DNA from: Omnitrophica WOR_2 bacterium RIFCSPHIGHO2_02_FULL_45_21
GTDB lineage: Bacteria > Omnitrophota > Gorgyraeia > Gygaellales > UBA12090
Assembly: GCA_001805575.1 (NCBI GenBank)
Contig: MHGN01000054.1
Span: forward strand, 1 to 55,761
DNA length: 55,761 nucleotides
Reading direction: 5' to 3'
In this document: one piece after another, positions 1-55,761 of the stretch
How positions within the stretch are numbered: the stretch's first letter is position 1
Layout: every line of letters begins with the position of its first letter
Made by a program: the position numbers and the translations under genes
Notes under the pieces: generated by a model
What the model was told of the DNA's origin: nothing
Databases searched by the model: none
What the model saw: only the letters and a program-made list of their open reading frames with translations

Positions 1-737
1 TTGCGGAATAACGCTACCTTGTTGTCGTAATTAACCTTTACGCTGGCGCTGATGTCTTTGATTTTACCGGTGGTGTAACCGGTGGTGCGGCCGGATTTCT
101 GAATTGACATTGCTAATTTTGCTCTAGTAACTCCTTTGGGCAAACCAATCATCATAATCTCGGGTTTCACTGAATGGACATTCTTTGGCCTGGCCAAAGC
201 GGAGTCTATTAAGTTTGCCTCTTTCCCAAACTTAATCTCAATCCAGTTTTCTAAATAGCCGATGATATCTTTGGGCTTCTTGCCGCCGTCGTAAGGCCCG
301 GGCTGGAGGATGGGGTCGCCTTTTTTAGCATTATTGGAATTCGCCAGGACATGGTTATTGCTTAAGATAAAAACTTTTCCGCTCTTCTTGTCTTTAACTA
401 AGCAACCTAAGGTCCCAGCGGTTATTTTATAATGGCCCAGGGATGCCCCGCCTGGCGCCGGACGATAGCGCCCGGAATTACCCTGGGCAACGATTTTACC
501 AACCTCTTCCACATCGGTTTCTACGCGCGAGATTTCCCGGGGGATGAGTTCGTTCCTGGCTAACTTTTTCGCGATGAGCTTTTTCTCTACATAAACCTTA
601 AGGCATAATCTGCCTTGCGGGAAACCGCCCTTTACTTTTTCACCTATACCTATGCCCACCACATTGGATTTTTCTAATAATTTGCCTTCATTACGCCTTA
701 AGGCATTAACTACAACCTGATTAGTGATTTTTCCCAT
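1..737 (-). CDS. chymotrypsin-fold (S1-like) serine protease with an N-terminal pro-domain-like region; the 3' end runs off the window
   Basis: Not in the ORF track because it is open to the window edge. My translation from the ATG at 737 reads MGKITNQVVVNALRRNEGKLLEKSNVVGIGIGEK...GTLGCLVKDKKSGKVFILSNNHVLANS (His motif)...NLIDSALA (Asp motif)...KSGRTTGYTTGKI. The catalytic Ser would lie beyond coordinate 1. Confidence 0.6.
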   Translation of the reverse strand, partial: MGKITNQVVVNALRRNEGKLLEKSNVVGIGIGEKVKGGFPQGRLCLKVYVEKKLIAKKLARNELIPREISRVETDVEEVGKIVAQGNSGRYRPAPGGASLGHYKITAGTLGCLVKDKKSGKVFILSNNHVLANSNNAKKGDPILQPGPYDGGKKPKDIIGYLENWIEIKFGKEANLIDSALARPKNVHSVKPEIMMIGLPKGVTRAKLAMSIQKSGRTTGYTTGKIKDISASVKVNYDNKVALFR

Positions 738-748
738 TTTGCTTTCCT

Positions 749-991
749 TTAGCCTTGAGTTTTTAATCTGCCTACTTCTTCCACGTCTGTTTCTATGCCG
801 TTTAGTTTTCGCGGAATTAATTCATTTTTCTGTAATTTGTTTCTGGGCAACTTTTCCCGGACGTAAATTTTAATGCACTGTCTTGGGGTGGAAATACCCT
901 TTATTATTTTGGTGCCGATTCCCACTCCGACCACATTGGGATTAAGAAGCAATTCTTCCTCATACCGCTGCTTAATCCTTTGGATATTCAC
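749..991 (-). CDS. stand-alone paralog of the N-terminal (pro-domain-like) region of the downstream protease
   Basis: The 80-aa ORF has a GTG start. NVVGVGIGTKIIKG..CIKIYVREKL..ELIPRKLNGIETDVEEVGRLKTQG aligns residue for residue with NVVGIGIGEKVKGG..CLKVYVEKKL..ELIPREISRVETDVEEVGKIVAQG of the 1..737 protein. It stops exactly where the catalytic domain begins, 11 nt before the protease ATG. Confidence 0.55.
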   Translation of the reverse strand: MNIQRIKQRYEEELLLNPNVVGVGIGTKIIKGISTPRQCIKIYVREKLPRNKLQKNELIPRKLNGIETDVEEVGRLKTQG

Positions 992-1047
992 CCCGCCATT
1001 CCTTCCATAAAATTACCCCCTGCCCTTAAGAAAAGCAGGGTTCATCT

Positions 1048-1293
1048 TTAAAGCCTCATATCCTTAGCGATAATCTTACGAAAAGGCCGCCTGGCATGAT
1101 TGATAAACTCATTATAATCAGTGAGGAAGCTGACAAATCTATTCAAATCTACCACCCCATTTATCAAAAAAGGATTATAACGGTTCTCTGTTATCTTCCT
1201 AAAGTCTTCTCGTAAGCGCCTTGAGCGAGACATTTCAAGAAGCTCTCTTTTATCTTGCTGGCTAAGCGTGAAACCTTTTCCTGTATTCCTCAT
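1048..1293 (-). CDS. small hypothetical protein, possible partner of the upstream nucleotidyltransferase
   Basis: The ORF track gives 1048..1338. The internal ATG (MRNTGKGFTLSQQDKRELLEMSRS...) is the more likely start and overlaps the NTase 3' end by about 32 nt. I recognise no family. Confidence 0.35.
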   Translation of the reverse strand: MRNTGKGFTLSQQDKRELLEMSRSRRLREDFRKITENRYNPFLINGVVDLNRFVSFLTDYNEFINHARRPFRKIIAKDMRL

Positions 1294-1801
1294 ATTTGCC
1301 TCCCAAATCAAACAATTTAAAATAATCCTTAAGGACAATCCAATCTAATTTATTTTTATGGAATCCAAGCAGGGATTCTATATCTAAATACTCTTTAGCG
1401 GCTCTTGTCTTGTCATTTGCTAATGCCTGTATTTTTAATCCGATTATATCTTCCGGTAACAGCACTCTCACCTTCATTGAGAATATTTCCTTTTCCTCTG
1501 CCCGTTCTAACATTTTACGAGAAATATTCCTGTGCGCCAGAATAAAATCAACTTCGCCAAAAAGCCTATCTTTAGACACATATTGGGCCACTTCATCGCT
1601 TTTATACAGACAGCGGTAGCCTCGCGTTTTCAAAATCCCATCCACCTTTAACCAATCGTCAGAATTAATGATAAAATCCAGATCTATGGTCGCCCGTGGC
1701 GCTCCCTGGGCACCTAAAGCAAACCCACCCATTAAGGCATAACGGACACCTTCTTTATGAAAATCCTTTCCTATCAACCTTAAGACCGCCCGAAAGTCCA
1801 T
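1262..1801 (-). CDS. nucleotidyltransferase-fold protein (AbiEii/MNT-like minimal NTase)
   Basis: YALMGGFALGAQGAPRATIDLDFII matches the GG-x-AL...R-x-T-x-D-hDh signature of pol-beta-fold NTases. Its start overlaps the SemiSWEET stop (TAATG). Confidence 0.5.
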   Translation of the reverse strand: MDFRAVLRLIGKDFHKEGVRYALMGGFALGAQGAPRATIDLDFIINSDDWLKVDGILKTRGYRCLYKSDEVAQYVSKDRLFGEVDFILAHRNISRKMLERAEEKEIFSMKVRVLLPEDIIGLKIQALANDKTRAAKEYLDIESLLGFHKNKLDWIVLKDYFKLFDLGGKYEEYRKRFHA

Positions 1802-2061
1802 TATACAGTTCGTCTGTATTTATAATACAAAAAATCCGCGCTTAAGAGCGTGAGCAGGGTAACGGCATTGGCAAAAATAATGATAGAATCTTTTAGATAT
1901 ATCCCGTATAAAATCCAGAGGCTTACCCCCGCAGAAAGCTGTAGTAAAGTAACTAAGCTTAGATCTTTAGCTGACTTGGTGGTATACATCTTTAAGACCT
2001 GGGGGATAAAGGCGAAACTGGTCAGGCCGGCCGCAGTTAAGCCAATCAGTTTCCAGAACAT
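1801..2061 (-). CDS. SemiSWEET / PQ-loop family small sugar transporter
   Basis: 86 aa with three predicted TM helices and the PQ motif FIPQVLKMYTTKSAKDLSL. Confidence 0.75.
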   Translation of the reverse strand: MFWKLIGLTAAGLTSFAFIPQVLKMYTTKSAKDLSLVTLLQLSAGVSLWILYGIYLKDSIIIFANAVTLLTLLSADFLYYKYRRTV

Positions 2062-3599
2062 TGAATGTACCGTTTCTTCTTATGGCTGCGGCTAGCGGAA
2101 GCCGCACCATTGCCCTCTGGCTTATGCCGGAAATCAAAGATATGGCCGAAGATCCTTGGGAGCGAGCGGATGAAGAATGCCATATCCTCAAAGCTTGTTA
2201 TAGATATTAAGCGGTTAAATATAAACTCAGGATTTAAGGCGATGCCGTAAAGCGACTGCACAAGTTTCATTATCGTATCCACGGCGATAGGGCTTGTCAT
2301 TACCGGCTCCTTCATATCAAAAGCGCGCCAATCCTGGGTTTTTAGCCAACCGTTCACTTTACATTCCTCAAATAAAGGCGAACCCGGATAGGGGATTACC
2401 ACTGTTGCCTGCATTGTGTAGGCATAACCTTTTCTGAGCAGCCACTTTCCCAATTTTAAGGTATTCAGCGCTTCTTGATAAGTCTCCCAGGGATAGCCGA
2501 ACATAATGGTAATATGAGGATAGAGCCCGCATCTGCGCGCTAATTTGCAGGAATCAATGATATTCTCCACCTTTACATCTTTATTTATCCTATTCAGGGT
2601 ATTTTGATTTGCCGATTCTATACCGAATAATAACAGGCGAAAGCCCGCTTTTTTCATTAGTTTATAATCCTCTTCAAGACAAGCTCCAAAACGCATATTA
2701 CAGTCAAGGTTAATTTTACGGTTATAGCCGCGTTCAAGCATACCCTGACAAAAATCCCTTAACCACTCGCCGGCCTGGAATGTGCCCGAGTCATCCATAA
2801 TTTCCCTCACGCTATAATCTTCAATCAGATGACCTATCTCATCAAGCACATTCTCTACCGAGCGGCTCCTGAAGCTGGTATACATTGTCGGCCAAGAGCA
2901 GAAGGTACATTTTGCCCACCAGCAGTCGCGGCTGGACATAATATAAGTGCCGGGGGTATTCTTATAATTACCGTTTTCATAAGCATAAAGCTCCCATTTA
3001 GTCAAATTGCGGTCAATAAACGGCAGGGTATTTAAATTATGGTTAAGCTGGAATTTACCGGTATTTTTGGTTTGGCCGTTTTCGCGGTAGTAGATGCCCG
3101 GCTCTAATTTAGCGGATAGCGGATAAAGCGGAATGGCGGATAGTTTTGATTCTTTAATTGTATTGCATAAATTAAGCAAAAGAAAGTCATAATCGCCGCC
3201 GGTGAGCACAAAATCAACCTGGCTGTTTTGAAAAGATTCTTCCGGCAGGGCAGTAACATGGTCACCAAACAATATACACCTGACACCTGACACCTGACAC
3301 CTGAGACTATCAATTATCTTCCAGTGTTCTTTGATCACCGGGGTCTTGCTTTCAAAGACAATTAGATCCGGCTTTTCATCTGCGACAAAATTATAAAATC
3401 TTTCCAGGCTCCAGCCTTCGGCAATACAATCATTCCAGAGGACATCATAACCTGCTTGTTTTAAAAGAGTTGCGGCTGTCGCAGGAACTACCGGATAGAT
3501 GTATGTCGGCTTATTAAAATACTGGAACTGACGATTTTGGGATAAAAGAGGGACACCCTTGGAAGTATCTAACGGTGGATATGAAATTACAACCTTCAT
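2046..3599 (-). CDS. B12-binding-domain radical SAM protein (class B rSAM)
   Basis: The N-terminal Rossmann-like B12-domain pattern (PDLIVFESKTP...ILFGDHVTALPE) is followed by the cluster motif SRDCWWAKCTFCSW and a TIM-barrel-like region (LLLFGIESANQ). Confidence 0.8.
   Translation of the reverse strand: MKVVISYPPLDTSKGVPLLSQNRQFQYFNKPTYIYPVVPATAATLLKQAGYDVLWNDCIAEGWSLERFYNFVADEKPDLIVFESKTPVIKEHWKIIDSLRCQVSGVRCILFGDHVTALPEESFQNSQVDFVLTGGDYDFLLLNLCNTIKESKLSAIPLYPLSAKLEPGIYYRENGQTKNTGKFQLNHNLNTLPFIDRNLTKWELYAYENGNYKNTPGTYIMSSRDCWWAKCTFCSWPTMYTSFRSRSVENVLDEIGHLIEDYSVREIMDDSGTFQAGEWLRDFCQGMLERGYNRKINLDCNMRFGACLEEDYKLMKKAGFRLLLFGIESANQNTLNRINKDVKVENIIDSCKLARRCGLYPHITIMFGYPWETYQEALNTLKLGKWLLRKGYAYTMQATVVIPYPGSPLFEECKVNGWLKTQDWRAFDMKEPVMTSPIAVDTIMKLVQSLYGIALNPEFIFNRLISITSFEDMAFFIRSLPRIFGHIFDFRHKPEGNGAASASRSHKKKRYIQCSGN
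3276..3303 (-). repeat. tandem heptamer array (CAGGTGT)x4 on the sense strand, inside the rSAM CDS
   Basis: The plus strand reads acacctg four times without interruption. It is translated as RCQVSGVRC. Confidence 0.95.
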
Positions 3600-4546
3600 T
3601 CTTCTTTTAGCTTCGGGGATAACAGCCCTTTTATGAAATACAAACCATATATAAGGTGACTTATTATTATACCCCGGAAGACAAAAAAGGTCAAACGAAA
3701 GTCCTTGCTAATGCTTGAGATAAAGGCAAGCGCGAGGTATAGGGCAACAGCCGAAATATAGAGGAGTTTAAACGCGGGATTTAAAAAAGAAAGGAGGAAC
3801 CCGATAATCAGTCCGAATACTAACAGTGAAGGCAGGAAATAAACAAATTTAAGCGAGGTCTGGGGAAATCTTTTGACAAAATAACCCCTGTGCAGCGCGT
3901 AGTTGGCAATCTGCCGCAGGTGTCCGATAAAAAGGCTGCGGCGATGATGATAAACCAAAACCTCGGGGTCATAAATAATTTTCTTTTTTCGGTTCTTTAT
4001 GATTCTTAAACATAAAAAGGTGTCTTCTCCGGGCCAAAATTTGGTATTAAAGCCGCCCAGCTCCCGGATTACTGTTTTTCTAATCAGGAAGTTACAGGAA
4101 GGAAAATCATCAACGTATCTTTTTCTTCTTGGCTGATAGCGATAGACGAACTGCCCGCTCATAAGCCACGAGCTGTAGACCAAACCGCTTGCCTTCTGAT
4201 TAATGTTGTCTGAATCAGCCGTTACCGCGGGGCCTCCTACAGCGTCTATTTCATTATCTTCAAAATGCCTTAACGCCTTAGTCAGCCAATCTTTAGCCGG
4301 ATAGGTATCGTGATCAAGAAATGCCAGAATCTCACCTTGTGCCTGGGATATGCCGATGTCCCTTTTTTGCGGAGGCGTTAGTTCACCCGTAGGAATGGCT
4401 CTTGTTCTCGGGCAATTTAAGGTTAGCTCGCTATCCGGCAAGACTAATATTTCAAAATCAACGTAATCTAAGCGAAGGCAATATGCGATACATTCCCTTA
4501 AGTAAGGATTATCCCCTTTTACCGCGACGATAATCGAAACGGTCAT
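3596..4546 (-). CDS. family 2 glycosyltransferase with C-terminal TM segments
   Basis: MTVSIIVAVKGDNPYL...FLDHDTY (DxD-like) followed by a hydrophobic C-terminus. The start is moved from 4666 to the internal ATG that gives the canonical GT2 N-terminus. Confidence 0.75.
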   Translation of the reverse strand: MTVSIIVAVKGDNPYLRECIAYCLRLDYVDFEILVLPDSELTLNCPRTRAIPTGELTPPQKRDIGISQAQGEILAFLDHDTYPAKDWLTKALRHFEDNEIDAVGGPAVTADSDNINQKASGLVYSSWLMSGQFVYRYQPRRKRYVDDFPSCNFLIRKTVIRELGGFNTKFWPGEDTFLCLRIIKNRKKKIIYDPEVLVYHHRRSLFIGHLRQIANYALHRGYFVKRFPQTSLKFVYFLPSLLVFGLIIGFLLSFLNPAFKLLYISAVALYLALAFISSISKDFRLTFFVFRGIIISHLIYGLYFIKGLLSPKLKEE

Positions 4547-5270
4547 AGTATTTAAGGATATATGTCCTATACCAGACTGCCATGGTATCCCTCCAGGTAG
4601 TCCATATCGCCTCCAGCCCGACCCTGCCGTAACGTTTGGAGTTAAGCACAATCGGCGCCTCGGCAATCTTATAACCTAACCTGTGCACGTTAACTAAAAT
4701 CTCTAAGTCATACCCATAGGCCTTTACCAAGATCCTGGGAAAAACCTTCTGCAGGACTTCATATTTAAACAATTTTAAGCCGGTCTGTGTATCCCTGATC
4801 GGCAGCCCGAATAACAGTTTGATCAGGAAAAAATACACCCTGCTGACTATTCTTCTGTCAAAAGGATAATATAACCGCGAATTGGGATGGAGTTTTGAGC
4901 CGATAACTACATCCGCCTCGTCAAGCCGCATAATATCAAAGAGGGTCTGCACCTGGGCCGGGTGAAGCTCCATATCGGCATCCAAAAATACAATATAATC
5001 TCCCGTCGCTAGCCGGAAGCCTACCTTAAGCGCCCTACCTTTGCCGCGATTATGCTTGATTTGTTTAACGATTATGTTGGAATGCCCTTCTGCGGACTTT
5101 AAGGCATTGTTATAGGTATCATCTTTACTGCCGTCGTCAACGACGATGAGCTCATACCTACATCCGAATTCCTCAAAAACCCTGATTGTCTCAGATAAAC
5201 TGGCAGCGATCATATTTCCTTCGTTGTAAGCAGGAATAATGACCGATATTTGGCCTTTGATGTATTTCAT
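4509..5270 (-). CDS. family 2 glycosyltransferase (polyprenol-phosphate glycosyltransferase / Dpm1-like)
   Basis: ISVIIPAYNEG, VVDDGSKDDT and FLDADME motifs. The start MKYIKG lies directly after the flippase stop. Confidence 0.8.
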   Translation of the reverse strand: MKYIKGQISVIIPAYNEGNMIAASLSETIRVFEEFGCRYELIVVDDGSKDDTYNNALKSAEGHSNIIVKQIKHNRGKGRALKVGFRLATGDYIVFLDADMELHPAQVQTLFDIMRLDEADVVIGSKLHPNSRLYYPFDRRIVSRVYFFLIKLLFGLPIRDTQTGLKLFKYEVLQKVFPRILVKAYGYDLEILVNVHRLGYKIAEAPIVLNSKRYGRVGLEAIWTTWRDTMAVWYRTYILKYYDRFDYRRGKRG

Positions 5271-5271
5271 T

Positions 5272-6540
5272 TTAAATAGCCGCTCTCTGGCTTTGCCTAT
5301 CAGAAGGCAAACCACTGCCCGCTGCCTTGAACGCTGACCTCAGGTTAACGATGAATATGAGCAGGGAAAAAACCGTTGATATACCAGCCACCCAGAGCGT
5401 TGTTTTGTGAAACAGGCAGATAGCGATAATTTCTAAGATAACCAGCGCAATCAATGGTTTTATAAAATTATAGCGCTCAATGGATAACTGATAATACCAT
5501 AAAACATTACTTAGGGCATAAAAAAGCATACTGATACTAAAAACCCTCCCCAGCATGATAACTTGTTCGTTGACGCTGCCGGCCAAAAGATGAAAAATAA
5601 AGCGCGGAAACAGGTTGAATAATGCGGCCGCGGCAAAGCTTAAGATAAAGGCAAAAGTGATGCTGCGCTTTAAGATTTCCCTGGAATTAATCTTTACCGC
5701 GTGCAGGTTAGCAACGCGCGCAAACATAACCACATAGGCCATCCCCGATATAGAGAGAATAATCTTTCCTATCATTTGAGCCAGAGCATAATCCTCAGCC
5801 TCAATTTTAAAGAAATGCTTTATGAGAACCATATCAATATTCGTAAGCAAGGCAAAAGACAATGAGACCGCCAGAACCGGCAGTATATATAGATAGTGTT
5901 GTTTTAAGGCAATTTTTTCTTTTGCAATACCCGCCAGCAATAACTTAAGCGGCCAGATACTGACCAGGATGGCAATAAGTATAGACAGCAAAAAGCCAAA
6001 AAGCGCTCCGCCCAGGGCATCGGAAAAATTTCTTACTAAGCCGATAGAAAAGGCTAATTTCAGAAACCCGGCGCCAATCCCAATAACTGCCAGCCATTTA
6101 AATTTCTCTAATCCCTGCAGCCCTCCGCTTACCACAGCCGTTATGCCGCTTAAAAAGAATATCGCCGCTAAGAGGGTAATGCTGTCTAACGAGCCAATCT
6201 GTAAAAACCCGGCAATATGATCCTTAAACAGAATAATCAGAGAGAATACCGCTATACTAAAGCATGCGGCGTGGAATAACAACTTCTGCCAGAGAGCTTT
6301 TAGCTGCTGGTCATTTTTCCGCGCGTTGTGGGTTGAGACGTGCTTGGTAACCATAGTCGTAAAAGCAGCCGCGGGAACTGAAATAATAACAAGTAATGAT
6401 AAAAGAGAATTTAGGGATGCAAAAATATCCCTGGATACCAATCGCAGCATTGCCAGCTGATAGAGGAGGCTAAAAAAAGACCCGATGCTGTTAGCGAGAA
6501 ACATTATGATATTATTTTTAGCGAAAGTGTCTAAACGCAT
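5272..6540 (-). CDS. MOP-superfamily polysaccharide/oligosaccharide flippase (Wzx-like)
   Basis: 422 aa, highly hydrophobic with about 12 or more TM helices, sitting in a glycosyltransferase context. Confidence 0.7.
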   Translation of the reverse strand: MRLDTFAKNNIIMFLANSIGSFFSLLYQLAMLRLVSRDIFASLNSLLSLLVIISVPAAAFTTMVTKHVSTHNARKNDQQLKALWQKLLFHAACFSIAVFSLIILFKDHIAGFLQIGSLDSITLLAAIFFLSGITAVVSGGLQGLEKFKWLAVIGIGAGFLKLAFSIGLVRNFSDALGGALFGFLLSILIAILVSIWPLKLLLAGIAKEKIALKQHYLYILPVLAVSLSFALLTNIDMVLIKHFFKIEAEDYALAQMIGKIILSISGMAYVVMFARVANLHAVKINSREILKRSITFAFILSFAAAALFNLFPRFIFHLLAGSVNEQVIMLGRVFSISMLFYALSNVLWYYQLSIERYNFIKPLIALVILEIIAICLFHKTTLWVAGISTVFSLLIFIVNLRSAFKAAGSGLPSDRQSQRAAI

Positions 6541-6625
6541 AGTGCGTAATGCTCTCCTTACTAACCGCGGGGGTTTGAGGAAAGGTTATAAATAAGAATT
6601 GGCGAGTGAGTTTTGGTAAGCTAAT

Positions 6626-7792
6626 TCAAATAACGACTTTTAGAAAGCGGCGGCTTCCAGCCTTGATTATTCCTGATGCCAAAACCGTAAAATTCTCATC
6701 TTTTATCTTCTTATCAAGGAAACTCACTCCACCTTGCTGAATTAGGCGCCGGGCTTCATTTCTGGACTTCACCAGGCCGCTTTCGGTAAGGATATCCAGA
6801 ATCTTCTTTTGGGTATTTATGTTGTATTCGGGGATACCGGTAGGAACTGCTTTATGGCTAAATACCTTTTCAAATGCGCTCTTTGCCTCTTGGGCCTTTG
6901 ATATGCTATGATACTGACTGATGATTATAACAGCCAATTTCTCCTTGGCTTCTTTAGGATGGAGCCGCTTAATTTCCGGTAAATCCTCATCAGTAAGAAG
7001 CTCATAGTATTTATACATAAGCGCATCGCTGATAGACATAATCTTGCCAAAGATCTCATCCGGGGATTCGTTTATGCCGATATAATTTCCCAGGGACTTA
7101 CTCATCTTATGCACGCCATCGGTTCCCTCTAAAAGGGGCAGCAGCATAATTACCTGTTCTTCCTGGCCGTAATCGCGCTGGAGTTCTCTTCCCAGAAGCA
7201 AATTAAACTTCTGGTCTGTGCCGCCGATTTCCAGATCCGCTTTCAAATGCACTGAATCATACGCCTGCAGCAGAGGATAAATAAATTCATTAATCCGGAT
7301 TTCCCTTTGCTTCTTAAGCCGTTGTTGAAAATCTTCCCTGGCAATAATCTGAGAAACCGAGGCATGGCGCATCAAGGCGGTAAATTCATATATTGACATC
7401 TTAGAAAACCAATCATTGTTAAAGACCATTTCGGTTTTCTTGGGGTCTAAGATTTTATAAACCTGTGATTTGTAGGTTGAGGCGTTTCTTTTGATATCCT
7501 CATCAGACATCGGCGGGCGGGCCTTATTTTGACCGCTGGGATCCCCTATCCGGGCGGTAAAATCGCCGATAAGGAATAAGACGGTATGCCCTAAATCCTG
7601 GAATTGACGCAGTTTACTTAAGAGGACGGTATGCCCTAAATGCAGGTCGGCCGCGGTGGGGTCAAACCCCGCTTTTATTCTAAGCGGGGTTTTGGTTTTA
7701 TTGCTCCGGGTAAGCTTATGCTTTAGTTCATCCTCGCTGATCAGCTCAAGGCAACCGCGTTTAAGCTTATCCAGCTGGCCTAAAGCATCCAT
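6626..7792 (-). CDS. tyrS: tyrosine--tRNA ligase
   Basis: HIGH-type motif DLHLGH, KMSKS motif, and a C-terminal S4-like domain (SRNEARRLIQQGGV). Confidence 0.95.
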   Translation of the reverse strand: MDALGQLDKLKRGCLELISEDELKHKLTRSNKTKTPLRIKAGFDPTAADLHLGHTVLLSKLRQFQDLGHTVLFLIGDFTARIGDPSGQNKARPPMSDEDIKRNASTYKSQVYKILDPKKTEMVFNNDWFSKMSIYEFTALMRHASVSQIIAREDFQQRLKKQREIRINEFIYPLLQAYDSVHLKADLEIGGTDQKFNLLLGRELQRDYGQEEQVIMLLPLLEGTDGVHKMSKSLGNYIGINESPDEIFGKIMSISDALMYKYYELLTDEDLPEIKRLHPKEAKEKLAVIIISQYHSISKAQEAKSAFEKVFSHKAVPTGIPEYNINTQKKILDILTESGLVKSRNEARRLIQQGGVSFLDKKIKDENFTVLASGIIKAGSRRFLKVVI

Positions 7793-7793
7793 A

Positions 7794-9347
7794 TTAAACC
7801 CTGGCAGATAGGCCTATCTTTGCCTGTTCAACATCAATCTTGATTACCTTTACCCGGAGTTTATCTGCTGGTTTTAATTTTTCAAGAGTTTCTTTATCTA
7901 TCTCGCTAGAATAAACTAAACCTTCGAGGTTCTCGTTTATTTTTACAAATACCCCGAATTGAGCGAGCTGCGCTACTTCAACCTCAAGAACTGTATCCAA
8001 AGGATAGGCCTTTGCTATTTCCGGCCAGGGGGACGGCTGAAGCTGTTTCAGGCCTAAAGATATCCTGCGGTTCGCCCCATCAACAGAAAGAATGAGCACC
8101 TCCGCTTTTTGCCCTTTCTTGAGAACATCCTGCGGATGGGCAACTCTTTTTACCCAGGACATATCAGAGACATGGATCATCCCTTCAAGATTATTATCTA
8201 ATTCAATAAATGCTCCGTATTCGGTGAACCCCCTGACTTTTCCTGTAATTTTAGTGCCTAGCGGGTATTTTACTTCGGCCTCAAGCCAGGGATTTGTCTC
8301 AAGTTGCTTTACGCTCAGGGAAATCCTGCGTGCTTCTTTATCGGTGCTTATTATTTGAACCTCTATGATATCACCAACCGCAAAGAGCCCTTGAGGGCTG
8401 GTAATCCGCTTTGCCCAGGAAATCTCTGAAATATGAATCAGCCCCTCAACCCCTTTCTCCAATTCCACAAATACGCCATAGGGCAGAATATTCACAACTT
8501 TACCTTTTACTTTTAAACCTTTGGCATACTTACTCTCTATCTGGGCCCAGGGGTCCGGCAGCCTCTGCTTCAGGCCCAATGAAACCTTGCCTTCTTTGCG
8601 GTCAAGATTCAAAATCATTACCTCTATCTTATCGCCTGCCGCCAGGATTTCAGAGGGATGCGAAATCTTCACCCAGCTCATATCCGTGATATGCAGGAGC
8701 CCGTCAACGCCGCCTAAATCTATAAAGGCGCCGAAATCGGTAATGCTTTTAACCGTGCCGGTTCTCTCCTCGCCGATTTTTAATGCCGACCAGAGCTTCT
8801 CGCGTCCCTCCGCCTTTTCTTTACTTACTGCTTCTTTGCGCGAAACGATGATACTGTGGCGCATATTATTTAATTTCACCAGCTTGAATTTAAACAATTT
8901 ATTCATTATTTCCTGGTCGGTCATATTCCTGAAGGTAGCAAGCGAAACCGGCAGGAACCCCTCGATACCGGAGATATCAGCGATATATCCTCCCTTAATC
9001 TTTCTTCTTACGCTGCCCTCAACTAACTCTCCCGATTCAAAACAACGCACTATCCTATCCCAACCCTGCAGTTTGTTAGCTTTTTCCTTTGATAGAACGA
9101 CCGTGCCGGCATCATCTTCAATTGAATCCACATAAACATCTACTTCTTTGCCGATTTCAAGATCGGACGGCAAAAACTCATGAATGGCAATTATCCCTTC
9201 AGATTTATAGCCGATGTCAACCATAACCTCTTTAGACCTTATAGCCACGATCTTTGCCTTAACCACCTGTCCATCCCTGATTGTCTTAAAAGTACTTTCG
9301 TAGAGATCCTTAAGTTCCTGCGTTTTTTCTTCAACCATTACAGACAC
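7794..9347 (-). CDS. rpsA: 30S ribosomal protein S1
   Basis: Six S1-domain repeats (G.V..I..FGAFI.L...EGL.H.SE). Confidence 0.95.
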   Translation of the reverse strand: MSVMVEEKTQELKDLYESTFKTIRDGQVVKAKIVAIRSKEVMVDIGYKSEGIIAIHEFLPSDLEIGKEVDVYVDSIEDDAGTVVLSKEKANKLQGWDRIVRCFESGELVEGSVRRKIKGGYIADISGIEGFLPVSLATFRNMTDQEIMNKLFKFKLVKLNNMRHSIIVSRKEAVSKEKAEGREKLWSALKIGEERTGTVKSITDFGAFIDLGGVDGLLHITDMSWVKISHPSEILAAGDKIEVMILNLDRKEGKVSLGLKQRLPDPWAQIESKYAKGLKVKGKVVNILPYGVFVELEKGVEGLIHISEISWAKRITSPQGLFAVGDIIEVQIISTDKEARRISLSVKQLETNPWLEAEVKYPLGTKITGKVRGFTEYGAFIELDNNLEGMIHVSDMSWVKRVAHPQDVLKKGQKAEVLILSVDGANRRISLGLKQLQPSPWPEIAKAYPLDTVLEVEVAQLAQFGVFVKINENLEGLVYSSEIDKETLEKLKPADKLRVKVIKIDVEQAKIGLSARV

Positions 9348-9359
9348 TCTCCTTAATGA

Positions 9360-9448
9360 GCCCCGCCAACGGCGGGGCGAATTAATCCCGAAGCGTGCGA
9401 AGTAAATTTCGCCCCGCCCTGCCTACCGGTAACGCAGGCAGGGCGGGG
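9360..9448 (-). promoter_or_regulatory. GC-rich structured plsC-rpsA spacer with mutually exclusive hairpins
   Basis: A perfect 13-bp stem pairs 9412-9424 with 9436-9448. An 8-bp stem pairs 9360-9367 with 9371-9378. A competing 8-bp pairing joins 9374-9381 to 9408-9415. Confidence 0.45.
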
Positions 9449-9468
9449 TATTTCAATCTGCTATTATC

Positions 9469-10086
9469 TTATAATTTCATCGCGTTGTCAAATATATATT
9501 TTAATTTTAATTGCTGTATTTGTTTATGGACATACTGGGCAATTTCGGAATAAGAACGGCTTGAGCTTAGATAAACCGGCTGTCCAAAAATTACCTTGAT
9601 TCTGGCTAACTTAATCATTTTATCGCCCTTGCCCCATGCGCTCTTACTGCCTGAAATCCATGCCGGAATAATCGGCACCCCTGCCCGACAAGAGAGCAGA
9701 ACAAAACCGTAGGTTATATTCTGCATTTCGCTCTCCAGGCTTCTTGTGCCTTCAGGAAATACCACTAACCCTGCGCCAGCTTTAAGCCTGCGCACCGATT
9801 CTCTTACCGCGGAAAAATCAGCTGACCAGCGCTTTATGGGAAATGCGCAAACCTTACGCAGCAACGCCGCAAAGAACCGGTTTCTAAAAAGAGTGTCGCG
9901 CGCGGCAAAGTTGAGCACCCGGGGACAGGCGGCGCCTAAAATTACAGGGTCCAAAAAGCTGCTATGATTGGAAACCAGCACAAAGCCACCCTGGCGCGGG
10001 ATAAGTTTCCTGCCTTTTATCTCCAGATGAAAGAATAACTTGCTGAGGACAAATGCGGACAGTTTTAACAAGCGGTAAATAAACAT
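9469..10086 (-). CDS. plsC: 1-acyl-sn-glycerol-3-phosphate acyltransferase
   Basis: HX4D motif NHSSFLDP and the FPEGTRS motif. Confidence 0.8.
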   Translation of the reverse strand: MFIYRLLKLSAFVLSKLFFHLEIKGRKLIPRQGGFVLVSNHSSFLDPVILGAACPRVLNFAARDTLFRNRFFAALLRKVCAFPIKRWSADFSAVRESVRRLKAGAGLVVFPEGTRSLESEMQNITYGFVLLSCRAGVPIIPAWISGSKSAWGKGDKMIKLARIKVIFGQPVYLSSSRSYSEIAQYVHKQIQQLKLKYIFDNAMKL

Positions 10087-11456
10087 CAGCGGAGCATACG
10101 AATGAGTTTTTCACCTAACACCAGTAATTCGCGTGCGCGTTTTAATGTCCGGGCCTCGCTGTAAAGGCGTAAGGCAGGCTCAGTGCCGGAGGCCCTGAAC
10201 ATAAGCCAGCTTTCGTCGTCACAGATGAGCTTTATGCCGTCATAATCCTTGACCTGGACAACCTTCCTGCCTAATAATTCGCCGGGTAAATCCTTCCTTT
10301 CGGGTGCGAGCCACTTTTCAAGCTTGAGGTCGCGGCGCAAATAATAATACCTGCCAAATTGTTTTTCCATCAGGTAGAGGATTTCTCCAAGCGTCTTTCG
10401 ACGATAAGAGATCATTTCTAAAATCAGCAGTCCGCTAACGATTCCATCGCGCTCCGGGATATAGCCCTTTACCCCCATCCCGCCTGCCTCCTCTCCGCCA
10501 ACCAGAATATCTTCTTTTTCCATCAGGCCTGAGATGTATTTAAATCCCACGGGCGTCTCATAAAGCTTAACCCTTAAGAATTTTGCGATCTGATCAATCA
10601 TTGTTGTGCCGGCAATGGTCTTGACAATACCTCCTGACCATCCTCTATCTTGATTAAGATGCAACGCCAATAAACCCAATATTTTTTGCGGATGGATAAA
10701 TATGCCGCCTGGGCCCACCAGGCTCAAGCGGTCAGCGTCTCCGTCCAAAGCAATACCTATATCAAAGCCTCCTTTCTTAACCCGCTGTTTTAACTCTTTT
10801 AGATTTTCCTCCAGCGGCTCAGGGCTTATGCCTCCGAAGGAAGGATTTATGCTATTACGGATAAATTCTAATCTGATGCCCGTTCCTTTAAGTACTTCGG
10901 CTATATAACTATCGCCGGAGCCATGCATAGCGTCAATGAGAATTTTAAATTTATTTACCTTGAGCTGCTTAAAATCAATGTATGCGCGGATGAATTTTAT
11001 ATAGTCGCTGATTAGATTTTCTTTCTTAACATTTGGATTACTTGAATATTTTACCCTTGAGCTGCCTAAACGTTTTTCTACTTCCTGCGTCACCTCGGGG
11101 CCCGCCGCTCCCCCGCTTGAAACCTTGAGCTTAAAGCCGTTATATTCAGCGGGGTTGTGCGAGGCAGTGATCATGATGCCTAAATCCAACTTTTTATTTT
11201 TTACCGTAAAACTTAATGCCGGCGTCGGGATAATCCTATCCGAAAGAAAAACCTTAATTCCGTTGGCGCTTAAAACTCCTGCGGCAAGCTCAGCAAAGCG
11301 GCCTGACATAAAACGGCTGTCATATCCCACCGCTGCCTTCTTGCCGGGGCCTAAATAATCAGCCACTGCCTGAGTTACAAGCATAACATTCGCGAAGGTA
11401 TAATCCTCTCCAATAACTGCCCGCCAGCCATCAGTTCCGAATTTTATCTTAGGCAT
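10086..11456 (-). CDS. phosphoglucomutase/phosphomannomutase family protein
   Basis: MPKIKFGTDGWR, the active-site loop TASHNPAEYNGFK, the DGDADR metal loop and GGEEAGG. The start is moved to the internal ATG, giving an 8-nt overlap with rpe. Confidence 0.85.
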   Translation of the reverse strand: MPKIKFGTDGWRAVIGEDYTFANVMLVTQAVADYLGPGKKAAVGYDSRFMSGRFAELAAGVLSANGIKVFLSDRIIPTPALSFTVKNKKLDLGIMITASHNPAEYNGFKLKVSSGGAAGPEVTQEVEKRLGSSRVKYSSNPNVKKENLISDYIKFIRAYIDFKQLKVNKFKILIDAMHGSGDSYIAEVLKGTGIRLEFIRNSINPSFGGISPEPLEENLKELKQRVKKGGFDIGIALDGDADRLSLVGPGGIFIHPQKILGLLALHLNQDRGWSGGIVKTIAGTTMIDQIAKFLRVKLYETPVGFKYISGLMEKEDILVGGEEAGGMGVKGYIPERDGIVSGLLILEMISYRRKTLGEILYLMEKQFGRYYYLRRDLKLEKWLAPERKDLPGELLGRKVVQVKDYDGIKLICDDESWLMFRASGTEPALRLYSEARTLKRARELLVLGEKLIRMLR

Positions 11457-12120
11457 TTCGTAATTTCTCAATCGCCTTCTTTTTGTCCTTTGCCTTAAAA
11501 ATATACGACCCGCAGGCAAGCACGTTTGCTCCTGCCTTTACGGCGGCTTTCGCGTTTTTGTCATTAATCCCCCCATCAACAGCAATGTCGCCTTTGTAAA
11601 AAGAGCGTACCTCGGCAATCTTAGGGACTACTTCATACATAAACTTCTGCCCTCCAAAACCCGGATGGACGGTCATCAGCAAAACCATATCCGCACTATC
11701 GCAGAGGGCTTTTATTTTTGCTGCCGGAGTCCCTGGATTAAGGGCAACGGCAAGACTTAGGCCTCTTTTATGCAGGGACCTCGCCTGCTTACGAAAATCC
11801 GAAGCGCTGATGGTTTCAATGTGTAGCGTAATCATACCTGCGCCTGCCTCAACGAAGCGCTCAATGTACTTTAAGGGCTGCTTAATCATAAGATGCGCCT
11901 CAAATGGCAAATCCGTATGCGCGCGCAGGTCTTTGATAATTGCCGGGCCGATACTGATATTGGGGACAAAATGGCCGTCCATAACATCAATATGCAGGAA
12001 ATCTATGCCCAGGCTCTCTACGGATTTAACCTCATCGGCAAGACGCGAAGAATCAGCGGCTAATAAAGAGGGAGCGATCTTAATCTTCATGTAATGTCTG
12101 AAAAGGCTTAACCTTTTCAT
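11449..12120 (-). CDS. rpe: ribulose-phosphate 3-epimerase
   Basis: KIAPSLLAAD, HIDVMDGHFVPN and MTVHPGFGGQKF motifs. A TAATG overlap with nadD favours the upstream start. Confidence 0.9.
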   Translation of the reverse strand: MKRLSLFRHYMKIKIAPSLLAADSSRLADEVKSVESLGIDFLHIDVMDGHFVPNISIGPAIIKDLRAHTDLPFEAHLMIKQPLKYIERFVEAGAGMITLHIETISASDFRKQARSLHKRGLSLAVALNPGTPAAKIKALCDSADMVLLMTVHPGFGGQKFMYEVVPKIAEVRSFYKGDIAVDGGINDKNAKAAVKAGANVLACGSYIFKAKDKKKAIEKLRNA

Positions 12121-12689
12121 TACTTATAGAGGCCTTTTTTCTCAATATACTCATATACTTCCTTCGGTAAATAATAGCGCACTGATTCTCCATTTTTAAT
12201 CCGCTGGCGCAGGCGGAATCCTGAAATATCAATCGCTTCAATGGCAAGCGGCAGAAGCGCCTCGCTGAGATTCTTCAGCGGATAATCCGGCCTTGTGGCA
12301 ACTACGAATTTCGCTAATTTCATTACCTCAAGTATATCCTTCCAGCTATCTAAATAACCAAGGGCGTCAGAGCCGACAATAAAGAAAAATTTCTTAACTT
12401 CAGGATAGGCCTGGCGCAGGTTTCTTAAGGTATCGATAGTATAGGATTTGCCTTTGCGTTTTATTTCCAGAGCCAGCGCTTCGAAATACGGATTATCTTT
12501 CACCGCCATGCTTACCATCTTGAACCTCTCTACAGCCGCAAGCAAATCCTTTTCTTCTTTATGCACCGGAAGATACACTGGAATAAAAAAAACCTTATCT
12601 AAGCCTAACTTCTGCCTTACTTCATCAGCAAGTATAAGGTGGCCGTTGTGTATGGGATTGAAAGACCCCCCCAAGATGCCTATCTTCAT
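12120..12689 (-). CDS. nadD: nicotinate-nucleotide adenylyltransferase
   Basis: GILGGSFNPIHNGH (HxGH) motif and the expected length of about 189 aa. Confidence 0.9.
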   Translation of the reverse strand: MKIGILGGSFNPIHNGHLILADEVRQKLGLDKVFFIPVYLPVHKEEKDLLAAVERFKMVSMAVKDNPYFEALALEIKRKGKSYTIDTLRNLRQAYPEVKKFFFIVGSDALGYLDSWKDILEVMKLAKFVVATRPDYPLKNLSEALLPLAIEAIDISGFRLRQRIKNGESVRYYLPKEVYEYIEKKGLYK

Positions 12690-12710
12690 CTTAATTTACC
12701 CAAGGTTTGT

Positions 12711-13991
12711 TTAGCGGATCTGTCCATTTCCGAATATTATATATTTGTAGGTAGTCAACTCTTCCAGCGCCATAGGGCCACGGGCGTGGATTTTATCTGT
12801 GGATATGCCGATTTCGCTGCCTAAGCCAAATTCATAACCATCGGTAAAACGGGTCGATGCGTTCGCATAAACGCAGGCTGAATCAACCTGCCGCATAAAC
12901 TTTAATGCATTCTGATAATTTTCGGTGACGATAGCATCGGAATGGTGCGAGCCGTAATGGTTAATGTGCATAACTGCCTCGTCAATATTCGCAACAACTT
13001 TAACCGATAAGATAAGGTCGAGGTATTCGCTATGCCAGTCGATTTCTTTTGCTTTATTTATATCTTTGACGATTTTACGCGTTTTCGGACAGCCGCGGAT
13101 TTCTACTCCCGCATCCTTGTATCTCTTGAGCATTCTCAAGAGGAAAACATTAGCAATACCCTTATGCACCAAGAGGGTCTCCATCGCATTACAGACCCCG
13201 GGCCTGGAAACCTTGGCGTTAAAACAGATATTCTCAGCCATGTCCGTATTCGCAAATTCATCCACAAATATATGGCAGACGCCTTTATAGTGCTTGATCA
13301 CCGGGATTTTTGAATGTTCCTGGACAAAGCGGATTAGCCCTTCGCCGCCCCGGGGAATAATCAGATCAATATATTCATTAAGGCCAAGGAGATAACTTAA
13401 GCTTTTTCGTTCGCTGGCCTCTATAAAGCTTATCGCGCCATCAGGAATAGATGCCTTCCTTGCTGCCTCATGCAAAATCTCATAAATTACCCTGTTAGTG
13501 TTAATCGCTTCAGAGCCGCCTTTTAGAATAACAGCATTTCCGGACTTAAGGCACAAACCAATGCAATCGCTGGTTACATTCGGCCGAGCTTCATAAATAA
13601 TTCCTATAACGCCGATGGGAACTCTTATCTTTTGTATCCAAAGGCCATTTGGCCTAAGCCAGCCTCTGATTACTTCTCCGAGCGGGTCAGCGAGTGATGC
13701 TACCTGACGCAGGGAGTCTGCCATCAAGCGAATGCCTGCATCATTCAGGCTAAGCCGGTCTATCAGCGCTTTTGATAAATTCTTAGCCGAAATCAAATCC
13801 TTTTTATTTTCTCGGATTATCTCTCGGTAATTTTTTTCCAGCGCTTGCGCCATCTTGATTAGCGCTTGCTCCTTTAATTTAGAAGATAAAACAGCTAACT
13901 CATAAGAGGCTTTTTTCGCCTTAATCGCTAATCCCCTTAGTTTTTTCATGCTCATATCCTCTAAACTTTTCAAAAAACCTGCCAGGCTCAA
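12711..13991 (-). CDS. proA: glutamate-5-semialdehyde dehydrogenase
   Basis: Aldehyde-dehydrogenase fold with VCNAMETLLVH (catalytic Cys) and proB-proA synteny. The true start is probably the ATG at 13949 or 13955 rather than the TTG at 13991. Confidence 0.9.
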   Translation of the reverse strand: MSLAGFLKSLEDMSMKKLRGLAIKAKKASYELAVLSSKLKEQALIKMAQALEKNYREIIRENKKDLISAKNLSKALIDRLSLNDAGIRLMADSLRQVASLADPLGEVIRGWLRPNGLWIQKIRVPIGVIGIIYEARPNVTSDCIGLCLKSGNAVILKGGSEAINTNRVIYEILHEAARKASIPDGAISFIEASERKSLSYLLGLNEYIDLIIPRGGEGLIRFVQEHSKIPVIKHYKGVCHIFVDEFANTDMAENICFNAKVSRPGVCNAMETLLVHKGIANVFLLRMLKRYKDAGVEIRGCPKTRKIVKDINKAKEIDWHSEYLDLILSVKVVANIDEAVMHINHYGSHHSDAIVTENYQNALKFMRQVDSACVYANASTRFTDGYEFGLGSEIGISTDKIHARGPMALEELTTYKYIIFGNGQIR

Positions 13992-14023
13992 ACCTTGTTA
14001 ACCTCGCAGGTTTAGAAGGTTAA

Positions 14024-15142
14024 TCATAGTATCACCAGATTATCCCGATGGATTACTTCCTCTTCCAGGCGCCTGCCTGCCTCGCCTGCGCGAACAGGCA
14101 TCCCGATGTGAGGTTGCAATTCGCAAGCGGAAAAGTTGACCTTACCCCTGGCAAATTCACTGCCTGCAGGGTCAGCGATGCTCACGGTTTCATTTTGCTT
14201 AAAGTTCCCCCGAACGCTGATTATTCCTACGGAGAGTAAACTTTTCCCATTCTTAATAAGCGCATTCTTTGCTCCCTGATCAACAATAATAGTTCCTCTG
14301 GCTCTCCCCCCATAGGCTATCCAGCGCTCTCTGGCTTTCAGGCTTGCGCCCTGAGCCGGGAAAAAAGTCCCCACAGGTTCGCCACGCGCGGCTTTTAGAA
14401 GCGCATCAGGAGATTTTCCGCTGGCTATAATAGAGGATATTCCTGAACCTGTGGCTATTTTAATTGCCTCTAACTTGCTTGACATACCTCCGACACAGCC
14501 CTGCTTGTCCTGCGAGGGCTTACCGAGCTTTTCAGTATTGCAGCATAAACGGTTTATTTCCGGGGTTATTTTCTCAACTACCGGTATGACCTGCATTTGC
14601 GGCAAGCGATATAGCCCTTCAACATCGGATAAAATAACTAAAAGGTCAGCTCCCAGCAATACAGCTACCAGCGCCGAAAGCTTGTCATTATCGCCGAAGC
14701 GGATTTCGTCAGTGGCGACGGTGTCATTCTCATTGATCACCGGCAACACTTTGTTTTTTAATAAATTCGCCAACGTATGCCTTACGTTCAAATAACGCTT
14801 TCTATTCTCAAAGTCCTCCCAGGTAAGCAAGAGCTGGGCGCAAAGCCGATTATGCTTTTTGAGTAACCTGCGGTAGATGCCCATAAGCTCACTTTGTCCG
14901 ATGCTGGCTGCTGCCTGGAGGCCGGAAATTTCCTGAGGCCTTTTCTTTAATTTCAATATGGACATTCCGCAGGCTATGGCTCCTGATGAAACCAGAACTA
15001 CCTCTATGCCTTCATTTATCAAGCCATTGAGCTGCTCAATAATACTACTTATGTATTTCAGGTCAATTAAGCTGCCTCTGGGGCTAATCAGGCTTGAGCC
15101 TGTCTTAACTACTATGCGCAAGAAGCTTTTTTTGGATTGCAT
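14024..15142 (-). CDS. proB: glutamate 5-kinase with a PUA domain
   Basis: VVKTGSSLIS, NENDTVATDEIRFGDND, and a C-terminal PUA domain (VIHRDNLVIL). Confidence 0.9.
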   Translation of the reverse strand: MQSKKSFLRIVVKTGSSLISPRGSLIDLKYISSIIEQLNGLINEGIEVVLVSSGAIACGMSILKLKKRPQEISGLQAAASIGQSELMGIYRRLLKKHNRLCAQLLLTWEDFENRKRYLNVRHTLANLLKNKVLPVINENDTVATDEIRFGDNDKLSALVAVLLGADLLVILSDVEGLYRLPQMQVIPVVEKITPEINRLCCNTEKLGKPSQDKQGCVGGMSSKLEAIKIATGSGISSIIASGKSPDALLKAARGEPVGTFFPAQGASLKARERWIAYGGRARGTIIVDQGAKNALIKNGKSLLSVGIISVRGNFKQNETVSIADPAGSEFARGKVNFSACELQPHIGMPVRAGEAGRRLEEEVIHRDNLVIL

Positions 15143-16079
15143 TGAGTAATCTATCCAACCCCTGGGATTCTAAAGCTGAAATCGAAATAACCATTTCTTT
15201 TACCTTCTGCTTGAAGAGAGCCAGATTTTCTTTTGCCTGAGGTAAATCCATTTTATTGGCAACCAATATCACGGGCTTCTTAAATACTTCCTCACTGTAA
15301 GATTGCAACTCCTTTTTTATGACACGATAATCCTCAAAAGGGCTCCTGCCGTCAACGCCTGCCATATCCATAAGATGCACCAGGACTTTTGTCCTTTCAA
15401 TATGGCGCAGGAATCTGTCTCCCAGTCCTTTACCGAGATGCGAATCCTTTATCAAACCCGGGATATCCGCAACTGAAAAAGCAGCGCCTTCCCTGCTGAC
15501 TATCCCTAAAACCGGCTCTTTGGTAGTAAAGGGATAACCCGCAATCTTAGGATGGGCATTTGAGATTTTGGAAATTAAAGTAGATTTACCGCTGTTGGGA
15601 AATCCTATCAGGCCGGCATCGGCAATCAGCCTTAGGTCTAAGATTAATTCTTTTTCTTCGCCGGGAGCTCCCTGCAGCTCCTGCTCAAGCTTCGCGTGCA
15701 CGCTTCCCTTGCCGCCCTCACCGCCTCTGGCAGCAATAAATTCCTGACTATCTTCAAGCAGTTCTCTTAAGCGGCAATTTGTCCGGCTGTCTATGGTTAA
15801 AGTCCCCAGCGGAACAACGATAATTTTATCCTGCCCATCGCGGCCTTTTTTACGATTGGACATCCCCTGTCCGCCCTTTTCAGCGGTAAAATGCTGGCGG
15901 TATCTAAAATCATAGAGAGTATAGAAATTTTTATCGGCGCGGACGATTACATTCCCGCCCCTTCCTCCGTCTCCGCCGTCAGGCTTTTTGTAACGCCAAT
16001 ATTTATCTTTATAGAAACTGTAAGCGCCCTTACCCCCCGCTCCGGCCTTTACGGCTATTTTGACATTATCAACAAACAA
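15105..16079 (-). CDS. obg: GTPase Obg
   Basis: FVDNVKIAVKAGAGGKG Obg fold, then the G domain GFPNSGKSTL, DIPG and NKMD. I place the start at the TTG at 16079, which has GGAGGAG six nt upstream and gives the canonical MFVD N-terminus. The ATG at 16133 in the track lies inside a repeat insertion. Confidence 0.9.
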   Translation of the reverse strand: MFVDNVKIAVKAGAGGKGAYSFYKDKYWRYKKPDGGDGGRGGNVIVRADKNFYTLYDFRYRQHFTAEKGGQGMSNRKKGRDGQDKIIVVPLGTLTIDSRTNCRLRELLEDSQEFIAARGGEGGKGSVHAKLEQELQGAPGEEKELILDLRLIADAGLIGFPNSGKSTLISKISNAHPKIAGYPFTTKEPVLGIVSREGAAFSVADIPGLIKDSHLGKGLGDRFLRHIERTKVLVHLMDMAGVDGRSPFEDYRVIKKELQSYSEEVFKKPVILVANKMDLPQAKENLALFKQKVKEMVISISALESQGLDRLLNAIQKKLLAHSS

Positions 16080-16172
16080 GAAAATCTCCTCCGGCGATAA
16101 CTTTTGGCTGCGGCTATTCGGTTGCCGCACCATCAGCCCTCTGGCTGTCAGCGATTTTCGCAGTGGTATGGG
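16077..16172 (-). repeat. dispersed short repeat, copy 1, carrying a 44-nt hairpin-rich insertion
   Basis: Segments 16092-16108 and 16151-16172 match 18393-18429 almost base for base. Segment 16077-16105 matches 28063-28091 at 25 of 28 positions. Confidence 0.8.
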
Positions 16173-16190
16173 AAATAGAAAAGCCCAAAA

Positions 16191-16505
16191 TCAAGCTAAA
16201 GTAATTTCCTTAATCTTTACCCTTGAAAGTTGCTGGCGGTGGCCTTTTTTGCTTTTGCTTGATTTTCTGCGCCGGAACTTAAAAGCGATGACTTTCTTGT
16301 CTTTAAAATTGCGCACGACTTCGGCGAGCACCTTTGCGCCCAAGACAAATGGCGCGCCAACTTTTACCTCATTATCATTAGCAACTAAGAGCACCTTATC
16401 AAAATTAATCTCATCCTTCGGCTTGAGGCCCAGCTTTTCCACATCTATGACGCTGTCCCTGCTTACCTTGTATTGCTTTCCGCCGGCTTCAATTATTGCA
16501 TACAT
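16191..16505 (-). CDS. rplU: 50S ribosomal protein L21
   Basis: MYAIIEAGGKQYKV... is the typical L21 N-terminus; 104 aa. Confidence 0.95.
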   Translation of the reverse strand: MYAIIEAGGKQYKVSRDSVIDVEKLGLKPKDEINFDKVLLVANDNEVKVGAPFVLGAKVLAEVVRNFKDKKVIAFKFRRRKSSKSKKGHRQQLSRVKIKEITLA

Positions 16506-16542
16506 CTTTATTCTCCTTAATCAGCAGCTGCCTCTTTAAGAC

Positions 16543-17991
16543 CTATACGATTTTTACCTCTTCAATATGAGCGTTGGGAGCTAAAGTAAATCCTATGCGC
16601 GCCCTGAAACGCCTCTCAATCACCTGCACAGATTTTTCATTCTCTTTTAGAAGCAGGTTAATCACATCCGGATGGGCGGTAACCTGGGCGTCGCGCTTGG
16701 CAGAATCTTCGGAGAATATTCTTTTGAGTTCCTTTAAAATCCAGATAGCCATAGTTGAGGCCGATTTTATCTTACCCCTGCCAAGACAATAAGGACAACT
16801 TGCATAGGAAAGGCTTTCTATCGCCCGATAGACTCTTTCTCTGGTCATTTCCACCAGTCCGAATTTAGAGATACCGATAATTTCATATTTGGCGCGGTCA
16901 TTTTTCAGGTCATCTTTTAATACCCGCAAAACCTCTCTCCGGTTTTCTTCCTTTTCCATATCAATGAAATCAATGACAATAATCCCGCCCAAATCCCGTA
17001 ACCGTAATTGGCGGGCCACTTCCCTGGCGGCCTCGGAATTAACGGCAAGCGCCATGCGCTCCGGGTCATATTTTTTTCGAAAACGCCCTGAATTTACATC
17101 AATAACCACCAACCCTTCTGTCGGCTCAATGATTAAATAGGCTCCTGATTTTAGGTAAACGTTACGTTCGTAAATCCGGGCAATTTGTTTTTCGATATTC
17201 TTGGCGGCAAAAAGGTTCTGCGTGCTCTCATATAACTCTATCTTTTTAATCAGATCGTCGGAGAATACGCGCAGGAATTTATAAATCCTTTTGTATTCCT
17301 CTTTAGCATCAACTATTAATTTTGAAATTTCTGCGCCAAAAGAATCACGGATAACCCGCAGCACCACATCGTAGTCCTCGTAAATTAACGCAGGCGCGGG
17401 GCTTCTTTGCGCGTGAGAGCTAATCCTGCGCCAGAGTTTAATCAAAAACAGGATATCGCGCTGAAGCTCGCGCTTGCCTTTGCCTTCGGCAACTGTGCGC
17501 ACAATATAACCAATATCAGTCGGCACATTTACTTCCTCAAGCAATCCTAAGAGCCTTGCCTTCTCTTCACGATTATCAATGCGCCGGGAAACCCCCCGGT
17601 GGGCATCTTCAGGCATAAGCACGAGGTATCTGCCGGCAAGCCCAATATGAGTGGTAAGGCGCGGCCCTTTAGTCCCGATGGGCTCTTTGACTACCTGGAC
17701 TAAAACCTCCTGTCCCTTTTTAAATTCTCTTTGCGACGTGGCAACCGGCGCAATAGGCTCAATAGGATCAACCGCGTCTGAGAGATAAAGAAAGCCCTTC
17801 ATCTTTAGGCCTATATCTACAAAGGCAGCTCCGATTGAGGCGACGATAGCATCTATTCTGCCCTTATAAATATTTCCCACGATTGTCTTTTCTGAGGGGC
17901 GTTCTATATAATACTCGTCAAGTAAACCATCTTTTACAATGGCTGCCCGTTTTTCCTGCATCTCAACATTAACTAAAATTTCGTTTGGCAT
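16543..17991 (-). CDS. rng: ribonuclease G/E family endoribonuclease
   Basis: An N-terminal S1 domain (GNIYKGRIDAIVASIGAAFVDIG) and the catalytic core (VIDVNSG, GGIIVIDFIDM). Confidence 0.85.
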   Translation of the reverse strand: MPNEILVNVEMQEKRAAIVKDGLLDEYYIERPSEKTIVGNIYKGRIDAIVASIGAAFVDIGLKMKGFLYLSDAVDPIEPIAPVATSQREFKKGQEVLVQVVKEPIGTKGPRLTTHIGLAGRYLVLMPEDAHRGVSRRIDNREEKARLLGLLEEVNVPTDIGYIVRTVAEGKGKRELQRDILFLIKLWRRISSHAQRSPAPALIYEDYDVVLRVIRDSFGAEISKLIVDAKEEYKRIYKFLRVFSDDLIKKIELYESTQNLFAAKNIEKQIARIYERNVYLKSGAYLIIEPTEGLVVIDVNSGRFRKKYDPERMALAVNSEAAREVARQLRLRDLGGIIVIDFIDMEKEENRREVLRVLKDDLKNDRAKYEIIGISKFGLVEMTRERVYRAIESLSYASCPYCLGRGKIKSASTMAIWILKELKRIFSEDSAKRDAQVTAHPDVINLLLKENEKSVQVIERRFRARIGFTLAPNAHIEEVKIV

Positions 17992-18278
17992 TGCTTGATT
18001 AAAATTCCCTCGGGGAGCTGCTCTTGCATTCTTTGCTTGAATTCTTCCGCCGGCATCTCTTTGCTTAAGATGAATTTTACTTCTTCGTTCTCGCTTTCTA
18101 TACCTAACTTTAAGGCGCGTTTAATACTGATCATGGGATGTTTGCTGAAGCCCTTGGAAACCTCAAATGGCACCCCGGCGCGGCGTAAGGCCCTGCCGAA
18201 AAGACGCAATAAGTCAAGATGCGATATATACCTGCTTTCGCCATTCTTTGTAAAGGTAATTGAAACCGCATACCCCAT
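17973..18278 (-). CDS. short DUF2344 (TIGR03936-like) radical-SAM-associated protein, about half the usual length
   Basis: SRYISHLDLLRLFGRALRRAGVPFEVSKGFSKHPMIS...LPEGILI matches the N-terminal half of the family. It overlaps the rng start by 19 nt. Confidence 0.55.
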   Translation of the reverse strand: MGYAVSITFTKNGESRYISHLDLLRLFGRALRRAGVPFEVSKGFSKHPMISIKRALKLGIESENEEVKFILSKEMPAEEFKQRMQEQLPEGILIKQCQTKF

Positions 18279-18285
18279 ATATAAT

Positions 18286-18334
18286 GGGGACAGACACTAT
18301 CTAAAAATATGTCAATAAAACAGTGTCTGTCCCC
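18286..18334 (-). promoter_or_regulatory. perfect 13-bp-stem hairpin with a 23-nt loop, 8 nt upstream of the DUF2344 ATG
   Basis: ggggacagacact (18286-18298) pairs with agtgtctgtcccc (18322-18334). Confidence 0.7.
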
Positions 18335-18344
18335 TTTAACCGCA

Positions 18345-18429
18345 CAAGAAAATTGCCTTCCCGCCTCTGGCGGGACCCGCCGTAGGCGTGATCGGCGATA
18401 ACTTTTGGCGATTTTCGCAGTGGTTTGGG
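18345..18429 (-). repeat. dispersed short repeat, copy 2 (orphan, with no downstream gene in frame)
   Basis: It shares caagaaaa...cggcgataacttttgg-cgattttcgcagtgg(t/a)tggg with copy 1 and carries its own GC-rich insertion (cgcctctggcgggacccgcc). Confidence 0.8.
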
Positions 18430-18459
18430 TTAGTGTTTTATACTTTCCTGTACCATGAA

Positions 18460-20046
18460 TTATTGCGAATTTTTCCTGCTTCTTTTTTTCTTTGGCTCCA
18501 GGGTATTTAACCTGTCTTCCAGGGTAGCGATATAGGATGCGTCAAGCTCTCCCTCTTTGATGATGCGGGCAGTGATGAAAATAAGCAGGTCTATCTTTTC
18601 AATATCATCTGTCTGACGCTGGAAGAGAAAGCCAATAATGGGTATTTTACCTAAGAAAGGTATTCCTGTCCTTCCTCTGGTCTTAACATTTTTCAGCAGG
18701 CCGCCGATAACGATGGTCTCGCCGTCTTTAACTAAGATCTGGGTCTCGGTTTCTCTGGTATTTATTATAGGAAATTTGGAAAGCGTAGCCCCGCTTTCGC
18801 TCTTTACATCTAAGGTCTCGGTAAAAGAGGTAACTGCCGGATGAATAATCATATTGATATATTCAACATCGCAAATCTGAGGCACTACATTAAGCTGTAT
18901 CCCGATATCCTGATATTTACTCAGGGTTGAGCCGGTAATCTTTCCGCTTTCCGTAGAGACGTCCGTTTTTATCAACGGATACTTCTGCCCGACCAATATC
19001 GCTGCCTCTTGATTGTTGAGGGTTAAAATCCTCGGCGCTGATAAGGTATTCGCGGTTATGTCTTCTTCCAGGGCGTGTAAAATTGCCTCAAATTGGGCTC
19101 CGGTTAATCTTCTGAAGGCTACCTTTAATCCGGCGTTTGCCGTGGTTAACCCCTGGGACTTAGGTCCGAAGGCAGAGGGAGTAATGATGTCACTTAAGGA
19201 ATGCCCGGCAACCTGAGAGGTATCTATCCCGGCCCTTTTCCCGGCAGGAGTGAAAGTAAGCGCTCCGCTTGTGCTAGAGGCTCCGCTTGAGCCGGTTCCC
19301 CAGTCTAAGCCGATATCTCTCAGGCGGTCAATATTCGCTTCCATAATCCGGGTCTCAATCAAAACCTGCAGCGGTTTAACATCAATATCAACTATCATTT
19401 TTCGGAGCTTATCTAACACCGGAGGGATATCGGTAATAATCAATGTTTTAGAGCGGGAAATCCTTCCCTCGGTTATCCGCTGTCTTTTGCCAACGTCATC
19501 TCCTGCGCCAAACTCCCATCCTGCCTGTCCTGTGGATTCCAAAATAGTAATTTTCCCCCGGCCGGATATCTGCGGCTCAATAGCCTTACGGGCATCAGCG
19601 GCATCTATGTACTTCAGAGAAAAAACCTCAGTGATCGTTGGCTGAACCTGAGTAAGCTCCACTTCTAACTTCTTTTGATTAGTGAGTTTTTCAATAGGGG
19701 CAACGGTAACGATATTTTCTCTCTGCTCATAGCCATAGCCGTAGATGCTTACTATAGTTCTTAAGGCATCTAACCATGGGACATCGCTTAGCCTGATAGT
19801 TACCGTACCTGCCACTTCGGGGCTGGCGACAATATTTACCCCTGACTTATAGGCGATCACCTTTAAGACATTGCGGATATCCGCATCTTTGAAATCCAGG
19901 GTTATCTTCTGGTCGGAAATACCGCTATCAGCGCCTGAGCTTTCTTCTGCCGCCGCAGGCGATACAGCGAGCTCTTCTGGCTGGGAATACCCATTGACGT
20001 AAAAACCAGAGAGAAGAAAAATCCCGACTAAGACTTTCAACCTCAT
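18460..20046 (-). CDS. pilQ: type IV pilus secretin
   Basis: A signal peptide, secretin N-domains (ITLDFKDADIRNVLKVIA) and the C-terminal secretin core (GIPFLGKIPIIGFLF..LLIFITARII), in pilMNOP synteny. Confidence 0.85.
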   Translation of the reverse strand: MRLKVLVGIFLLSGFYVNGYSQPEELAVSPAAAEESSGADSGISDQKITLDFKDADIRNVLKVIAYKSGVNIVASPEVAGTVTIRLSDVPWLDALRTIVSIYGYGYEQRENIVTVAPIEKLTNQKKLEVELTQVQPTITEVFSLKYIDAADARKAIEPQISGRGKITILESTGQAGWEFGAGDDVGKRQRITEGRISRSKTLIITDIPPVLDKLRKMIVDIDVKPLQVLIETRIMEANIDRLRDIGLDWGTGSSGASSTSGALTFTPAGKRAGIDTSQVAGHSLSDIITPSAFGPKSQGLTTANAGLKVAFRRLTGAQFEAILHALEEDITANTLSAPRILTLNNQEAAILVGQKYPLIKTDVSTESGKITGSTLSKYQDIGIQLNVVPQICDVEYINMIIHPAVTSFTETLDVKSESGATLSKFPIINTRETETQILVKDGETIVIGGLLKNVKTRGRTGIPFLGKIPIIGFLFQRQTDDIEKIDLLIFITARIIKEGELDASYIATLEDRLNTLEPKKKRSRKNSQ

Positions 20047-20049
20047 TTA

Positions 20050-20478
20050 TCAGTCCTCCCTTAATTTAATCTCAAACACCAGGCCTGCTTTTTGCACAAT
20101 CACTTTATTGGGGTCAATGCGTATTATTTGATAATCGCCAATCATATCCCCGGCGCGAAATACCTCCCCATCCATAACGCAATAGGATATGCCTTTGGCA
20201 TCATACATCAGCCCCTCTAATTGCGGAGGGCCTTCTGCCCTTTCTTTAGGCGCAGGTGGCTCTATAATTCTTCCGTCAGGGGTTACCAATGCAATGAAAG
20301 GGTCTCTTTTCCCTTTCGCCTCATAAACCCAACCCTTGTCCGCAAGGGCCGGGTTTATGGAGCCGCCGGCAGAAGCCGGCTGCTTTGGGCCGGCTTCTGC
20401 CTGGCTACGCGTATTTAGCGATAGGAACATTATAGCAAAAACTATGGGTAAATAAAAGTATTTATTGTTTGCTGGCAT
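20050..20478 (-). CDS. PilP-like pilus assembly protein
   Basis: Its position between pilO and pilQ, an N-terminal signal or anchor, and a small beta-rich C-terminal domain (RDPF motif). Confidence 0.45.
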   Translation of the reverse strand: MPANNKYFYLPIVFAIMFLSLNTRSQAEAGPKQPASAGGSINPALADKGWVYEAKGKRDPFIALVTPDGRIIEPPAPKERAEGPPQLEGLMYDAKGISYCVMDGEVFRAGDMIGDYQIIRIDPNKVIVQKAGLVFEIKLRED

Positions 20479-21034
20479 ATATTTTAAGGGTTAGCTCAAC
20501 TTTATGCTTAGTGAATCCTTCGCTATCCGGATTAATCTTCAGCTGGCTAACTGAAATCAGGGGGTTATTTTCCAGTGCGGATAGAAACATGCCTAACTGA
20601 TGGTAACCGGAAGTTAACTCTAATTTAAGCGCAATCGGTAGGAGGCGCAAACCAGCGCTGTTCAGCGCCTCCTTTTCCCGCTCAGCCGATAGCATCTCCG
20701 GACGCATCTGCATAACCTTAAGGCCGCAGGCAGAGGCTTTTTTTGAGATGCCATCTAAAAGCGTGGTTATCTCCGATTCAGAGAAAATTTTGTTTTCTGA
20801 GTCCGCGTATTTGGCCTTCAGATTATCTAAATTAATTTGCAGGGCGCGGATTTCGCTGGCGCCTTTTTTGTATTGCTTTAGGCTCATCCTGACTTGGCCC
20901 AACTCAGAAGAAAGCTTGTGCAGATTGCGGGTTTGCGGTTTAAGAATATAGGTAAAGTCAATATATAAAGCCGTAACTGTTCCCAGCGCAATCAAAATAA
21001 TTTTCTTTTGCTTTTCGCTAATCGTTTTTGCCAT
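20462..21034 (-). CDS. pilO: type IV pilus assembly protein PilO
   Basis: A single N-terminal TM helix, a coiled coil and a ferredoxin-like C-terminus, in the expected operon position. Confidence 0.65.
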   Translation of the reverse strand: MAKTISEKQKKIILIALGTVTALYIDFTYILKPQTRNLHKLSSELGQVRMSLKQYKKGASEIRALQINLDNLKAKYADSENKIFSESEITTLLDGISKKASACGLKVMQMRPEMLSAEREKEALNSAGLRLLPIALKLELTSGYHQLGMFLSALENNPLISVSQLKINPDSEGFTKHKVELTLKIYASKQ

Positions 21035-21659
21035 CGGTAGATTTGGAAGGCGCGGGATTTATTTTTTTTCCTCCGCCAGAAGTTTTGCCTTTAGTTTTTG
21101 AACCGAGGATAAAGTCGGCCAGCTCAGTGGTGCCCAATTTCCTCCTCTCTACCGATACCAGCTCTAAACTTGCAAAATCCTTGTCAAGGCGCGCATCGGA
21201 CTTTAAGGCCTGTAAAAACTTTCCAATCTGGGCCATCTCGCCCTCCGTGCCGAAGATACAGCTGCCTTTTATTTCCCAGGCACTCTTTGATACGGAGAGT
21301 CCGGATAGCCAAATGCCCTGCGGCAGATAATCGCTGATAATGTTTAATTGCGGGGCAATCCCTGAACGCTGGCCTCTCATCCGCTTAAATAGCTCATCCA
21401 GGTTCCCGAAGCCCTTAAGCTGGTTTCTAATTTCATCCAGTTTTTCTTTTTGGGGCTGAATATCCAGAAAAGCTTTCTTGGCCCGCCCCAAGCTGAGCTT
21501 TTGACTAAATGTAACTACGGGAATAAGCAGGTGAATGAAAACGAATCCGGCAATGGCCGGGCCTAAAATTTTTCTTAAGCTATCAACCGACAGCTTAGGC
21601 CGAAATGCCCGGCGCTTTTTGCGTAATTCTTCGGGTAAAAGATTTATCTCTAAAATCAT
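21018..21659 (-). CDS. pilN: type IV pilus assembly protein PilN
   Basis: An INLLPEE N-terminus followed by a TM helix, in the expected operon position. Confidence 0.7.
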   Translation of the reverse strand: MILEINLLPEELRKKRRAFRPKLSVDSLRKILGPAIAGFVFIHLLIPVVTFSQKLSLGRAKKAFLDIQPQKEKLDEIRNQLKGFGNLDELFKRMRGQRSGIAPQLNIISDYLPQGIWLSGLSVSKSAWEIKGSCIFGTEGEMAQIGKFLQALKSDARLDKDFASLELVSVERRKLGTTELADFILGSKTKGKTSGGGKKINPAPSKSTDGKND

Positions 21660-22609
21660 CTTAATACCAGTCCCAGGGCAATGACAAATGTATTCCTTTT
21701 AGCCTTTAGCTCTTCTGTATTTATACCGGGGCCGTATTTTAGGGGAGAGAAAAAATCGTAACGCGCGACTGAAATTCCCAGCTGGTGGTTTAGAAATTTT
21801 ACTATCTCTAAAGCCTCAGCCGCTCCCCCGCTCAAATACATTTTTTCCAGCCGTTTACCGCTTTGATTCTCAAAATAATCAATGGAAGAGCTGATTTCAC
21901 CGGATAAATTTATCAGGGAAGGCTCACTGCCGCCAAAGGCGATATCGCGGCTGAATCTTAAAGTGCCGCCATCAAGAATTACCATATTAGTAAAATTGGC
22001 TCCGATATTAAGCAACCCGATGACTTCGCTTTTGGCTGTTTTCGCTTCAGACGCCCATTGGTAACTATGGTTAAAGACATTAGACAGGCAGAAACAGTCA
22101 ATATCAATCACCTTGGCGGTAAGCCCTGCCTTTTCCAGCAAGCTTATCCGCTCCTGGATAACTGTTTTTTTCACCGCGGCCAACACCACTAACATCTTAT
22201 TGTCTTCAGCATTATCTCTAACGATCGCGCAATCAAAAACCACCTCATCCAATGGCAATGGGATATACTGGCCGGCTTCAAACTGCATAGTACTCTTCAA
22301 CTCATGCAGGTTCATGCGAGGCAGATTAAGGTAGCGCATAATTACGGATTGCCCTGATATTGAGGTATTCACGGAGCGGCCGGAAATCTTCTGCGCTGCA
22401 GCAAATTCCTTTAAGGCGCCAGGTAAGTCAACGCCCGGAGTAAGCGCGGAAAAGGATAACTGCTTGAGCAGACGCTCCTTGCCTTTTACTTCCAGCTCAA
22501 GCAGTTTGATGCTTGAGGAGCCGATATCTAAGGCGATATTTGAGCGTTGTTGAGGAATAAAAATGGAAGATATTGCAAAAATTTTCCTGAAATTGTTATT
22601 TATGAACAT
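21656..22609 (-). CDS. pilM: type IV pilus assembly ATPase-fold protein PilM
   Basis: Actin-like fold with ALDIGSSSIKLLE, in the expected operon position. Confidence 0.8.
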   Translation of the reverse strand: MFINNNFRKIFAISSIFIPQQRSNIALDIGSSSIKLLELEVKGKERLLKQLSFSALTPGVDLPGALKEFAAAQKISGRSVNTSISGQSVIMRYLNLPRMNLHELKSTMQFEAGQYIPLPLDEVVFDCAIVRDNAEDNKMLVVLAAVKKTVIQERISLLEKAGLTAKVIDIDCFCLSNVFNHSYQWASEAKTAKSEVIGLLNIGANFTNMVILDGGTLRFSRDIAFGGSEPSLINLSGEISSSIDYFENQSGKRLEKMYLSGGAAEALEIVKFLNHQLGISVARYDFFSPLKYGPGINTEELKAKRNTFVIALGLVLR

Positions 22610-22641
22610 CTATCCGCTTATAAGCCGTCAGGGCTGCCGCC

Positions 22642-23685
22642 TCAAGGCGTGAGTTGATAAGAATTTTGAGTATCTTTCCAGGAACTAATCTGCACATCAG
22701 CGGTAAGATTAAGGCTCCCTAACGCGCTCATATACGTATTATTATAAGCGACGTGGGCATTGCCGTTTAAACGAGCCTCTTCTCCGGCCCAAACTCCGCC
22801 ATTGATATTAAGATTTCCTCCGCCGCCGTTTATCCTGAACTCGCCCCGGGTGTAGATTGCTCCGTCAATCTGACCTCGGCCATTGACATCAGCATCATAG
22901 GTTGCCCCGAGATTATTAATCACATCTCCGGCCACCACGAAAAATCCTCCGATGGTGCCGATATTGCCATTAAGCTGTAAATCTCCTTCAATATAAACAA
23001 TATTCGGCGTGCCGGTGGCGGGGTCATCGGGGTCAGTGGGCGGCGAATACCAAAAAGAGCCGGGGAAGCCCTGCTCTCCTGTTGCTTCATTTACTAAGTT
23101 ATTTCCGCTGATAACATAGACATTCTGCTGGCCGCTGCTTAAGGCGCGTAGCTGCTGAAAATCAAATCTGGCTAAAGGATTAATTGAGTTATCCTGGGTA
23201 ATCGTGCCGTTTACATTGCCGGTATTGTCAATCTCATCCGCGTAACGGATGTCTCCGGTTATGCTATAACTATTTCCATTAAGGTCAACCTCGCCTGCAG
23301 AATATATAGCGTTATCATAGAAGTTTGGCGGAATGCTTTTTGACATCGTGGCTTCGATGCTGCGCGAGGCCCGCTGCGCTCCGCTAAAAGGAAAATAGCC
23401 GGTAGAATTGACAATACGGTCTCCTCCGCTGGAAGAGATAGTTGCCTCGTATCCGCCTGAACCCAACTGCGTGGCGCTAATTGAGCTTGAATTGTAGTCA
23501 TTGCGCAGCTCATAGAGCGCCCGGTTTATCCCGGCTTCGGATAACCAGAAGGCCTGGGCGGTTTCCGAATATCTCCTGGCAATGTTATTTTCCGAAATAC
23601 TGCGCGAAATTATTGCCGAGCCTAAAATTGTCAGCAGAAGAATTACGGCAAAGGTGATAATTAAGGCCATGCCTTTTTTATTCAT
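22642..23685 (-). CDS. PilX-like minor pilin / pilus tip-associated protein
   Basis: The hydrophobic N-terminal helix MALIITFAVILLLTILGSAII and the ARRYSETAQAFWLSEAGI PilX_N-like motif, followed by a Gly/Asn-rich beta-helix-like C-terminus. Confidence 0.55.
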   Translation of the reverse strand: MNKKGMALIITFAVILLLTILGSAIISRSISENNIARRYSETAQAFWLSEAGINRALYELRNDYNSSSISATQLGSGGYEATISSSGGDRIVNSTGYFPFSGAQRASRSIEATMSKSIPPNFYDNAIYSAGEVDLNGNSYSITGDIRYADEIDNTGNVNGTITQDNSINPLARFDFQQLRALSSGQQNVYVISGNNLVNEATGEQGFPGSFWYSPPTDPDDPATGTPNIVYIEGDLQLNGNIGTIGGFFVVAGDVINNLGATYDADVNGRGQIDGAIYTRGEFRINGGGGNLNINGGVWAGEEARLNGNAHVAYNNTYMSALGSLNLTADVQISSWKDTQNSYQLTP

Positions 23686-24211
23686 TTCTCAACCTCGCTT
23701 GCTCGGTTAAGGCGCCGGCTGCGGGAAAGAGCAATTCCCGCTGTTTTACGGTTTTAGCGGCCCTTAACTGAACCTGGGCCAGATATGATTGAGAGCAGAG
23801 CCCGGAGCAATCCCTCTCGGTGGTGCAGGAACCGTCACCATGCACCCAGCAAAAAGTTAAACTGCTTATATCATTGGCTAAAACCTTATTTGTACCGTCG
23901 GGATGCTCGCGGATGATCTGGTTATTGCTTAAGGAATAGGTAATAGCATCGCTGTAATCAGGAATATAGAATTGGATAGTTGTGCCGTCTGCGGCCATGC
24001 TTACCTCTCTTGAGCGGTCGGCCCGGCGTATTTCCCGGCTCATCCCGTCCATTGCCTGGCGGGCGGCCTGCTGGAGGTCTAAAAGCCCCATATCCGAATG
24101 CCAGGCCATATCGGCAAACTGCAGAACCCCAAGAATGCCTAAAACAACTAAGCTCAGAATAGCCGCGCTGATTAAAATCTCAATAAGGGTAAACCCCTGT
24201 CCTCTTTTCAT
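23678..24211 (-). CDS. minor pilin with a prepilin-type N-terminal methylation domain (PilW-like)
   Basis: The GQGFTLIEILISAAIL class III signal. Confidence 0.65.
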   Translation of the reverse strand: MKRGQGFTLIEILISAAILSLVVLGILGVLQFADMAWHSDMGLLDLQQAARQAMDGMSREIRRADRSREVSMAADGTTIQFYIPDYSDAITYSLSNNQIIREHPDGTNKVLANDISSLTFCWVHGDGSCTTERDCSGLCSQSYLAQVQLRAAKTVKQRELLFPAAGALTEQARLRNE

Positions 24212-24633
24212 GGCTCGGTAATCAGTGTGCGCAAAACCAAGCTGCGCTGCCTAATCCCGAAATCCCTCCAGGAAACGGTTAGGCTGATATCCAAACGGTC
24301 CTCGCCGACGTCAACCCAGTCAGCGCTGGTCTCGATGGCCTCGCTGTTTAAAGCGGCAAGGCCGTTAGAATTTATGGCCGCGCTATCCCAATCCCAGTAG
24401 GTATCTGCGTCAATTACGCCGGTTTTAAAATTGGCAAAATTCGTATTCTTTATTTCCTCTAATATATATTGTCCTTGCACAGTGGCAATCGAGAGATTCC
24501 GGTTTGCTTCGTTTAAGAAAATACAGGTAATAAATAAATGTAAGAGCCCCGCCAGCACAAAAGCCATAATTCCTGATGCCACAAGTAATTCAGATAAAGT
24601 AAAGCCCTGTTTTGATAGAAAGCCCTGCTGCAT
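24208..24633 (-). CDS. minor pilin with a prepilin-type N-terminal methylation domain (PilV-like)
   Basis: The KQGFTLSELLVASGIMAFVL class III signal. Confidence 0.65.
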   Translation of the reverse strand: MQQGFLSKQGFTLSELLVASGIMAFVLAGLLHLFITCIFLNEANRNLSIATVQGQYILEEIKNTNFANFKTGVIDADTYWDWDSAAINSNGLAALNSEAIETSADWVDVGEDRLDISLTVSWRDFGIRQRSLVLRTLITEP

Positions 24634-24653
24634 ATTTTCTTTCCCAACCCATT

Positions 24654-24684
24654 AAAAACCCCCGCACCTTTAAAGATGCGGGGG
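24654..24684 (-). terminator. rho-independent terminator after the major pilin gene
   Basis: On the minus strand CCCCCGCA-10 nt-TGCGGGGG is followed by TTTTTAAT. Confidence 0.8.
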
Positions 24685-24715
24685 TATAACAACAATCATA
24701 TTCTTGCTATTACTG

Positions 24716-25123
24716 CTAACAAGCAGCCTGGCTCATTACTGCTCCGGTAACTACCGTGAAATCCCTGGTACCGGTTGTGCCGCAATCTGCCGGAACAGCT
24801 GTACAGGAATAAGCTGTCGCCGACAAGGTACCGCACTCAAAGTCATAACCGGCCGGGTCTGTAGTAGTATAATCCTCATTTAGATATGCTGGGGTGGCGC
24901 CGGTTAAGTCGGTCATAGCCGTGGGGTAATTTCCGTTATTGGCTGAAGCAAAAGATTCACAGCCAGTGGCGATTGTTTTTAAAGTCGCCTGCGCATTCGC
25001 CTCGTTAGCATTTACTCTTGCGCGTAGAAGGTTAGGTATAGCTATAGCAGCCAGTAATGCAATAATTGCAACCACGATCATAATTTCCACTAAGGTGAAA
25101 CCTTTTTTGTTTTTAATACGCAT
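24716..25123 (-). CDS. pilA: major type IV pilin
   Basis: MRIKNKKGFTLVEIMIVVAIIALLAAIAIPNL class III signal, with AAAGGAGG seven nt upstream. The upstream extension to 25186 in the track covers promoter-like sequence. Confidence 0.85.
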   Translation of the reverse strand: MRIKNKKGFTLVEIMIVVAIIALLAAIAIPNLLRARVNANEANAQATLKTIATGCESFASANNGNYPTAMTDLTGATPAYLNEDYTTTDPAGYDFECGTLSATAYSCTAVPADCGTTGTRDFTVVTGAVMSQAAC

Positions 25124-25157
25124 TTTTTCCTCCTTTATGCTTTTTAGGCATATGTAT

Positions 25158-25186
25158 ATAGTAACGGTTAACTTTTGCTTTGTCAA
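25158..25186 (-). promoter_or_regulatory. sigma70-like hexamers TTGACA-17-TACTAT between the leader terminator and pilA
   Basis: Hexamers read on the minus strand. They may be a second promoter or a chance match. Confidence 0.3.
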
Positions 25187-25187
25187 G

Positions 25188-25216
25188 AAAAAAAACCTAA
25201 GGCGCAGACCTTAGGT
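25188..25216 (-). terminator. intrinsic terminator and likely expression platform of the pilA leader
   Basis: On the minus strand ACCTAAGG-TCTGCG-CCTTAGGT is followed by T8. Confidence 0.8.
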
Positions 25217-25245
25217 TGGAAATGAGGATTACTCCTCTACCCTTT

Positions 25246-25322
25246 GGCAGCCTGGCGGTCCTCTTCTAGAGGATCCATAGCTTTGCGCCCCCTGATTACT
25301 CAAGGTTTACCTTTATCAGTGG
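25246..25322 (-). ncRNA. candidate c-di-GMP-I (GEMM-I) riboswitch aptamer
   Basis: The minus-strand RNA reads AAAGGUAAA-CCUUGA-GUAA-UCAGGG-GGCGCAAAGC-UAUGG...CCGCCAGG-CUGCC. This parallels the V. cholerae Vc2 layout as I recall it: GGCAAA-CCAUUC-GAAA-GAGUGG-GACGCAAAGC. It has a 6-bp stem capped by a GNRA loop, the CGCAAAGC core, a UAUGG receptor-like strand, and GGUA/UGCC closing pairs. Confidence 0.55.
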
Positions 25323-25342
25323 TTCTTTCTACTCTTAGAGAA

Positions 25343-25370
25343 AGTATACCACAAAAATAGAAAATTTCAA
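25343..25370 (-). promoter_or_regulatory. sigma70-type promoter TTGAAA-16-TGgTATACT driving the leader and pilA
   Basis: The -35 hexamer is at 25365-25370, the extended -10 at 25343-25351, and the predicted TSS near 25336. Confidence 0.5.
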
Positions 25371-25372
25371 GC

Positions 25373-25411
25373 CGCTGATAGAAAGCGCTGATAGAAAGCG
25401 CTGATAGAAAA
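25373..25411. repeat. three tandem 13-bp repeats (cgctgatagaaag) abutting the -35 element
   Basis: The copies at 25373-25385 and 25386-25398 are identical. The copy at 25399-25411 has one mismatch. Confidence 0.95.
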
Positions 25412-25416
25412 GAGAG

Positions 25417-26229
25417 CTAATCAGGAATGTGTTTATCAGCGAAATAATCAGCCACCTTCGCAAAATCAGACAATGCTAATTCTTCGGCTCTTATTTTCTG
25501 TTTTAAAGCGATTGCTTTAAGACAATCGGCGATTTTAACTTGAGGGAATAATCTGGCTAAGCTATTTTTTAAGAGCTTGCGGCGCTGATTAAATGCTAAA
25601 CGGATAAGCTTAAAGAAGAACGTTTCGTTCTTTACCTTGACTTTTGGTTTAGGCAGCATTTTTAACTCTACAAAACAAGAATCAACCTTCGGCCTTGGCC
25701 AAAAAGAACTACCTTTAATTGAAAAAAGTATTTTCGGATGAGTGTAAAACTGCGCAAAACAACTAAGGGCTCCGTAACTTTTATTTCCCGGGCCAGCCGT
25801 CAAACGCAGCGCCAATTCCTTTTGCAAAGTAAGATAGATAACCTCTATAGATTGATTATAATCTAAGAGGTAAGCGATAATCGGCGTAGAGATATAGTAA
25901 GGAATATTCGCTATTACCCTAATCCTCCCCGAACCTTGGCAACCTATGAGGTTAACAAGGTTAGTTTTAAGGATGTCTTTGTTGACTAACTCAAAATTAC
26001 TAGATAGCGAAAATTTAGAGGTTAATAATTCACAAAGCTCTTTATCAACCTCAACAGCAATCACCCTTTTAGCTACTTTAAGTAAATGCTGGGTTAGCTC
26101 TCCCCTGCCTGAGCCGATTTCTAAAATTATATCGGTTTTTTTGAGCTTACAGGCCTGGACTATTTTCTCCTGGATGTTCTTATCGGTAAGGAAATTCTGC
26201 CCTAAGCTCTTTTTAGGTTTTTGGTGCAT
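25417..26229 (-). CDS. rsmA: 16S rRNA (adenine1518/1519-N6)-dimethyltransferase
   Basis: LGQNFL, the SAM site EIGSGRGELT, and NIPYYISTPI. Confidence 0.9.
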   Translation of the reverse strand: MHQKPKKSLGQNFLTDKNIQEKIVQACKLKKTDIILEIGSGRGELTQHLLKVAKRVIAVEVDKELCELLTSKFSLSSNFELVNKDILKTNLVNLIGCQGSGRIRVIANIPYYISTPIIAYLLDYNQSIEVIYLTLQKELALRLTAGPGNKSYGALSCFAQFYTHPKILFSIKGSSFWPRPKVDSCFVELKMLPKPKVKVKNETFFFKLIRLAFNQRRKLLKNSLARLFPQVKIADCLKAIALKQKIRAEELALSDFAKVADYFADKHIPD

Positions 26230-27161
26230 AAGACGGCGGCCTGGATAGCCCGTATCATAGAGGCGGGGTCAGCCTGATTTTTTCCGGCAATATCAAAGGC
26301 GGTCCCGTGCCCGGGGGAGGTGCGCACAAAAGGCAGGCCCAGGGTAATATTCACTACTTCCTGAAATCCGCTTAATTTAAGAGGAATAAGCCCCTGGTCA
26401 TGATACATACAGACTATACAATCATAATTTCCGGCTTTTGCTTTCTGAAAGATAGTATCTGCAGGATATGGCCCTTTAACCTTAATCCCTAATCTCTCTG
26501 CCATTGCCATTGCCGGAATTATCAATTTTCTTTCTTCGCTGCCCATAACACCGCTATCCGAAGCATGCGGATTCAAGCCGCAGATAGAAAGTTTTGGCTT
26601 CTTAATGCCAAAGAGTGATTTTAGCCCTAAGGCGGTTGTAGAAATAACCTTGGATATTTTTTCTGCGCTTAGCCCTTTGGCAACGTCTTTTAAGGGTATA
26701 TGTCTAGTGACCAAAACCACTCTTAATTTCTTATTAAACAGCATCATCACTGCATCTCTGACCTGGAATGTCCGGGCGATATATTCGGTCTGTCCGCTAA
26801 AATGATACCCTAATAGGCTTACCGCCTTCTTATTTAGCGGAGCAGTAACCAAACAATCTATCTTATGGGATTTAATCAATTCCAGCCCTTTCTGCAGATA
26901 TTCCATCGCCGCCTTACCATATTCTGGCCTAACTTTTCCAAATCTAAATCCTTTTTGAGGCACATTCCGTAGGTCAATAACCACAAAATCATGATACTTT
27001 GACACTTTGACACTTTGACACTTCTCAAACACCCGCCTATCCCCAATTACGGTAAAATCTGCTGACTTAGAAAGTCCGGGGGTTCCCAGCGCCTTAAGAA
27101 TAACTTCGGCCCCAATCCCCGAAGGATCCCCCATAGTTATTGCACATCTAACCTTAGTCAT
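26202..27161 (-). CDS. pdxA: 4-hydroxythreonine-4-phosphate dehydrogenase
   Basis: ITMGDPSGIG, GLNPHA, MYHDQGLIPLK and TSPGHGTAFDIAG motifs. Confidence 0.9.
   Translation of the reverse strand: MTKVRCAITMGDPSGIGAEVILKALGTPGLSKSADFTVIGDRRVFEKCQSVKVSKYHDFVVIDLRNVPQKGFRFGKVRPEYGKAAMEYLQKGLELIKSHKIDCLVTAPLNKKAVSLLGYHFSGQTEYIARTFQVRDAVMMLFNKKLRVVLVTRHIPLKDVAKGLSAEKISKVISTTALGLKSLFGIKKPKLSICGLNPHASDSGVMGSEERKLIIPAMAMAERLGIKVKGPYPADTIFQKAKAGNYDCIVCMYHDQGLIPLKLSGFQEVVNITLGLPFVRTSPGHGTAFDIAGKNQADPASMIRAIQAAVLCTKNLKRA
26996..27023 (-). repeat. tandem octamer array (GTCAAAGT) x about 3.5 inside the pdxA CDS
   Basis: The plus strand reads actttgac three times and then actt. It is translated as KCQSVKVSKY. 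Confidence 0.95.
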
Positions 27162-27174
27162 AGAGCCGATGCCA

Positions 27175-28137
27175 TTACTTAACCACGATATACGCCTTTG
27201 ACTTCAACTCTTCAATCCATTCGCTTAATTTTACGGTTAATTTCTCTTCAAAAATATAATTGTAAATGCGTTCGGAAACGCCAGCTAAATCCTTAAGTTC
27301 TTGCGGATGTATTTCTAATAACTTAAAGACGCATATACCTTTGTCCAATCTTACGGCGGCGGATACTTCATCAAGCTTAAGCGAAAAAATCGCTTCCCGG
27401 ATTTCAGGTTTTAATTGGCTCTTGGACAGCGCATCTTTAGCGTAAGCAAGCTTGTAGCGCTCTGCCAGCTGTTTAAAATCGGCGCCTGTTTTTAAATCCT
27501 CGGCCAGTTTTTCTCTAATATTTTCATCTTCGAAGTAGAGCGACTCTATGCTGCGCATTTCCGGCTGCAAGAAATCATCTTTATGTTTTTCATAATATAC
27601 AGTTACCTCATCGGGGCTGATGACAATTTTAGACCTTACCTCCTGTTCAATCAGCCCCCGGAGCATCATTTGTTCACCCATTCTCTTTTCTAAATCACTT
27701 AGAGTTAACCCTCTCAATTTTAAGGACGCTTGAAATTCTTCATCTGAGCCGTAGCTTCTCCTGGCCTCTTCCAGCCGCTTTTTCACCATATCCGCCCTGG
27801 CCTGAAGTTTTTTACGTTTTGCCTCCTGTAAGATAATCCGTTCCTCAATCATCTTACCCATCAGCTCTTGTTTCTCATGCTCAATCTTTTCCTCTAATTC
27901 CTTTCCCTGATAGCGCTGGCTTAACTGCATAATAATCAGATTGAGAAAGGCATCGGCTTCGGACTGAGTAATGCTCTCCTTATTCACAATAGCCACAATC
28001 CTGTCTGCCGGCGCAGCCGTTTCTCCAGAGCTGTAAGCACAAGGCAAAAAGAAGATTAAGGTCAAGAAAATCGCCTTTGGCGATAACTTTAAGAAAATAG
28101 GTAAACTAATCAGCCTAATTATTTTAGCCATAATCAC
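27175..28137 (-). CDS. SurA-like periplasmic chaperone / parvulin-type PPIase
   Basis: A signal peptide, a SurA_N-like helical region (RIVAIVNKESITQSE), a degenerate parvulin C-terminus, and surA-pdxA-rsmA synteny as in E. coli. Confidence 0.6.
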   Translation of the reverse strand: MIMAKIIRLISLPIFLKLSPKAIFLTLIFFLPCAYSSGETAAPADRIVAIVNKESITQSEADAFLNLIIMQLSQRYQGKELEEKIEHEKQELMGKMIEERIILQEAKRKKLQARADMVKKRLEEARRSYGSDEEFQASLKLRGLTLSDLEKRMGEQMMLRGLIEQEVRSKIVISPDEVTVYYEKHKDDFLQPEMRSIESLYFEDENIREKLAEDLKTGADFKQLAERYKLAYAKDALSKSQLKPEIREAIFSLKLDEVSAAVRLDKGICVFKLLEIHPQELKDLAGVSERIYNYIFEEKLTVKLSEWIEELKSKAYIVVK

Positions 28138-30080
28138 TTAACTTGCAATTGTTCTCCTGGAGATTTTAGCGAACTTACCATTTCCTTTAAAAGGCGGCAG
28201 TAGAGATCAAAGCCGACTGAATAGATAAAACCGTGCTGCTCATAGCCCAATACGTTGCCTACCCCGCGGATTTCCAAATCCTCCATTGCCAGCTCAAAAC
28301 CCGCGCCTAACTGGGAATAATCCTTCATTGCCTCAAGCCGCCTGCGGGCATCCGCAGTCAAAATTTCATCCTTGGGTATTAAAAAATAGCTGTAGGCCTT
28401 ACGGTTGAACCTACCCACCCTTCCCCGCAGCTGATGCAGGTCAGGTAAACCAAAGGCCTGGGCATTGTTGACTAACAGGGTATTCGCGTATGGCATATCA
28501 ATGCCGGATTCAATTATCGTTGTGCAAACTAAACAATCAACTTTTCTCTGCAGAAAGCCAAGCATAATCTTTTCCAATTCCTTTTCCGGCATCTGTCCGT
28601 GGGCATAGGCAATGCGCACATCCGCTGAGAGCAGATTCTTCAGTCGCTGGCAGATCTTTTCAATATCATAAACCTGATTATGCACGAAAAATACCTGGCC
28701 GCGGCGCGCGATTTCTCTACGTATAGCCTGGACAATAAGTGCATTGTCATATTCTACCACATAGGTGGCAATAGGCATACGATTTTGTGGAGGGGTATTA
28801 ATCATGGAAAGATCCTTTATTCCCATAAGCCCCAGGTATAAGGTTCTTGGTATCGGCGTTGCAGTGAGAGTCAGGATGTCAACGTTGCTCTTAAGGGATT
28901 TGATTCTTTCCTTGGCCCTGACTCCGAAACGTTGTTCTTCATCAATAATTAACAGGCCTAAATCATTAAAAACAATATCCGCGGAAAGCAAGCGGTGCGT
29001 CCCGATAACAATATCCACCTTACCTTCCCTCAAGCCGCTGATTATCTTCTCCTGCTCGGCATCGCTTTTAAAACGCGAGAGCATCTGGATATTTACAGGG
29101 AAATCTTTTAAACGTTGGATAAAGTTCTGGTAATGCTGCTCGGCCAAAATTGTAGTAGGGACCAAAAAAGCCGCCTGCTTATTATCCATCACTGCCTTAA
29201 AAGCAGCCCGCAAGGCAACCTCGGTCTTCCCATAGCCGACATCGCCGCATAAGAGCCTGTCCATGGGATGCTGCGATTGCATATCCTTTTTAACCTCAGC
29301 GAGTGCCTTTGCCTGGCCGGGGGTTTCTTGATAAGGAAATGTTTTTTCAAATTCAGCCTGCCAGTCAGTATCCCGGCTAAAGGCAAAGCCGCCGGCAAGG
29401 GATCTCTCTGCCTGCGCCTTTAATAACTCTAAGGCTACTGTCTTAATTCCTTTCTTGACCCGCTTCTTAACCGTAAGCCACTCTTTGCTGCCTAAACGAT
29501 TAACCTTGGGGCGCCGGCCGCTTATGCCGATATATTTTTGGATAAGATGAGCGCTTTCTAGAGGAACAAATAGTTTTTCTTTATCCGCGTATTCAATAGA
29601 TAAGTGATCGCTTGTCCCTCCGGCAGCCGGCAATTTATGCATCCCCGCGTAGATACCTAGACCATGCTGATTATGCACTACGAGGTCGCCTTTTTTTAAC
29701 TCCAGAAAAAGATTAAGCGGCAGCTCCTCGGTAAAGTCAACCCTCCGATTATCAGCGCTCTCAAAGAGCGGGGCTTGTTGCAGGGCTGCTCTGCGGTAGC
29801 CGTGCTGCCGGGGTAAGATAATTACCAGCTCATGGCTATAGATAACCTTATTATGTAAGAGGTCGTAGCTTGAGATAGATTCAATTTTATCAAAGTCAAG
29901 TGAAATGCGCAGCGGACACTCAAAGGTAGCCGGATAAACGTCAATGATTTCTCCGCGGCGCGAAAAATCGCCTTCATCAGCGCAATAGTCGTGGCGCTGG
30001 TAACCAAAGCTTAGCAGCGTGGAAATCAATTGCTCGAGGTCTATTTCCTGGCCCGGATAGAGCTTAATTGACTTAAACAT
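28134..30080 (-). CDS. mfd: transcription-repair coupling factor, short form
   Basis: The CarD/RID motif LKKGDLVVHNQHGLGIY, helicase motifs GDVGYGKTEVA and DEEQRFG, and the TRG region RGRVGR...IRGVGNVLGYEQHG. At 648 aa it is far shorter than the roughly 1150 aa typical of the family. Confidence 0.85.
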   Translation of the reverse strand: MFKSIKLYPGQEIDLEQLISTLLSFGYQRHDYCADEGDFSRRGEIIDVYPATFECPLRISLDFDKIESISSYDLLHNKVIYSHELVIILPRQHGYRRAALQQAPLFESADNRRVDFTEELPLNLFLELKKGDLVVHNQHGLGIYAGMHKLPAAGGTSDHLSIEYADKEKLFVPLESAHLIQKYIGISGRRPKVNRLGSKEWLTVKKRVKKGIKTVALELLKAQAERSLAGGFAFSRDTDWQAEFEKTFPYQETPGQAKALAEVKKDMQSQHPMDRLLCGDVGYGKTEVALRAAFKAVMDNKQAAFLVPTTILAEQHYQNFIQRLKDFPVNIQMLSRFKSDAEQEKIISGLREGKVDIVIGTHRLLSADIVFNDLGLLIIDEEQRFGVRAKERIKSLKSNVDILTLTATPIPRTLYLGLMGIKDLSMINTPPQNRMPIATYVVEYDNALIVQAIRREIARRGQVFFVHNQVYDIEKICQRLKNLLSADVRIAYAHGQMPEKELEKIMLGFLQRKVDCLVCTTIIESGIDMPYANTLLVNNAQAFGLPDLHQLRGRVGRFNRKAYSYFLIPKDEILTADARRRLEAMKDYSQLGAGFELAMEDLEIRGVGNVLGYEQHGFIYSVGFDLYCRLLKEMVSSLKSPGEQLQVK

Positions 30081-30143
30081 CTTACTTTCCCGCAGGGCTG
30101 ATTATTCTTGAGGGCATAAAAATGATATCGGGTTAGCTAAATT

Positions 30144-30223
30144 AGATCCTTCGGCGCTTCCAGATATTGTAGAAACGAGCGCCGAAGGATCAAGGAAAAT
30201 CAGCCCTTGGGGCTGATTTTCCT
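30144..30223 (-). terminator. two adjacent perfect 14-bp-stem hairpins at the secDF-mfd junction
   Basis: 30191-30204 pairs with 30210-30223 and spans the secDF stop codon. 30144-30157 pairs with 30177-30190. Confidence 0.6.
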
Positions 30224-32395
30224 TGACCAGGCTAAGACTAAAGGCGAGGCAATATAAACCGTAGAATATATCCCGGAGATAAAACCAACTAACAAGCAAA
30301 AGGCAAAATTATGCAGCACCTCCCCCCCCCAGAAAAATAGGGCAATAACCATAAGCAAGGTGACCCCGCTGGTCAATATGGTCCGGGATAAGGTTTGATT
30401 GACGCTCAGGTTTATGATTTCCGCTAAGGACATTTTACGCATAGAGCGCATATTCTCGCGCACGCGGTCATAAATAACAATGGTATCATTGATAGAATAA
30501 CCGGCAATGGTCAGGATGGCGGTAACAATGAGCAGGTCTATCTGTTTTCCGCTTAAAGCCAGAAACCCCAGGGTAACCAGAATATCGTGGAATAACGCCA
30601 GCACCCCGGCAGCGGCAAAATTAAAATGTTTAAAGCGAAATGCCACATAGACTAATATGCCGCTAAGTGAGAGGGCGAGCGCCGAGAGCGCCTTCTGGCG
30701 TAATTCCTTTCCTACTACCGGGCCAACGTTTTCAATACGCAAGAGGTCATATGGATTATCTTTGAAATGAGCTTTGAACTTCTCTGAGGCCAACTCCGCA
30801 GTATCCTGGCTGCTGCGCAGCATAACAATCCTGGGGTCTTCCTTGAACTGCTGGATGGCCGCCTCGTTAATCCCCGACTCTTTCAGCAGGAGGCGTATTT
30901 GCTCTACCGGCACCGGCCGCTGGAAGCGGTATTCCTGAATCTGGCCGCCGGAGAAGTCAATGCCGTAGGCATTCTTACCCTGTTTCAAAAAGATAAACAT
31001 ACCCGCTCCGATCACCAGTACGGAAAGGGCATAAAAAAACCTGCGCTTAGCGATAAAATCAAATTTAGTGGCGCCGATTAACTGAAGCATGCTCAAGTTC
31101 TTAAAATTACGATTTAAAAACAGCAGTTCAAAAATAGTCCGGGTAACAAATATGGCGGTAAACATGCTCGCCAGCAAACCCACGCTTAAAGTGAGGGCAA
31201 ATCCGCGGATCGGCCCGCTTCCAAATTGAAACAAAAAGAAGGCGGCAATCAGGGTAGTAACGTTAGAATCCAATATCGCGCTAAAGGCCTTGGTATAACC
31301 GCTGCTTATGGCGATAGAAAGAGGCCGGCCTAATTTTAATTCTTCGCGGATACGCTCGTTAATCAACACGTTGGCATCCACTGCCATTCCTAAGGTAAGC
31401 ACAATACCGGCAATGCCCGGCAGGGTAAGGGTAGCATTAAAATAAGCCATAAACCCCAGGATAAGGACAAAATTCAGGATCAAGGCTATGCTGGCAACAA
31501 CGCCTGATAGCAAATAGTAAATACACATAAATCCAAAAACCAGCGCGCTCCCGATCAGGCAGGCCTTAATTCCGCTGCGCACTGAATCCGCGCCTAAGAG
31601 GGGGCCGATGGTGCGCTCTTCTTCTATCACCATTGGAGCCGGCAAAGCTCCTGAGCGCAAGACAATGCTTATGTCGCTTGCCTCCTGAGAGCTAAAACCG
31701 CCCCGGCGGGTAATCTCTGCCTCTCCGGAATCTATTCCTTGATTAATCACCGGCGCTAACTTAATCATACCGTCAAGGACTATGGCCAGCCTTTCATTGA
31801 TCTGGCTTGCGGTAATCTCCGCGAAGGTTTTTCTGCCTTTTTCATTAAACTCTAACTTAACTGAAGGCAGGCCATATTGGTCAACTCCCACCTGGGCATC
31901 CTTGATCGCCTCGCCGGTCAGGGAAGCGCTTTTACTCAAAAGCAATGGCTTTCCTTCCTCATCATTGACATATTCATAACCCTCTGGCGGGTTTCCCGCC
32001 TGCCCCGCCTCAGAAAGAGCCTTGGCCTGGGAATTAACTAATTTAAACTCAAGCAAAGCGGTCTTGCCAATCAATTCTTTTGCCCGCTTTCGGTCAGTAA
32101 CCCCGGGAAGCTGGACCAAAATATGCTCTCCTCCTTGTCGCTGGATGAGCGGTTCGGCCACCCCAAATTCATTCACCCGGTTGCTGATAATCTCCAGTGC
32201 CCGTTCAACAGCGCCATTTTTAGATTTCTCATCCATCTGGGAAAGATCAACCCGAAGCACCAGATGCATACCGCCTTTTAAATCCAACCCTAAGTTTATC
32301 TTCTTATCTAAGGGATAGGCAAGCCATAGCGAAAGCCCGGCTAATCCCAAAATAAGAAGCGCCTTATACAACAGATTTTTTCTTGTTGCCATCAA
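30200..32395 (-). CDS. secDF: protein translocase subunit SecDF (fused)
   Basis: 731 aa with a SecD periplasmic head and two six-TM modules (LGLDLKGG, GPLLGADSV, GYSINDTIVIYDR). Confidence 0.9.
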   Translation of the reverse strand: MMATRKNLLYKALLILGLAGLSLWLAYPLDKKINLGLDLKGGMHLVLRVDLSQMDEKSKNGAVERALEIISNRVNEFGVAEPLIQRQGGEHILVQLPGVTDRKRAKELIGKTALLEFKLVNSQAKALSEAGQAGNPPEGYEYVNDEEGKPLLLSKSASLTGEAIKDAQVGVDQYGLPSVKLEFNEKGRKTFAEITASQINERLAIVLDGMIKLAPVINQGIDSGEAEITRRGGFSSQEASDISIVLRSGALPAPMVIEEERTIGPLLGADSVRSGIKACLIGSALVFGFMCIYYLLSGVVASIALILNFVLILGFMAYFNATLTLPGIAGIVLTLGMAVDANVLINERIREELKLGRPLSIAISSGYTKAFSAILDSNVTTLIAAFFLFQFGSGPIRGFALTLSVGLLASMFTAIFVTRTIFELLFLNRNFKNLSMLQLIGATKFDFIAKRRFFYALSVLVIGAGMFIFLKQGKNAYGIDFSGGQIQEYRFQRPVPVEQIRLLLKESGINEAAIQQFKEDPRIVMLRSSQDTAELASEKFKAHFKDNPYDLLRIENVGPVVGKELRQKALSALALSLSGILVYVAFRFKHFNFAAAGVLALFHDILVTLGFLALSGKQIDLLIVTAILTIAGYSINDTIVIYDRVRENMRSMRKMSLAEIINLSVNQTLSRTILTSGVTLLMVIALFFWGGEVLHNFAFCLLVGFISGIYSTVYIASPLVLAWSRKISPKG

Positions 32396-32465
32396 AAATT
32401 TCCTCCACTATTATGATGCAACCCCACGGACTAAAGCCCGCGGTACCCTGCGCAGGGGGATGACT

Positions 32466-32744
32466 TCAGGCTATCTTTTCAATTCGTGAAATAGCGCTGC
32501 GGTCAATTTCAACCTTGACATTATCGTCAATACGCACAGTTATGGTTTTATCCTTGAGATTAAGCACAACCCCATGCATTCCGCCCGTAGTAACCACCGC
32601 ATCGTTTTTCTTGATATCTTTAAGCATTGCCAGGCGCTCTTTTTCCTGCTTCTGCTGGGGGCGGATTAACAAAAAATAAAAAATTATGAAAATTAAAAAT
32701 ATCGGCATAAGCTGTAACAACGGCGGAACTGTCTGTGGCTGCAT
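32466..32744 (-). CDS. yajC: preprotein translocase subunit YajC
   Basis: 92 aa with a single TM helix, RPQQK and VVTTGGMHG motifs, immediately upstream of secDF. Confidence 0.85.
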   Translation of the reverse strand: MQPQTVPPLLQLMPIFLIFIIFYFLLIRPQQKQEKERLAMLKDIKKNDAVVTTGGMHGVVLNLKDKTITVRIDDNVKVEIDRSAISRIEKIA

Positions 32745-32822
32745 TTTTATCTCCTTCTTTAAATAGCGAAGCTAACCGGGCCCGCGCCTTGTTTAGGAGG
32801 CGCGGCCTTGAGAAAGCGCCGG

Positions 32823-33074
32823 CTACTTACCCTTATTTATTTTTTTAATCATACTCTTTATCGTCGGCGAGATTACCGCGCCCTTTTGCCTCCAGTACTC
32901 ATAACGGCCGAGGTCAATTTTAAAATTGTCCTCTTTTTTGGCCGGCTCGTAGCTGCCGATATCCTCAATAACCCTGCCATCGCGGTTCTTTTGCTCATTG
33001 ATTACCCCGATTCTAAAATAAAATCTCTTTTTTGCAAGTTTACCTATCTTGCGCATCCTGACTGCAACTGCCAT
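32823..33074 (-). CDS. rpsP: 30S ribosomal protein S16
   Basis: MAVAVRMRKIGKLAKKRFYFRIGV...GSYEP. Confidence 0.95.
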   Translation of the reverse strand: MAVAVRMRKIGKLAKKRFYFRIGVINEQKNRDGRVIEDIGSYEPAKKEDNFKIDLGRYEYWRQKGAVISPTIKSMIKKINKGK

Positions 33075-33086
33075 TTTATAACCTCC

Positions 33087-34577
33087 TCATTTGACCGCTT
33101 CTAACTGCGCCTTTGCCTTATTCAGTATCTCCTGATACTCTCTTTCCGGTTTTGAGCCGCTAACGATGCCGGCCCCGGCCTGGATATAGGCAATGTTCTT
33201 CTTTATTACTATGGTGCGAATGGTAATACAGGTATCTAAATTACCGGAAAAGCCAAAATAGCCCACTGCCCCTGCGTATGGCCCGCGCCGGAAACTCTCC
33301 AACTGATCAATAATCTCCATCGCCCTTACCTTTGGGCTTCCGCTAACCGTTCCTGCAGGGAAGGCCGCCTGCAAAAGATCATAAATATCTTTTCCTTTGA
33401 TTAACCTTCCCTGTATCTCGCTGACAATATGCATCACGTGCGAATAACGTTCGATGCGCATAAATTCGCTCAGCCTGACCGAGCCGTACTCGCAGACCCT
33501 GCCCAGGTCGTTTCTTCCCAAATCAACCAGCATAATATGCTCGGCTCTTTCCTTCGCATCTTTCAACAATTCGTTCTCTAAGCGCAAATCCTCGAGCCCA
33601 GAAGCGCTTCTTGGCCTGGTTCCGGCAATGGGCCTTGTGGTAACCATTCCCTTCTCACAGCGCACGAGCATCTCGGGGGACGAGCCGATGAGATAGAGGT
33701 CTTTAAATTTTAGATAAAACATATACGCTGAGGGGTTTAGATTCCTTAGGTTTCGATAGATAGTAAATGGCTTATGGCGCATCGGCTTTGAGAAAATCTG
33801 CGAGAGCACCACCTGGATAATGTCGCCCTTACGAATATACGTTTTGGCTTTTTCTACCATGCGCATAAAATCTTTTTTCGCGGTCAAGGCCTTTACCCGA
33901 AGAGCTTTTTTGGGGCCTGCCCCGCCCTGCTCATTAGCTATCGGTTCTCTAAGTTTTTTGACGATTGACTCAATGCGGGCGATTGACTTCTTATAAGCCG
34001 CTCTTATGGTTTTAGGATTTTTATCAGTTAAAAAAGCGCAGGCAATAATCTTCAGGCTGTGCTTAAGATGGTCAAAGATCACAAAGGTGTCGCTGAGTAA
34101 AAAAAACGCATCCGGCATAGCGCAAGGAGCAGGATTCTTATCCGGGATATTTTCAAAGGAGCGCACCAGGTCATAGCCGAGGTAACCCACCAGCCCTCCG
34201 CAGAATAGCGGAGCGCCATCAACGTCTATGAATTTATAAACTGACATAAATTCTTTAAGCCTGGAAAGGGGATTACCCATTATAATTTCTTTTCTATGCT
34301 TAAATTTACCTGAACTATCTTTGCTGAGAATTTCTAACTGCGCGCCATTTAGCTTGAGGATAGCGGAGGGCGCGCACCCGATAAAGGAAAAGCGGGCAAT
34401 TTTTTCCTCCCCCTCTACCGACTCAAGCAGATAGCCGTATTCGCTTTCTGCGGCAAGCTTCAGGTATGCCGAAACCGGGGTTTCTAAGTCCCCGGGGATT
34501 TCGCGGTAAATTGGAATAAGGTTTCCCTTTTTAGACAGGTTTATAGCTTCTTTTTCTGAAGGTAAATACATATTCAA
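33087..34577 (-). CDS. trpE: anthranilate synthase component I (TrpE/PabB family)
   Basis: Chorismate-binding core [25 protein letters not shown] and [10 protein letters not shown]. TrpE and PabB cannot be told apart by eye. Confidence 0.75.
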
Positions 34578-34924
34578 TCAGCCCCGCCGCTTTCGGAGTG
34601 AATTTGACGATAGAAACAAGACCTATTACCTGTATGACAGGCCGCGCCAATTTGCCGGACTTTAATCAAAAGTGTATCGGCATCACAGTCATAATAAATT
34701 TCCTTGATAAATTGGAAGTGGCCTGAGCTTTCACCCTTTACCCAGTATTGCTTACGTGAGCGCGACCAGAAGCAGGCCTTCTTAAGCTTGAGGGTGCGCT
34801 TTAATGACTGCTTATTCATATAGGCAAGCATTAAAACCTCGCCGGTCTTATAATCCTGGATTATCGCCGGGATAAGCCCGGCAGCATCATATTGTAAGTT
34901 CAAGATTTCGCGTTTTCTTAACAT
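34574..34924 (-). CDS. hisI: phosphoribosyl-AMP cyclohydrolase
   Basis: [26 protein letters not shown] and CDADTLL motifs. There is no HisE domain. Confidence 0.9.
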
Positions 34925-35700
34925 CTTATGGCAACCCCTCTTTTCTTCAAGTAACCCTTAAGCTCTTTAACGGTTAATTCCTGATAATGAAAAAGCGAGG
35001 CCGCTAATGCCGCATCCGCACGGCCTTGAGTCAATACCGTATAAAAATCCTCTTTCCTGCCTGCGCCGCCGGAAGCAATCAGCGGAATATTTACGGAACT
35101 GGTTACTGCCTTAGTCAGCTCTAAATCATACCCGCATTTTGTGCCATCATAATCCATGCTGGTCAAAAGAATTTCACCCGCGCCTAATTTCTCTACCTGC
35201 CGCGCCCATTTAACCGCGTCTAAACCCGTCGGCGTCCTGCCGCCGTTTATATAAACCTCCCAAAAAGTTTTACCTGCGGCCTGCGGCCTGCGGCCTGCGG
35301 CCTTTTTAGCATCAATCGCCGCTACAATACACTGACTCCCAAACTTATCTGAGGCCTTTTTAATCAAGGCGGGATTCTTTAGCGCAGCGGTATTGATCGA
35401 GACCTTATCCGCACCGGCATTAAGCAGGGCCCTGATGTCCGATAAGTCCCTTACCCCTCCGCCGACGGTAAGAGGCATAAAGACATTCTGGGCAGTGCGC
35501 CTGACGACGTCTAAAATAATTTTTCTATTCTCGGCGCTTGCGGTTATATCTAAAAATACAAGCTCATCCGCCTCCTCGTCTTCGTATCTTTTAGAAACCT
35601 CAACCGGATCCCCTGCGTCCTTAAGCTTTAAAAACTTCACCCCTTTTACCACCCGGCCATCCTTAACATCAAGACAGGGAATTATTCTTTTGCTAAGCAT
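34918..35700 (-). CDS. hisF: imidazole glycerol phosphate synthase cyclase subunit
   Basis: [25 protein letters not shown] and [15 protein letters not shown] motifs. The start is moved to the ATG directly after the hisA stop. Confidence 0.95.
35273..35302 (-). repeat. tandem heptamer array (CCGCAGG)x4 inside the hisF CDS
   Basis: The plus strand reads cctgcgg four times and then cc. It is translated as [10 protein letters not shown]. Confidence 0.95.
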
Positions 35701-35701
35701 T

Positions 35702-36421
35702 CTACTTTGCCATTGCAATAGCTTCGGGCAGGGAAAACATTTTTTCATAGAGCGCTTTGCCGATAATCACCCCTTTTAAGTTAGGGCTGCTGAGCGCGAT
35801 AAGTCCTTTAATATCTTCTAACGAACAAACGCCTCCGGAGACAATAACATCAATCGAGGTTGCCTGAAGCATTCTTTTAAGCGCCGGAAAATTTAAACCC
35901 TTGAGGCTGCCGTCACGGGTTATATCGGTATAAATGATAGTTTTTAAACACATTTTTTCTAGCCTCGCTATTAAAGGGGTAAACTCAATTTTAACTGACC
36001 TCTTCCAACCTTCTATGCCTATACCACTCGCGGAGACATCTATTGCCAGGGCGATTTTGCGGCCGAATTCTTTTACTGCTTTGGCTAAGAAGCCGATATC
36101 TTCTATGGCTTTCGTGCCCAGCACAACCCTGCTGGCGCCAAGAGCAATGAACTTTTTTATCATCGCCAAATCCCTGATGCCGCCTGAAACCTCAAGCGGA
36201 ATCTTGCTCACGGCAATGATTTTTTTGATCAGCTTCAGGTTTTTCGCTTTACCGGTCATAGCGGCGTCTAAATCAACTAAGTGCATAAACTTTGCTCCCT
36301 GGCTTTGCCAGTTGAGGGCAACTGATACAGGGTCGGCAGAATAAACCCTTTTATTAAACCTGCCCCTGGTGTATCTGACCACCTCGCCATCTTTTAAATC
36401 AATCGCGGGAATGATAAGCAT
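35702..36421 (-). CDS. hisA: ProFAR isomerase
   Basis: [15 protein letters not shown], the (beta/alpha)8 pattern, and its position in the his operon. Confidence 0.9.
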
Positions 36422-36422
36422 T

Positions 36423-37046
36423 TTAGAGCTTTAGAAAATTTTCCAGAAGCCTTAAGCCCAGACGCTGGCTCTTCTCAGGATGAAACTGACAGGCAAATAA
36501 ATTGTCTCTACGGATGCCGGAGGTAAACTCAATACCGTAATCAGTTGTGAGGGCAATCAAACTCTTATCCTCGGGAACTACATAATAAGAATGGCAAAAA
36601 TAAAAATACGAATTATCGGGAATGGCCTTGAGCATAAAACATTCCTGCCTCCTGCCTCCTGGGTCCTGCGTCTTAAGTTTTACCTGATTCCAGCCGATAT
36701 GCGGAACCTTCAGCTGATGGGAAAACCGCTTAACCCTGCCTTTAAAAATCCCTAAACCCCCGACCTTGCCGCCTTCTTCGCTTTCAGTAAAAAGAAGCTG
36801 CAGGCCAAGGCAAATACCCAAGAATGGTTTGATGAATATATTTTTTTTAATTACCTCAATCAATCTCAATTTCCTTAACTCACGCATCGCCTCTTGCATT
36901 GCGCCGACACCGGGCAAGACGAGCTTATTGGCCTTAGAAATCAATGCCGGGCTTGAGGTAACTTTGACGTTCTTTGCCCCGGCTGCCTCTAAGGCCTTTG
37001 CCACGCTGCGTAAATTCCCCATCCCGTAATCAATAATCGCAATCAC
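36423..37046 (-). CDS. hisH: imidazole glycerol phosphate synthase glutaminase subunit
   Basis: GTG start followed by IAIIDYGMGNL, LPGVGA, GICLGLQLL (catalytic Cys) and FHPEKS. Confidence 0.9.
   Translation of the reverse strand: MIAIIDYGMGNLRSVAKALEAAGAKNVKVTSSPALISKANKLVLPGVGAMQEAMRELRKLRLIEVIKKNIFIKPFLGICLGLQLLFTESEEGGKVGGLGIFKGRVKRFSHQLKVPHIGWNQVKLKTQDPGGRRQECFMLKAIPDNSYFYFCHSYYVVPEDKSLIALTTDYGIEFTSGIRRDNLFACQFHPEKSQRLGLRLLENFLKL
36643..36670 (-). repeat. imperfect tandem heptamer array (GGCAGGA-like)x4 inside the hisH CDS
   Basis: The plus strand reads tcctgcc tcctgcc tcctggg tcctgcg. It is translated as QDPGGRRQE. Confidence 0.9.
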
Positions 37047-37093
37047 AGTAAAAAGTGTCAGGGTATCATAGTATCAAGTAAAGAAATAAAAAT

Positions 37094-37111
37094 ACTTTGA
37101 CACTTTGACAC
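37094..37111. repeat. intergenic copy (2.25 units) of the same octamer seen in pdxA
   Basis: actttgac actttgac ac lies in the hisB-hisH spacer. The inverted partner aaagtgtca is at 37052-37060. Confidence 0.9.
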
Positions 37112-37115
37112 AGAT

Positions 37116-37712
37116 CTATAGAATGCCCTTGGTTGATAGAATACCCTTGATACGCGGATCGATGGCCACCGCATCTTTCAAGGCCCTGCCGAAGGCCTTA
37201 AAAACTGCCTCAATGATATGGTGGGAATCCTCACCATAGACTATTTCCGCATGCAGGGTTATTCCGGCATTACTGGCCACGGCCTGCAAAAACTGCTTCA
37301 AATAATTCAGGCTGTATTCTTTACCTTCAGCCATGAACTCTGAACTATGAACTCTGAACTTTAAACAAGGCCTGTTGCATATATCTAAACTAACTTCGGC
37401 TAACGCCTCGTCCATCGGCAGAGAGGAAAAACCAAACCGCCTGATGCCCGATTTATCTGTTAATGCTTTTTTTATTGCCTGCCCCAGGCAAATCCCGATA
37501 TCCTCATTGGTATGATGCATGTCAACTTCAACATCGCCGGAAGCTTTGAGTTTCAAATCAAATAAGCCATGCCTGGCAAACAAAGTCAGCATGTGATTTA
37601 AGAAATTTATCGGCGTTTTAATATCGGACTTACCGCTACCGTCTAAATTTATCCCTACGGTAATATCGGTCTCAGTAGTTTTGCGTTTAATATTTGCTTT
37701 TCTTGCTTTCAT
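37116..37712 (-). CDS. hisB: imidazoleglycerol-phosphate dehydratase
   Basis: RKTTETDI, MHHTNEDIGICLG and DSHHIIEAVFKAFGRAL motifs. Confidence 0.95.
   Translation of the reverse strand: MKARKANIKRKTTETDITVGINLDGSGKSDIKTPINFLNHMLTLFARHGLFDLKLKASGDVEVDMHHTNEDIGICLGQAIKKALTDKSGIRRFGFSSLPMDEALAEVSLDICNRPCLKFRVHSSEFMAEGKEYSLNYLKQFLQAVASNAGITLHAEIVYGEDSHHIIEAVFKAFGRALKDAVAIDPRIKGILSTKGIL
37334..37361 (-). repeat. imperfect tandem heptamer array (AGTTCAN)x4 inside the hisB CDS
   Basis: The plus strand reads tgaactc tgaacta tgaactc tgaactt. It is translated as KFRVHSSEFM. Confidence 0.9.
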
Positions 37713-37728
37713 TTTGCACCGAAGCTTT

Positions 37729-38949
37729 CTATGAGAATCTTGCCTTTACCGAATCTAAGTGCTTAGTCAACCCTTCAATATTGGCTATTTTTTCCAAAGG
37801 GCCCCTTACGGATTCCAGCGCCTTTTTAGAATAGCTGATAATATGGCTTGACTTAATAAAATCAGACAGAGACAATCCTGAGAAAAATTTTGCCGTTCCG
37901 GAAGTCGGCAGGACGTGGCTTGGCCCGGCAACATAATCACCCACTGCGGCAGGGCTGTAGTGTCCTAAGAACACCGCACCGGCATTTTTTATCTGCCTGA
38001 CAATTTTAAATGGATTCTTAATCAGGATTTCTAAATGCTCCGGCGCTATGGCGTTTGCCACCTCAACTGCGGCTTTGAGGTTCTTAACCGGAACAATGTA
38101 ACCGCTGGCTAATTCCTGCCTGAACTGTTTTGCCTGGGCCTTGGAAGTTGTGATAAGAATGGCTAATCCGCCGCGATGTTCGCCTTGAGCCAAAAGATCA
38201 GCCTTAATATATGAATTATGGCTATAGCGGTTGGCAATGATCACCAATTCCGTTGGCCCTGCCAGCATATCAATATCCGCATAACCATAAAGTTGGCGCT
38301 TGGCCTCGGTAACATAAATATTTCCCGGTCCGACTATCTTTTGCACTTTCGGAATCGTCTTTGTGCCAAAGGCGCAGGCGGCAATTGCCTGCGCGCCTCC
38401 GACCTTGTAAATTTCATCAACCTTAAGTAAATCCGCAACCACCAGAATATGAGGGTTAATATTACCGGATTTATCCGGCGGGCTGAGCAAGACTATCCGC
38501 TTGACTCCGGCAATTTTTGCCGGAAGCACGGTCATATAGACCGTAGATACCAGCGGGGCTGTCCCCGCAGGAATATAAATGCCCGCGGATTCAAGCGGGC
38601 CGAATTGCTCGCCTATGACAACGCCTTCCCTATCCTTAATCCGCCAGGACTTTTTGCTCTGACGCTTATAAAATTTAGTGACGTTATCAATGATTATTTT
38701 TAAGTTCGCCACAAAGTCGGGTTCAATATTCTGGTAGGCGCCGCTAAGCTCTGCCTGAGAAACACGCAGTTGTTTTGCCGTAAGCTTGACCCTGTCGTAC
38801 TTCTTAGTGTAGCGGATTACCGCCTCATCGCCGTAGAGCCGCACCTCCTCAATAATCTTACCCACCCGGGAGATAACCTTGGGCCTGCGGTAGAGTGAAC
38901 GTTGGTAAATTTTCTCTAATTCCTTTGAGCCGTATTTTATGATTTTCAT
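37729..38949 (-). CDS. hisD: histidinol dehydrogenase
   Basis: IYIPAGTAPLVSTV, LAGPTE, QGEH and GDYVAGPSHVLPT motifs. Confidence 0.9.
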   Translation of the reverse strand: MKIIKYGSKELEKIYQRSLYRRPKVISRVGKIIEEVRLYGDEAVIRYTKKYDRVKLTAKQLRVSQAELSGAYQNIEPDFVANLKIIIDNVTKFYKRQSKKSWRIKDREGVVIGEQFGPLESAGIYIPAGTAPLVSTVYMTVLPAKIAGVKRIVLLSPPDKSGNINPHILVVADLLKVDEIYKVGGAQAIAACAFGTKTIPKVQKIVGPGNIYVTEAKRQLYGYADIDMLAGPTELVIIANRYSHNSYIKADLLAQGEHRGGLAILITTSKAQAKQFRQELASGYIVPVKNLKAAVEVANAIAPEHLEILIKNPFKIVRQIKNAGAVFLGHYSPAAVGDYVAGPSHVLPTSGTAKFFSGLSLSDFIKSSHIISYSKKALESVRGPLEKIANIEGLTKHLDSVKARFS

Positions 38950-41565
38950 TTATTTTAAGTAAGCGCCTATAATTTCCCTGAACTTTTCCAGGGCTTTATC
39001 TAACTGCTTGATATTGCTGCCGCCGGCCTGGGCCATCGCTTGCCTCCCGCCGCCTGAGCCATCAATAAGAATGGCAACCTCTTTTATGATTTTTGCGGCA
39101 TCTAAGCCTTTTGCAACCAGATCATCTGATAGCCCGGTAACTAACCCGGCCCGCGCACCTTGAACCGCCGCCAGACAGAAGGCATAGGAAGATAGTCTGG
39201 ATTTGAGCATATCCGCAATCTGAAGCAGCATATCCACCCCGAGATCGTTGTATTTATTACATATTATTTTTGTATTCTTGACGTCTTGAGCCTTATCGAT
39301 GAGCGCGCTTAGGTCATATTTAACCAGCTCAAGCCGTAAACGCAAAATCTCTTTTTCCGAACTGGCTAACCTGCTAAACTTATCTTCAAGCGCCGGTATG
39401 ATTTTATCATCCGCTGTTTTGATTAAATCAGAAATTTCATCTAACCGGCTCTGGCTGCGCCTGAAGGCCTCCCAGGCAAGCGCGCCGGTTGAGGCCTCAA
39501 TCCTGCGCAGGCCTTTGGCAATTGAAGATTCAGAAATTATCTTGAATAACCCTGCCTGGGATGAATTTCTTAAATGGGTACCAGCGCATAATTCCTTAGA
39601 AAAATCTCCGATATGGACAATGCGCACCTTTGACTCATACTTATCCCCGAAGAAGGCCAGGGCCCTGGATTTCTTTGCCTGTTCTAAAGTTGACTCTTTC
39701 ACCTTAACCTCATAACTTCCTAAGATATTTTTTTGCACTAAGGCCTCAATCCTGCCTAAGGTTTCTCCGGGAATCTTCTCGGAATGAACAAAATCAAAAC
39801 GCAGCCTGTCCGCTTCCACTAAAGAACCCGCCTGCTTGATGTGCTCACCGAGAATCTCGCGCAGGGCTGCCTGCAAAAGATGAGTTGCGCTATGGGCTCT
39901 GCTCACAGCCTGACGGAAGTCAACGTCAATGCGGGCTGAGACCACATCTCCTCTCTTGAATTTACCGTTCTCAACTCTGCCGGAATGCAGGTATACCCTG
40001 CCTTGTTTTACCGTATTTTCAACCATAAAGATGTTTTTGCCTTTTAGAATCCGGCCGCGGTCTCCGATCTGGCCGCCTGACTCAGCATAAAAGGGGGTCT
40101 TATCCAAAATCATCTCACAGGATTCACCGGCTGATGCATAGGCCAGCGGTATCGCATTCTTAATCACGATCAAAATTTTCGCATCTTCAACGCGATGACT
40201 TTGATAGCCTAAGAATTTAGTTTTCTTAATATCTAACTTCCTAACCTCACCAACAAAAACTCCCCCTAAGAGCTTACTTGATTTTTTGGAGCGTTCCTGC
40301 TGTTCCCTTAGGTCATGATTAAATTCCTCCTCGCTAATCTCAAATCCGCGCTCTCTCGCCCAGCTTTTGGTAATTTCAAGCGGTATGCCGTGGGTATCGT
40401 GAAGTTTAAAAGCAACATGGCCAGCGCCCTGGCTCTTAGATTTACTGCCCTTAAACTCTAAGCCAAGAATACGCGGGGCTTCTTTTAAGGTTGAAATAAA
40501 ATTCTTTTCTTCCTGCTGAATAATATTTGATATTTCCGCAATATTGTTTTTTAACTCAGGGTAAACAAGGCTAAAGGTATCGGCAGCTACCGCGGCCAAT
40601 TGATGCAGGAAGGGATTCTTGATTCCTAAAGTATAACCATGAAATTCCGCTTTGCGTATAAGCTTGCGCACTACATATCCTCTTTGTTCGTTTGAAGGGC
40701 TAACCCCGTCATAAATTGCAAAGATAATTGCCCGGATATGGTCGGCAATGGCGTTGATAAGCGGATAGCGGATGCGGAAGAGCGGATAGTTTAAGATGGC
40801 TTTAATTATCGGCTTGAAGATGTCGATTTCAAAGTTGCTTTTTACCCCTTGCAATAGCGCAGCCATTCTCTCTAAGCCCATTCCGGTATCAATGTTTTTA
40901 TTCGGCAATGGCTCTAAAACACCTTCGTCCTTACGGTTAAACTGGGTAAAAACCAGATTCCATATTTCCACAAATCTTCCGCAGGGACAGCCAGGCCTAC
41001 AGCCCGGCTTATTACAGCCGGCATTTTGCCCGTAGTCAAAAAATATCTCGGAGCAGGGCCCGCATGGGCCGTTGGGGCCATCCTCAATTGCGTTGGCCGG
41101 CCAGAAGTTTTCTCTGGGCCCTAACTTTACGATTTTCTTATCAGGAAAGCCAACCCTCTTCTTCCAGATATCATATGCCTGCGTATCTTCCTGATACACC
41201 GATACCCAGAGCGCATCAGGGGTTATTTTCAGCGTCTCAGTTATGAATTCCCAGGCCCAGGCAATTGCCTCTTCCTTAAAATAACTGCCAAAAGAGAAGT
41301 TTCCTAACATCTCAAAAAATGTATGATGATACGCCGTCGCTCCGACTTTATCCAAATCGTCGGTGCGTAAACACCTTTGACAGCTTGTTGCTCTGCGAAA
41401 GTTAGTCAGCTGTCCCAAGAATTCATTTTTAAACTGATTCATTCCGGCTGAGGTAAAAAGGAGTGTCTGGTCATCCTGAGGAACCAGCGAACTGGAAGGA
41501 ACAATTTTATGGCCCTTGGAGGCAAAGAAATCCAGATATTTTTTGCGTAGCGTATTTGTATCCAC
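38950..41565 (-). CDS. alaS: alanine--tRNA ligase
   Basis: FTSAGMNQFK, HHTFFEMLGNFSFG, the GPCGPCSEI zinc region, and the editing and C-Ala domains. Confidence 0.95.
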   Translation of the reverse strand: MDTNTLRKKYLDFFASKGHKIVPSSSLVPQDDQTLLFTSAGMNQFKNEFLGQLTNFRRATSCQRCLRTDDLDKVGATAYHHTFFEMLGNFSFGSYFKEEAIAWAWEFITETLKITPDALWVSVYQEDTQAYDIWKKRVGFPDKKIVKLGPRENFWPANAIEDGPNGPCGPCSEIFFDYGQNAGCNKPGCRPGCPCGRFVEIWNLVFTQFNRKDEGVLEPLPNKNIDTGMGLERMAALLQGVKSNFEIDIFKPIIKAILNYPLFRIRYPLINAIADHIRAIIFAIYDGVSPSNEQRGYVVRKLIRKAEFHGYTLGIKNPFLHQLAAVAADTFSLVYPELKNNIAEISNIIQQEEKNFISTLKEAPRILGLEFKGSKSKSQGAGHVAFKLHDTHGIPLEITKSWARERGFEISEEEFNHDLREQQERSKKSSKLLGGVFVGEVRKLDIKKTKFLGYQSHRVEDAKILIVIKNAIPLAYASAGESCEMILDKTPFYAESGGQIGDRGRILKGKNIFMVENTVKQGRVYLHSGRVENGKFKRGDVVSARIDVDFRQAVSRAHSATHLLQAALREILGEHIKQAGSLVEADRLRFDFVHSEKIPGETLGRIEALVQKNILGSYEVKVKESTLEQAKKSRALAFFGDKYESKVRIVHIGDFSKELCAGTHLRNSSQAGLFKIISESSIAKGLRRIEASTGALAWEAFRRSQSRLDEISDLIKTADDKIIPALEDKFSRLASSEKEILRLRLELVKYDLSALIDKAQDVKNTKIICNKYNDLGVDMLLQIADMLKSRLSSYAFCLAAVQGARAGLVTGLSDDLVAKGLDAAKIIKEVAILIDGSGGGRQAMAQAGGSNIKQLDKALEKFREIIGAYLK

Positions 41566-41576
41566 AATACCTTCTC

Positions 41577-42080
41577 CTACACTTCGGAAGTGCAGCGATT
41601 AATCGCATCGCTAATTACTTCAGTTGAGAATCCGCGGCGAAGCAGATAGCCGTAGAGTTTGGCCTTGAGCTTCTCAGGGCGCTCTTTTTTCCCTCTTAAT
41701 TTATCAAAATATTCCTCTGCTAATTCCTGCACAACTCTTCTTTCATCAACAACGCGTTTCTTTTGCTCTATCAGCTCATCTATAATTTCTTTACTAACTC
41801 CTTTTTGCTTTAATTCAATGGCGATGGCCTTAAGGCCCAGCGGTTTACGCAGGCGGCTATTAACCCAGCGCCGAGCAAATTCTAGATCGTTAATATAATC
41901 TAATCCCTTAAAATAACTGACTGTCTTTGCGATTACAGGGGGAGCGTATTTTTTAAGGTTAAGCTTTTGCCTAATCTCCTCTTCGCTGCGCAGCCTTCCC
42001 TTAATCAGGCGCCAGACATAATTACGGGCCCTGGTTTCCTCTTTATTCTGGCTGGCAGCATCAGCATTGTCCCCATTCAT
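41577..42080 (-). CDS. recX: recombination regulator RecX
   Basis: 167 aa of helical repeats (YINDLEFARRWV) near recA and alaS. Confidence 0.75.
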   Translation of the reverse strand: MNGDNADAASQNKEETRARNYVWRLIKGRLRSEEEIRQKLNLKKYAPPVIAKTVSYFKGLDYINDLEFARRWVNSRLRKPLGLKAIAIELKQKGVSKEIIDELIEQKKRVVDERRVVQELAEEYFDKLRGKKERPEKLKAKLYGYLLRRGFSTEVISDAINRCTSEV

Positions 42081-42085
42081 AAAAC

Positions 42086-43594
42086 TTATTGTTCTTTGGC
42101 CGAGGATTCTTTTAAGACAAAAAATCCGCGCGCCGTACGCACAAGCACATCCCCGCTAATCTCCTTAATTATATTTCTATAGGCAGCTATGCTCTCGATG
42201 CCCCTCTTATTGATTTCTAATATTACGTCGCCCTGGATAAGCCCGGCCTGATCAGCTTCGCTCTCAGGCCTCACCTCAACCACAAGCACCCCTTCCTCTT
42301 TGCTCACTCTAAAACGTTTTGCTAATTCCGGGGTGATTTCCGTAACCCGCAGTCCCCGCCAGGAATTAGACGGCTCTTCCTCTAAGACAGATTCACCCAA
42401 CTCTTCTAAATTATCCGGCCGCGCGCCGATCTCCACATCCAGGGTAATCGGCTTCTTATCCCTGATCAGCTCTAATCTTACTTTTCTCCCGGCTTCAATA
42501 TTACCCACAATTTTAAGCAGGGCATTGACATTATTAATCTCCAGGTTGTCAAATCTAAGCAGCAGGTCTCCTTCCTTAACGCCGGATTTTTGGGCGGGGC
42601 TATCCGCTAAAACCTTAGCCACCAGAACGCCTTTTTTCTCAGTGAGGCCAAAATAGTTTGCTAACTTTTCGTCTAAACCCTGCACGATAACACCCAGCCA
42701 TCCATAGACAATCTTTTTGCCTTCAATAAGCTTTGCGACAATGCGCTTAGCTGAATTAACCGGCACGGCAAAACCAATCCCCTGGTATCCGCCGCTGGTA
42801 GAAAATATAGCCACATTGATGCCTACCACTTCTCCTTTTAGATTCACTAACGGCCCGCCGGAGTTACCGGGGTTGATCGCGGCATCTGTCTGGATAAGGT
42901 CGCCGTAATCCCTCTCTCCGGAAATCATCCTGCCTAATGAGCGATGCAAGGCGCTCACCACGCCTGAGGTAACTGTCGGCTCCGGATTATGCAGCGCAAA
43001 TCCAAAAGGATTACCGATGGCTACCACCCACTGTCCAATGCTCAGGGCATCGGAATCGCCTAACTTAGCCGCGGGAAAATTATCTCCCTGAATTTTAATT
43101 ACCGCAAGGTCAGAACGCTTATCCTTTCCCTTGACCTCAGCCTTAAACTCCCTTGCATCGGATAGAGTCACGGTAATTTTATCCGCATCTCCCACTACAT
43201 GTTCATTAGTAAGAATATATCCTTGCTTATCAATGAGCACTCCCGAGCCTAAACCTGACTGCTTGTATTCCCTTTCAGGCAGTTCGCCAAAAAAATCCTC
43301 AAAGAATTTACTGAAGAACTCATCTTCAAAAGGACCGCCGCCAAAACTGTATCGCCGCATGCGCGGGGCAGCAATCTTTTCTGTACGTTCAGTGCTGATC
43401 GAGACCACTGCCGGCCCTACTACCCTGGCTACAGCCTCTACGCTATGCTCAAAACTTGTCCCGGAAATATCATAGGCGCTATCCAGCGCGCCGATGGGAT
43501 GATAAAAATCAAACCTGGCGGCAACGACCAAACCAATAATTATACCGATAGAGATACCGGTTATGATAAAAGTTATTTTTGTTCTTTTTCTCAT
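42086..43594 (-). CDS. HtrA/DegP-family periplasmic serine endoprotease with two PDZ domains
   Basis: ILTNEHVV, DLAVIK and GNSGGPL catalytic triad motifs, followed by two PDZ-like regions. Confidence 0.9.
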   Translation of the reverse strand: MRKRTKITFIITGISIGIIIGLVVAARFDFYHPIGALDSAYDISGTSFEHSVEAVARVVGPAVVSISTERTEKIAAPRMRRYSFGGGPFEDEFFSKFFEDFFGELPEREYKQSGLGSGVLIDKQGYILTNEHVVGDADKITVTLSDAREFKAEVKGKDKRSDLAVIKIQGDNFPAAKLGDSDALSIGQWVVAIGNPFGFALHNPEPTVTSGVVSALHRSLGRMISGERDYGDLIQTDAAINPGNSGGPLVNLKGEVVGINVAIFSTSGGYQGIGFAVPVNSAKRIVAKLIEGKKIVYGWLGVIVQGLDEKLANYFGLTEKKGVLVAKVLADSPAQKSGVKEGDLLLRFDNLEINNVNALLKIVGNIEAGRKVRLELIRDKKPITLDVEIGARPDNLEELGESVLEEEPSNSWRGLRVTEITPELAKRFRVSKEEGVLVVEVRPESEADQAGLIQGDVILEINKRGIESIAAYRNIIKEISGDVLVRTARGFFVLKESSAKEQ

Positions 43595-43595
43595 C

Positions 43596-44669
43596 CTAGC
43601 TGCCCTCCTTCGCCTTCGCTGGCTTCGCCGGCGAAGCCAGCGCCTGTTTACGCGCTTTCTCCTCTAATTCATTAAGCAGCTTTGCCTGCGTTTTAAGGTA
43701 TTGGATAACCTGCTCCCTGCCCTGGCCAATCTTTTCATTATTATAAGCAAACCAGCTCCCGCTTTTCTGTACAATACCCATTTCACTTGCTATATCCAGT
43801 ATACTGCCGGCTCTTGAGATACCTTCATCAAATAAGATTTCAAATTCTGCTTCGCGAAAAGGCGCGGCAACCTTGTTTTTAACCACCCGTGCCCTTACCC
43901 GGTTGCCGATAACTGTCTCCCCGGATTTAATCTGTTCTTTCCTTCTCAAATCCAGGCGGACAGAGGAATAAAATTTCAAAGCCCTTCCTCCCGGAGTGGT
44001 TTCAGGATTGCCAAACATAATCCCTATCTTTTCACGCAGCTGGTTAATAAAGATAACGCAGGTTTTGGACTTACTTATCGCCGAGGTAAGCTTTCGCAAT
44101 GCCTGAGACATAAGACGGGCCTGTAAACCCATGTGGCTGTCGCCCATTTCGCCTTCTATTTCAGCCCTGGGGGTAAGCGCGGCTACTGAGTCAATCACTA
44201 CCACATCAACGGCATTGGAACGCACGAGCGTTTCGGTAATCTCTAATGCCTGCTCTCCGGTATCCGGCTGGGAAATAAACAGTTCGTCAAGATTAAGCCC
44301 GACTTTTTTGGCATAAATTGAATCAAAGGCATGTTCGGCATCAATAAATGCGGCAACCCCGCCTGTCTTCTGCACCTGAGCTATTACGCTCAAGGTAAGC
44401 GTGGTCTTACCGGACGATTCAGGGCCAAAGATCTCAATCACTCTGCCCCGGGGCAGTCCTCCTACACCCAGAGCCAAATCCAGGGATAAAGCCCCGGTAG
44501 GAATTGCCGGAATATCTAATTTGATATCGCTGGAGAGTTTCATAATCGAGCCCTTGCCAAATTGTTTTTCAATCTGAGCCAATGCCAATTCCAGCGCTTT
44601 TTGCTTTGCGCCCTGCTCCTGCCTATTTTCTGACTTCGCTTCTATCTGCGCCTTCTTCTCTTGTGTCAT
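43596..44669 (-). CDS. recA: recombinase RecA
   Basis: GPESSGKTT Walker A, IDAEHAFD, and the VVIDSVAAL and L2 regions. Confidence 0.97.
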
Positions 44670-44727
44670 TTTTTATCCCCCCCTTAAAATTTCCCTTAAT
44701 TATGGCCATAGAATTTAAGAAGCTTTA

Positions 44728-44756
44728 ATTATAACTCCTAAAACCCCTTCCGTCAA
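44728..44756 (-). promoter_or_regulatory. recA promoter TTGACG-17-TATAAT
   Basis: Hexamers read on the minus strand. The -35 element lies in the GTCAAGCTTGAC palindrome. Confidence 0.5.
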
Positions 44757-44758
44757 GC

Positions 44759-44787
44759 TTGACTTTCAATAAAATATGTGTTACATT
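44759..44787 (+). promoter_or_regulatory. promoter TTGACT-17-TACATT for the GGDEF gene
   Basis: The -10 element ends 9 nt before the ATG at 44797 and no SD is visible, so the mRNA may be near-leaderless. Confidence 0.4.
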
Positions 44788-44796
44788 TTAATCATT

Positions 44797-45966
44797 ATGG
44801 AAAACGATACTCTTAATCATACCCACGAAGAGCTCCAGCGGGCACGCAATGAATTAGCTCTCCTTTATGAAATTTCAAATGCCATGCATACAACCTTAAA
44901 GCCGGATGAAATCCTCTACATTATCCTTACCGCGGTAACCGCTCATGTGGGATTAGGATTTAACCGGGCCATACTTTTTCTGGTGAATGAAAAAGAGGGT
45001 ATCCTGGAAGGTAAAATGGGCATCGGTCCGGACAGCGGCGAAGAGGCAAACCGTATCTGGACCTACGTTGAGCAGGAAAAAATGAATTTAGAGGACCTGA
45101 TCAGCAATTACAAGGTATCAGGCCAGCTTTCCGGCAGCCAGCTTAATCGCCTGGTTAAAGACATCCGCCTGCCGCTTGCGGAAGAAAAAGGCGGTATTCT
45201 GACTATGACCTTACTTGACGGTATGCCGCTGCATATCAACCCTCAGGCAATGGCTGCCCAAAAGCACGATGCCCTGATTAATATTCTTAAGTCCGAGGAG
45301 TTTATCAGCGTCCCTTTAAAAGCAAAGGATAAAATTATCGGGGTCCTTCTTGCTGATAACCCCTATACCCACAAACCAATCACCAATGATGATATCCGCG
45401 TGCTGACCATGTTTGCCAACCAGGCCGGGCTGGCCATTGAGAACTCACAGTTATACGAGAAGACCCTGCTCAAAAGCCACAGCGACTCGCTCACCGGCCT
45501 CTGGAACCACGGCTACTTCCAATACCGGCTGCAGGAAGAAATAAATATTGCTAAAGAAGCCCAGCATCCGCTTTGCGTCATCATGGCGGACTTAGATAAT
45601 TTCAAAACCTATAACGACATGCTTGGGCATCGGGAGGGAGACCAGCTCCTAGTTCAAATTGCCAAGCTCTTAACCCTCTCGGCAAGAAAACAGGATTCCA
45701 TCTATCGCTACGGGGGCGAAGAGTTTGCCATATTATTGATGCAGACAACTAAATCTGAGGCATATATTATTGCCGAAAGGATACGGCTGACAGTTGAAAA
45801 ATATAATTTTCCTCATGACCAAACCATTGCCAATAAAAAACTTACCGTAAGCTTGGGGGTTGCCGTTTTTCCCGGCGATGCCGAGAGCAAAGAATTATTA
45901 CTGGAGCATGCCGATAAGGCGCTCTATGCTGCCAAACACCAGGGAAAGAATCGCATCTGCGGTTAG
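44797..45966 (+). CDS. GAF-domain diguanylate cyclase (GGDEF)
   Basis: A GAF-like N-terminal domain, then HSDSLTGLWNH, the active site RYGGEEF, and an RxxD I-site (RKQD) five residues upstream. The start may be 44776 or 44797. Confidence 0.85.
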   Translation: MENDTLNHTHEELQRARNELALLYEISNAMHTTLKPDEILYIILTAVTAHVGLGFNRAILFLVNEKEGILEGKMGIGPDSGEEANRIWTYVEQEKMNLEDLISNYKVSGQLSGSQLNRLVKDIRLPLAEEKGGILTMTLLDGMPLHINPQAMAAQKHDALINILKSEEFISVPLKAKDKIIGVLLADNPYTHKPITNDDIRVLTMFANQAGLAIENSQLYEKTLLKSHSDSLTGLWNHGYFQYRLQEEINIAKEAQHPLCVIMADLDNFKTYNDMLGHREGDQLLVQIAKLLTLSARKQDSIYRYGGEEFAILLMQTTKSEAYIIAERIRLTVEKYNFPHDQTIANKKLTVSLGVAVFPGDAESKELLLEHADKALYAAKHQGKNRICG

Positions 45967-45970
45967 TATT

Positions 45971-48900
45971 TCAGGCGGGTTCTAATACCTTCTGCCCTTG
46001 CTCGTTCTTTGCGGGAGATTCTACTTCCTGCCCTTGCTTATTTTCAGCCAATTTTACCGAGACAATCTTTGAAATTCCGGCCTTTTCCATAGTAATCCCG
46101 TACATAATGTTGGCGTTAGCAATTGTCTTCTTGTTATGCGTAATCACGATAAACTGGGATTGCGAGGTAAAATCTGCCAGCATCCGGCCAAATCTATCCA
46201 CATTGGACTCATCCAGGGCGGCATCGATTTCATCCAGGACGCAAAACGGCGACGGTTTAACCTTAAAAATAGCGAATAATAAGGCGATTGCCGCCATTGA
46301 TTTTTCTCCCCCTGAAAGCAATAAAACATTCTGTAATTTTTTTCCCGGCGGCCGGCAGACAATCTCAATCCCGCTTTCTAAGACATCCTGTTCGTCAATC
46401 AGAAACAACTGACCATCGCCACCACCGAAAAGCAGGCGGAAATAATTTTTGAATTCAACCGCAAGCTTCTCAAAGGTCTCCAGGAACATCTTCTTGGTAG
46501 TACGGTTAATCTTAAGGATTGCCTCGTGCAGGGATTCTTTTGCTCTGAGCAAATCCGCCTGCTGCTGGCTTAAGAAATCAAAGCGCTGCTTTAATTCCTC
46601 AAACTCTTCTATGGCTACCAGATTCACCTGGCCGTACGACTCAAGTTTTGTCTTTAGCAGCTCGATCTCGCAAGCTGCCTCCTCAACGGGACAATCAGCC
46701 CCGGCAGAGGAATTCCTCAAGGTGTCAGCGTCAACTTTATAAATCTGCTCTATGCGCTCATAGATACCGTTTTGCTGGAATGTCAATTCTTGCTGCTGCA
46801 TTTTTAGCCCATGAATCTTAGTCTTATTCTGATCAATACAATCCTTGCGCCCGCTAATCGCATCCTCTAAATCTTTTAGATTATTTTTTATCTGGGCTAA
46901 ACCTCCCGAGATGCCATCGGCCTCTTTTTCCAGCAGGCCTTTTTGCGCATAAGCATTATCGATTTCGGCTGCTAATGCCTTCAAAGACCCGTCTAATTCC
47001 TGGATGCGCACCGAGGAGGATGTTTCTTCCTCTTCCAACGAACTCAAGGCGCTTTTATCTTTCCGGCAAACCTCTTCCAATACCTTATACGTGCCTAAAG
47101 AACCCAAAACCTTTTCTTCACCGCCGCGGATCTCGGTCTTGACTTGAGTAATTACTAATAAGGTTTCCTCTTTAAGGTTGTTTTGAGCAGTTATTTCTTC
47201 CAAGCCGGTATCAATTGCCTCCTGATTAGCCTGCACCCTGGCTTTAAGCTCATTATGCTGCGCATTTGACTGCCTTTCATCAACATTCAATTGATTCAGC
47301 TCATCAACCGTTTCCTTAGACTCCAAACCTACGAGCTCAAGTTCTTCCTTTAACTTATCATACTGCTTGCGGATGTTGTCTTTTCGATTACAGCTGCTAT
47401 TGTATTCCAGCTCGATTTTGCGTAAGGCCTCTTCTGTCGATGAAAGCTTTGAATAAAACTCGAGCGTCAACTCTACCTTATCGCTCAGAACGTTTTTTGC
47501 CCGCATAATTTCCTGCCCTAATTTATCGATTTTATCAATTATTTCCTGAGGGTCAAGGGAAATCGGCTTTGCCGTGCCTTTGAGCTTAAACCGCGCCGGA
47601 TTAAAAATTGCGCTATCGCTTTCTACAGCGTTTTGAATATCAGTGACTTTAATAATCATACCGCTTATTTTCTCAGGCGCCAATGAATCCAGGAGTATAT
47701 ACGCATTTGAAGACTCGGTAATATTTTCATATCTAAGCTTCAGATTGCATAAAAATTCCTTCTGGGAACTAAGCGCGCTTTCTTCGTTTTCTAAGCTATT
47801 AATACGCGAAACCAGGGCCTCCTTTTCCTGAACACTCTCTTGATAAAGCGCCTTAAGCGCCTGATATTCTTTTTTATAGGCAAGCAGCTTTTGATAGGCC
47901 TCATCCTGCTGGCAGGTAGCAGAGGTAAGCTCATCCTGAATTACCGTGAGCTCTTCCCCGGTTTTCTCCTTCTCCATATCTAACCTTTTTTTGCGGGCAA
48001 GCGCCTGATTGAGCGAACTAGCCAATTCCCGCATCCGGTTATTCAGCCTTGCTTCTTCTGCCGCAAATCCCATGACCTTTTTCTTTGCTTCAGCTATATA
48101 AATTTGTCTGCCTGCGATGGTATTACTGATCTCCTCTAATTTACTCTGCGCCTTGGCGCTTAGAGATTTCTTCTGCTCTAATTCTTGAGCAAGGAGATCG
48201 AATTCAACCCTGAGAGTATTAAGCCTTGCTTCATCCTGGGATATTTTAACAGACAATTCCTCTTTTTGCTTTGCAATCGTCTCTAACCTTAGCTTGAGTT
48301 CGCCGGTGCGTTCCCGATTAAATCCGCGCTGCTGGTCATTGCGCGAAACCGTATTCTCAAGGTTACGCAGCTGGCTGCGCAGGTTATTTAAATTTTCCTC
48401 GCTTAGCGTCAATTCCTGCCGGCGGCTGCTGAGCGTATTATTGAGACGTTCGATCTCCTGCGTGTCGCTAGCCTGCCGGCTCTCTGATTGGCCAAGCTCC
48501 TGGGTTAGCTTCGCAAGCTGCTCCTGGCTGCGTTTAAGCTGACTACTTGAGACGGCGGTCTCAAGCTGCTTCAAACGCTCAAATACCTCTTTATAACGTC
48601 TGGCTTTGGCAGCCTGGCGCTCAAGTGAATTTATCTGGCGCCTGACCTCGGCAATAATATCATTGATGCGCAGCAAATTGGCTTCGGTGTCTTCAAGCTT
48701 ACGGATGGTTTCTCTTTTATGTGATTTATACTTACTGATTCCGGCTGCTTCATCAAAAACTAAGCGCCTATCTTCAGGCCGCGAGCTTAAGATAAGGTCA
48801 ATTTTACCCTGCTCAATTAAAGAGTAACTTTCAGCGCCGATTCCGGTTCCCATAAACAATTCTAAAATGTCCTTCAGGCGCACAGGGGTTTTGTTGAGCA

Positions 48901-49255
48901 GATACTCGCTTTCTCCGGAACGAAAGAGCCGCCGGGTAACGGTTACCTCATCATAGTTAATGGCAAGCCCCCTAACGGGAGCAAGCGCCTTGGTTTCGTT
49001 AGAGAAAGTTAAGGATGCCTCGGCATATCCTAAGGCAGGTATACTTTCGGTGCCGTTAAAAATCACATCCTCCATCTTTGTTCCGCGTAGTGATTTTACC
49101 GACTGCTCCCCCAGCACCCAGCGGATGGAATCCGCGATATTCGATTTCCCGCAGCCATTGGGACCGACAACAGCGGTTATGCCCGGTTCAAAATGTAAGG
49201 TGGTTTTCTCAGCAAAGGACTTGAATCCAAATAACTCTAATTTTTTAAAGTACAT
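45971..49255 (-). CDS. smc: chromosome segregation protein SMC
   Basis: The N-terminal Walker A GPNGCGKSN, long coiled coils with a hinge, and the C-terminal LSGGEK signature and VLDEIDAALD Walker B. Confidence 0.95.
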   Translation of the reverse strand: MYFKKLELFGFKSFAEKTTLHFEPGITAVVGPNGCGKSNIADSIRWVLGEQSVKSLRGTKMEDVIFNGTESIPALGYAEASLTFSNETKALAPVRGLAINYDEVTVTRRLFRSGESEYLLNKTPVRLKDILELFMGTGIGAESYSLIEQGKIDLILSSRPEDRRLVFDEAAGISKYKSHKRETIRKLEDTEANLLRINDIIAEVRRQINSLERQAAKARRYKEVFERLKQLETAVSSSQLKRSQEQLAKLTQELGQSESRQASDTQEIERLNNTLSSRRQELTLSEENLNNLRSQLRNLENTVSRNDQQRGFNRERTGELKLRLETIAKQKEELSVKISQDEARLNTLRVEFDLLAQELEQKKSLSAKAQSKLEEISNTIAGRQIYIAEAKKKVMGFAAEEARLNNRMRELASSLNQALARKKRLDMEKEKTGEELTVIQDELTSATCQQDEAYQKLLAYKKEYQALKALYQESVQEKEALVSRINSLENEESALSSQKEFLCNLKLRYENITESSNAYILLDSLAPEKISGMIIKVTDIQNAVESDSAIFNPARFKLKGTAKPISLDPQEIIDKIDKLGQEIMRAKNVLSDKVELTLEFYSKLSSTEEALRKIELEYNSSCNRKDNIRKQYDKLKEELELVGLESKETVDELNQLNVDERQSNAQHNELKARVQANQEAIDTGLEEITAQNNLKEETLLVITQVKTEIRGGEEKVLGSLGTYKVLEEVCRKDKSALSSLEEEETSSSVRIQELDGSLKALAAEIDNAYAQKGLLEKEADGISGGLAQIKNNLKDLEDAISGRKDCIDQNKTKIHGLKMQQQELTFQQNGIYERIEQIYKVDADTLRNSSAGADCPVEEAACEIELLKTKLESYGQVNLVAIEEFEELKQRFDFLSQQQADLLRAKESLHEAILKINRTTKKMFLETFEKLAVEFKNYFRLLFGGGDGQLFLIDEQDVLESGIEIVCRPPGKKLQNVLLLSGGEKSMAAIALLFAIFKVKPSPFCVLDEIDAALDESNVDRFGRMLADFTSQSQFIVITHNKKTIANANIMYGITMEKAGISKIVSVKLAENKQGQEVESPAKNEQGQKVLEPA

Positions 49256-49436
49256 TATCCGCTCCTCCTTCTCCTATATTAAGCCACTTATCAATTCTTT
49301 CACGCTTAAACCTCCACTGGCCGATAACCTTTGTGGCGGGAATCTTTTTTCTCCTCAGCCACTCATAAATCGTGCGCGGCTTCACTTTCAGGTAATACGC
49401 CAAATCATCGATAGTCATCAGGGCATCGTATTGCAT
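49245..49436 (-). CDS. small excisionase/MerR-type helix-turn-helix protein
   Basis: MTIDDLAYYLKVKPRTIYEWLRRKKIPATKVIGQWRF is a typical HTH_17/excisionase motif. It overlaps the smc start by 11 nt. The TTG start at 49472 in the track coincides with a -35-like hexamer. Confidence 0.6.
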   Translation of the reverse strand: MQYDALMTIDDLAYYLKVKPRTIYEWLRRKKIPATKVIGQWRFKRERIDKWLNIGEGGADNVL

Positions 49437-49444
49437 ATGCTCCA

Positions 49445-49472
49445 ATTTTACTTTAAAAGCTGGAAAAGTCAA
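49445..49472 (-). promoter_or_regulatory. promoter TTGACT-16-TAAAAT upstream of the HTH-smc pair
   Basis: Hexamers read on the minus strand. The ATG lies 8 nt after the -10 element. Confidence 0.4.
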
Positions 49473-49539
49473 GCAAAATCTTACATTCTTTTACATTTAG
49501 CTACAAATAGGTGCAATAATTACAGAAGTGGCCTTTAGG

Positions 49540-50826
49540 TTAGAGGCGGATTAAATTATCTACTTTTCTGCCTTTATAGGCATTGCGGGTGTCAAAGATA
49601 AGCTTTGAGCGCTGAAGAATGAGCTCGTAATCAAATCCGCTATGGTCAGTAACGAGAAGGCAGCAATCCATTTCTGCTAAGGCCCGGGCAGTGATGGGGG
49701 CGGCTTTTAGATTATAGTGGTCAAATTTAAGATAGGGGATCAGCGGGTCAGCGTAAAAAACATGGGCATTGTTTTTCTTTAACAAGTCAATTATCTCTAA
49801 GGCCGGAGACTTGCGCAGGTCCTTAATGTCTTTCTTATAGGTAACCCCTAAAACCAAAATTTTCGCTGATTTTAGCGGGATAATTTGATTAAGCCGTTCC
49901 ACGATATAGGCGGGCATCGACGAATTCAAATCCGCGGCTAACTTTATGAAACGCGACTTAAAACCGTGCAGCTTTGCCTTCCAATAAAGATATAAAGGAT
50001 CTTTTGGGATGCAGTGGCCGCCAACCCCCGGGCCGGGGTAAAACGGCATAAAGCCAAAGGGCTTGGTTCTGGCGGCGTCAATTATCTCCCAGATATCCAG
50101 ATTCATCTTATGGCACATCATGCTCAACTCGTTGACTAAGCCGATATTCACCAAGCGAAAGGTATTTTCTAAGAGCTTCACCGTTTCTGCGGCGCGGGGG
50201 CTTGAGACAACGACAACCTTTTCAATGATCTGTTCGTAAAGCAGTTTACATAAATCTGATGCCTGCTCATTGACTCCGCCAACTACCTTGGGAATCTTAT
50301 CTAAAGGAAACTTCTGATTACCCGGGTCTATTCTTTCCGGTGAGAAAACTAAGAAGAAATCTTCGCCGCATTTTAAGCCCGTTTCCTCTAAGATCGGCAA
50401 AATAACCTCATCGGTTGTGCCGGGATAGGTGGTGCTTTCTAAAATAATCAGCTGGCCTCTTCTTAAATGCTGTTTTATTTTCCTCACTGCCTGTTTGATA
50501 TAGTTTATATTCGGCTGATACTTGCGTTTTAAAGGAGTAGGCACACAGATGATTATCACATCCGCCTGCTGCAGCTTTCTGAAGTCAGCGCTGGGTGTTA
50601 AGCATCCGCACTTTACTAATTTTTTTATGTCTTCAATATCAACGTCCAGAATGTAAGGGACCGCATTCTTAACGTTACTTACCCTATCCCTGTCAGTATC
50701 AATACCGGTAACGTGAAATCCGCACTTGGCCAATTCCACCGCTAAAGGCAATCCTACATAACCCAAACCAATCACGGCAATCTCAACGCTCTTATCTTTT
50801 ATCTTTTGCTCTAATTGTATCTGCAT
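49540..50826 (-). CDS. nucleotide-sugar dehydrogenase (UDP-GlcNAc/ManNAc 6-dehydrogenase-like)
   Basis: IAVIGLGYVGLPLAVELAK Rossmann fold, the catalytic GGHCIPKDP, and about 428 aa. Confidence 0.8.
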   Translation of the reverse strand: MQIQLEQKIKDKSVEIAVIGLGYVGLPLAVELAKCGFHVTGIDTDRDRVSNVKNAVPYILDVDIEDIKKLVKCGCLTPSADFRKLQQADVIIICVPTPLKRKYQPNINYIKQAVRKIKQHLRRGQLIILESTTYPGTTDEVILPILEETGLKCGEDFFLVFSPERIDPGNQKFPLDKIPKVVGGVNEQASDLCKLLYEQIIEKVVVVSSPRAAETVKLLENTFRLVNIGLVNELSMMCHKMNLDIWEIIDAARTKPFGFMPFYPGPGVGGHCIPKDPLYLYWKAKLHGFKSRFIKLAADLNSSMPAYIVERLNQIIPLKSAKILVLGVTYKKDIKDLRKSPALEIIDLLKKNNAHVFYADPLIPYLKFDHYNLKAAPITARALAEMDCCLLVTDHSGFDYELILQRSKLIFDTRNAYKGRKVDNLIRL

Positions 50827-51698
50827 TCGATATATTCCTTAACCGCTTCCTGCCACGGCCTGAGCCGGCTTTTAAATACCCTTGCATATTTCGAATTATC
50901 TAAAACTGAAAATAGGGGCCGTTTTGCTAAAAAGTTCATTTCTGCTATAGGTATCGGCTCTATCTCAATAGCTTTAAGCCCGGCTGATTCTAAAATAAAT
51001 TTTGCATACTCATACCAGGAACAAAATCCGGAATTAGAGATATGGTATGTGCCATACAGATTATCAACCCAGACGCTACTGTCAACTGCATCAATAATCC
51101 TGGCTATTGCCTTAGCAAGGTCAACAGCGTACGTTGGGCTTGCATACTTGTCTGAGACGATTTTCAGGCCTTTATTGCCTTTGGCCCGCGCTAAAACTTT
51201 ATCCACAAAGCCCGTCTTGCCTTGCCCAAAAATCCAGGACGTCCGGATAATAATATGCCTTTTCACTAATTGCTTTACAAACTTCTCTCCCTTAAGCTTA
51301 GTCTCACCGTAAATACTTAAAGGGTAAGCGTCGTCTTCTTCGCGATAAGGCGATTTTTTCTTGCCATTAAACACATAATCTGTGCTTATGTAAATTAGTA
51401 ATGCGCCGGCGGATTTGGCGTGCTTTGCTATATTATATGTTCCTTGGGTATTTATTGCGTAGGCTATTTTACTATCCCTTTGACAGCCATCAACATCAGT
51501 GAAGGCGGCTGTATGAATTACTATGCTTGGCCTAATCCGCGCAAAGAGAGCAGCTACCCTTCTTGTATCGGTAATCTCACAACCTTTATGGGTAAGGGCG
51601 GCTATTTTATATTTTAACTTTAGCCGTTTAACCAGGGCCCTTCCTAATACACCCCTGGCGCCGGTGATCAAGATTGTCTCTTTAGCCTTTTCCACCAC
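50811..51698 (-). CDS. rfbD: dTDP-4-dehydrorhamnose reductase
   Basis: ILITGARGVLG, STDYVF and YGETK motifs, in rml synteny. Confidence 0.85.
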   Translation of the reverse strand: MVEKAKETILITGARGVLGRALVKRLKLKYKIAALTHKGCEITDTRRVAALFARIRPSIVIHTAAFTDVDGCQRDSKIAYAINTQGTYNIAKHAKSAGALLIYISTDYVFNGKKKSPYREEDDAYPLSIYGETKLKGEKFVKQLVKRHIIIRTSWIFGQGKTGFVDKVLARAKGNKGLKIVSDKYASPTYAVDLAKAIARIIDAVDSSVWVDNLYGTYHISNSGFCSWYEYAKFILESAGLKAIEIEPIPIAEMNFLAKRPLFSVLDNSKYARVFKSRLRPWQEAVKEYIECRYN

Positions 51699-52630
51699 CG
51701 CTGGTTATTTCCGTACCAATCAATAGTTAATTTTAGCGCCTGAGCAAAAGAGAATTTCGGCTGCCAGCCCAGGCCTTTTAATTTAGCACAATCCAGCGCA
51801 TAGCGCCTATCATGACCGGGCCTATCCTTTACATATTGAATAAACTCTTGAGGCCTTTTCATAAGTTTTAAAATCTTCTTGGTCATTACGATATTCGTAA
51901 TCTCATTACCTGCCCCAATATTATAGATTTCTCCGACTTTCCCTTTATGCAGGATACAATCAATAGCGCTGCAGTTGTCTAAGACAAAAATCCAATCACG
52001 CCTGTTTTGTCCATCCCCGTATAGCGGAACCTTTCTTCCTTCTAAAATATTGGTTACAAATAAGGGAATAATTTTTTCCGGATATTGGTAAGGGCCAAAA
52101 TTATTAGAGGAGCGGGTAATCACGATGGGAAGTTTGTAGGTTACATAGTAAGACCTCACCAAATGGTCGCCTGCGGCCTTGCTTGCCGCATAAGGGCTAT
52201 TGGGTAGAAGGGGGTCAACTTCCCTAGACCTCCCGCTTAGAATACTTCCGTAAGTTTCATCAGTAGATATCTGAAAAAAAAGTTTTATCCCGCTCTTTTG
52301 CGCCGCGCTTAATAAAACAAATGTCCCGTAAATATTAGTTTTAATAAAATCTGACGCGTCTTTGATAGAACGGTCAACATGGGTTGAAGCGGCAAAGTTA
52401 ACAATTACGTCAATTTTTTTAACAAGCCTATGCATAAGTTTTTCATCGCAGATATCGCCTTTGACAAAGGTATAGTTTCTATTATTTACGATATCTTTTA
52501 AATTATCCAGATTCCCCGCATAAGTTAATATATCCAGATTAATTATTTTATAGGAAGGATACCGGTTTAAAATATATCTAATAAAATTTGAGCCGATAAA
52601 TCCCGCTCCTCCGGTAATTAATAATCTCAT
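51668..52630 (-). CDS. rfbB: dTDP-glucose 4,6-dehydratase
   Basis: LITGGAGFIGSNF, ISTDETYG and YAASKA motifs. Confidence 0.9.
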   Translation of the reverse strand: MRLLITGGAGFIGSNFIRYILNRYPSYKIINLDILTYAGNLDNLKDIVNNRNYTFVKGDICDEKLMHRLVKKIDVIVNFAASTHVDRSIKDASDFIKTNIYGTFVLLSAAQKSGIKLFFQISTDETYGSILSGRSREVDPLLPNSPYAASKAAGDHLVRSYYVTYKLPIVITRSSNNFGPYQYPEKIIPLFVTNILEGRKVPLYGDGQNRRDWIFVLDNCSAIDCILHKGKVGEIYNIGAGNEITNIVMTKKILKLMKRPQEFIQYVKDRPGHDRRYALDCAKLKGLGWQPKFSFAQALKLTIDWYGNNQRWWKRLKRQS

Positions 52631-52634
52631 ATAG

Positions 52635-53390
52635 TTATTCTTTATCTTCTCGCAAGAGTTTCTTTCTCATCAGGGCTGTCGCGCGGTAGAGAGTCTCCGG
52701 CATGCCGCAGTCTGTCCACCAACAATCCAGGATATCATAATAGAGCTGATTATTTTTCAGGTAGGCATTATTTACGTCGGTTATTTCCAGCTCGCCGCGC
52801 CTTGAGGGCTTTAGAGTCCTGACAATGTCAAAGACCTTATGGTCATACATATATATCCCGGTGATCACATAATTAGACTTTGGCTTTTTGGGTTTCTCGG
52901 CGATAGAAATAATCCTCCCCTCGTTGATTTCCGCGACTCCGAAGCGATGCGGGTCGCTGACCTCCTTGATCAGAACCCTTGCCCCGTTTTCCTGTTTCTT
53001 AAATCTCTGAACATACTTCTTTATTGAGCCTCCGATAAGGTTATCTCCCAGGATAACCACCACCTTTGAGCGATCAACAAAATGTTCCGTCAGGCCTAAG
53101 GCCTCGGCGATGCCGCCTTCTCCTCTCTGGTAAGTATAATTTATATGGCGCAGGCCGAATTCTGAACCGTTACCAATCAGGCGCAAGAAATCCCCGGCAT
53201 TATTTCCGCCGGTGACAATCATAATGTCTTTTATTCCTGCCTCAACAAGAGTATGGATCGGATAAAACACCATCGGCCTGTTATAGACCGGCAAGAGGTG
53301 TTTATTGGTAATGCGGGTTAACGGTTCAAGGCGCTTTCCCAGTCCGCCGCATAAAACTACTCCCTTGAGATAGCCATCTTCAGGCATCAT
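52635..53390 (-). CDS. glucose-1-phosphate thymidylyltransferase-like sugar nucleotidyltransferase (short form)
   Basis: GVVLCGGLGKRLEPLTRITNKHLLPV, in rml synteny. Confidence 0.8.
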   Translation of the reverse strand: MMPEDGYLKGVVLCGGLGKRLEPLTRITNKHLLPVYNRPMVFYPIHTLVEAGIKDIMIVTGGNNAGDFLRLIGNGSEFGLRHINYTYQRGEGGIAEALGLTEHFVDRSKVVVILGDNLIGGSIKKYVQRFKKQENGARVLIKEVSDPHRFGVAEINEGRIISIAEKPKKPKSNYVITGIYMYDHKVFDIVRTLKPSRRGELEITDVNNAYLKNNQLYYDILDCWWTDCGMPETLYRATALMRKKLLREDKE

Positions 53391-53833
53391 CTTCTCCAGT
53401 TATAGGGGATATCGTTGTCATAAGGGTCGAGCCGATATTCGTCGGGCTTACGGTAATTATATGGCGCTGTCGGGATATTGATTACCATTGCCTCATCGCT
53501 GCTAACGCATTTGAAACCGTGATAGACATTCCTGGGGATCTTAACCAAGAAAGGATTATCTAAGCCCAGCTTAAATTCATTGATTTCCTTATAGGTTTTT
53601 GATTTTCTTCTAGCATCATATAGAGCTAACCTCATTACTCCTTTTACGCAGGCAAAATAATCGTCCTGCTTTTTATGATAATGCCAGGCCTTGGCTACCT
53701 TGGGATAAGCGGTGGTAAAGTAGACCTGGCCGAATCTTGAAAAAATCTTCTCATCGCTGCGCAGCAGCTCCATAAGCCGTCCGCGCTCATCAGTGAGCAG
53801 TTTTAGTTTTTTTACTTTAACTCCTTTTATCAT
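53387..53833 (-). CDS. RmlC-like cupin (dTDP-4-dehydrorhamnose 3,5-epimerase-related)
   Basis: 148 aa with a cupin pattern (AWHYHKKQDDYF...YHGF) and its position in the rml block. Confidence 0.6.
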   Translation of the reverse strand: MIKGVKVKKLKLLTDERGRLMELLRSDEKIFSRFGQVYFTTAYPKVAKAWHYHKKQDDYFACVKGVMRLALYDARRKSKTYKEINEFKLGLDNPFLVKIPRNVYHGFKCVSSDEAMVINIPTAPYNYRKPDEYRLDPYDNDIPYNWRR

Positions 53834-53903
53834 CTTCTAGGCTTATATATCTTCAACAGTCATTCTGTTATCAGGATGAGTTATTTGACAGATGCTATTA
53901 ACA

Positions 53904-55217
53904 TTACTTACCATTAGCCCTGCCAATGCCGATATAGTGAAAACCTAATTTTTTTAATTCCTGCGGCTCATAGATATTCCTGGCGTCAACAATTATCGGT
54001 TGAGCCATGATTTTCTTTAAGCGCAGGAAATCTATCTCTTTAAACTCATTCCACTCGGTAGTAATCACCAAACAATCGCTGCCTTTTGCAGCGTGATAAA
54101 CATCTTTACAGAACTTAACGTCATTAAGAATCCTGGATGCCTTGTCCATACTCTGAGGATCAAAGGCCTTTACCTTTGCGCCCTCCTTCTGCAGCTGCAG
54201 GATTATCTCTAAGGCCGGCGCATTACGTAAATCATCCGTATTGGGCTTAAAAGACAAACCTAATATGGCTATATGTTTATCTTTGAGCAGCCATAGGACG
54301 TCTTTAATCTTCTTAATCAAATGTCTTTTTTGAGCCTGGTTAATCTCTCTTACCGCCTTCAAAAGCTCAAAATCATACCCGATTTTTCTGGCTATTGTAA
54401 TAAAGGCGTCCAGATCCTTAGGAAAACAGGAACCTCCGTATCCTACCCCGGCATCTAAAAAGGCCCTGCCAATTCTTTTATCCAGTCCCATGCCATCGGC
54501 AACCTTGGTTACGTCAGCGCCAACCCGCTCGCAAATCTGGGCAATGGCATTGATAAAAGAAATTTTAGTTGCCAGGAATGAATTTGAGGCGTGCTTGATC
54601 AGCTCAGCAGACTTAATATCAGTAATGACGATCTGTGCCCTCAAAGGTTTATAGAGCTCAAGGAGCAGCTTTTTTGCTCTCTGTGATTCCACGCCTATTA
54701 CAATTCTATCCGGATTCATAAAATCACGTATGGCCTGGCCTTCACGCAAGAACTCGGGGTTTGAGGCAACGTCAAATGTGAGCCTTTCTCTTCTGGATTT
54801 GGGCAGATTTACCTTTATGGTATGCGTAAGCCAAAAACCGGTCTCAACCGGAACCGTGGATTTCTCTACAATCAACTTATAGCCATTCATATTCCGGGCA
54901 ATAATTTTTGCCACATTCTCCACCCCGGTTAAATCTGCTTCCCCGTTCTCAAGAGAGGGTGTGCCTACGGCAATGAAAATAATCTCGGAGCTTTCCACCG
55001 CGTCTTTTATGTTGGCGGTAAACCTCAGTCGTTTCTCTTTAGCATTATTTCTCACCAGATCTTCAAGCCCTGGTTCATAGATAGGCATGCGCAGGTTTTT
55101 AAGCTGCTTTATCTTCTCAGGGTCATTATCAGCGCAGATTACGCTATTGCCTAAGTCCGCAAGACAGACTCCCGTTACCAAACCTACATATCCTGTGCCG
55201 ATAATAGAAATATTCAT
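53904..55217 (-). CDS. ugd: UDP-glucose 6-dehydrogenase
   Basis: ISIIGTGYVGLV, NPEFLREG and the catalytic GGSCFPKD motifs. Confidence 0.9.
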   Translation of the reverse strand: MNISIIGTGYVGLVTGVCLADLGNSVICADNDPEKIKQLKNLRMPIYEPGLEDLVRNNAKEKRLRFTANIKDAVESSEIIFIAVGTPSLENGEADLTGVENVAKIIARNMNGYKLIVEKSTVPVETGFWLTHTIKVNLPKSRRERLTFDVASNPEFLREGQAIRDFMNPDRIVIGVESQRAKKLLLELYKPLRAQIVITDIKSAELIKHASNSFLATKISFINAIAQICERVGADVTKVADGMGLDKRIGRAFLDAGVGYGGSCFPKDLDAFITIARKIGYDFELLKAVREINQAQKRHLIKKIKDVLWLLKDKHIAILGLSFKPNTDDLRNAPALEIILQLQKEGAKVKAFDPQSMDKASRILNDVKFCKDVYHAAKGSDCLVITTEWNEFKEIDFLRLKKIMAQPIIVDARNIYEPQELKKLGFHYIGIGRANGK

Positions 55218-55226
55218 AAAAATAAG

Positions 55227-55761
55227 TTATTCATTCCGATACCCCTGAGAACCCGGCTTTGGCTCATGGTAAATCTGGCCATAATCAATAGACATTTCAG
55301 GAAATGCCTTCAGCCGCAAGGCAAGCCAGATTGTTTCTCCTCTTTCCCTTAACACATTATACTTTATATCCAATATCCAGCAATGTAGTTCCTTAGAAAG
55401 ACTATAGTCCTGCTCCTTTACCAAACTATTGCCTTTAAATTGTAATCTTTGATAGACCTTAAAGGACCATCCCTTTATTAAGTTAAATAAAATTTCTCCG
55501 GTCATCTGACTGCTTGACTTCCTTTCGTAACGGTAACCGCCTCCGAAAGAAATATCCTTTCCCGATGCCTTAAGGTCAAAATTGGCGAAAGTAAAATGGC
55601 GTTTCCTGCGATCAAACTTTGCATCTGACTCAAAGCTCATCCAATCATACGGCAGCATCTCCAGATCAAAAGTTATATTATCTCCTAAACTACGCCTGCG
55701 TCCTTCAATGTTAAACGAATAATTATTGTTGGCAATAAAACGTAAAAAATCAACCGTCTTA
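55227..55761 (-). CDS. LptD/OstA-like outer-membrane beta-barrel protein, C-terminal part; the 5' end runs off the window
   Basis: The frame stays open upstream of the listed Met to the window edge (KTVDFLRFIANNNYSFNIEGRRR...). It has an alternating beta-strand pattern and an HCWILDIKY...LRLKAF tail resembling the LptD C-terminus. Confidence 0.45.
   Translation of the reverse strand, partial: KTVDFLRFIANNNYSFNIEGRRRSLGDNITFDLEMLPYDWMSFESDAKFDRRKRHFTFANFDLKASGKDISFGGGYRYERKSSSQMTGEILFNLIKGWSFKVYQRLQFKGNSLVKEQDYSLSKELHCWILDIKYNVLRERGETIWLALRLKAFPEMSIDYGQIYHEPKPGSQGYRNE

What the first reader, a model, noticed from the sequence alone, without database searches (positions are those of the whole stretch)
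3276..37361. Window-wide family of ~28-bp tandem heptamer/octamer arrays inside conserved enzyme genes
Five conserved genes each contain an uninterrupted short-period array of the same total length:
- (CAGGTGT)4 in the B12-rSAM
- (GTCAAAGT)3.5 in pdxA
- (CCGCAGG)4 in hisF
- four GGCAGGA-like units in hisH
- four AGTTCAN units in hisB

A period of 7 is not divisible by 3, so successive units are read in all three frames. Only copy numbers of 1, 4, 7 and so on keep the gene in frame. An expansion from 1 to 4 copies adds 21 nt, or 7 aa. From my memory of the E. coli and T. maritima HisH and HisF sequences, the arrays coincide with loops about 8 aa longer than in those orthologs. In hisB the array replaces a variable loop of similar length.

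The pdxA octamer reappears in the hisB-hisH spacer 10 kb away with a different copy number. The units also fall into related groups (GTGTCA.., GCAGG..), which argues for a dispersed, active repeat process rather than five coincidences.

The nearest precedents I know are the cyanobacterial STRR heptamer repeats, which are mostly intergenic, and contingency-locus microsatellites. Neither is described as in-frame-constrained arrays in his and pdx genes. Any change of one unit would knock out the host gene.
Basis: partly seen in the sequence, partly recalled or inferred. Interest (0 to 1): 0.8.

Follow-up and report, generated by a model that had tools for sequence, protein, structure and literature searches.

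The report
In-frame heptamer arrays in enzyme genes
This Omnitrophota genome and its relatives carry many short DNA stutters, about four copies of a 7-base unit, sitting in frame inside surface loops of ordinary enzymes; similar repeats are known in other bacteria, but here they rewrite the same loops again and again.

Summary
The window is a contig of Omnitrophica WOR_2 bacterium RIFCSPHIGHO2_02_FULL_45_21. It holds six period-7 arrays and one period-8 array of 27-34 nt inside six genes: B12-rSAM (two), pdxA, hisF, hisH, hisB and alaS. An eighth array (octamer) lies in the hisB-hisH spacer. Shuffles predict about 0.005 perfect period-7 arrays; three are seen.

Independent assemblies 98.4-99.9% identical keep every compared array, so these are neither artefacts nor strain-level switches.

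In related Omnitrophota the same loops of HisF, HisH, HisB, AlaRS, PdxA and the rSAM carry different heptamer arrays. HisF proteins 97-100% identical elsewhere differ completely in this loop. One pair shows a clean change from 1.43 to 4.43 copies (+21 nt). Arrays at distant loci in one genome share units, flaws and flanks. In relatives, 20-30-nt palindromes sit nested within arrays.

Best reading: lineage-wide heptanucleotide microsatellites that expand, contract and copy between loci. Selection leaves only in-frame, stop-free arrays in tolerant loops.

Precedents exist: heptanucleotide long simple-sequence repeats (LSSRs), cyanobacterial STRR repeats, and Geobacter metallireducens four-heptamer elements found within genes. 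I rate it a new variant of a known kind, of moderate interest.

The parts
3276..3304 (-). (CAGGTGT)4.1 perfect heptamer array in loop 1 of the B12-binding radical SAM gene (ORF 2046-3599). It encodes LRCQVSGVRC.
   Evidence: TRF score 58, 100% matches. Translation. Orthologs carry other heptamer-derived peptides at this loop.
3110..3143 (-). Degenerate CTATCCG array (about 4.4 copies, with an indel) in loop 2 of the same rSAM gene. It encodes LSAIPLYPLSAK.
   Evidence: TRF. It matches the alaS array at 31 of 33 positions plus a 3-nt indel, including a shared flawed unit and the AAA flank.
26992..27023 (-). (AAGTGTCA)4.0 octamer array in pdxA (ORF 26202-27161). It encodes KCQSVKVSKYH.
   Evidence: TRF score 57. 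PdxA orthologs carry the heptamer version (KCQVSGVRCQ), other arrays, or a nested palindrome at the same loop.
35273..35303 (-). (GGCCGCA)4.4 perfect heptamer array in hisF (ORF 34918-35748). It encodes [10 protein letters not shown] at the tip of a beta-hairpin after the conserved AIDAK strand.
   Evidence: TRF score 62. The loop is 9 aa longer than in PDB 4evz. In the AlphaFold model it is the loop 134-146 between two strands, with pLDDT below 50 at 139-141. L019 has the orthologous array.
36643..36669 (-). GGCAGGA-like heptamer array (3.9 copies) in hisH (ORF 36423-37046). It encodes TQDPGGRRQE.
   Evidence: TRF. The loop is 8 aa longer than in PDB 4gud. Every relative has a different heptamer array at this loop.
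37094..37111 (-). (AAGTGTCA)2.2 octamer array in the hisB-hisH spacer. It is a copy of the pdxA array together with its 3' flank.
   Evidence: TRF. Direct-repeat family D3. Local alignment score 41 against a maximum of 33 in 20,000 random window pairs.
37333..37360 (-). (AGTTCAG/AGTTCAT)x4 heptamer array in hisB (ORF 37116-37712). It encodes KFRVHSSEFM.
   Evidence: TRF. Five species have a loop of the same length, each with its own unit in register.
40760..40789 (-). Degenerate CTATCCG array (4.3 copies) in alaS (ORF 38950-41565). It encodes NYPLFRIRYPL.
   Evidence: TRF. Orthologous loops carry CTATCCG with a nested palindrome (L019), CTATCGA (L002) or AACTATC (L001).

Best explanation
These are heptanucleotide microsatellites of a lineage-wide kind. 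In this branch of Omnitrophota, short units (mostly 7 nt, sometimes 8) are repeatedly amplified in tandem from a seed of one unit plus a 2-3-nt microhomology. Arrays later contract and re-expand, which keeps them internally uniform while the unit drifts (concerted evolution). They also act as short-homology donors and recipients for one another, so arrays at different loci in one genome come to share unit, copy number, flaws and flanks. Selection then filters the output. Inside genes, only events whose net length is a multiple of three survive (+3 units: 1 to 4 copies). The unit must also lack stop codons in the reading frames used, and the site must be a tolerant surface loop. The result is the uniform arrays of about 28-32 nt in hisF, hisH, hisB, pdxA, alaS and the rSAM.

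Shown: the arrays, their excess, their loop location, the 1-to-4 gain, turnover at orthologous sites, and sharing between loci.

Inferred: slippage or template switching as the molecular step, and ectopic copying as the cause of sharing between loci. The preference for period 7 is not explained.
For: Excess of period 7:
- 3 perfect arrays against 0.005 expected.
- Period 7 accounts for 57 non-redundant arrays against 8 of period 8 in related loci, and 83 against at most 17 for any other period overall.
- There are none in 107 kb from six other phyla.

Loop location:
- PDB alignments and the HisF model.

Net +21 nt from a local seed:
- L071 has CGGACGA-CGG. L072 has the same at 4.43 copies. The two are 95% identical at nucleotide level.
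- L003 has GTCAATN 2 to 5 copies and CTATCGA 1 to 4 copies relative to L065.

Turnover:
- The HisF loop ranges from 6 to 34 aa among 113 homologs.
- Pairs 97-100% identical outside the loop have unrelated loops.
- L066 is 96.9% identical to L003 but carries a period-8 array instead.

Concerted evolution:
- The HisB loop has constant length, with units TTCAGAG, TCCACAG, TTTACCG and CTKTCAG in register.
- The HisH unit is AATCAAG in L001 and AATCAAA in L019.

Sharing between loci:
- The two rSAM loops share a 4-mer in 9 of 120 proteins, against 1.5 +/- 1.2 in permutations.
- At DNA level, both loops carry the same unit in L073 and in L074.
- The window's rSAM loop 2 and alaS arrays, and the pdxA and spacer arrays, share flaws and flanks.

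Single-unit steps:
- +7 and -7 nt between L001 and L020 at 99.73% identity.

Stability within the species:
-.
Against: - No out-of-frame intermediate (2 or 3 copies inside a gene) was observed. A one-step gain of three units cannot be told apart from stepwise slippage through a non-functional state.
- Arrays outside ORFs also cluster at 3-5 copies, with a second mode near 8. The Geobacter elements also have four repeats, in intergenic sites too. The size of about 30 nt may therefore be set by the generating process and not only by the reading frame.
- Recurrence of the same unit at distant loci is not expected from purely local slippage. It needs an added copying step for which no machinery was identified.
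- Why period 7 is favoured is unexplained. The idea that 7 nt matches the polymerase footprint (Mrazek 2007, as reported in PMC4679880 and PMC4692102) is a conjecture.
Confidence: 0.6

Rival explanations
1. The arrays are written or moved by a dedicated trans-acting system. One version is a very small mobile element. Another is a templated polymerase that adds about four copies of a genome-specific heptamer. A third treats the arrays as accumulated 7-bp target-site-duplication footprints of the nested mini-palindromes. Under any of these, the size of about 30 nt and the genome-specific families are properties of that system.
For: - The same unit, with the same flaws and flanks, occurs at loci 10-37 kb apart.
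- Both rSAM loops are rewritten together in each lineage.
- Arrays outside ORFs are also about 4 copies, as in Geobacter.
- A 20-21-nt palindrome, CCTGCCTGCCGGCAGGCAGG, is dispersed in L019 (5 copies in 8.8 kb) and L002 (4 copies). It sits inside heptamer arrays in AlaRS and HisF loops, flanked there by 7-nt direct repeats.
- L001 and L020 differ as if the 30-nt hairpin had moved by one unit.
- From memory, Elhai et al. 2008 describe small mobile repeats of 21-27 nt embedded in tandem heptamers in Nostoc.
Against: - A clean +21-nt gain arises from a seed already present at the site.
- Six intergenic copies of the palindrome have no 7-nt flanking duplication. The direct flanks seen inside arrays follow simply from the array's own periodicity.
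- Units at orthologous sites look like drifted versions of one another and not like imports.
- No candidate enzyme was examined, and the window's ORFs were not screened for a transposase or reverse transcriptase.
Confidence: 0.2
2. The arrays are contingency (phase-variation) switches. Gain or loss of one unit turns histidine, pyridoxal phosphate or other pathways off and on in subpopulations.
For: - Units not divisible by three inside genes are the classic design of phase-variable loci.
- Single-unit (+7 and -7 nt) changes do occur between near-identical genomes.
Against: - The hisF, hisH, hisB, alaS and spacer arrays are identical in three independent assemblies at 98.4-99.9% identity. The only indel found in a repeat is an in-frame 9-nt unit in the RecA-family gene.
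- HisF and rSAM cluster members from other samples keep the array peptides, apart from one R-to-S substitution in one HisF member.
- The host genes are cytoplasmic housekeeping enzymes.
- With only about four copies, expected slippage rates are low (general knowledge of microsatellites).
- No out-of-frame allele was seen.
Confidence: 0.05
3. The periodicity serves a function at the sequence level. Either selection favours particular loop peptides, or the arrays are binding sites for a regulator or nucleoid protein that recognises tandem heptamers. The latter was proposed for the Geobacter and Beggiatoa repeats.
For: - Similar peptides recur at the same loop in distant lineages: AGRRPQAA in HisF at 69% identity and CQVSGVRC in a rSAM at 68% identity.
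- The Geobacter authors annotated such elements as putative global regulatory elements.
- In Nostoc, heptamer repeats upstream of recF and recO affect expression.
Against: - Units differ freely between species at the same site. This argues against a sequence-specific binder or a required peptide.
- The same unit occurs in coding and non-coding DNA.
- Perfect nucleotide periodicity is not needed to encode a peptide.
- The HisF loop is predicted to be disordered, and many orthologs lack the insert.
Confidence: 0.07
4. The arrays are assembly or sequencing artefacts, or chance low-complexity matches.
For: Short repeats can be mis-assembled in metagenomes.
Against: - Arrays of 27-34 nt are far shorter than typical short sequencing reads (general knowledge).
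- Identical arrays were recovered in independent assemblies from other samples.
- All arrays keep long conserved genes in frame.
- Shuffles give about 0 expected.
Confidence: 0.01

Closest known systems
Geobacter metallireducens elements of four tandem heptanucleotide repeats (Gmet_H4##; Aklujkar et al. 2009, PMC2700814)
   Same: Both consist of four tandem copies of a 7-nt unit and are dispersed in many copies. [quoted passage not shown] The same genome also has families of four tandem octanucleotide repeats.
   Different: In Geobacter one consensus (GGACCGG) has 49 copies, and the elements were read as regulatory elements. Here many different units each occupy a few loci, and most arrays lie inside conserved enzyme loops. 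The comparative data here show turnover, 1-to-4 gains and concerted evolution. None of these is mentioned in the passages of that paper retrieved here.
Heptanucleotide long simple sequence repeats in prokaryotes (Mrazek, Guo and Shah 2007, as summarised in PMC4679880 and PMC4692102)
   Same: Both are tandem repeats of 5-11-nt units longer than chance, with period 7 the most abundant class, in phylogenetically scattered non-pathogens. Slippage is the proposed mechanism.
   Different: That survey noted that units divisible by three are the ones mostly found in coding regions. Here non-triplet units dominate inside genes. Omnitrophota is not among the rich taxa named in the summary read here.
Cyanobacterial STRR heptamer repeats, and the small dispersed repeats embedded in them (Mazel 1990 and Elhai 2008, both from memory; Elhai is cited in PMC3116915)
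   Same: Both involve tandem heptamers with genome-specific families. In relatives of the window, tiny palindromic elements (20-30 nt) are nested inside heptamer arrays, as reported for Nostoc SDRs.
   Different: STRRs are mostly intergenic and often longer, and belong to a different phylum. The nested palindromes were found in related loci, not in the window's own arrays. I could not read either paper here.
TAACTGA direct repeats of marine Beggiatoaceae (PMC4679880) and GGGAATC repeats of Xanthomonas (PMC4692102)
   Same: Both are heptamer direct repeats of 2-6 copies at many sites in one genome. Indels between close strains come in 7-nt steps.
   Different: Those cases have a single dominant unit, overwhelmingly intergenic and near start codons. 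TAACTGA contains stop codons and so cannot sit inside a gene in the forward orientation.
Rickettsia palindromic elements inserted in frame in protein-coding genes (Ogata 2000, as summarised in PMC10969869)
   Same: In both, selfish-looking repeats are tolerated in frame inside unrelated metabolic genes, in positions compatible with the protein fold.
   Different: RPEs are palindromic elements of about 150 bp belonging to defined families. The window's inserts are tandem arrays of 21-30 nt.
Contingency-locus microsatellites of host-adapted pathogens
   Same: Both have repeat units not divisible by three inside reading frames.
   Different: Contingency loci use units of 1-5 nt (heptanucleotides in a few Haemophilus genes), have many copies and vary between sister cells. 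These arrays have about four copies, sit in housekeeping enzymes and are invariant across strains at 98.4-99.9% identity.

Membership tests
Heptanucleotide long simple sequence repeats (LSSR 5-11 nt, Mrazek 2007) | Tandem iterations of a 5-11-nt unit that are longer than expected by chance in that genome | tested here: met
   3 perfect period-7 arrays against 0.005 in shuffles. The lag-7 scan gives 4-5 hits against 0.3.
Heptanucleotide long simple sequence repeats (LSSR 5-11 nt, Mrazek 2007) | Period 7 is over-represented relative to neighbouring periods | tested here: met
   Window: six arrays of period 7 against one each of periods 6, 8, 9 and 13. All loci: 83 against at most 17. Only period 7 has long perfect runs.
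Geobacter-type four-heptanucleotide-repeat elements (Gmet_H4##) | About four tandem copies of a heptanucleotide | tested here: met
   Copy numbers in the window are 3.9-4.4. The mode in related loci is 27-35 nt.
Geobacter-type four-heptanucleotide-repeat elements (Gmet_H4##) | [quoted passage not shown] | tested here: met
   Two arrays in the rSAM gene, and one octamer array in the hisB-hisH spacer. Non-redundant related loci: 42 period-7 arrays in ORFs and 15 outside.
Geobacter-type four-heptanucleotide-repeat elements (Gmet_H4##) | One consensus unit present in tens of copies per genome | tested here: inconclusive
   Only 55.8 kb of this genome is available. CTATCCG occurs at two loci and the GTGTCA(G/AA) unit at three. 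The other units occur once.
Cyanobacterial STRR | Tandem heptamers belonging to a few genome-wide families | tested here: inconclusive
   Tandem heptamers are present. Sharing of families between loci is significant, but no genome-wide count is possible from one window.
Cyanobacterial STRR | Predominantly intergenic location | tested here: not met
   All six heptamer arrays in the window lie inside conserved genes.
Contingency (phase-variable) loci | Copy number differs between closely related strains or cells and switches the frame | tested here: not met
   No array indel in contigs 99.93%, 99.94% and 98.4% identical to the window. Cluster members keep the hisF and rSAM array peptides. Read-level variation could not be tested.
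Small mobile palindromic insertions (SDR- or RPE-like) | A dispersed, near-identical palindromic element, also inserted in frame in genes | tested here: not met
   This holds for relatives: CCTGCCTGCCGGCAGGCAGG has 5 copies in L019 and 4 in L002, and is 21 nt long when inside AlaRS or HisF loops. No copy lies inside the window's arrays. The window has only a related intergenic palindrome at 9410-9448.

The most novel reading that the evidence does not exclude
A trans-acting, lineage-specific process writes or copies blocks of about 30 nt, made of a genome-specific heptamer, into many sites in one step. Candidate processes are micro-transposition, microhomology-primed templated repair that uses other arrays as donors, or a templated polymerase. 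Enzyme loops would then act as a recorder of its activity. If so, the Omnitrophota loop series would expose the long-unknown mechanism behind STRR-type heptamer repeats across bacteria.
Probability: 0.2. Interest if true: 0.8.

Novelty: new variant of a known kind. Interest (0 to 1): 0.55.

Why it matters
Heptamer tandem repeats have been known in cyanobacteria since 1990 and in many other bacteria since 2007. How they arise and spread is still open.

Here the repeats sit in universally conserved enzymes. Public metagenomes therefore already hold hundreds of aligned variants of the same loops, at every level of divergence. That gives a natural series in which single steps can be read directly:
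- a one-to-four copy gain;
- paired +7 and -7 nt shifts;
- replacement of a whole array;
- copying between loci.

It also shows a cheap route by which enzymes acquire and exchange 7-8-residue surface loops. For annotation and phylogenetics, it is a warning that these loop columns are not homologous residue by residue.

Tried and rejected
- Exact look-up of the 276-aa HisF ORF found nothing. The deposited protein starts at the internal ATG and is 260 aa long.
Near-identical strains came instead from exact-protein look-up of AlaRS.
- The target-site-duplication footprint idea was tested on ten copies of the CCTGCC...GGCAGG palindrome. Only the two copies nested in heptamer arrays have 7-nt direct flanks, and six intergenic copies have none. 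I therefore did not adopt it.
- The (TTTGTCA)~8 arrays in L006, L047 and L037 looked as if they lay upstream of an RNase P-like sequence. Rfam found no such RNA, and the frame is in fact coding.
- A looser lag-7 scan for decayed arrays in the window found nothing further of note.
- Elhai 2008 and Mrazek 2007 could not be read. They are cited through papers that summarise or cite them, or from memory.
- No paper in the held library links Omnitrophota or Omnitrophica with this kind of repeat.
- The 13-mer array at 25373-25410 is treated as a separate feature: its period is different and it lies next to a promoter-like site.

Full report
**1. What is in the window**

Tandem Repeats Finder reports period-7 arrays of 3.9-4.4 copies at 3110-3143, 3276-3304, 35273-35303, 36643-36669, 37334-37360 and 40760-40789. 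It also reports period-8 arrays at 26992-27023 and 37094-37111, and a 13-mer repeated 2.9 times at 25373-25410.

All seven longer 7- or 8-nt arrays lie on the coding (minus) strand of long ORFs and keep them open. The host genes, with NCBI names, are:
- a B12-binding radical SAM gene, with two arrays;
- pdxA;
- hisF;
- hisH;
- hisB;
- alaS.

The contig is from Omnitrophica WOR_2 bacterium RIFCSPHIGHO2_02_FULL_45_21.

**2. More than chance, and not an artefact**

- Perfect period-7 arrays of at least 2.7 copies: 3 observed against 0.005 (base shuffles) and 0 (codon-block shuffles) per window.
- A lag-7 autocorrelation scan gives 4-5 hits. Other lags give 0-2, and shuffles give 0.3.
- Contigs from other samples are 99.93%, 99.94% and 98.4% identical to the window over 14-22 kb. 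They carry identical hisF, hisH, hisB, alaS and spacer arrays.
- The only indel in a repeat is an in-frame 9-nt unit at window 43628, near the 3' end of the RecA-family gene.
- HisF and rSAM proteins of the same 90% clusters, from other assemblies, keep the array peptides, apart from one R-to-S substitution in one HisF member.

The arrays are therefore real and stable within the species.

**3. Where the arrays sit in the proteins**

| Protein | Compared with | Length difference at the array |
|---|---|---|
| HisF | PDB 4evz | +9 aa |
| HisF | array-free Omnitrophota ortholog L007 | +7 aa |
| HisH | PDB 4gud | +8 aa |
| HisB | plant IGPD | +2 aa, in a variable stretch |
| PdxA | solved homologs | none; the region is already variable and shorter |

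An AlphaFold model of HisF (mean pLDDT 87.9) places the array-encoded residues 134-146 between strands 125-133 and 147-151. pLDDT falls below 50 at 139-141, which indicates a floppy hairpin tip.

**4. The phenomenon is lineage-wide**

The closest HisF loci are Omnitrophota MAGs and metagenome contigs.

- Period-7 arrays occur at 1-4 per 10 kb in the window and in L001-L004; L019 and L026 carry three and six in 8.8 and 18 kb.
- None occurs in 107 kb from Clostridium, Desantisbacteria, Endomicrobium, Oscillospiraceae, SAR116 and Chlamydiales loci.
- None occurs in four other Omnitrophota loci.
- Across all fetched loci, period 7 has 83 arrays against at most 17 for any other period from 5 to 15.
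- After removing duplicate loci there are 57 arrays of period 7: 42 inside ORFs and 15 outside. There are 8 of period 8.
- Lengths cluster at 27-35 nt, with a minor mode at 52-59 nt, both in ORFs and outside them.

**5. Orthologous loops are rewritten again and again**

*HisF.* Between AIDAK and WEV, the window and L019 have (GGCCGCA)n. Other relatives differ:
- L022 has GAACTAC and GAACTAA.
- L001 and L020 have AACCAGN split by a 30-nt hairpin.
- L002 has CACAGTC split by a 21-nt palindrome.
- L003 has GTCAATN x5 plus CTATCGA x4.4.

Among 113 homologs this loop ranges from 6 to 34 aa. Many loops are 7-aa periodic.

Pairs 97-100% identical outside the loop have unrelated loops. At DNA level:
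- L064 and L065 are 99.3% identical and differ by 24 nt in the loop.
- L066 is 96.9% identical to L003 but carries (GCTCATTA)x4 instead.

*HisH.* Every species has its own unit:
- GGCAGGA in the window;
- AATCAAG in L001;
- AATCAAA in L019;
- CAGAACT in L002;
- AAGGGTT in L004.

*HisB.* Loop length is constant, but the units differ in register: TTCAGAG, TCCACAG, TTTACCG and CTKTCAG. This is the signature of concerted evolution.

*AlaRS, PdxA and the rSAM loops.* All show the same behaviour. PdxA orthologs carry KCQVSGVRCQ, which is the heptamer GTGTCAG, where the window has the octamer GTGTCAAA. This ties the rSAM heptamer to the pdxA octamer.

**6. Elementary steps that can be read directly**

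- L071 has AAGT-CGGACGA-CGG-TAAA (1.43 copies). L072 is 95% identical and has 4.43 copies, exactly +21 nt.
- L003 equals an L065-like sequence with GTCAATN going from 2 to 5 copies and CTATCGA from 1 to 4, that is +21 and +21 nt.
- L001 and L020 are 99.73% identical over 12 kb. Two of their three indels are +7 and -7 nt on either side of the hairpin in the HisF loop. Two of their 18 substitutions form a compensatory pair in the hairpin stem.

Single-unit steps therefore occur and can be compensated locally. The net change that survives in a gene is a multiple of three units.

**7. Arrays at different loci are not independent**

- In the window, rSAM loop 2 and the alaS loop match at 31 of 33 positions plus a 3-nt indel. 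The match includes a flawed unit and the AAA flank. The local alignment score is 47.
- The pdxA array and the spacer array share their 3' flank. The score is 41.
- The best score in 20,000 random window pairs is 33.
- In 120 rSAM orthologs the two loops share a 4-mer in 9 proteins, against 1.5 +/- 1.2 in permutations, with a maximum of 8 in 2,000.
- At DNA level, L073 has (CTGTCAA)4.3 with the same flanks at both loops. L074 has (CGGACGA)n at both.

A small vocabulary of units (CTATCSN, CGGACGA, GTGTCAG, CACAGTC, AATCAAG) recurs in different genes and genomes. Purely local slippage does not predict this. Some form of copying between arrays is needed. It could be ectopic conversion, template switching or transposition.

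**8. Nested palindromes in relatives**

A 20-nt palindrome, CCTGCCTGCCGGCAGGCAGG, is dispersed in L019 (5 copies in 8.8 kb) and L002 (4 copies). It is 21 nt long when it lies inside AlaRS or HisF loops, where it is nested in heptamer arrays. Matching peptides (CLPAGR, GLSPQGTVP) appear in PdxA and rSAM loops.

Seven-nt direct flanks occur only for the in-array copies. They are therefore not evidence of a target-site duplication.

The window's own arrays contain no such element.

**9. Interpretation**

The best-supported account is a heptanucleotide microsatellite process. Arrays expand, contract and copy between loci, and the output is filtered by reading frame, stop codons and loop tolerance.

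The coding-strand units are stop-free in the frames used. Four of the six core units would introduce stop codons if inverted.

I give this account 0.6. A dedicated trans-acting writer or mover gets 0.2. That view is kept alive by the size of about 30 nt outside genes, by the sharing between loci and by the Geobacter parallel. Phase variation, peptide or binding-site function, and artefact are each unlikely, for the reasons listed under the rival explanations.

**10. What is known**

- According to summaries of Mrazek et al. 2007, heptanucleotide repeats are the most abundant long simple sequence repeat class in most of the genomes surveyed. That work conjectured slippage linked to a 7-nt polymerase footprint.
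- TAACTGA repeats in Beggiatoaceae and GGGAATC repeats in Xanthomonas are mainly intergenic.
- The closest precedent is Geobacter metallireducens. [quoted passage not shown]
- Rickettsia palindromic elements show that in-frame selfish inserts in enzymes are tolerated.
- I found no paper linking Omnitrophota with such repeats.

The kind is therefore known. What is new here:
- the phylum;
- the dominance of sites inside genes;
- the many units per genome;
- the comparative evidence for 1-to-4 gains, concerted evolution and copying between loci.

**Verdict:** new variant of a known kind, interest 0.55.

Noticed in passing
window 25242-25320 (-) and 25373-25410: A c-di-GMP-I-GGC riboswitch (Rfam RF03167, 61.2 bits) lies upstream of ORF 24716-25186. 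Directly upstream of it are three tandem 13-mers (CTTTCTATCAGCG), which abut a TTGAAA-17 nt-TATACT promoter-like site. They look like regulator binding sites, not part of the heptamer family.
   Followed up: partly
window 43614-43642, in ORF 43596-44669 (RecA family): A 26-nt perfect palindrome, also a 9-nt tandem repeat (GCGAAGCCA/GCGAAGGCG), lies near the 3' end of the RecA-family gene. It is the only indel between the window and a 99.93%-identical contig (L067 lacks one 9-nt unit).
   Followed up: partly
L070 1-12643, against window 30281-42864: A Rifle scaffold encodes an AlaRS identical to the window's (about 97% nucleotide identity through hisA). Its hisH and hisF carry the L001/L020-type arrays (88% identity). 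It is either a recombinant genome or an assembly chimera of two co-occurring populations. The BLAST alignment between L070 and the window breaks at the hisF array.
   Followed up: partly
L019 1292, 2210, 5281, 5950, 8713; L002 1460, 4542, 7595, 10101; L044 8019: A dispersed 20-21-nt palindrome, CCTGCCTGCCGGCAGGCAGG. It is 20 nt long between genes (terminator-like positions) and 21 nt long when in frame inside AlaRS and HisF loops. Related peptides appear in PdxA and rSAM loops of other Omnitrophota.
   Followed up: partly
L001 9469-9498 and L020 10419-10448: A 30-nt hairpin element (CCCGCCCYGGC-AAAGCGAAGCGG-GCCRGGG) sits inside the HisF loop. Its stem shows a compensatory C-G to T-A change between genomes 99.73% identical. 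Its position differs by one heptamer.
   Followed up: partly
L006 9297-9352, L052 9292-9348, L047 9301-9352, L038 932-986: (TTTGTCA)~8 arrays are conserved across several loci. They appear to encode the hydrophobic core of an N-terminal signal peptide (for example MVKIQNLNIRHLSFVICLSFVIWVLSLSVC-EAKSIWNG) that ends in a lipobox-like Cys.
   Followed up: partly
window 2046-2110 (rSAM 3' end) and cluster members P0138-P0141: The rSAM C-terminus is mosaic among strains. P0141 is identical to the window protein for about 370 aa and then switches to the P0139 type. The window also has a 14-aa tail insert (PEGNGAASASRSHK...) that two relatives lack.
   Followed up: no
window 37047-37115 (hisB-hisH spacer): About 40 nt downstream of the octamer array GTGTCAAAGTGTCAAAG the spacer holds an inverted partial copy (CTGACACTTTTT), giving hairpin potential. 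In L019 the same spacer instead holds the CCTGCC palindrome, and GTGTCATGTGTCAG lies upstream of hisB.
   Followed up: no
window 9410-9448: A GC-rich intergenic palindrome (CCCCGCCCTGCCT-11 nt-AGGCAGGGCGGGG) resembles the CCTGCC...GGCAGG elements of relatives. It is probably a terminator.
   Followed up: no

Follow-up and report, generated by a model that had tools for sequence, protein, structure and literature searches.

GEMM-I riboswitches are already known ahead of pilM, pilO, pilQ and pulF genes, and pilus genes are listed among the GEMM associations (PMC1950547). Their receptor-less type goes with GYRA loops, and the tetraloop receptor is found only with a GAAA loop (PMC1950547). A Watson-Crick pair between the helices is conserved in GEMM-I (PMC4744006), and the key pocket change of the GEMM-Ib group is at position 20 (PMC9481103, PMC7266159). 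The functional class I switches of Clostridioides difficile are all OFF terminators (PMC6366702), and the OFF logic of Cd1 (Cdi-1-3, flgB operon) was established experimentally (PMC9262584).

We identified a unit of this kind between rsmA and pilA in the window (the whole 55.8-kb stretch of DNA analysed here). We conclude that this stretch is a genuine class I c-di-GMP riboswitch, with its own promoter and terminator, located ahead of a type IV pilus operon. All of its elements lie on the minus strand, from 25370 to 25188. It adds one more ordinary case to a well-known type of RNA switch; GEMM-I before pilus genes has been known since 2007-2008, and the find is no surprise to a specialist. The features of the locus are as follows.

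25343..25370, minus strand: promoter P1, sigma-70-like, TTGAAA-16-TGgTATACT, with 10 of 12 consensus matches and an extended -10 TG
25239..25323, minus strand: c-di-GMP-I (GEMM-I) aptamer, consisting of the Rfam match (25320..25242) and distal helix P1
25311, minus strand: equivalent of G20 of Vc2 (model position 10), which contacts one ligand guanine (PMC4744006, PMC5888326)
25290..25305, minus strand: first hairpin, CCUUGA-GUAA-UCAGGG, with a GYRA-type GNRA tetraloop
25289..25280, minus strand: GGCGCAAAGC, 3' of the first hairpin
25256..25287, minus strand: equivalents of the interhelical Watson-Crick pair, C25287 and G25256, both columns invariant in alignment A1
25284..25282, minus strand: AAA linker between the hairpins (PMC4744006, PMC1950547)
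25284, minus strand: equivalent of A47 of Vc2 (model position 37), the first A of the AAA linker (PMC4744006, PMC5888326)
25249..25282, minus strand: second hairpin, with base pair A25282-U25249 and distal stem UCCUC-UAGAA-GAGGA
25247, minus strand: equivalent of C92 of Vc2 (model position 75), Watson-Crick partner of the ligand's second guanine (PMC5888326)
25208..25248, minus strand: proposed antiterminator, GCC (25248-25246)/GGU (25210-25208) plus AGG (25243-25241)/CCU (25215-25213)
25224..25237, minus strand: middle hairpin, GAGGA-GUAA-UCCUC, inside the proposed antiterminator loop
25188..25217, minus strand: intrinsic terminator, AACCUAAGGU-CUGC-GCCUUAGGUU and U8, with 10 pairs (4 G-C) and a 4-nt loop
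25158..25186, minus strand: promoter-like site P2, TTGACA-17-TACTAT, with 10 of 12 matches, between the terminator and pilA
25134..25129, minus strand: Shine-Dalgarno sequence of pilA, AGGAGG
24716..25123, minus strand: pilA, encoding a 135-aa prepilin with an N-terminal methylation motif (PF07963, E 1.8e-9)
24658..24685, minus strand: terminator-like hairpin 3' of pilA, with 12 pairs (8 G-C) and the tail TTTTTAAT
18460..24633, minus strand: rest of the pilus cluster (PF07963, PF11104, PF04350, PF00263)
44776..45966, plus strand: GAF-GGDEF diguanylate cyclase candidate with a GGEEF motif (PF00990, E 2.4e-49; PF01590, E 2e-9)

The gene upstream of the unit encodes an RsmA/KsgA-type rRNA adenine dimethylase. 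Downstream, pilA (ATG at 25123) heads a cluster running through PilM, PilO and a secretin, and its prepilin product has thousands of homologues, mostly in the Omnitrophota. The cluster beyond pilA contains three more prepilin-like genes, followed by genes for a 347-aa protein, PilM, a 213-aa protein, PilO, a 142-aa protein and a PilQ-type secretin. The unit occupies a 5' regulatory position with an expression platform, and consists of a promoter, an aptamer and a terminator with the co-oriented pilA-pilQ cluster downstream. This position suggests that the riboswitch controls pilA, as an earlier note on this DNA had claimed, although P2 lies between the terminator and the gene. The same note had placed a second terminator after pilA and a GAF-GGDEF gene about 20 kb away. 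Both are present, the former as the hairpin at 24685..24658 and the latter on the plus strand, approximately 19.5 kb from the riboswitch. As judged from this candidate gene, the organism can probably make c-di-GMP.

The aptamer was identified by its match to RF03167 (c-di-GMP-I-GGC variant) at 25320..25242 (79 nt), which is full-length (model positions 1-80 of 80) and scores 61.2 bits against a gathering score of 59 (E 4.7e-12). This is the sole Rfam match at the gathering threshold in the whole window, and it places the element in the c-di-GMP-I clan (CL00126). The earlier call of a c-di-GMP-I aptamer is thereby borne out at the level of the clan, but the best model is RF03167 and not RF01051, the model that had been suggested. 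A second match from the same clan also exceeded its own cutoff and is most likely RF01051 (gathering score 35); the Rfam scan reports the best clan member only, and the figure given is the RF03167 score. The model for the class II aptamer, RF01786, proposed earlier as a control, gave no gathering-threshold match in the window and none even at E<=10 in 25100..25450. Further weak hits to Rfam families here (E 0.4-10) were all far under their cutoffs and were dismissed as chance.

According to the covariance-model alignment, UG (25318-25317) with CA (25246-25245) and CC (25322-25321) with GG make up the closing helix P1, whose distal part (ACC/GGU) extends the aptamer beyond the Rfam match to 25323..25239. 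Several elements described from the sequence alone were recovered here, including the GGUAAA, the stem CCUUGA/UCAGGG with its GUAA loop (25305..25290) and the adjoining GGCGCAAAGC. Two others were not. There is no helix in which CUGCC closes against GGUA, as U25249 closes the second hairpin with A25282, and the UAUGG segment is not a receptor strand, as the second hairpin lacks the 11-nt tetraloop receptor and contains no CCUAAG/UAUGG receptor. Among aptamers with a GYRA loop, 1 of 39 carries the CCUAA receptor strand, compared with 22 of 43 among those with a GAAA loop, and the combination of a GUAA loop with no receptor fits the GEMM-I rule that the receptor accompanies only the GAAA loop (PMC1950547).

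The pocket residues G25311, A25284 and C25247 were assigned by the model alignment, in which G25248 and C25247 are unpaired nucleotides of the pocket. With the G20, A47 and C92 equivalents, the C-G pair between the helices and the AAA linker all in place, c-di-GMP is the most likely ligand. The A-for-G change that marks the c-AMP-GMP (GEMM-Ib) group at the position-20 equivalent is absent, with G at 25311.

Only one of the contigs fetched via pilA relatives (L011) carries the riboswitch, so covariation was taken from aptamers fetched by pattern. The resulting alignment A1 contains 32 related aptamers, which were gathered by a DNA pattern fixing part of the 5' half, so that those columns are uninformative. 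Across A1, 84% of cells are paired, compared with 68% in shuffles, and the covariation score is 0.489 against 0.196, a value reached by none of 500 shuffles (slid controls, 0.09-0.19). All cells of the first hairpin are paired (100%), and 4 of its 6 pairs have changes on both sides; in the second, 87% of cells are paired and 9 pairs have both-side changes. For the closing helix, whose register varies, the paired share in a fixed register is only 57%. The architecture of two hairpins and a closing helix is thus supported by covariation, and the refuting outcome named in advance, helices without covariation, did not occur.

In L011, where pilA is 85% identical, the order rsmA-riboswitch-pilA is kept. 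Promoter P1, the core, the middle hairpin and the terminator are nearly identical and the flanks have diverged. Within the aptamer, a U.G pair of the first hairpin has become C-G, and the distal second hairpin is a wholly different, longer and perfectly paired stem, indicating compensatory replacement. Covariation in homologous pilA leaders, which had been put forward as a check, is therefore seen in this replacement, but it comes from a single carrying leader, the rest having no riboswitch. The riboswitch is absent from pilA orthologues (67-84% identity) on 8 other contigs, and pilA orthologues at the genome loci L001-L004 and the closer metagenomic loci L012-L014 have none. Its absence from the 8 orthologue contigs indicates that the link to the pilin is recent and narrow. 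Related platform modules elsewhere precede a response regulator, a conserved unannotated protein of approximately 100 aa and other genes.

The expression platform agrees well with what had been described. Promoter P1 was found at 25370..25343, and its transcript would start near 25336. The middle hairpin lies at 25237..25224; it is identical in L011 and absent from the other platform relatives. The terminator stem (25217..25194) has 10 pairs rather than the 8 bp noted before, and is followed by U8 (25195..25188), the last U being 65 nt before the pilA ATG. A G+C-containing hairpin directly followed by a U run is what defines an intrinsic terminator. The terminator is wholly outside the aptamer, its stem beginning 24 nt past the last aptamer nucleotide. 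It is present in every full-leader minimum free energy (MFE) fold constrained to the aptamer and is identical in L011.

In the proposed antiterminator, the 3' strand of helix P1, including the C92 equivalent, pairs with the 5' arm of the terminator. The pairing is short, with 3+3 pairs and an internal loop. In the window its energy is 0.3 kcal/mol higher than the MFE, and in L011 it is the MFE; over the whole leader, the antiterminator and terminator folds have nearly equal energies (-49.2 and -49.9). Similar or analogous pairings occur in six platform relatives (L098, L081, L112, L133, L028 and L051). Adding the terminator 5' arm and loop to the transcript contributes -8.3 kcal/mol, a gain equalled by 209 of 1000 shuffled sequences and by 311 of 1000 hairpin-preserving permutations, so the window sequence gives the switching structure no statistical support. 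Nor does the antiterminator show covariation, because only two lineage-identical copies of the platform exist.

Two other switching structures were considered and rejected. A strand swap between the middle hairpin (GAGGA..UCCUC) and the distal second hairpin (UCCUC..GAGGA) is contradicted by L011, which keeps the former and has an unrelated distal stem. An antiterminator using the pocket strand, GGCGCA (25289-25284) with UGCGCC (25206-25201), was set aside as downstream complementarity is not enriched: among 91 related aptamers, 18 loci have 6-mer complementarity to the GGCGCA junction downstream, compared with 12.4 +/- 3.4 in shuffled sequences. This pairing does appear in MFE folds at transcript lengths of 136-140 and in the full-length unconstrained MFE, and the terminator 5' arms of L081 and L123 carry UGCGCC. 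It is possible that GGCGCA/UGCGCC is a nested extension of the main antiterminator.

On balance, we lean towards a self-contained c-di-GMP-I OFF unit, running from promoter P1 through the aptamer to the terminator, that would gate pilA and pilM-pilQ in cis. We infer the OFF direction from the arrangement of aptamer and terminator and from the pairing of helix P1 with the terminator arm. It comprises promoter P1 and a canonical receptor-less GYRA-loop GEMM-I aptamer, followed by a small hairpin and then an intrinsic terminator. The nascent RNA is predicted to bind c-di-GMP in the pocket formed by G25311, A25284 and C25247, and binding would lock the closing helix P1 (UG/CA plus CC/GG). Because the whole terminator comes after the aptamer, the ligand has no direct way to disrupt it. 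The ligand could act only by withdrawing the 3' strand of helix P1 (GCC..AGG, 25248-25241) from the terminator arm (CCU..GGU, 25215-25208). With c-di-GMP bound, the terminator would form and transcripts initiated at promoter P1 would stop near 25188 (OFF). At low c-di-GMP, a transient antiterminator might allow the polymerase to read into pilA and the pilM-pilQ cluster, and this read-through would add to the output of P2, if any.

As the conserved site P2 sits between the terminator and pilA, the gene may not need read-through. P2 is directly 3' of the U tract and is conserved in L011 despite an insertion of approximately 85 nt upstream of it, and its -35 box, CTTGACAA, is common to the riboswitch-less pilA promoters in L001, L003, L004 and L012. 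These observations are consistent with an alternative that we consider credible yet unlikely, in which the terminator is constitutive or nearly so, promoter P1 yields a discrete c-di-GMP-binding RNA of approximately 150 nt and pilA is transcribed from P2. Such an RNA might be a terminated by-product, or it might act in trans as an sRNA or serve as a ligand sponge. The strength of the terminator and its place outside the aptamer would suit this arrangement, as would the shuffle test, in which no antiterminator beat chance. Related aptamer-terminator modules are also found ahead of unrelated genes, at distances of 150-350 nt and in some cases with a second terminator after them, and the class I switch Bc1 binds its ligand without regulating (PMC11218506). 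Yet the unit is co-oriented with pilA and immediately upstream of it, a position kept in L011, and little energy separates the terminator fold from the antiterminator fold. The antiterminator of the validated OFF switch Cd1 is likewise only transiently stable (PMC9262584). Promoter-like hexamers are in any case weak evidence, as 6 were found in the region and 2.5 expected.

A related and more doubtful proposal is that the promoter-aptamer-terminator unit is a mobile, autonomous Omnitrophota cassette that arrived recently before pilA. It might then supply a discrete c-di-GMP-binding sRNA, acting in trans or as a ligand buffer, instead of or beside gating in cis, and pilA would keep its ancestral P2. 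A recent arrival would fit the distribution of the unit: it is missing from the 8 pilA orthologue loci, and related modules precede other genes.

It is improbable, in our judgement, that the unit is an ON switch in which c-di-GMP blocks termination and induces the pilus genes. The known cyclic-dinucleotide switches associated with pili, Cdi-2-4 at C. difficile pilA1 and the Geobacter pilM switch, are ON switches (PMC6366702, PMC9262584), many GEMM-I terminators overlap the second hairpin, which gives ON logic (PMC1950547), and one aptamer relative (L053) has such an overlapping terminator. In the window, however, neither arm of the terminator belongs to the aptamer and the stem starts 24 nt downstream. 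The alternative pairings that we found all join helix P1 or pocket strands to terminator sequence, which is OFF logic, and no part of the middle hairpin is complementary to the terminator in a way that could support a three-state relay. The parallel drawn earlier with C. difficile pilA1 holds in that a c-di-GMP leader precedes a pilin, but its ON direction probably does not transfer, as the architecture here is of the OFF type.

The GGC and UAU variants were reportedly defined by Weinberg et al. in 2017 (PNAS). We take 'GGC' to denote the nucleotides at positions 20, 47 and 92, in line with the two model consensus lines. At the A47 equivalent, the consensus of RF03167 has G (CGCGAA), that of RF01051 has A (CGCAAA) and the window has A (25284), so that the G-for-A change of the GGC variant is absent and the canonical c-di-GMP-I call stands. 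All 122 metagenomic aptamers of the same subtype have A at this diagnostic position, and RF03167 nevertheless scores best at 15 of the 20 metagenomic loci scanned; at these loci the loops are of the GYRA or another non-receptor type, and the second hairpins are short. Because aptamers carrying A score best on this model, we conclude that its rank reflects the scaffold only, namely a short second hairpin and a GYRA loop. It is thus very improbable that the unit belongs to the c-di-GMP-I-GGC class and senses another ligand: its model is top-scoring and above the gathering score, but A25284 stands where the RF03167 consensus has G, the label follows the scaffold, and with G at the G20 equivalent the cGAMP-type change is missing as well. 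The GGC-variant model out-scoring the canonical one on ordinary receptor-less c-di-GMP-I aptamers is an annotation pitfall, and an automatic 'GGC variant' label should not be equated with altered ligand specificity unless this one nucleotide is checked.

The Omnitrophota are uncultivated, and surface appendages are thought to be important for their attachment. At the sequence level, the unit connects c-di-GMP signalling with type IV pilus expression in this phylum, and the RNA of approximately 150 nt can be tested in vitro without culturing the organism.

Compared with known systems, the unit has the three helices, GNRA loop and AAA linker of Vc2, the GEMM-I reference from the tfoX-like leader of Vibrio cholerae, and conserves G20, A47, C92 and the interhelical C-G pair (PMC4744006, PMC5888326). 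Vc2 differs in having a GAAA loop with receptor (type 1) and no terminator action, whereas the window has a GUAA loop without receptor (type 2) and a terminator. The RF03167 variant supplies the best-scoring model and shares the short receptor-less second hairpin, but the window has A, not G. The pilM switch of Geobacter metallireducens (GEMM-Ib, 3'3'-cGAMP) is likewise a GEMM-I element directly upstream of pilus assembly genes, with control of termination (PMC9262584, PMC1950547). It senses cGAMP and is an ON switch whose terminator overlaps the aptamer, whereas the window has G at position 20 and a separate terminator. Cdi-2-4, the class II switch of C. difficile pilA1, resembles the locus in being a c-di-GMP leader with a terminator before the major pilin and with partial read-through downstream (PMC6366702); it is an ON switch with an unrelated aptamer fold (no RF01786 match in the window region, E<=10).

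Cd1 differs from the unit in phylum and in preceding a flagellar rather than a pilus operon. The window has a much shorter platform, in which a small hairpin occupies the loop of the proposed antiterminator, and a second promoter-like site follows the terminator. Both combine a GEMM-I aptamer with a separate terminator able to coexist with the folded aptamer (PMC9262584, PMC6366702). The antiterminator of Cd1 joins the 3' strand of helix P1 to the 5' strand of the terminator and is only transiently stable (PMC9262584); the one proposed for the window would join the corresponding strands, and a similar OFF switch is suggested here. Finally, each stands ahead of a long operon that encodes a surface motility appendage (PMC9262584, PMC6366702).

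As an earlier note had proposed, the element between rsmA and pilA is supported as a c-di-GMP-I (GEMM-I) aptamer, and its ligand pocket is canonical. In an Rfam 15 scan of the entire window at gathering thresholds, the sole match was to RF03167 (c-di-GMP-I-GGC; 61.2 bits against a cutoff of 59, E 4.7e-12), aligned to the aptamer over the full length of the model (positions 1-80 of 80). A second match of the same clan at the aptamer, scoring below RF03167 and above its own cutoff, is almost certainly to the canonical c-di-GMP-I model RF01051, because the cutoff of that model is only 35 bits. The class II control, RF01786, gave no match, even at E<=10. In the Vc2 crystal-structure numbering, G20, A47 and C92 contact the ligand; a C-G pair between the helices is conserved universally (PMC4744006, PMC5888326). 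Model alignment identifies G25311, A25284 and C25247 as the pocket equivalents and C25287 and G25256 as the pair. The AAA linker, 'virtually always' present in this class (PMC1950547), is also found. The G at the position-20 equivalent argues against a cGAMP-sensing variant.

The coordinates and elements of the earlier note proved correct, and the GAF-GGDEF gene it had reported is present. The region reads as follows, with every element except that gene on the minus strand:

26229 to 25417, minus strand: RsmA/KsgA-type rRNA dimethylase gene (PF00398, E 4.5e-65)
25373 to 25410, minus strand: 13-nt tandem repeat (CGCTGATAGAAAG on the plus strand; perfect, 2.9 copies), between the rsmA stop and the P1 promoter
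25370 to 25343, minus strand: sigma-70-like promoter P1 with extended -10, TTGAAA-16-TGgTATACT
between the P1 promoter and the structured segment, minus strand: leader of about 16 nt
25320 to 25242, minus strand: structured segment (aptamer), 79 nt
25237 to 25224, minus strand: middle hairpin GAGGA-GUAA-UCCUC, 14 nt
25217 to 25194, minus strand: terminator stem, with eight U, the last at 25188
25186 to 25158, minus strand: promoter-like site P2, TTGACA-17-TACTAT
25123 to 24716, minus strand: pilA from its ATG, preceded by a Shine-Dalgarno sequence and encoding a 135-aa prepilin (PF07963)
24685 to 24658, minus strand: terminator-like hairpin 3' of pilA
44776 to 45966: GAF-GGDEF gene

The post-pilA hairpin is followed by three prepilin-like genes and then by genes for a 347-aa protein, PilM, a 213-aa protein, PilO, a 142-aa protein and a secretin. 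The order surA-pdxA-rsmA(ksgA), known from E. coli, is kept directly upstream of the riboswitch (28137 to 25417, minus strand). A search of the rsmA-to-P1 interval found no terminator; transcripts running on from this operon would therefore reach the riboswitch terminator too. The 13-nt repeat upstream of the -35 box varies, with exactly one copy less in L008, a contig of the same species from another sample. The riboswitch locus is also present in several ENA metagenome assemblies.

We gathered pilA orthologues from genomes and the protein collection, and the riboswitch occurs in only one other pilA leader fetched, L011 (pilA 85% identical), where it too lies between rsmA and pilA. L011 has almost the same promoter, core, middle hairpin and terminator as the window, and the flanks have diverged; the 13-nt repeat is absent. 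In L011 one U.G pair in the first hairpin is changed to C-G, and the distal second hairpin UCCUC-UAGAA-GAGGA becomes a longer, unrelated, perfectly paired CCACACCCAG-CAAA-CUGGGUGUGG. The replacement of the distal second hairpin is compensatory. The Rfam-derived structure was also evaluated on an alignment of 32 aptamers, in which 84% of cells are paired (68% when shuffled) and the covariation score is 0.489 (shuffles 0.196, with 0 of 500 as high; slid partners 0.09-0.19). Pairing is 100% in the first hairpin, with many two-sided changes, and 87% in the second. The closing helix reaches 57% in a fixed register, which catches it poorly, as both the length of this helix and its internal loop are variable. 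Two details of the earlier fold do not hold: there is no CUGCC/GGUA closing pairing, and no receptor strand is formed by the UAUGG at the second hairpin's base.

The terminator stem begins 24 nt past the final aptamer nucleotide and neither arm is part of the aptamer; the ligand therefore cannot melt the terminator and can only take away a competitor. The candidate competitor is the closing helix's 3' strand, whose GCC (25248-25246, with the C92 equivalent among them) could pair to GGU (25210-25208). AGG (25243-25241) can additionally pair with CCU (25215-25213), and the enclosed loop holds the middle hairpin. For the 3' segment, the antiterminator fold is the MFE in L011 and lies 0.3 kcal/mol above the MFE in the window. 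It can nest in another helix, in which GGCGCA of the pocket strand would pair with UGCGCC in the loop and 3' arm of the terminator, and the full-leader folds are near-equal (terminator -49.9 vs antiterminator -49.2 kcal/mol). The antiterminator is short, and in a shuffle test the gain from adding the terminator 5' arm and loop was equalled by 21-31% of controls. The platform is known in two near-identical copies only, which give no covariation for the antiterminator. Analogous pairings occur in its metagenomic relatives (L098, L081, L112, L133, L028 and L051), whose homologous platform reads GCCAAAGGG-spacer-AACC(C)UAAAG-loop-CUUUAGGGUU-U6. From these fold models and by analogy, c-di-GMP would promote termination at about 25188, and low c-di-GMP would allow read-through into the pilus operon. 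We consider it somewhat probable that the element is a cis-acting OFF switch, though reviews caution against carrying the direction of a switch over from one species to another (PMC6366702).

P2 starts one base past the U tract. It is kept in L011 as TTGACA-16-TAGAAT at an equal distance from pilA, despite about 85 nt inserted between terminator and P2, and the promoters of the riboswitch-less pilA orthologues L001, L003, L004 and L012 start with the same CTTGACAA box. On the simplest account, a cassette of promoter, aptamer and terminator came to lie ahead of a pilA already having its own promoter; the riboswitch would then add a c-di-GMP-dependent transcript stream to the basal one. In the main rival reading, the terminator would work more or less constitutively, and the unit would yield nothing but a discrete RNA of about 150 nt, with pilA independent of it. 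The class I switch Bc1 binds its ligand yet does not regulate (PMC11218506). We regard this stand-alone or constitutive reading as possible but doubtful. The unit is co-located with pilA, and the cis control claimed in the earlier note is likely, if unproven given the intervening promoter-like site. The riboswitch-less leaders of L001 (3900-3990) and L004 (3840-3990), about 200 nt long, have a promoter, CTTGACAA-N14-TGATATAAA, in common, as well as a segment that begins AAAAAGGCAAGGC. They may hold another conserved element; they gave no Rfam match at the gathering threshold.

An ON switch, like the one at C. difficile pilA1 that the earlier note gave as an example, is improbable, since the architecture points to OFF.

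The RF03167 label mostly reflects a receptor-less scaffold, with no sign of a change in the pocket. The consensus lines read GACGCGAAgCc in RF03167 vs GACGCAAAgCc in RF01051, and the window, GGCGCAAAGC, has the canonical A at 25284. Among more than 120 metagenomic aptamers with a common GGUAAACC...GGGRCGCRAAGC core, the diagnostic position is A in 122 of 122 core matches. We scanned 20 of these loci against Rfam. RF01051 is best in three with a GAAA loop and CCUAAG/UAUGG receptor (L066 and L092, 77 bits; L133, 64) and also in L051, L078 and L131 (56-66 bits) despite window-like GUAA loops, so that loop type alone is not decisive. In the other loci (15 of 20; 59.6-74.5 bits), which have GYRA or other non-receptor loops and short second hairpins, RF03167 is the top family, and these aptamers carry the canonical A where its consensus has G. 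RF03167 thus picks out the receptor-less GEMM-I scaffold, and automatic annotation with this model can give canonical c-di-GMP riboswitches the wrong label. Taking 'GGC', in keeping with the consensus lines, to denote the nucleotides at positions 20, 47 and 92, we class this RNA on its sequence with canonical GEMM-I rather than with the GGC variant; a variant ligand is very improbable. The receptor-less scaffold was described in 2007 (PMC1950547).

Related aptamers precede other genes. On at least six metagenomic contigs, the first gene 3' of close GEMM-I aptamer-terminator modules encodes a conserved protein of about 100 aa (motif HRVxTxLDRxExDFLDKLxKDxLFSTG; L028:10110-10412, L112:1573-1899, L081:2034-2360, also L131, L123 and L133), often preceded by a second terminator-like hairpin. 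This protein matches no significant Pfam family and may be an uncharacterised member of the lineage's c-di-GMP regulon. On contig L125 (612-1733, minus strand), a related aptamer lies before a 373-aa protein of unusual pilin-like architecture, with a prepilin-type N-terminal methylation motif and a Hint/pretoxin-HINT domain (PF07591, E 5e-22). Same-subtype aptamers lie upstream of a Flp/Fap pilin (L040:260-439, minus strand; PF04964, E 2e-8) and of a CheY-like receiver protein (L051 and L078), which fits the usual GEMM gene associations.

To our knowledge, no c-di-GMP switch of this kind has previously been examined in the host phylum. GEMM was named for its link to motility and membrane genes, and its 2007 targets include pilM, pilO, pilQ, pulF and Geobacter pilus genes (PMC1950547). 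Pilus-gene switches studied in detail include a GEMM-I-scaffold switch before Geobacter pilM and a class II switch before C. difficile pilA1 (PMC9262584, PMC6366702). In C. difficile, every class I switch that functions is an OFF terminator (PMC6366702). In one of them, Cd1, experiments showed that aptamer and terminator coexist, and that a transiently stable antiterminator forms from the 3' strand of helix P1 and a switching strand (PMC9262584). We infer a similar arrangement for the platform in the window. With its canonical pocket, receptor-less scaffold and Cd1-like platform, the RNA is a new instance, and not a new kind, of element.

Follow-up and report, generated by a model that had tools for sequence, protein, structure and literature searches.

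Heptanucleotide repeats are the most abundant class of long SSRs in many bacteria, and polymerase slippage with a footprint of ~7 nt has been proposed as the cause of the period-7 excess (Mrazek, Guo and Shah 2007, as cited in PMC4692102 and PMC4679880). As far as these prokaryotic repeats are characterised in the two citing papers, the arrays that we describe here from an Omnitrophota genome (G000) share with them the 7-nt tandem unit, the over-representation of period 7 and the many different units per genome, but differ in lying mostly within conserved housekeeping ORFs and in being quantised at four units. The GGGAATC and GGGGAYT repeats of Xanthomonas and Nostoc follow one G-rich consensus, form G4 structures, are intergenic and depleted from coding DNA, and prefer four units (Rehm et al. 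2015, PMC4692102); the four-unit preference is common to both, whereas the G000 arrays are built from many units without G3 tracts and are intragenic and translated. TAACTGA direct repeats are found in marine Beggiatoaceae, cyanobacteria and Bacteroidetes, mostly in intergenic DNA upstream of start codons (MacGregor 2015, PMC4679880), and tandemly repeated heptanucleotides of Calothrix PCC 7601 are mentioned in PMC4692102. Like the G000 arrays, both are dispersed families of specific heptamers, present in 2-6 copies and of unexplained origin. Unlike those arrays, they are mostly intergenic and use a single unit or few units, and TAACTGA is untranslatable in its forward orientation; the Calothrix repeats are known as STRR.

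Rickettsia palindromic elements (RPEs) are ~150 bp long, palindromic and divided into ten conserved families (PMC10969869). They resemble the array in hisF that is the subject of this study in that repeat DNA is carried in-frame by unrelated metabolic or housekeeping genes, at permissive sites, and is translated; however, the hisF array is a non-palindromic tandem repeat of 31 nt, and a 53-nt element in another genome of the same genus (G001) is the closer RPE analogue. The hmw1A gene of H. influenzae is a phase-variable contingency locus with heptanucleotide repeats (PMC8262952), and loci of this type share with hisF a tandem heptamer in which changes in unit number would alter expression or frame. 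Such loci have many units, vary between isolates and belong to surface or virulence genes, whereas the hisF array has four units, is fixed across assemblies and lies in a biosynthetic housekeeping gene. No paper linking Omnitrophota to heptamer repeats of this kind was found in the limited collection of literature searched, and intragenic, frame-quantised heptamer SSRs appear to have been little described for housekeeping genes, the well-described cases being intergenic.

The hisF array lies in a stretch of 55,761 nucleotides (the window) that belongs to G000, a genome of 1.31 Mb in 75 contigs with 44.6% GC and ~90% completeness. We favour, at a probability of roughly 0.6, a reading in which the array is a near-neutral, translated heptanucleotide SSR, carried as a passenger at a permissive hairpin, that is old and homogenised and forms part of a lineage-wide, frame-filtered period-7 process. 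For hisF itself this amounts to an ordinary verdict, that of an intact-looking enzyme with a passenger repeat. The broader interest lies in a 1.3-Mb genome with more than 100 heptamer arrays inside its housekeeping genes, frame-quantised, homogenised over time and exchanged at hot-spot loops. These arrays represent a case of concerted evolution in coding DNA and a testable lead to the significance of period 7 in bacterial replication or repair. In Omnitrophota metagenome-assembled genomes they can lead gene callers and alignments astray and distort estimates of protein divergence.

The hisF gene and its repeat array

The hisF gene is part of an intact hisB-hisH-hisA-hisF-hisI-trpE operon, in which hisB to hisI follow one another in this order on the minus strand. 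Its product matched the Pfam family His_biosynth (PF00977; 8.4e-86, residues 6-244 of 261) as well as HisF proteins in the PDB (2.9e-104 to 1e-78), and its named homologues are all from Omnitrophota ("Omnitrophica WOR_2" or "Candidatus Omnitrophota"). The long ORF containing hisF opens at 35748; the true start is likely the ATG at 35700, which immediately follows the stop of hisA, because homologues begin with MLSKRIIP, the sequence encoded from that position. D11 and D130 were invariant in an alignment of 50 sequences with the window protein as its first row. These residues are the catalytic aspartates of HisF (T. maritima numbering), Asp130 being the second. Judged from its sequence, hisF looks ordinary and intact, with a repeat that would not break the enzyme and activity that is probably retained.

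Table 1. Features of the window and arrays in the hisF loops of relatives (L numbers)
Feature	Position in window	Strand	Sequence or product	Basis or remark
hisF	34918..35700	minus	imidazole glycerol phosphate synthase cyclase subunit, 260 aa + stop	ORF list, Pfam, PDB
Heptanucleotide tandem array in hisF	35273..35303	plus	CCTGCGG x4.4	TRF: 100% matches, no indels, score 62
Ten array-derived codons	35272..35301	minus	GCC GCA GGC CGC AGG CCG CAG GCC GCA GGT	HisF aa 134-143
Asp130 codon	35311..35313	minus	GAT	four residues before the insert; invariant in alignment
Sibling array in hisH	36645..36672	minus	GACGCAG GACCCAG GAGGCAG GAGGCAG	TRF; decayed NNNNCAG family
Sibling array in hisB	37333..37360	minus	ATGAACTCTGAACT x2 on the plus strand = AGTTCAN x4 on the coding strand	TRF
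Sibling GYCNCAG-like array	3280..3307	minus	GTCTCAG GTGTCAG x3	in-frame in a 553-aa ORF
hisF loop of L002			(AACCAGT)x3	
hisF loop of L003			(CACAGTC)x2.7	
hisF loops of L004 and L006			(GTCAATG)n and (CTATCGA)x4	
hisF loop of L007			(AGTCCAC)x4 and its reverse complement (ACTGTGG)x3	
hisF loop of L014			(AAGTCAG)x4	
hisF loop of L022			GCAAATC-like	

On the coding (minus) strand the array reads (CCGCAGG)x4.43, which can be phased as GCCGCAG x4 + G, and stands in the context AAAAAG GCCGCAG x4 GT AAA (Table 1). Direct reading of the sequence matched the TRF call, and the two together bear out the four perfect CCGCAGG heptamers that a first-pass annotation of the window had described within hisF. 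That annotation had also given ten encoded residues at 35273-35302; the ten codons map one base away from these coordinates, to 35272-35301. Its placement of the insert directly after an AIDAK motif is in agreement with the codon mapping, the preceding residues being A-I-D130-A-K-K, and its description of the array as the most GC-rich 30 nt of the gene holds as well, the best 30-nt window having 87% GC within the array, 73% elsewhere in hisF and 48% being the average of the whole gene.

The 4.4 perfect head-to-tail copies of the hisF array exceed three copies of a 7-nt unit and lie beyond chance: the array has 24 matched period-7 positions, and codon-block shuffles of the whole 1.31-Mb genome contained no run with at least 14. 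The DNA of the array folded no better than shuffled sequences on either strand (z of -0.6 and -1.0), which rules out a palindromic or hairpin nature. No palindrome was found within 60 nt of it, and inspection of its flanking sequence found no terminal inverted repeats, direct repeats or target duplications.

Age and turnover of the array among relatives

Heptamer arrays of other units occupy the same loop in a number of relatives (Table 1), and between related genomes the copy number can change by whole units. The loop of L039 contains a single unit (TCG GACGACG GT, encoding SDDGKW), whereas L040 contains four (GACGACG GACGACG GAATACG GACGACG, SDDGRRNTDDGKW), as does L041; the difference between L039 and L040 is exactly +21 nt, or 3 units and 7 aa, in genes that are 92% identical in nucleotide sequence over their whole length and 94% without the loop. 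By analogy, we infer that ~7 aa (3 units, 21 nt) of the window insert are extra over a seed loop, KKAAGKTF. Removal of three units from the window array yields AAA AAG GCC GCA GGT AAA ACT TTT, which encodes these 8 residues, and a loop of this length falls in the range of insert-free relatives.

The age of the array can be judged from a tree of hisF built without the loop, in which the branching order was (L031,(L034,(window,G001))). The outgroup L031-L033, represented by three assemblies with hisF ~81% identical in nucleotide sequence, carries TTCACAG + GCCGCAG x3 in the window's phase and shares the window's 3' flank, GGT AAA ACN TTT TGG. In L034, at 90% identity, this site holds a different, decayed array of likewise 30 nt, GTTAGGG CTCAGGG CTCAAGG CTCAGAA, that is 2 nt out of phase, and the hisF loop of G001 holds a longer insert unrelated to the window array. 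Because the outgroup lineage shares the same array in phase, the insert is not young: these sequences indicate that the insertion in hisF predates the splits between L031, L034, the window and G001, and that it was replaced in two lineages. Derivation of the L034 array from the window array by substitution was rejected in favour of replacement, as 10/30 positions match and the best unit alignment (5/7) needs the 2-nt phase shift. The more distant HisF of L038 (~63% identical in nucleotide and 69% in amino acid sequence) carries CTCGCAG + GCCGCAG x3 at this loop, between flanks that differ.

Window and L031 are identical at 24 array positions despite ~19% divergence of the gene (0.81^24 ~0.006). 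Together with the mutual identity of the four units in the window, this argues for homogenisation, and the present perfection of the array would thus reflect recent homogenisation rather than recent insertion. Array sites of G000 were also compared with the orthologous sites in the same-genus genome G001. At C52:8138, (CAGTTCA)x4.6 in G000 stands against (CCGTTTA)x4 in G001; site and phase agree, and every unit shows the same two substitutions. At C7:1686, a perfect (GTCTCAG)x4 in G000 has a decayed homologue in G001. Two sites (C71:22373 and C18:40119) have arrays of the same length with different units in the two genomes, and at two others (C56:7645 and C30:15688) the G001 counterpart is short or empty, with different repeat families in G000 and G001 at C30:15688. 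This two-genome comparison shows concerted change and is direct evidence of homogenisation.

In the mechanism that we propose, slipped-strand or unequal realignment in a 7-nt register would both generate heptamer arrays and maintain their homogeneity. As 7 is not divisible by 3, selection on coding DNA would eliminate all steps other than those of three units (21 nt = 7 aa), leading to states of 1, 4 or 7 units. The hisF insert would then add a short disordered extension without breaking the enzyme, would presumably be neutral, and would have no regulatory or switching role.

Heptamer arrays across the genome and their origin

The hisF array is one of many. When 14 or more matched positions are required, G000 contains 37 perfect arrays of period 7, compared to 0-3 arrays for other periods from 4 to 15 (period 14: 6) and none in shuffles. 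With at least 11 matched positions there are 57 period-7 arrays, 50 of them in ORFs of at least 120 aa, and TRF at a low threshold identified 181 period-7 arrays versus 37-92 for periods 6-10, with 131 of the 181 in long ORFs. The arrays are translated in all three frames. Among arrays with at least three units in TRF, those in coding DNA peak at four units (60/99), and those in non-coding DNA show a flatter distribution (11/33). The coding peak matches the prediction of a frame filter, because one unit plus three (+21 nt) is the smallest in-frame expansion. Within the window, sibling arrays are present in hisH, in hisB and in a further long ORF (Table 1), and that in hisH lengthens a HisH loop by ~5-9 aa compared to relatives.

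The period-7 excess varies by lineage within the order: G003, of the same family, and G019, of another family, show it, and in G015 and G010 it is weak or absent. Two candidate correlates of the arrays were rejected, since they have the same state in array-rich (G000, G003, G019) and array-poor (G015, G010) genomes: the MutS_V domain was absent from 5/5 genomes, and Y1 transposase was present in 5/5. Lack of MutS may raise slippage generally but cannot explain the period or the differences between lineages. An association of arrays with short palindromes was rejected for G000, where 4/96 had a neighbouring palindrome versus 4.8 expected, a crude comparison given that the palindrome list has a mean stem GC of 0.05 and probably consists of AT-only or N runs.

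The units of these arrays are not arbitrary. Pairs of arrays with identical units numbered 16 among the 57 arrays, compared to 2.1 expected (maximum 9 in 300 simulations), and pairs within one mismatch numbered 109, compared to 38 expected. Three or more phased NNNNCAG units occur at 48 loci, compared to 2-9 loci in shuffles, and where the number reaches four or more (27 loci) it is exactly four in 24. Sub-families of this type include GYCNCAG, WAACCAG, NATCCAG and TTCACAG; GYCNCAG loci include hisF, C50:497, C67:16425 and C55:10339. Arrays are often mosaics of related units, as at C50:497, where GTCACAG GCCGCAG GCCGCAG GCCACAG is followed by GTAAAA as in hisF. Stretches of (GCCGCAG)n of at least 11 nt occur at 25 loci, the top of 20 same-composition classes (median 2), and near-copies of the 30-nt hisF array were found at C50:491-520 (97%), in C55 and at C5:16837, with only the repeat itself shared. 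The NNNNCAG type also occurs in antisense orientation (C18:30544 and C55:10339), which argues for a DNA-level component rather than a preference at the level of the peptide.

Specificity of the GCCGCAG unit to Omnitrophota is ruled out, as arrays of at least four copies abound in Streptomyces and the 28-mer also occurs in Vicinamibacterales, KSB1, Planctomycetota and other groups. In other phyla every copy number from 4 to 14 is represented, with four (19 cases), five (21), six (10), seven (8) and so on up to 34, and such expansion in unrelated phyla suggests that the unit is intrinsically expansion-prone. The preference for certain units in G000 could thus come from intrinsic expansion propensity, from selection for stop-free, loop-compatible peptides, or from dispersal.

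Dispersal is directly visible for a second kind of insert. The hisF loop of G001 holds a 53-nt, GC-rich dispersed element (AGAAACCAG-CCCGCCCTGGCAAAGCGAAGCGGGCCAGGG-AAACCAGTAACCAG); two other G001 genes match it at 100% and 98% identity, three further loci match at ~91%, and G000 has a single copy (C60:298-340). The ORFs that carry the element in-frame are 272-467 aa long, and between them they read it in two different frames. Its presence in this loop indicates that block insertion happens there in this genus, and keeps a mobile or templated origin of the arrays in contention despite the lack of a hairpin in the window array and of palindrome enrichment near the arrays of G000.

Several of these findings run against a passenger repeat grown by slippage, namely the non-arbitrary units (16 pairs vs 2.1, 25 loci vs a median of 2) and the mosaic arrays. 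The out-of-phase, same-length array of L034 is left unexplained by gradual drift and homogenisation, and the step from one to four units is more than a single simple slippage event. From the L034 replacement and the 53-nt element of G001, it seems that at least some inserts arrive as blocks. We entertain, as a tentative proposal short of our favoured reading, that in some Omnitrophota a sequence-preferring process places short heptamer arrays in those loops of housekeeping proteins that tolerate them, and overwrites the arrays again and again. Such a process would typically write four units (~28-30 nt), drawing on a small set that includes GYCNCAG, WAACCAG and NATCCAG, and its agent could be an enzyme stuttering in a 7-nt register, or else some minimal system of mobility or conversion, with a possible link to the 53-nt elements. 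If so, the arrays would be a miniature, tandem-repeat counterpart of the RPEs of Rickettsia, with the hisF hairpin as a recurrent landing site.

Applied to the window array itself, block insertion would mean that (GCCGCAG)4 is a copy of a dispersed, sequence-specific family (GYCNCAG and relatives), written as a block of ~28-30 nt rather than grown locally, whether by a mini selfish element, by ectopic conversion between arrays or by enzyme stuttering on preferred heptamers. We consider this origin the main rival of our favoured reading, though rather unlikely. Recurrence of units is well above the composition-matched null, the abundance of NNNNCAG loci and their near-uniform four units fit the writing of blocks, and the family is not confined to one orientation; GCCGCAG has appeared between different flanks in the same loop of the distant L038, L034 has an out-of-phase replacement, the families at C30:15688 differ between orthologous sites, and the 53-nt element has entered the hisF loop and two other G001 genes in-frame. 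However, the window array has no terminal inverted repeats, target duplications or hairpin, arrays in G000 are unassociated with palindromes, and Y1 transposase is found in array-rich and array-poor genomes alike. Moreover, the expansion between L039 and L040 is of a purely local unit outside the family, the in-phase substitutions in all units at C52:8138 fit homogenisation in place, and the growth of GCCGCAG arrays in unrelated phyla means that recurrence may reflect intrinsic slippage propensity.

Tolerance of the loop and stability in the population

The first-pass annotation had described the loop as ~8 aa shorter in T. maritima. Consistent with this, 259 residues of the window protein aligned to 249 of T. 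maritima HisF chains, and a 9-residue gap fell exactly at the insert in comparisons with HisF-LUCA (4evz), T. thermophilus (1ka9) and P. aerophilum (1h5y). TRF, the gaps in the PDB alignments and the codon mapping all agree with its central proposal, an insertion of periodic DNA that lengthens the loop after AIDAK. In an AlphaFold2 model of HisF (50-sequence alignment; mean pLDDT 87.5, pTM 0.88; alternating strands and helices), a strand at residues 125-133 is followed by residues 134-146 without secondary structure, with pLDDT <50 at residues 139-141, and by the next strand at 147-151, starting from W147. The insert is thus predicted to be a disordered surface stretch between two strands, and the repeat to extend the beta-hairpin turn after Asp130 into solvent. 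By the internal two-fold symmetry of HisF, this hairpin, which follows beta5, corresponds to the loop-1 hairpin that follows D11.

Among the 120 closest homologues, all from Omnitrophota, this loop is the only internal site of HisF that varies in length. Its variable part spans 2-30 residues and takes the form of 98 distinct strings, many of them with a 7-residue periodicity (RTTNHEPRTT, QRTENREQRT, VTGHKSQVTGYRSQV), and length changes across relatives are in-frame only. The hairpin after Asp130 therefore appears to be the only site in HisF where this lineage tolerates a change in length, and arrays such as these would provide a natural map of insertion tolerance in conserved enzymes. An ancestral loop devoid of periodic DNA, which would have contradicted the proposed insertion, is not what we observed, the loop being the sole variable site and relatives carrying other heptamer arrays in it.

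The same observations weigh on the idea of an adaptive feature, in which an Arg/Pro/Gly-rich extension near the active site would have been selected to alter HisF catalysis, coupling to HisH or some other interaction. Its position four residues after the catalytic Asp130, on the catalytic face, is suggestive, and the peptide GRRPQAAG has been retained in L031 and is seen again in L038. Nevertheless, we consider selection of this kind improbable, as the loop is almost free in relatives, the closest of them carry unrelated peptides, the conservation of the peptide is matched by periodicity at the DNA level, and the loop is disordered in the AlphaFold model.

At the level of assemblies the array is stable within the population. 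The 90% protein cluster of the window HisF has five members, all in-frame and with the insert. A scan of metagenome contigs for both exact flanks of the array at a spacing of 5-35 nt gave no match, an uninformative outcome since sequences close to the window's genome may be missing from that set. Contigs of three other ENA assemblies (L035-L037) are 99.94-100% identical to the window over 4.5-4.7 kb and have four units without indels, and no copy-number variation was found at the level of assemblies among the four from the same population. L035 differs from the window by 3 SNPs, one of which (AGG to AGC, R to S) falls within the 31 nt of the array, where ~0.02 would be expected, a single event that gives at most a hint of local mutability.

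The uniform four units in these assemblies argue against a contingency locus in which hisF would be turned off and on by the addition or removal of a single unit. Frameshifting SSRs classically have the layout seen here, a 7-nt unit within an ORF, and the SNP in L035 would fit a mutable site, yet the array has only four units, all cluster members are in-frame, relatives show in-frame changes of the loop only, and arrays reside in many housekeeping genes (hisF, hisH, hisB and other long ORFs) instead of surface, host-interaction or restriction-modification genes; phase variation is thus very improbable. We regard as equally remote that four GG tracts form a two-tetrad G-quadruplex, or that a protein binds once per unit, to modulate transcription or translation of the his operon. 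The four-unit preference parallels that of the G4-forming GGGAATC repeats of Xanthomonas, but the hisF array has G tracts of just 2 nt, the majority of sibling arrays lack G-richness, its folding does not surpass that of shuffles, and it is intragenic, unlike the known G4 heptamer repeats, which occupy intergenic DNA and are depleted from coding sequence (PMC4692102). Finally, an assembly or sequencing artefact, for which nothing speaks beyond the general difficulty of repeats in metagenome assemblies, has a negligible chance of being correct, because three independent assemblies from other samples carry the identical four units, the array is shorter than a read, and a homologous array is present in the three further assemblies of L031-L033. 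The contigs of L035 and L036 also encode the Pfam families of the same his genes.

Repeats of several periods at permissive sites

Besides the heptamer array in the hisF loop, the his operon carries further heptamer arrays in hisH and hisB (see table). The array in hisH makes the HisH loop that follows GWNQV approximately 5-9 aa longer than in relatives. Tandem repeats of other periods also occur in the window, and two comparisons with the same-genus relative G001 bear on where such repeats settle. At the site orthologous to the heptamer array at C18:16677 of the window's own genome (G000), the relative (contig L118) has a tandem repeat with a period of ~11 nt, GGTGAACCCCT, and at the site orthologous to the array at C28:19567 it has (contig L103) a CTCAAAGAA-like tandem repeat with a period of ~9-10 nt. 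Because these two heptamer sites in G000 hold repeats of other periods in G001, we conclude that non-heptamer repeats are likewise drawn to permissive sites.

Coordinates of tandem repeats, dispersed elements and the transposase domain
Feature	Genome or contig	Position	Details
hisH heptamer array	window	36645-36672	GACGCAG GACCCAG GAGGCAG GAGGCAG
hisB heptamer array	window	37333-37360	same operon as hisF and hisH arrays
13-bp x2.9 repeat	window	25373-25410	CGCTGATAGAAAG; perfect, non-heptamer
8-bp x4 repeat	window	26992-27023	TGACACTT; non-heptamer
53-nt element	G001	L087:9460-9512	hisF loop copy
53-nt element	G001	L103:13983-14035	
53-nt element	G001	L090:5468-5520	
53-nt element		L126, L134, L111	further loci
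53-nt element	G000	C60:298-340	one occurrence, inside 467-aa ORF
Y1 transposase domain	G000	C3:24956-25285	sole copy, within 406-aa open frame

Other inserts in the hisF loops of relatives

The hisF loop of G001 contains a copy of a 53-nt dispersed element, in which flanking AAACCAG heptamers enclose a GC-rich core, CCCGCCCTGGCAAAGCGAAGCGGGCCAGGG. Three different G001 genes, with ORFs of 272-444 aa, carry this element in-frame at 98-100% identity, and across its copies two reading frames are used (RNQPALAKRSGPGKP or RNQKPARPGKAKRA). The element resembles Rickettsia palindromic elements, in-frame translated repeat DNA, more closely than the tandem heptamer arrays do. In the single hisF-loop inserts of L007 (genome G006) and L004/L006 (G005/G003), heptamer arrays are paired in inverted orientation, as in (AGTCCAC)x4 ... 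(ACTGTGG)x3 of L007, whose units are reverse complements; such inserts could therefore form a long hairpin of repeats.

Occurrence of the array beyond Omnitrophota, and MutS_V and Y1 transposase domains

Among contig matches to (GCCGCAG)x4 (L161-L240), exact copies were frequent in Streptomyces, with arrays of up to ~34 units and, at some loci, more than one array, and were also found in Vicinamibacterales, KSB1, Myxococcales, Planctomycetota, Spirochaetaceae and others; all copy numbers of GCCGCAG are represented in these matches outside Omnitrophota. In five Omnitrophota genomes, three array-rich (G000, G003, G019) and two array-poor (G015, G010), four of them >90% complete, a MutS_V domain was found in none and a Y1 (IS200/IS605 or RAYT-type) transposase domain in all.

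Point variation in the hisF array and the hisF start

When the window (35273-35303) was compared with a contig from a near-identical population (L035:2001-2735, from ERZ4903185), one of three SNPs over 4.7 kb fell in the 31-nt array, changing AGG to AGC (Arg to Ser), and the hisF repeat may thus have raised point mutability. Public gene calls (P0121-P0124) are inconsistent as to the start of hisF: the product has 276 aa when read from the upstream ATG (window 35748), 260 aa from position 35700, and 244 aa when a start codon inside the gene is used. Of these, the version with 260 aa agrees with homologues and adjoins the hisA stop.
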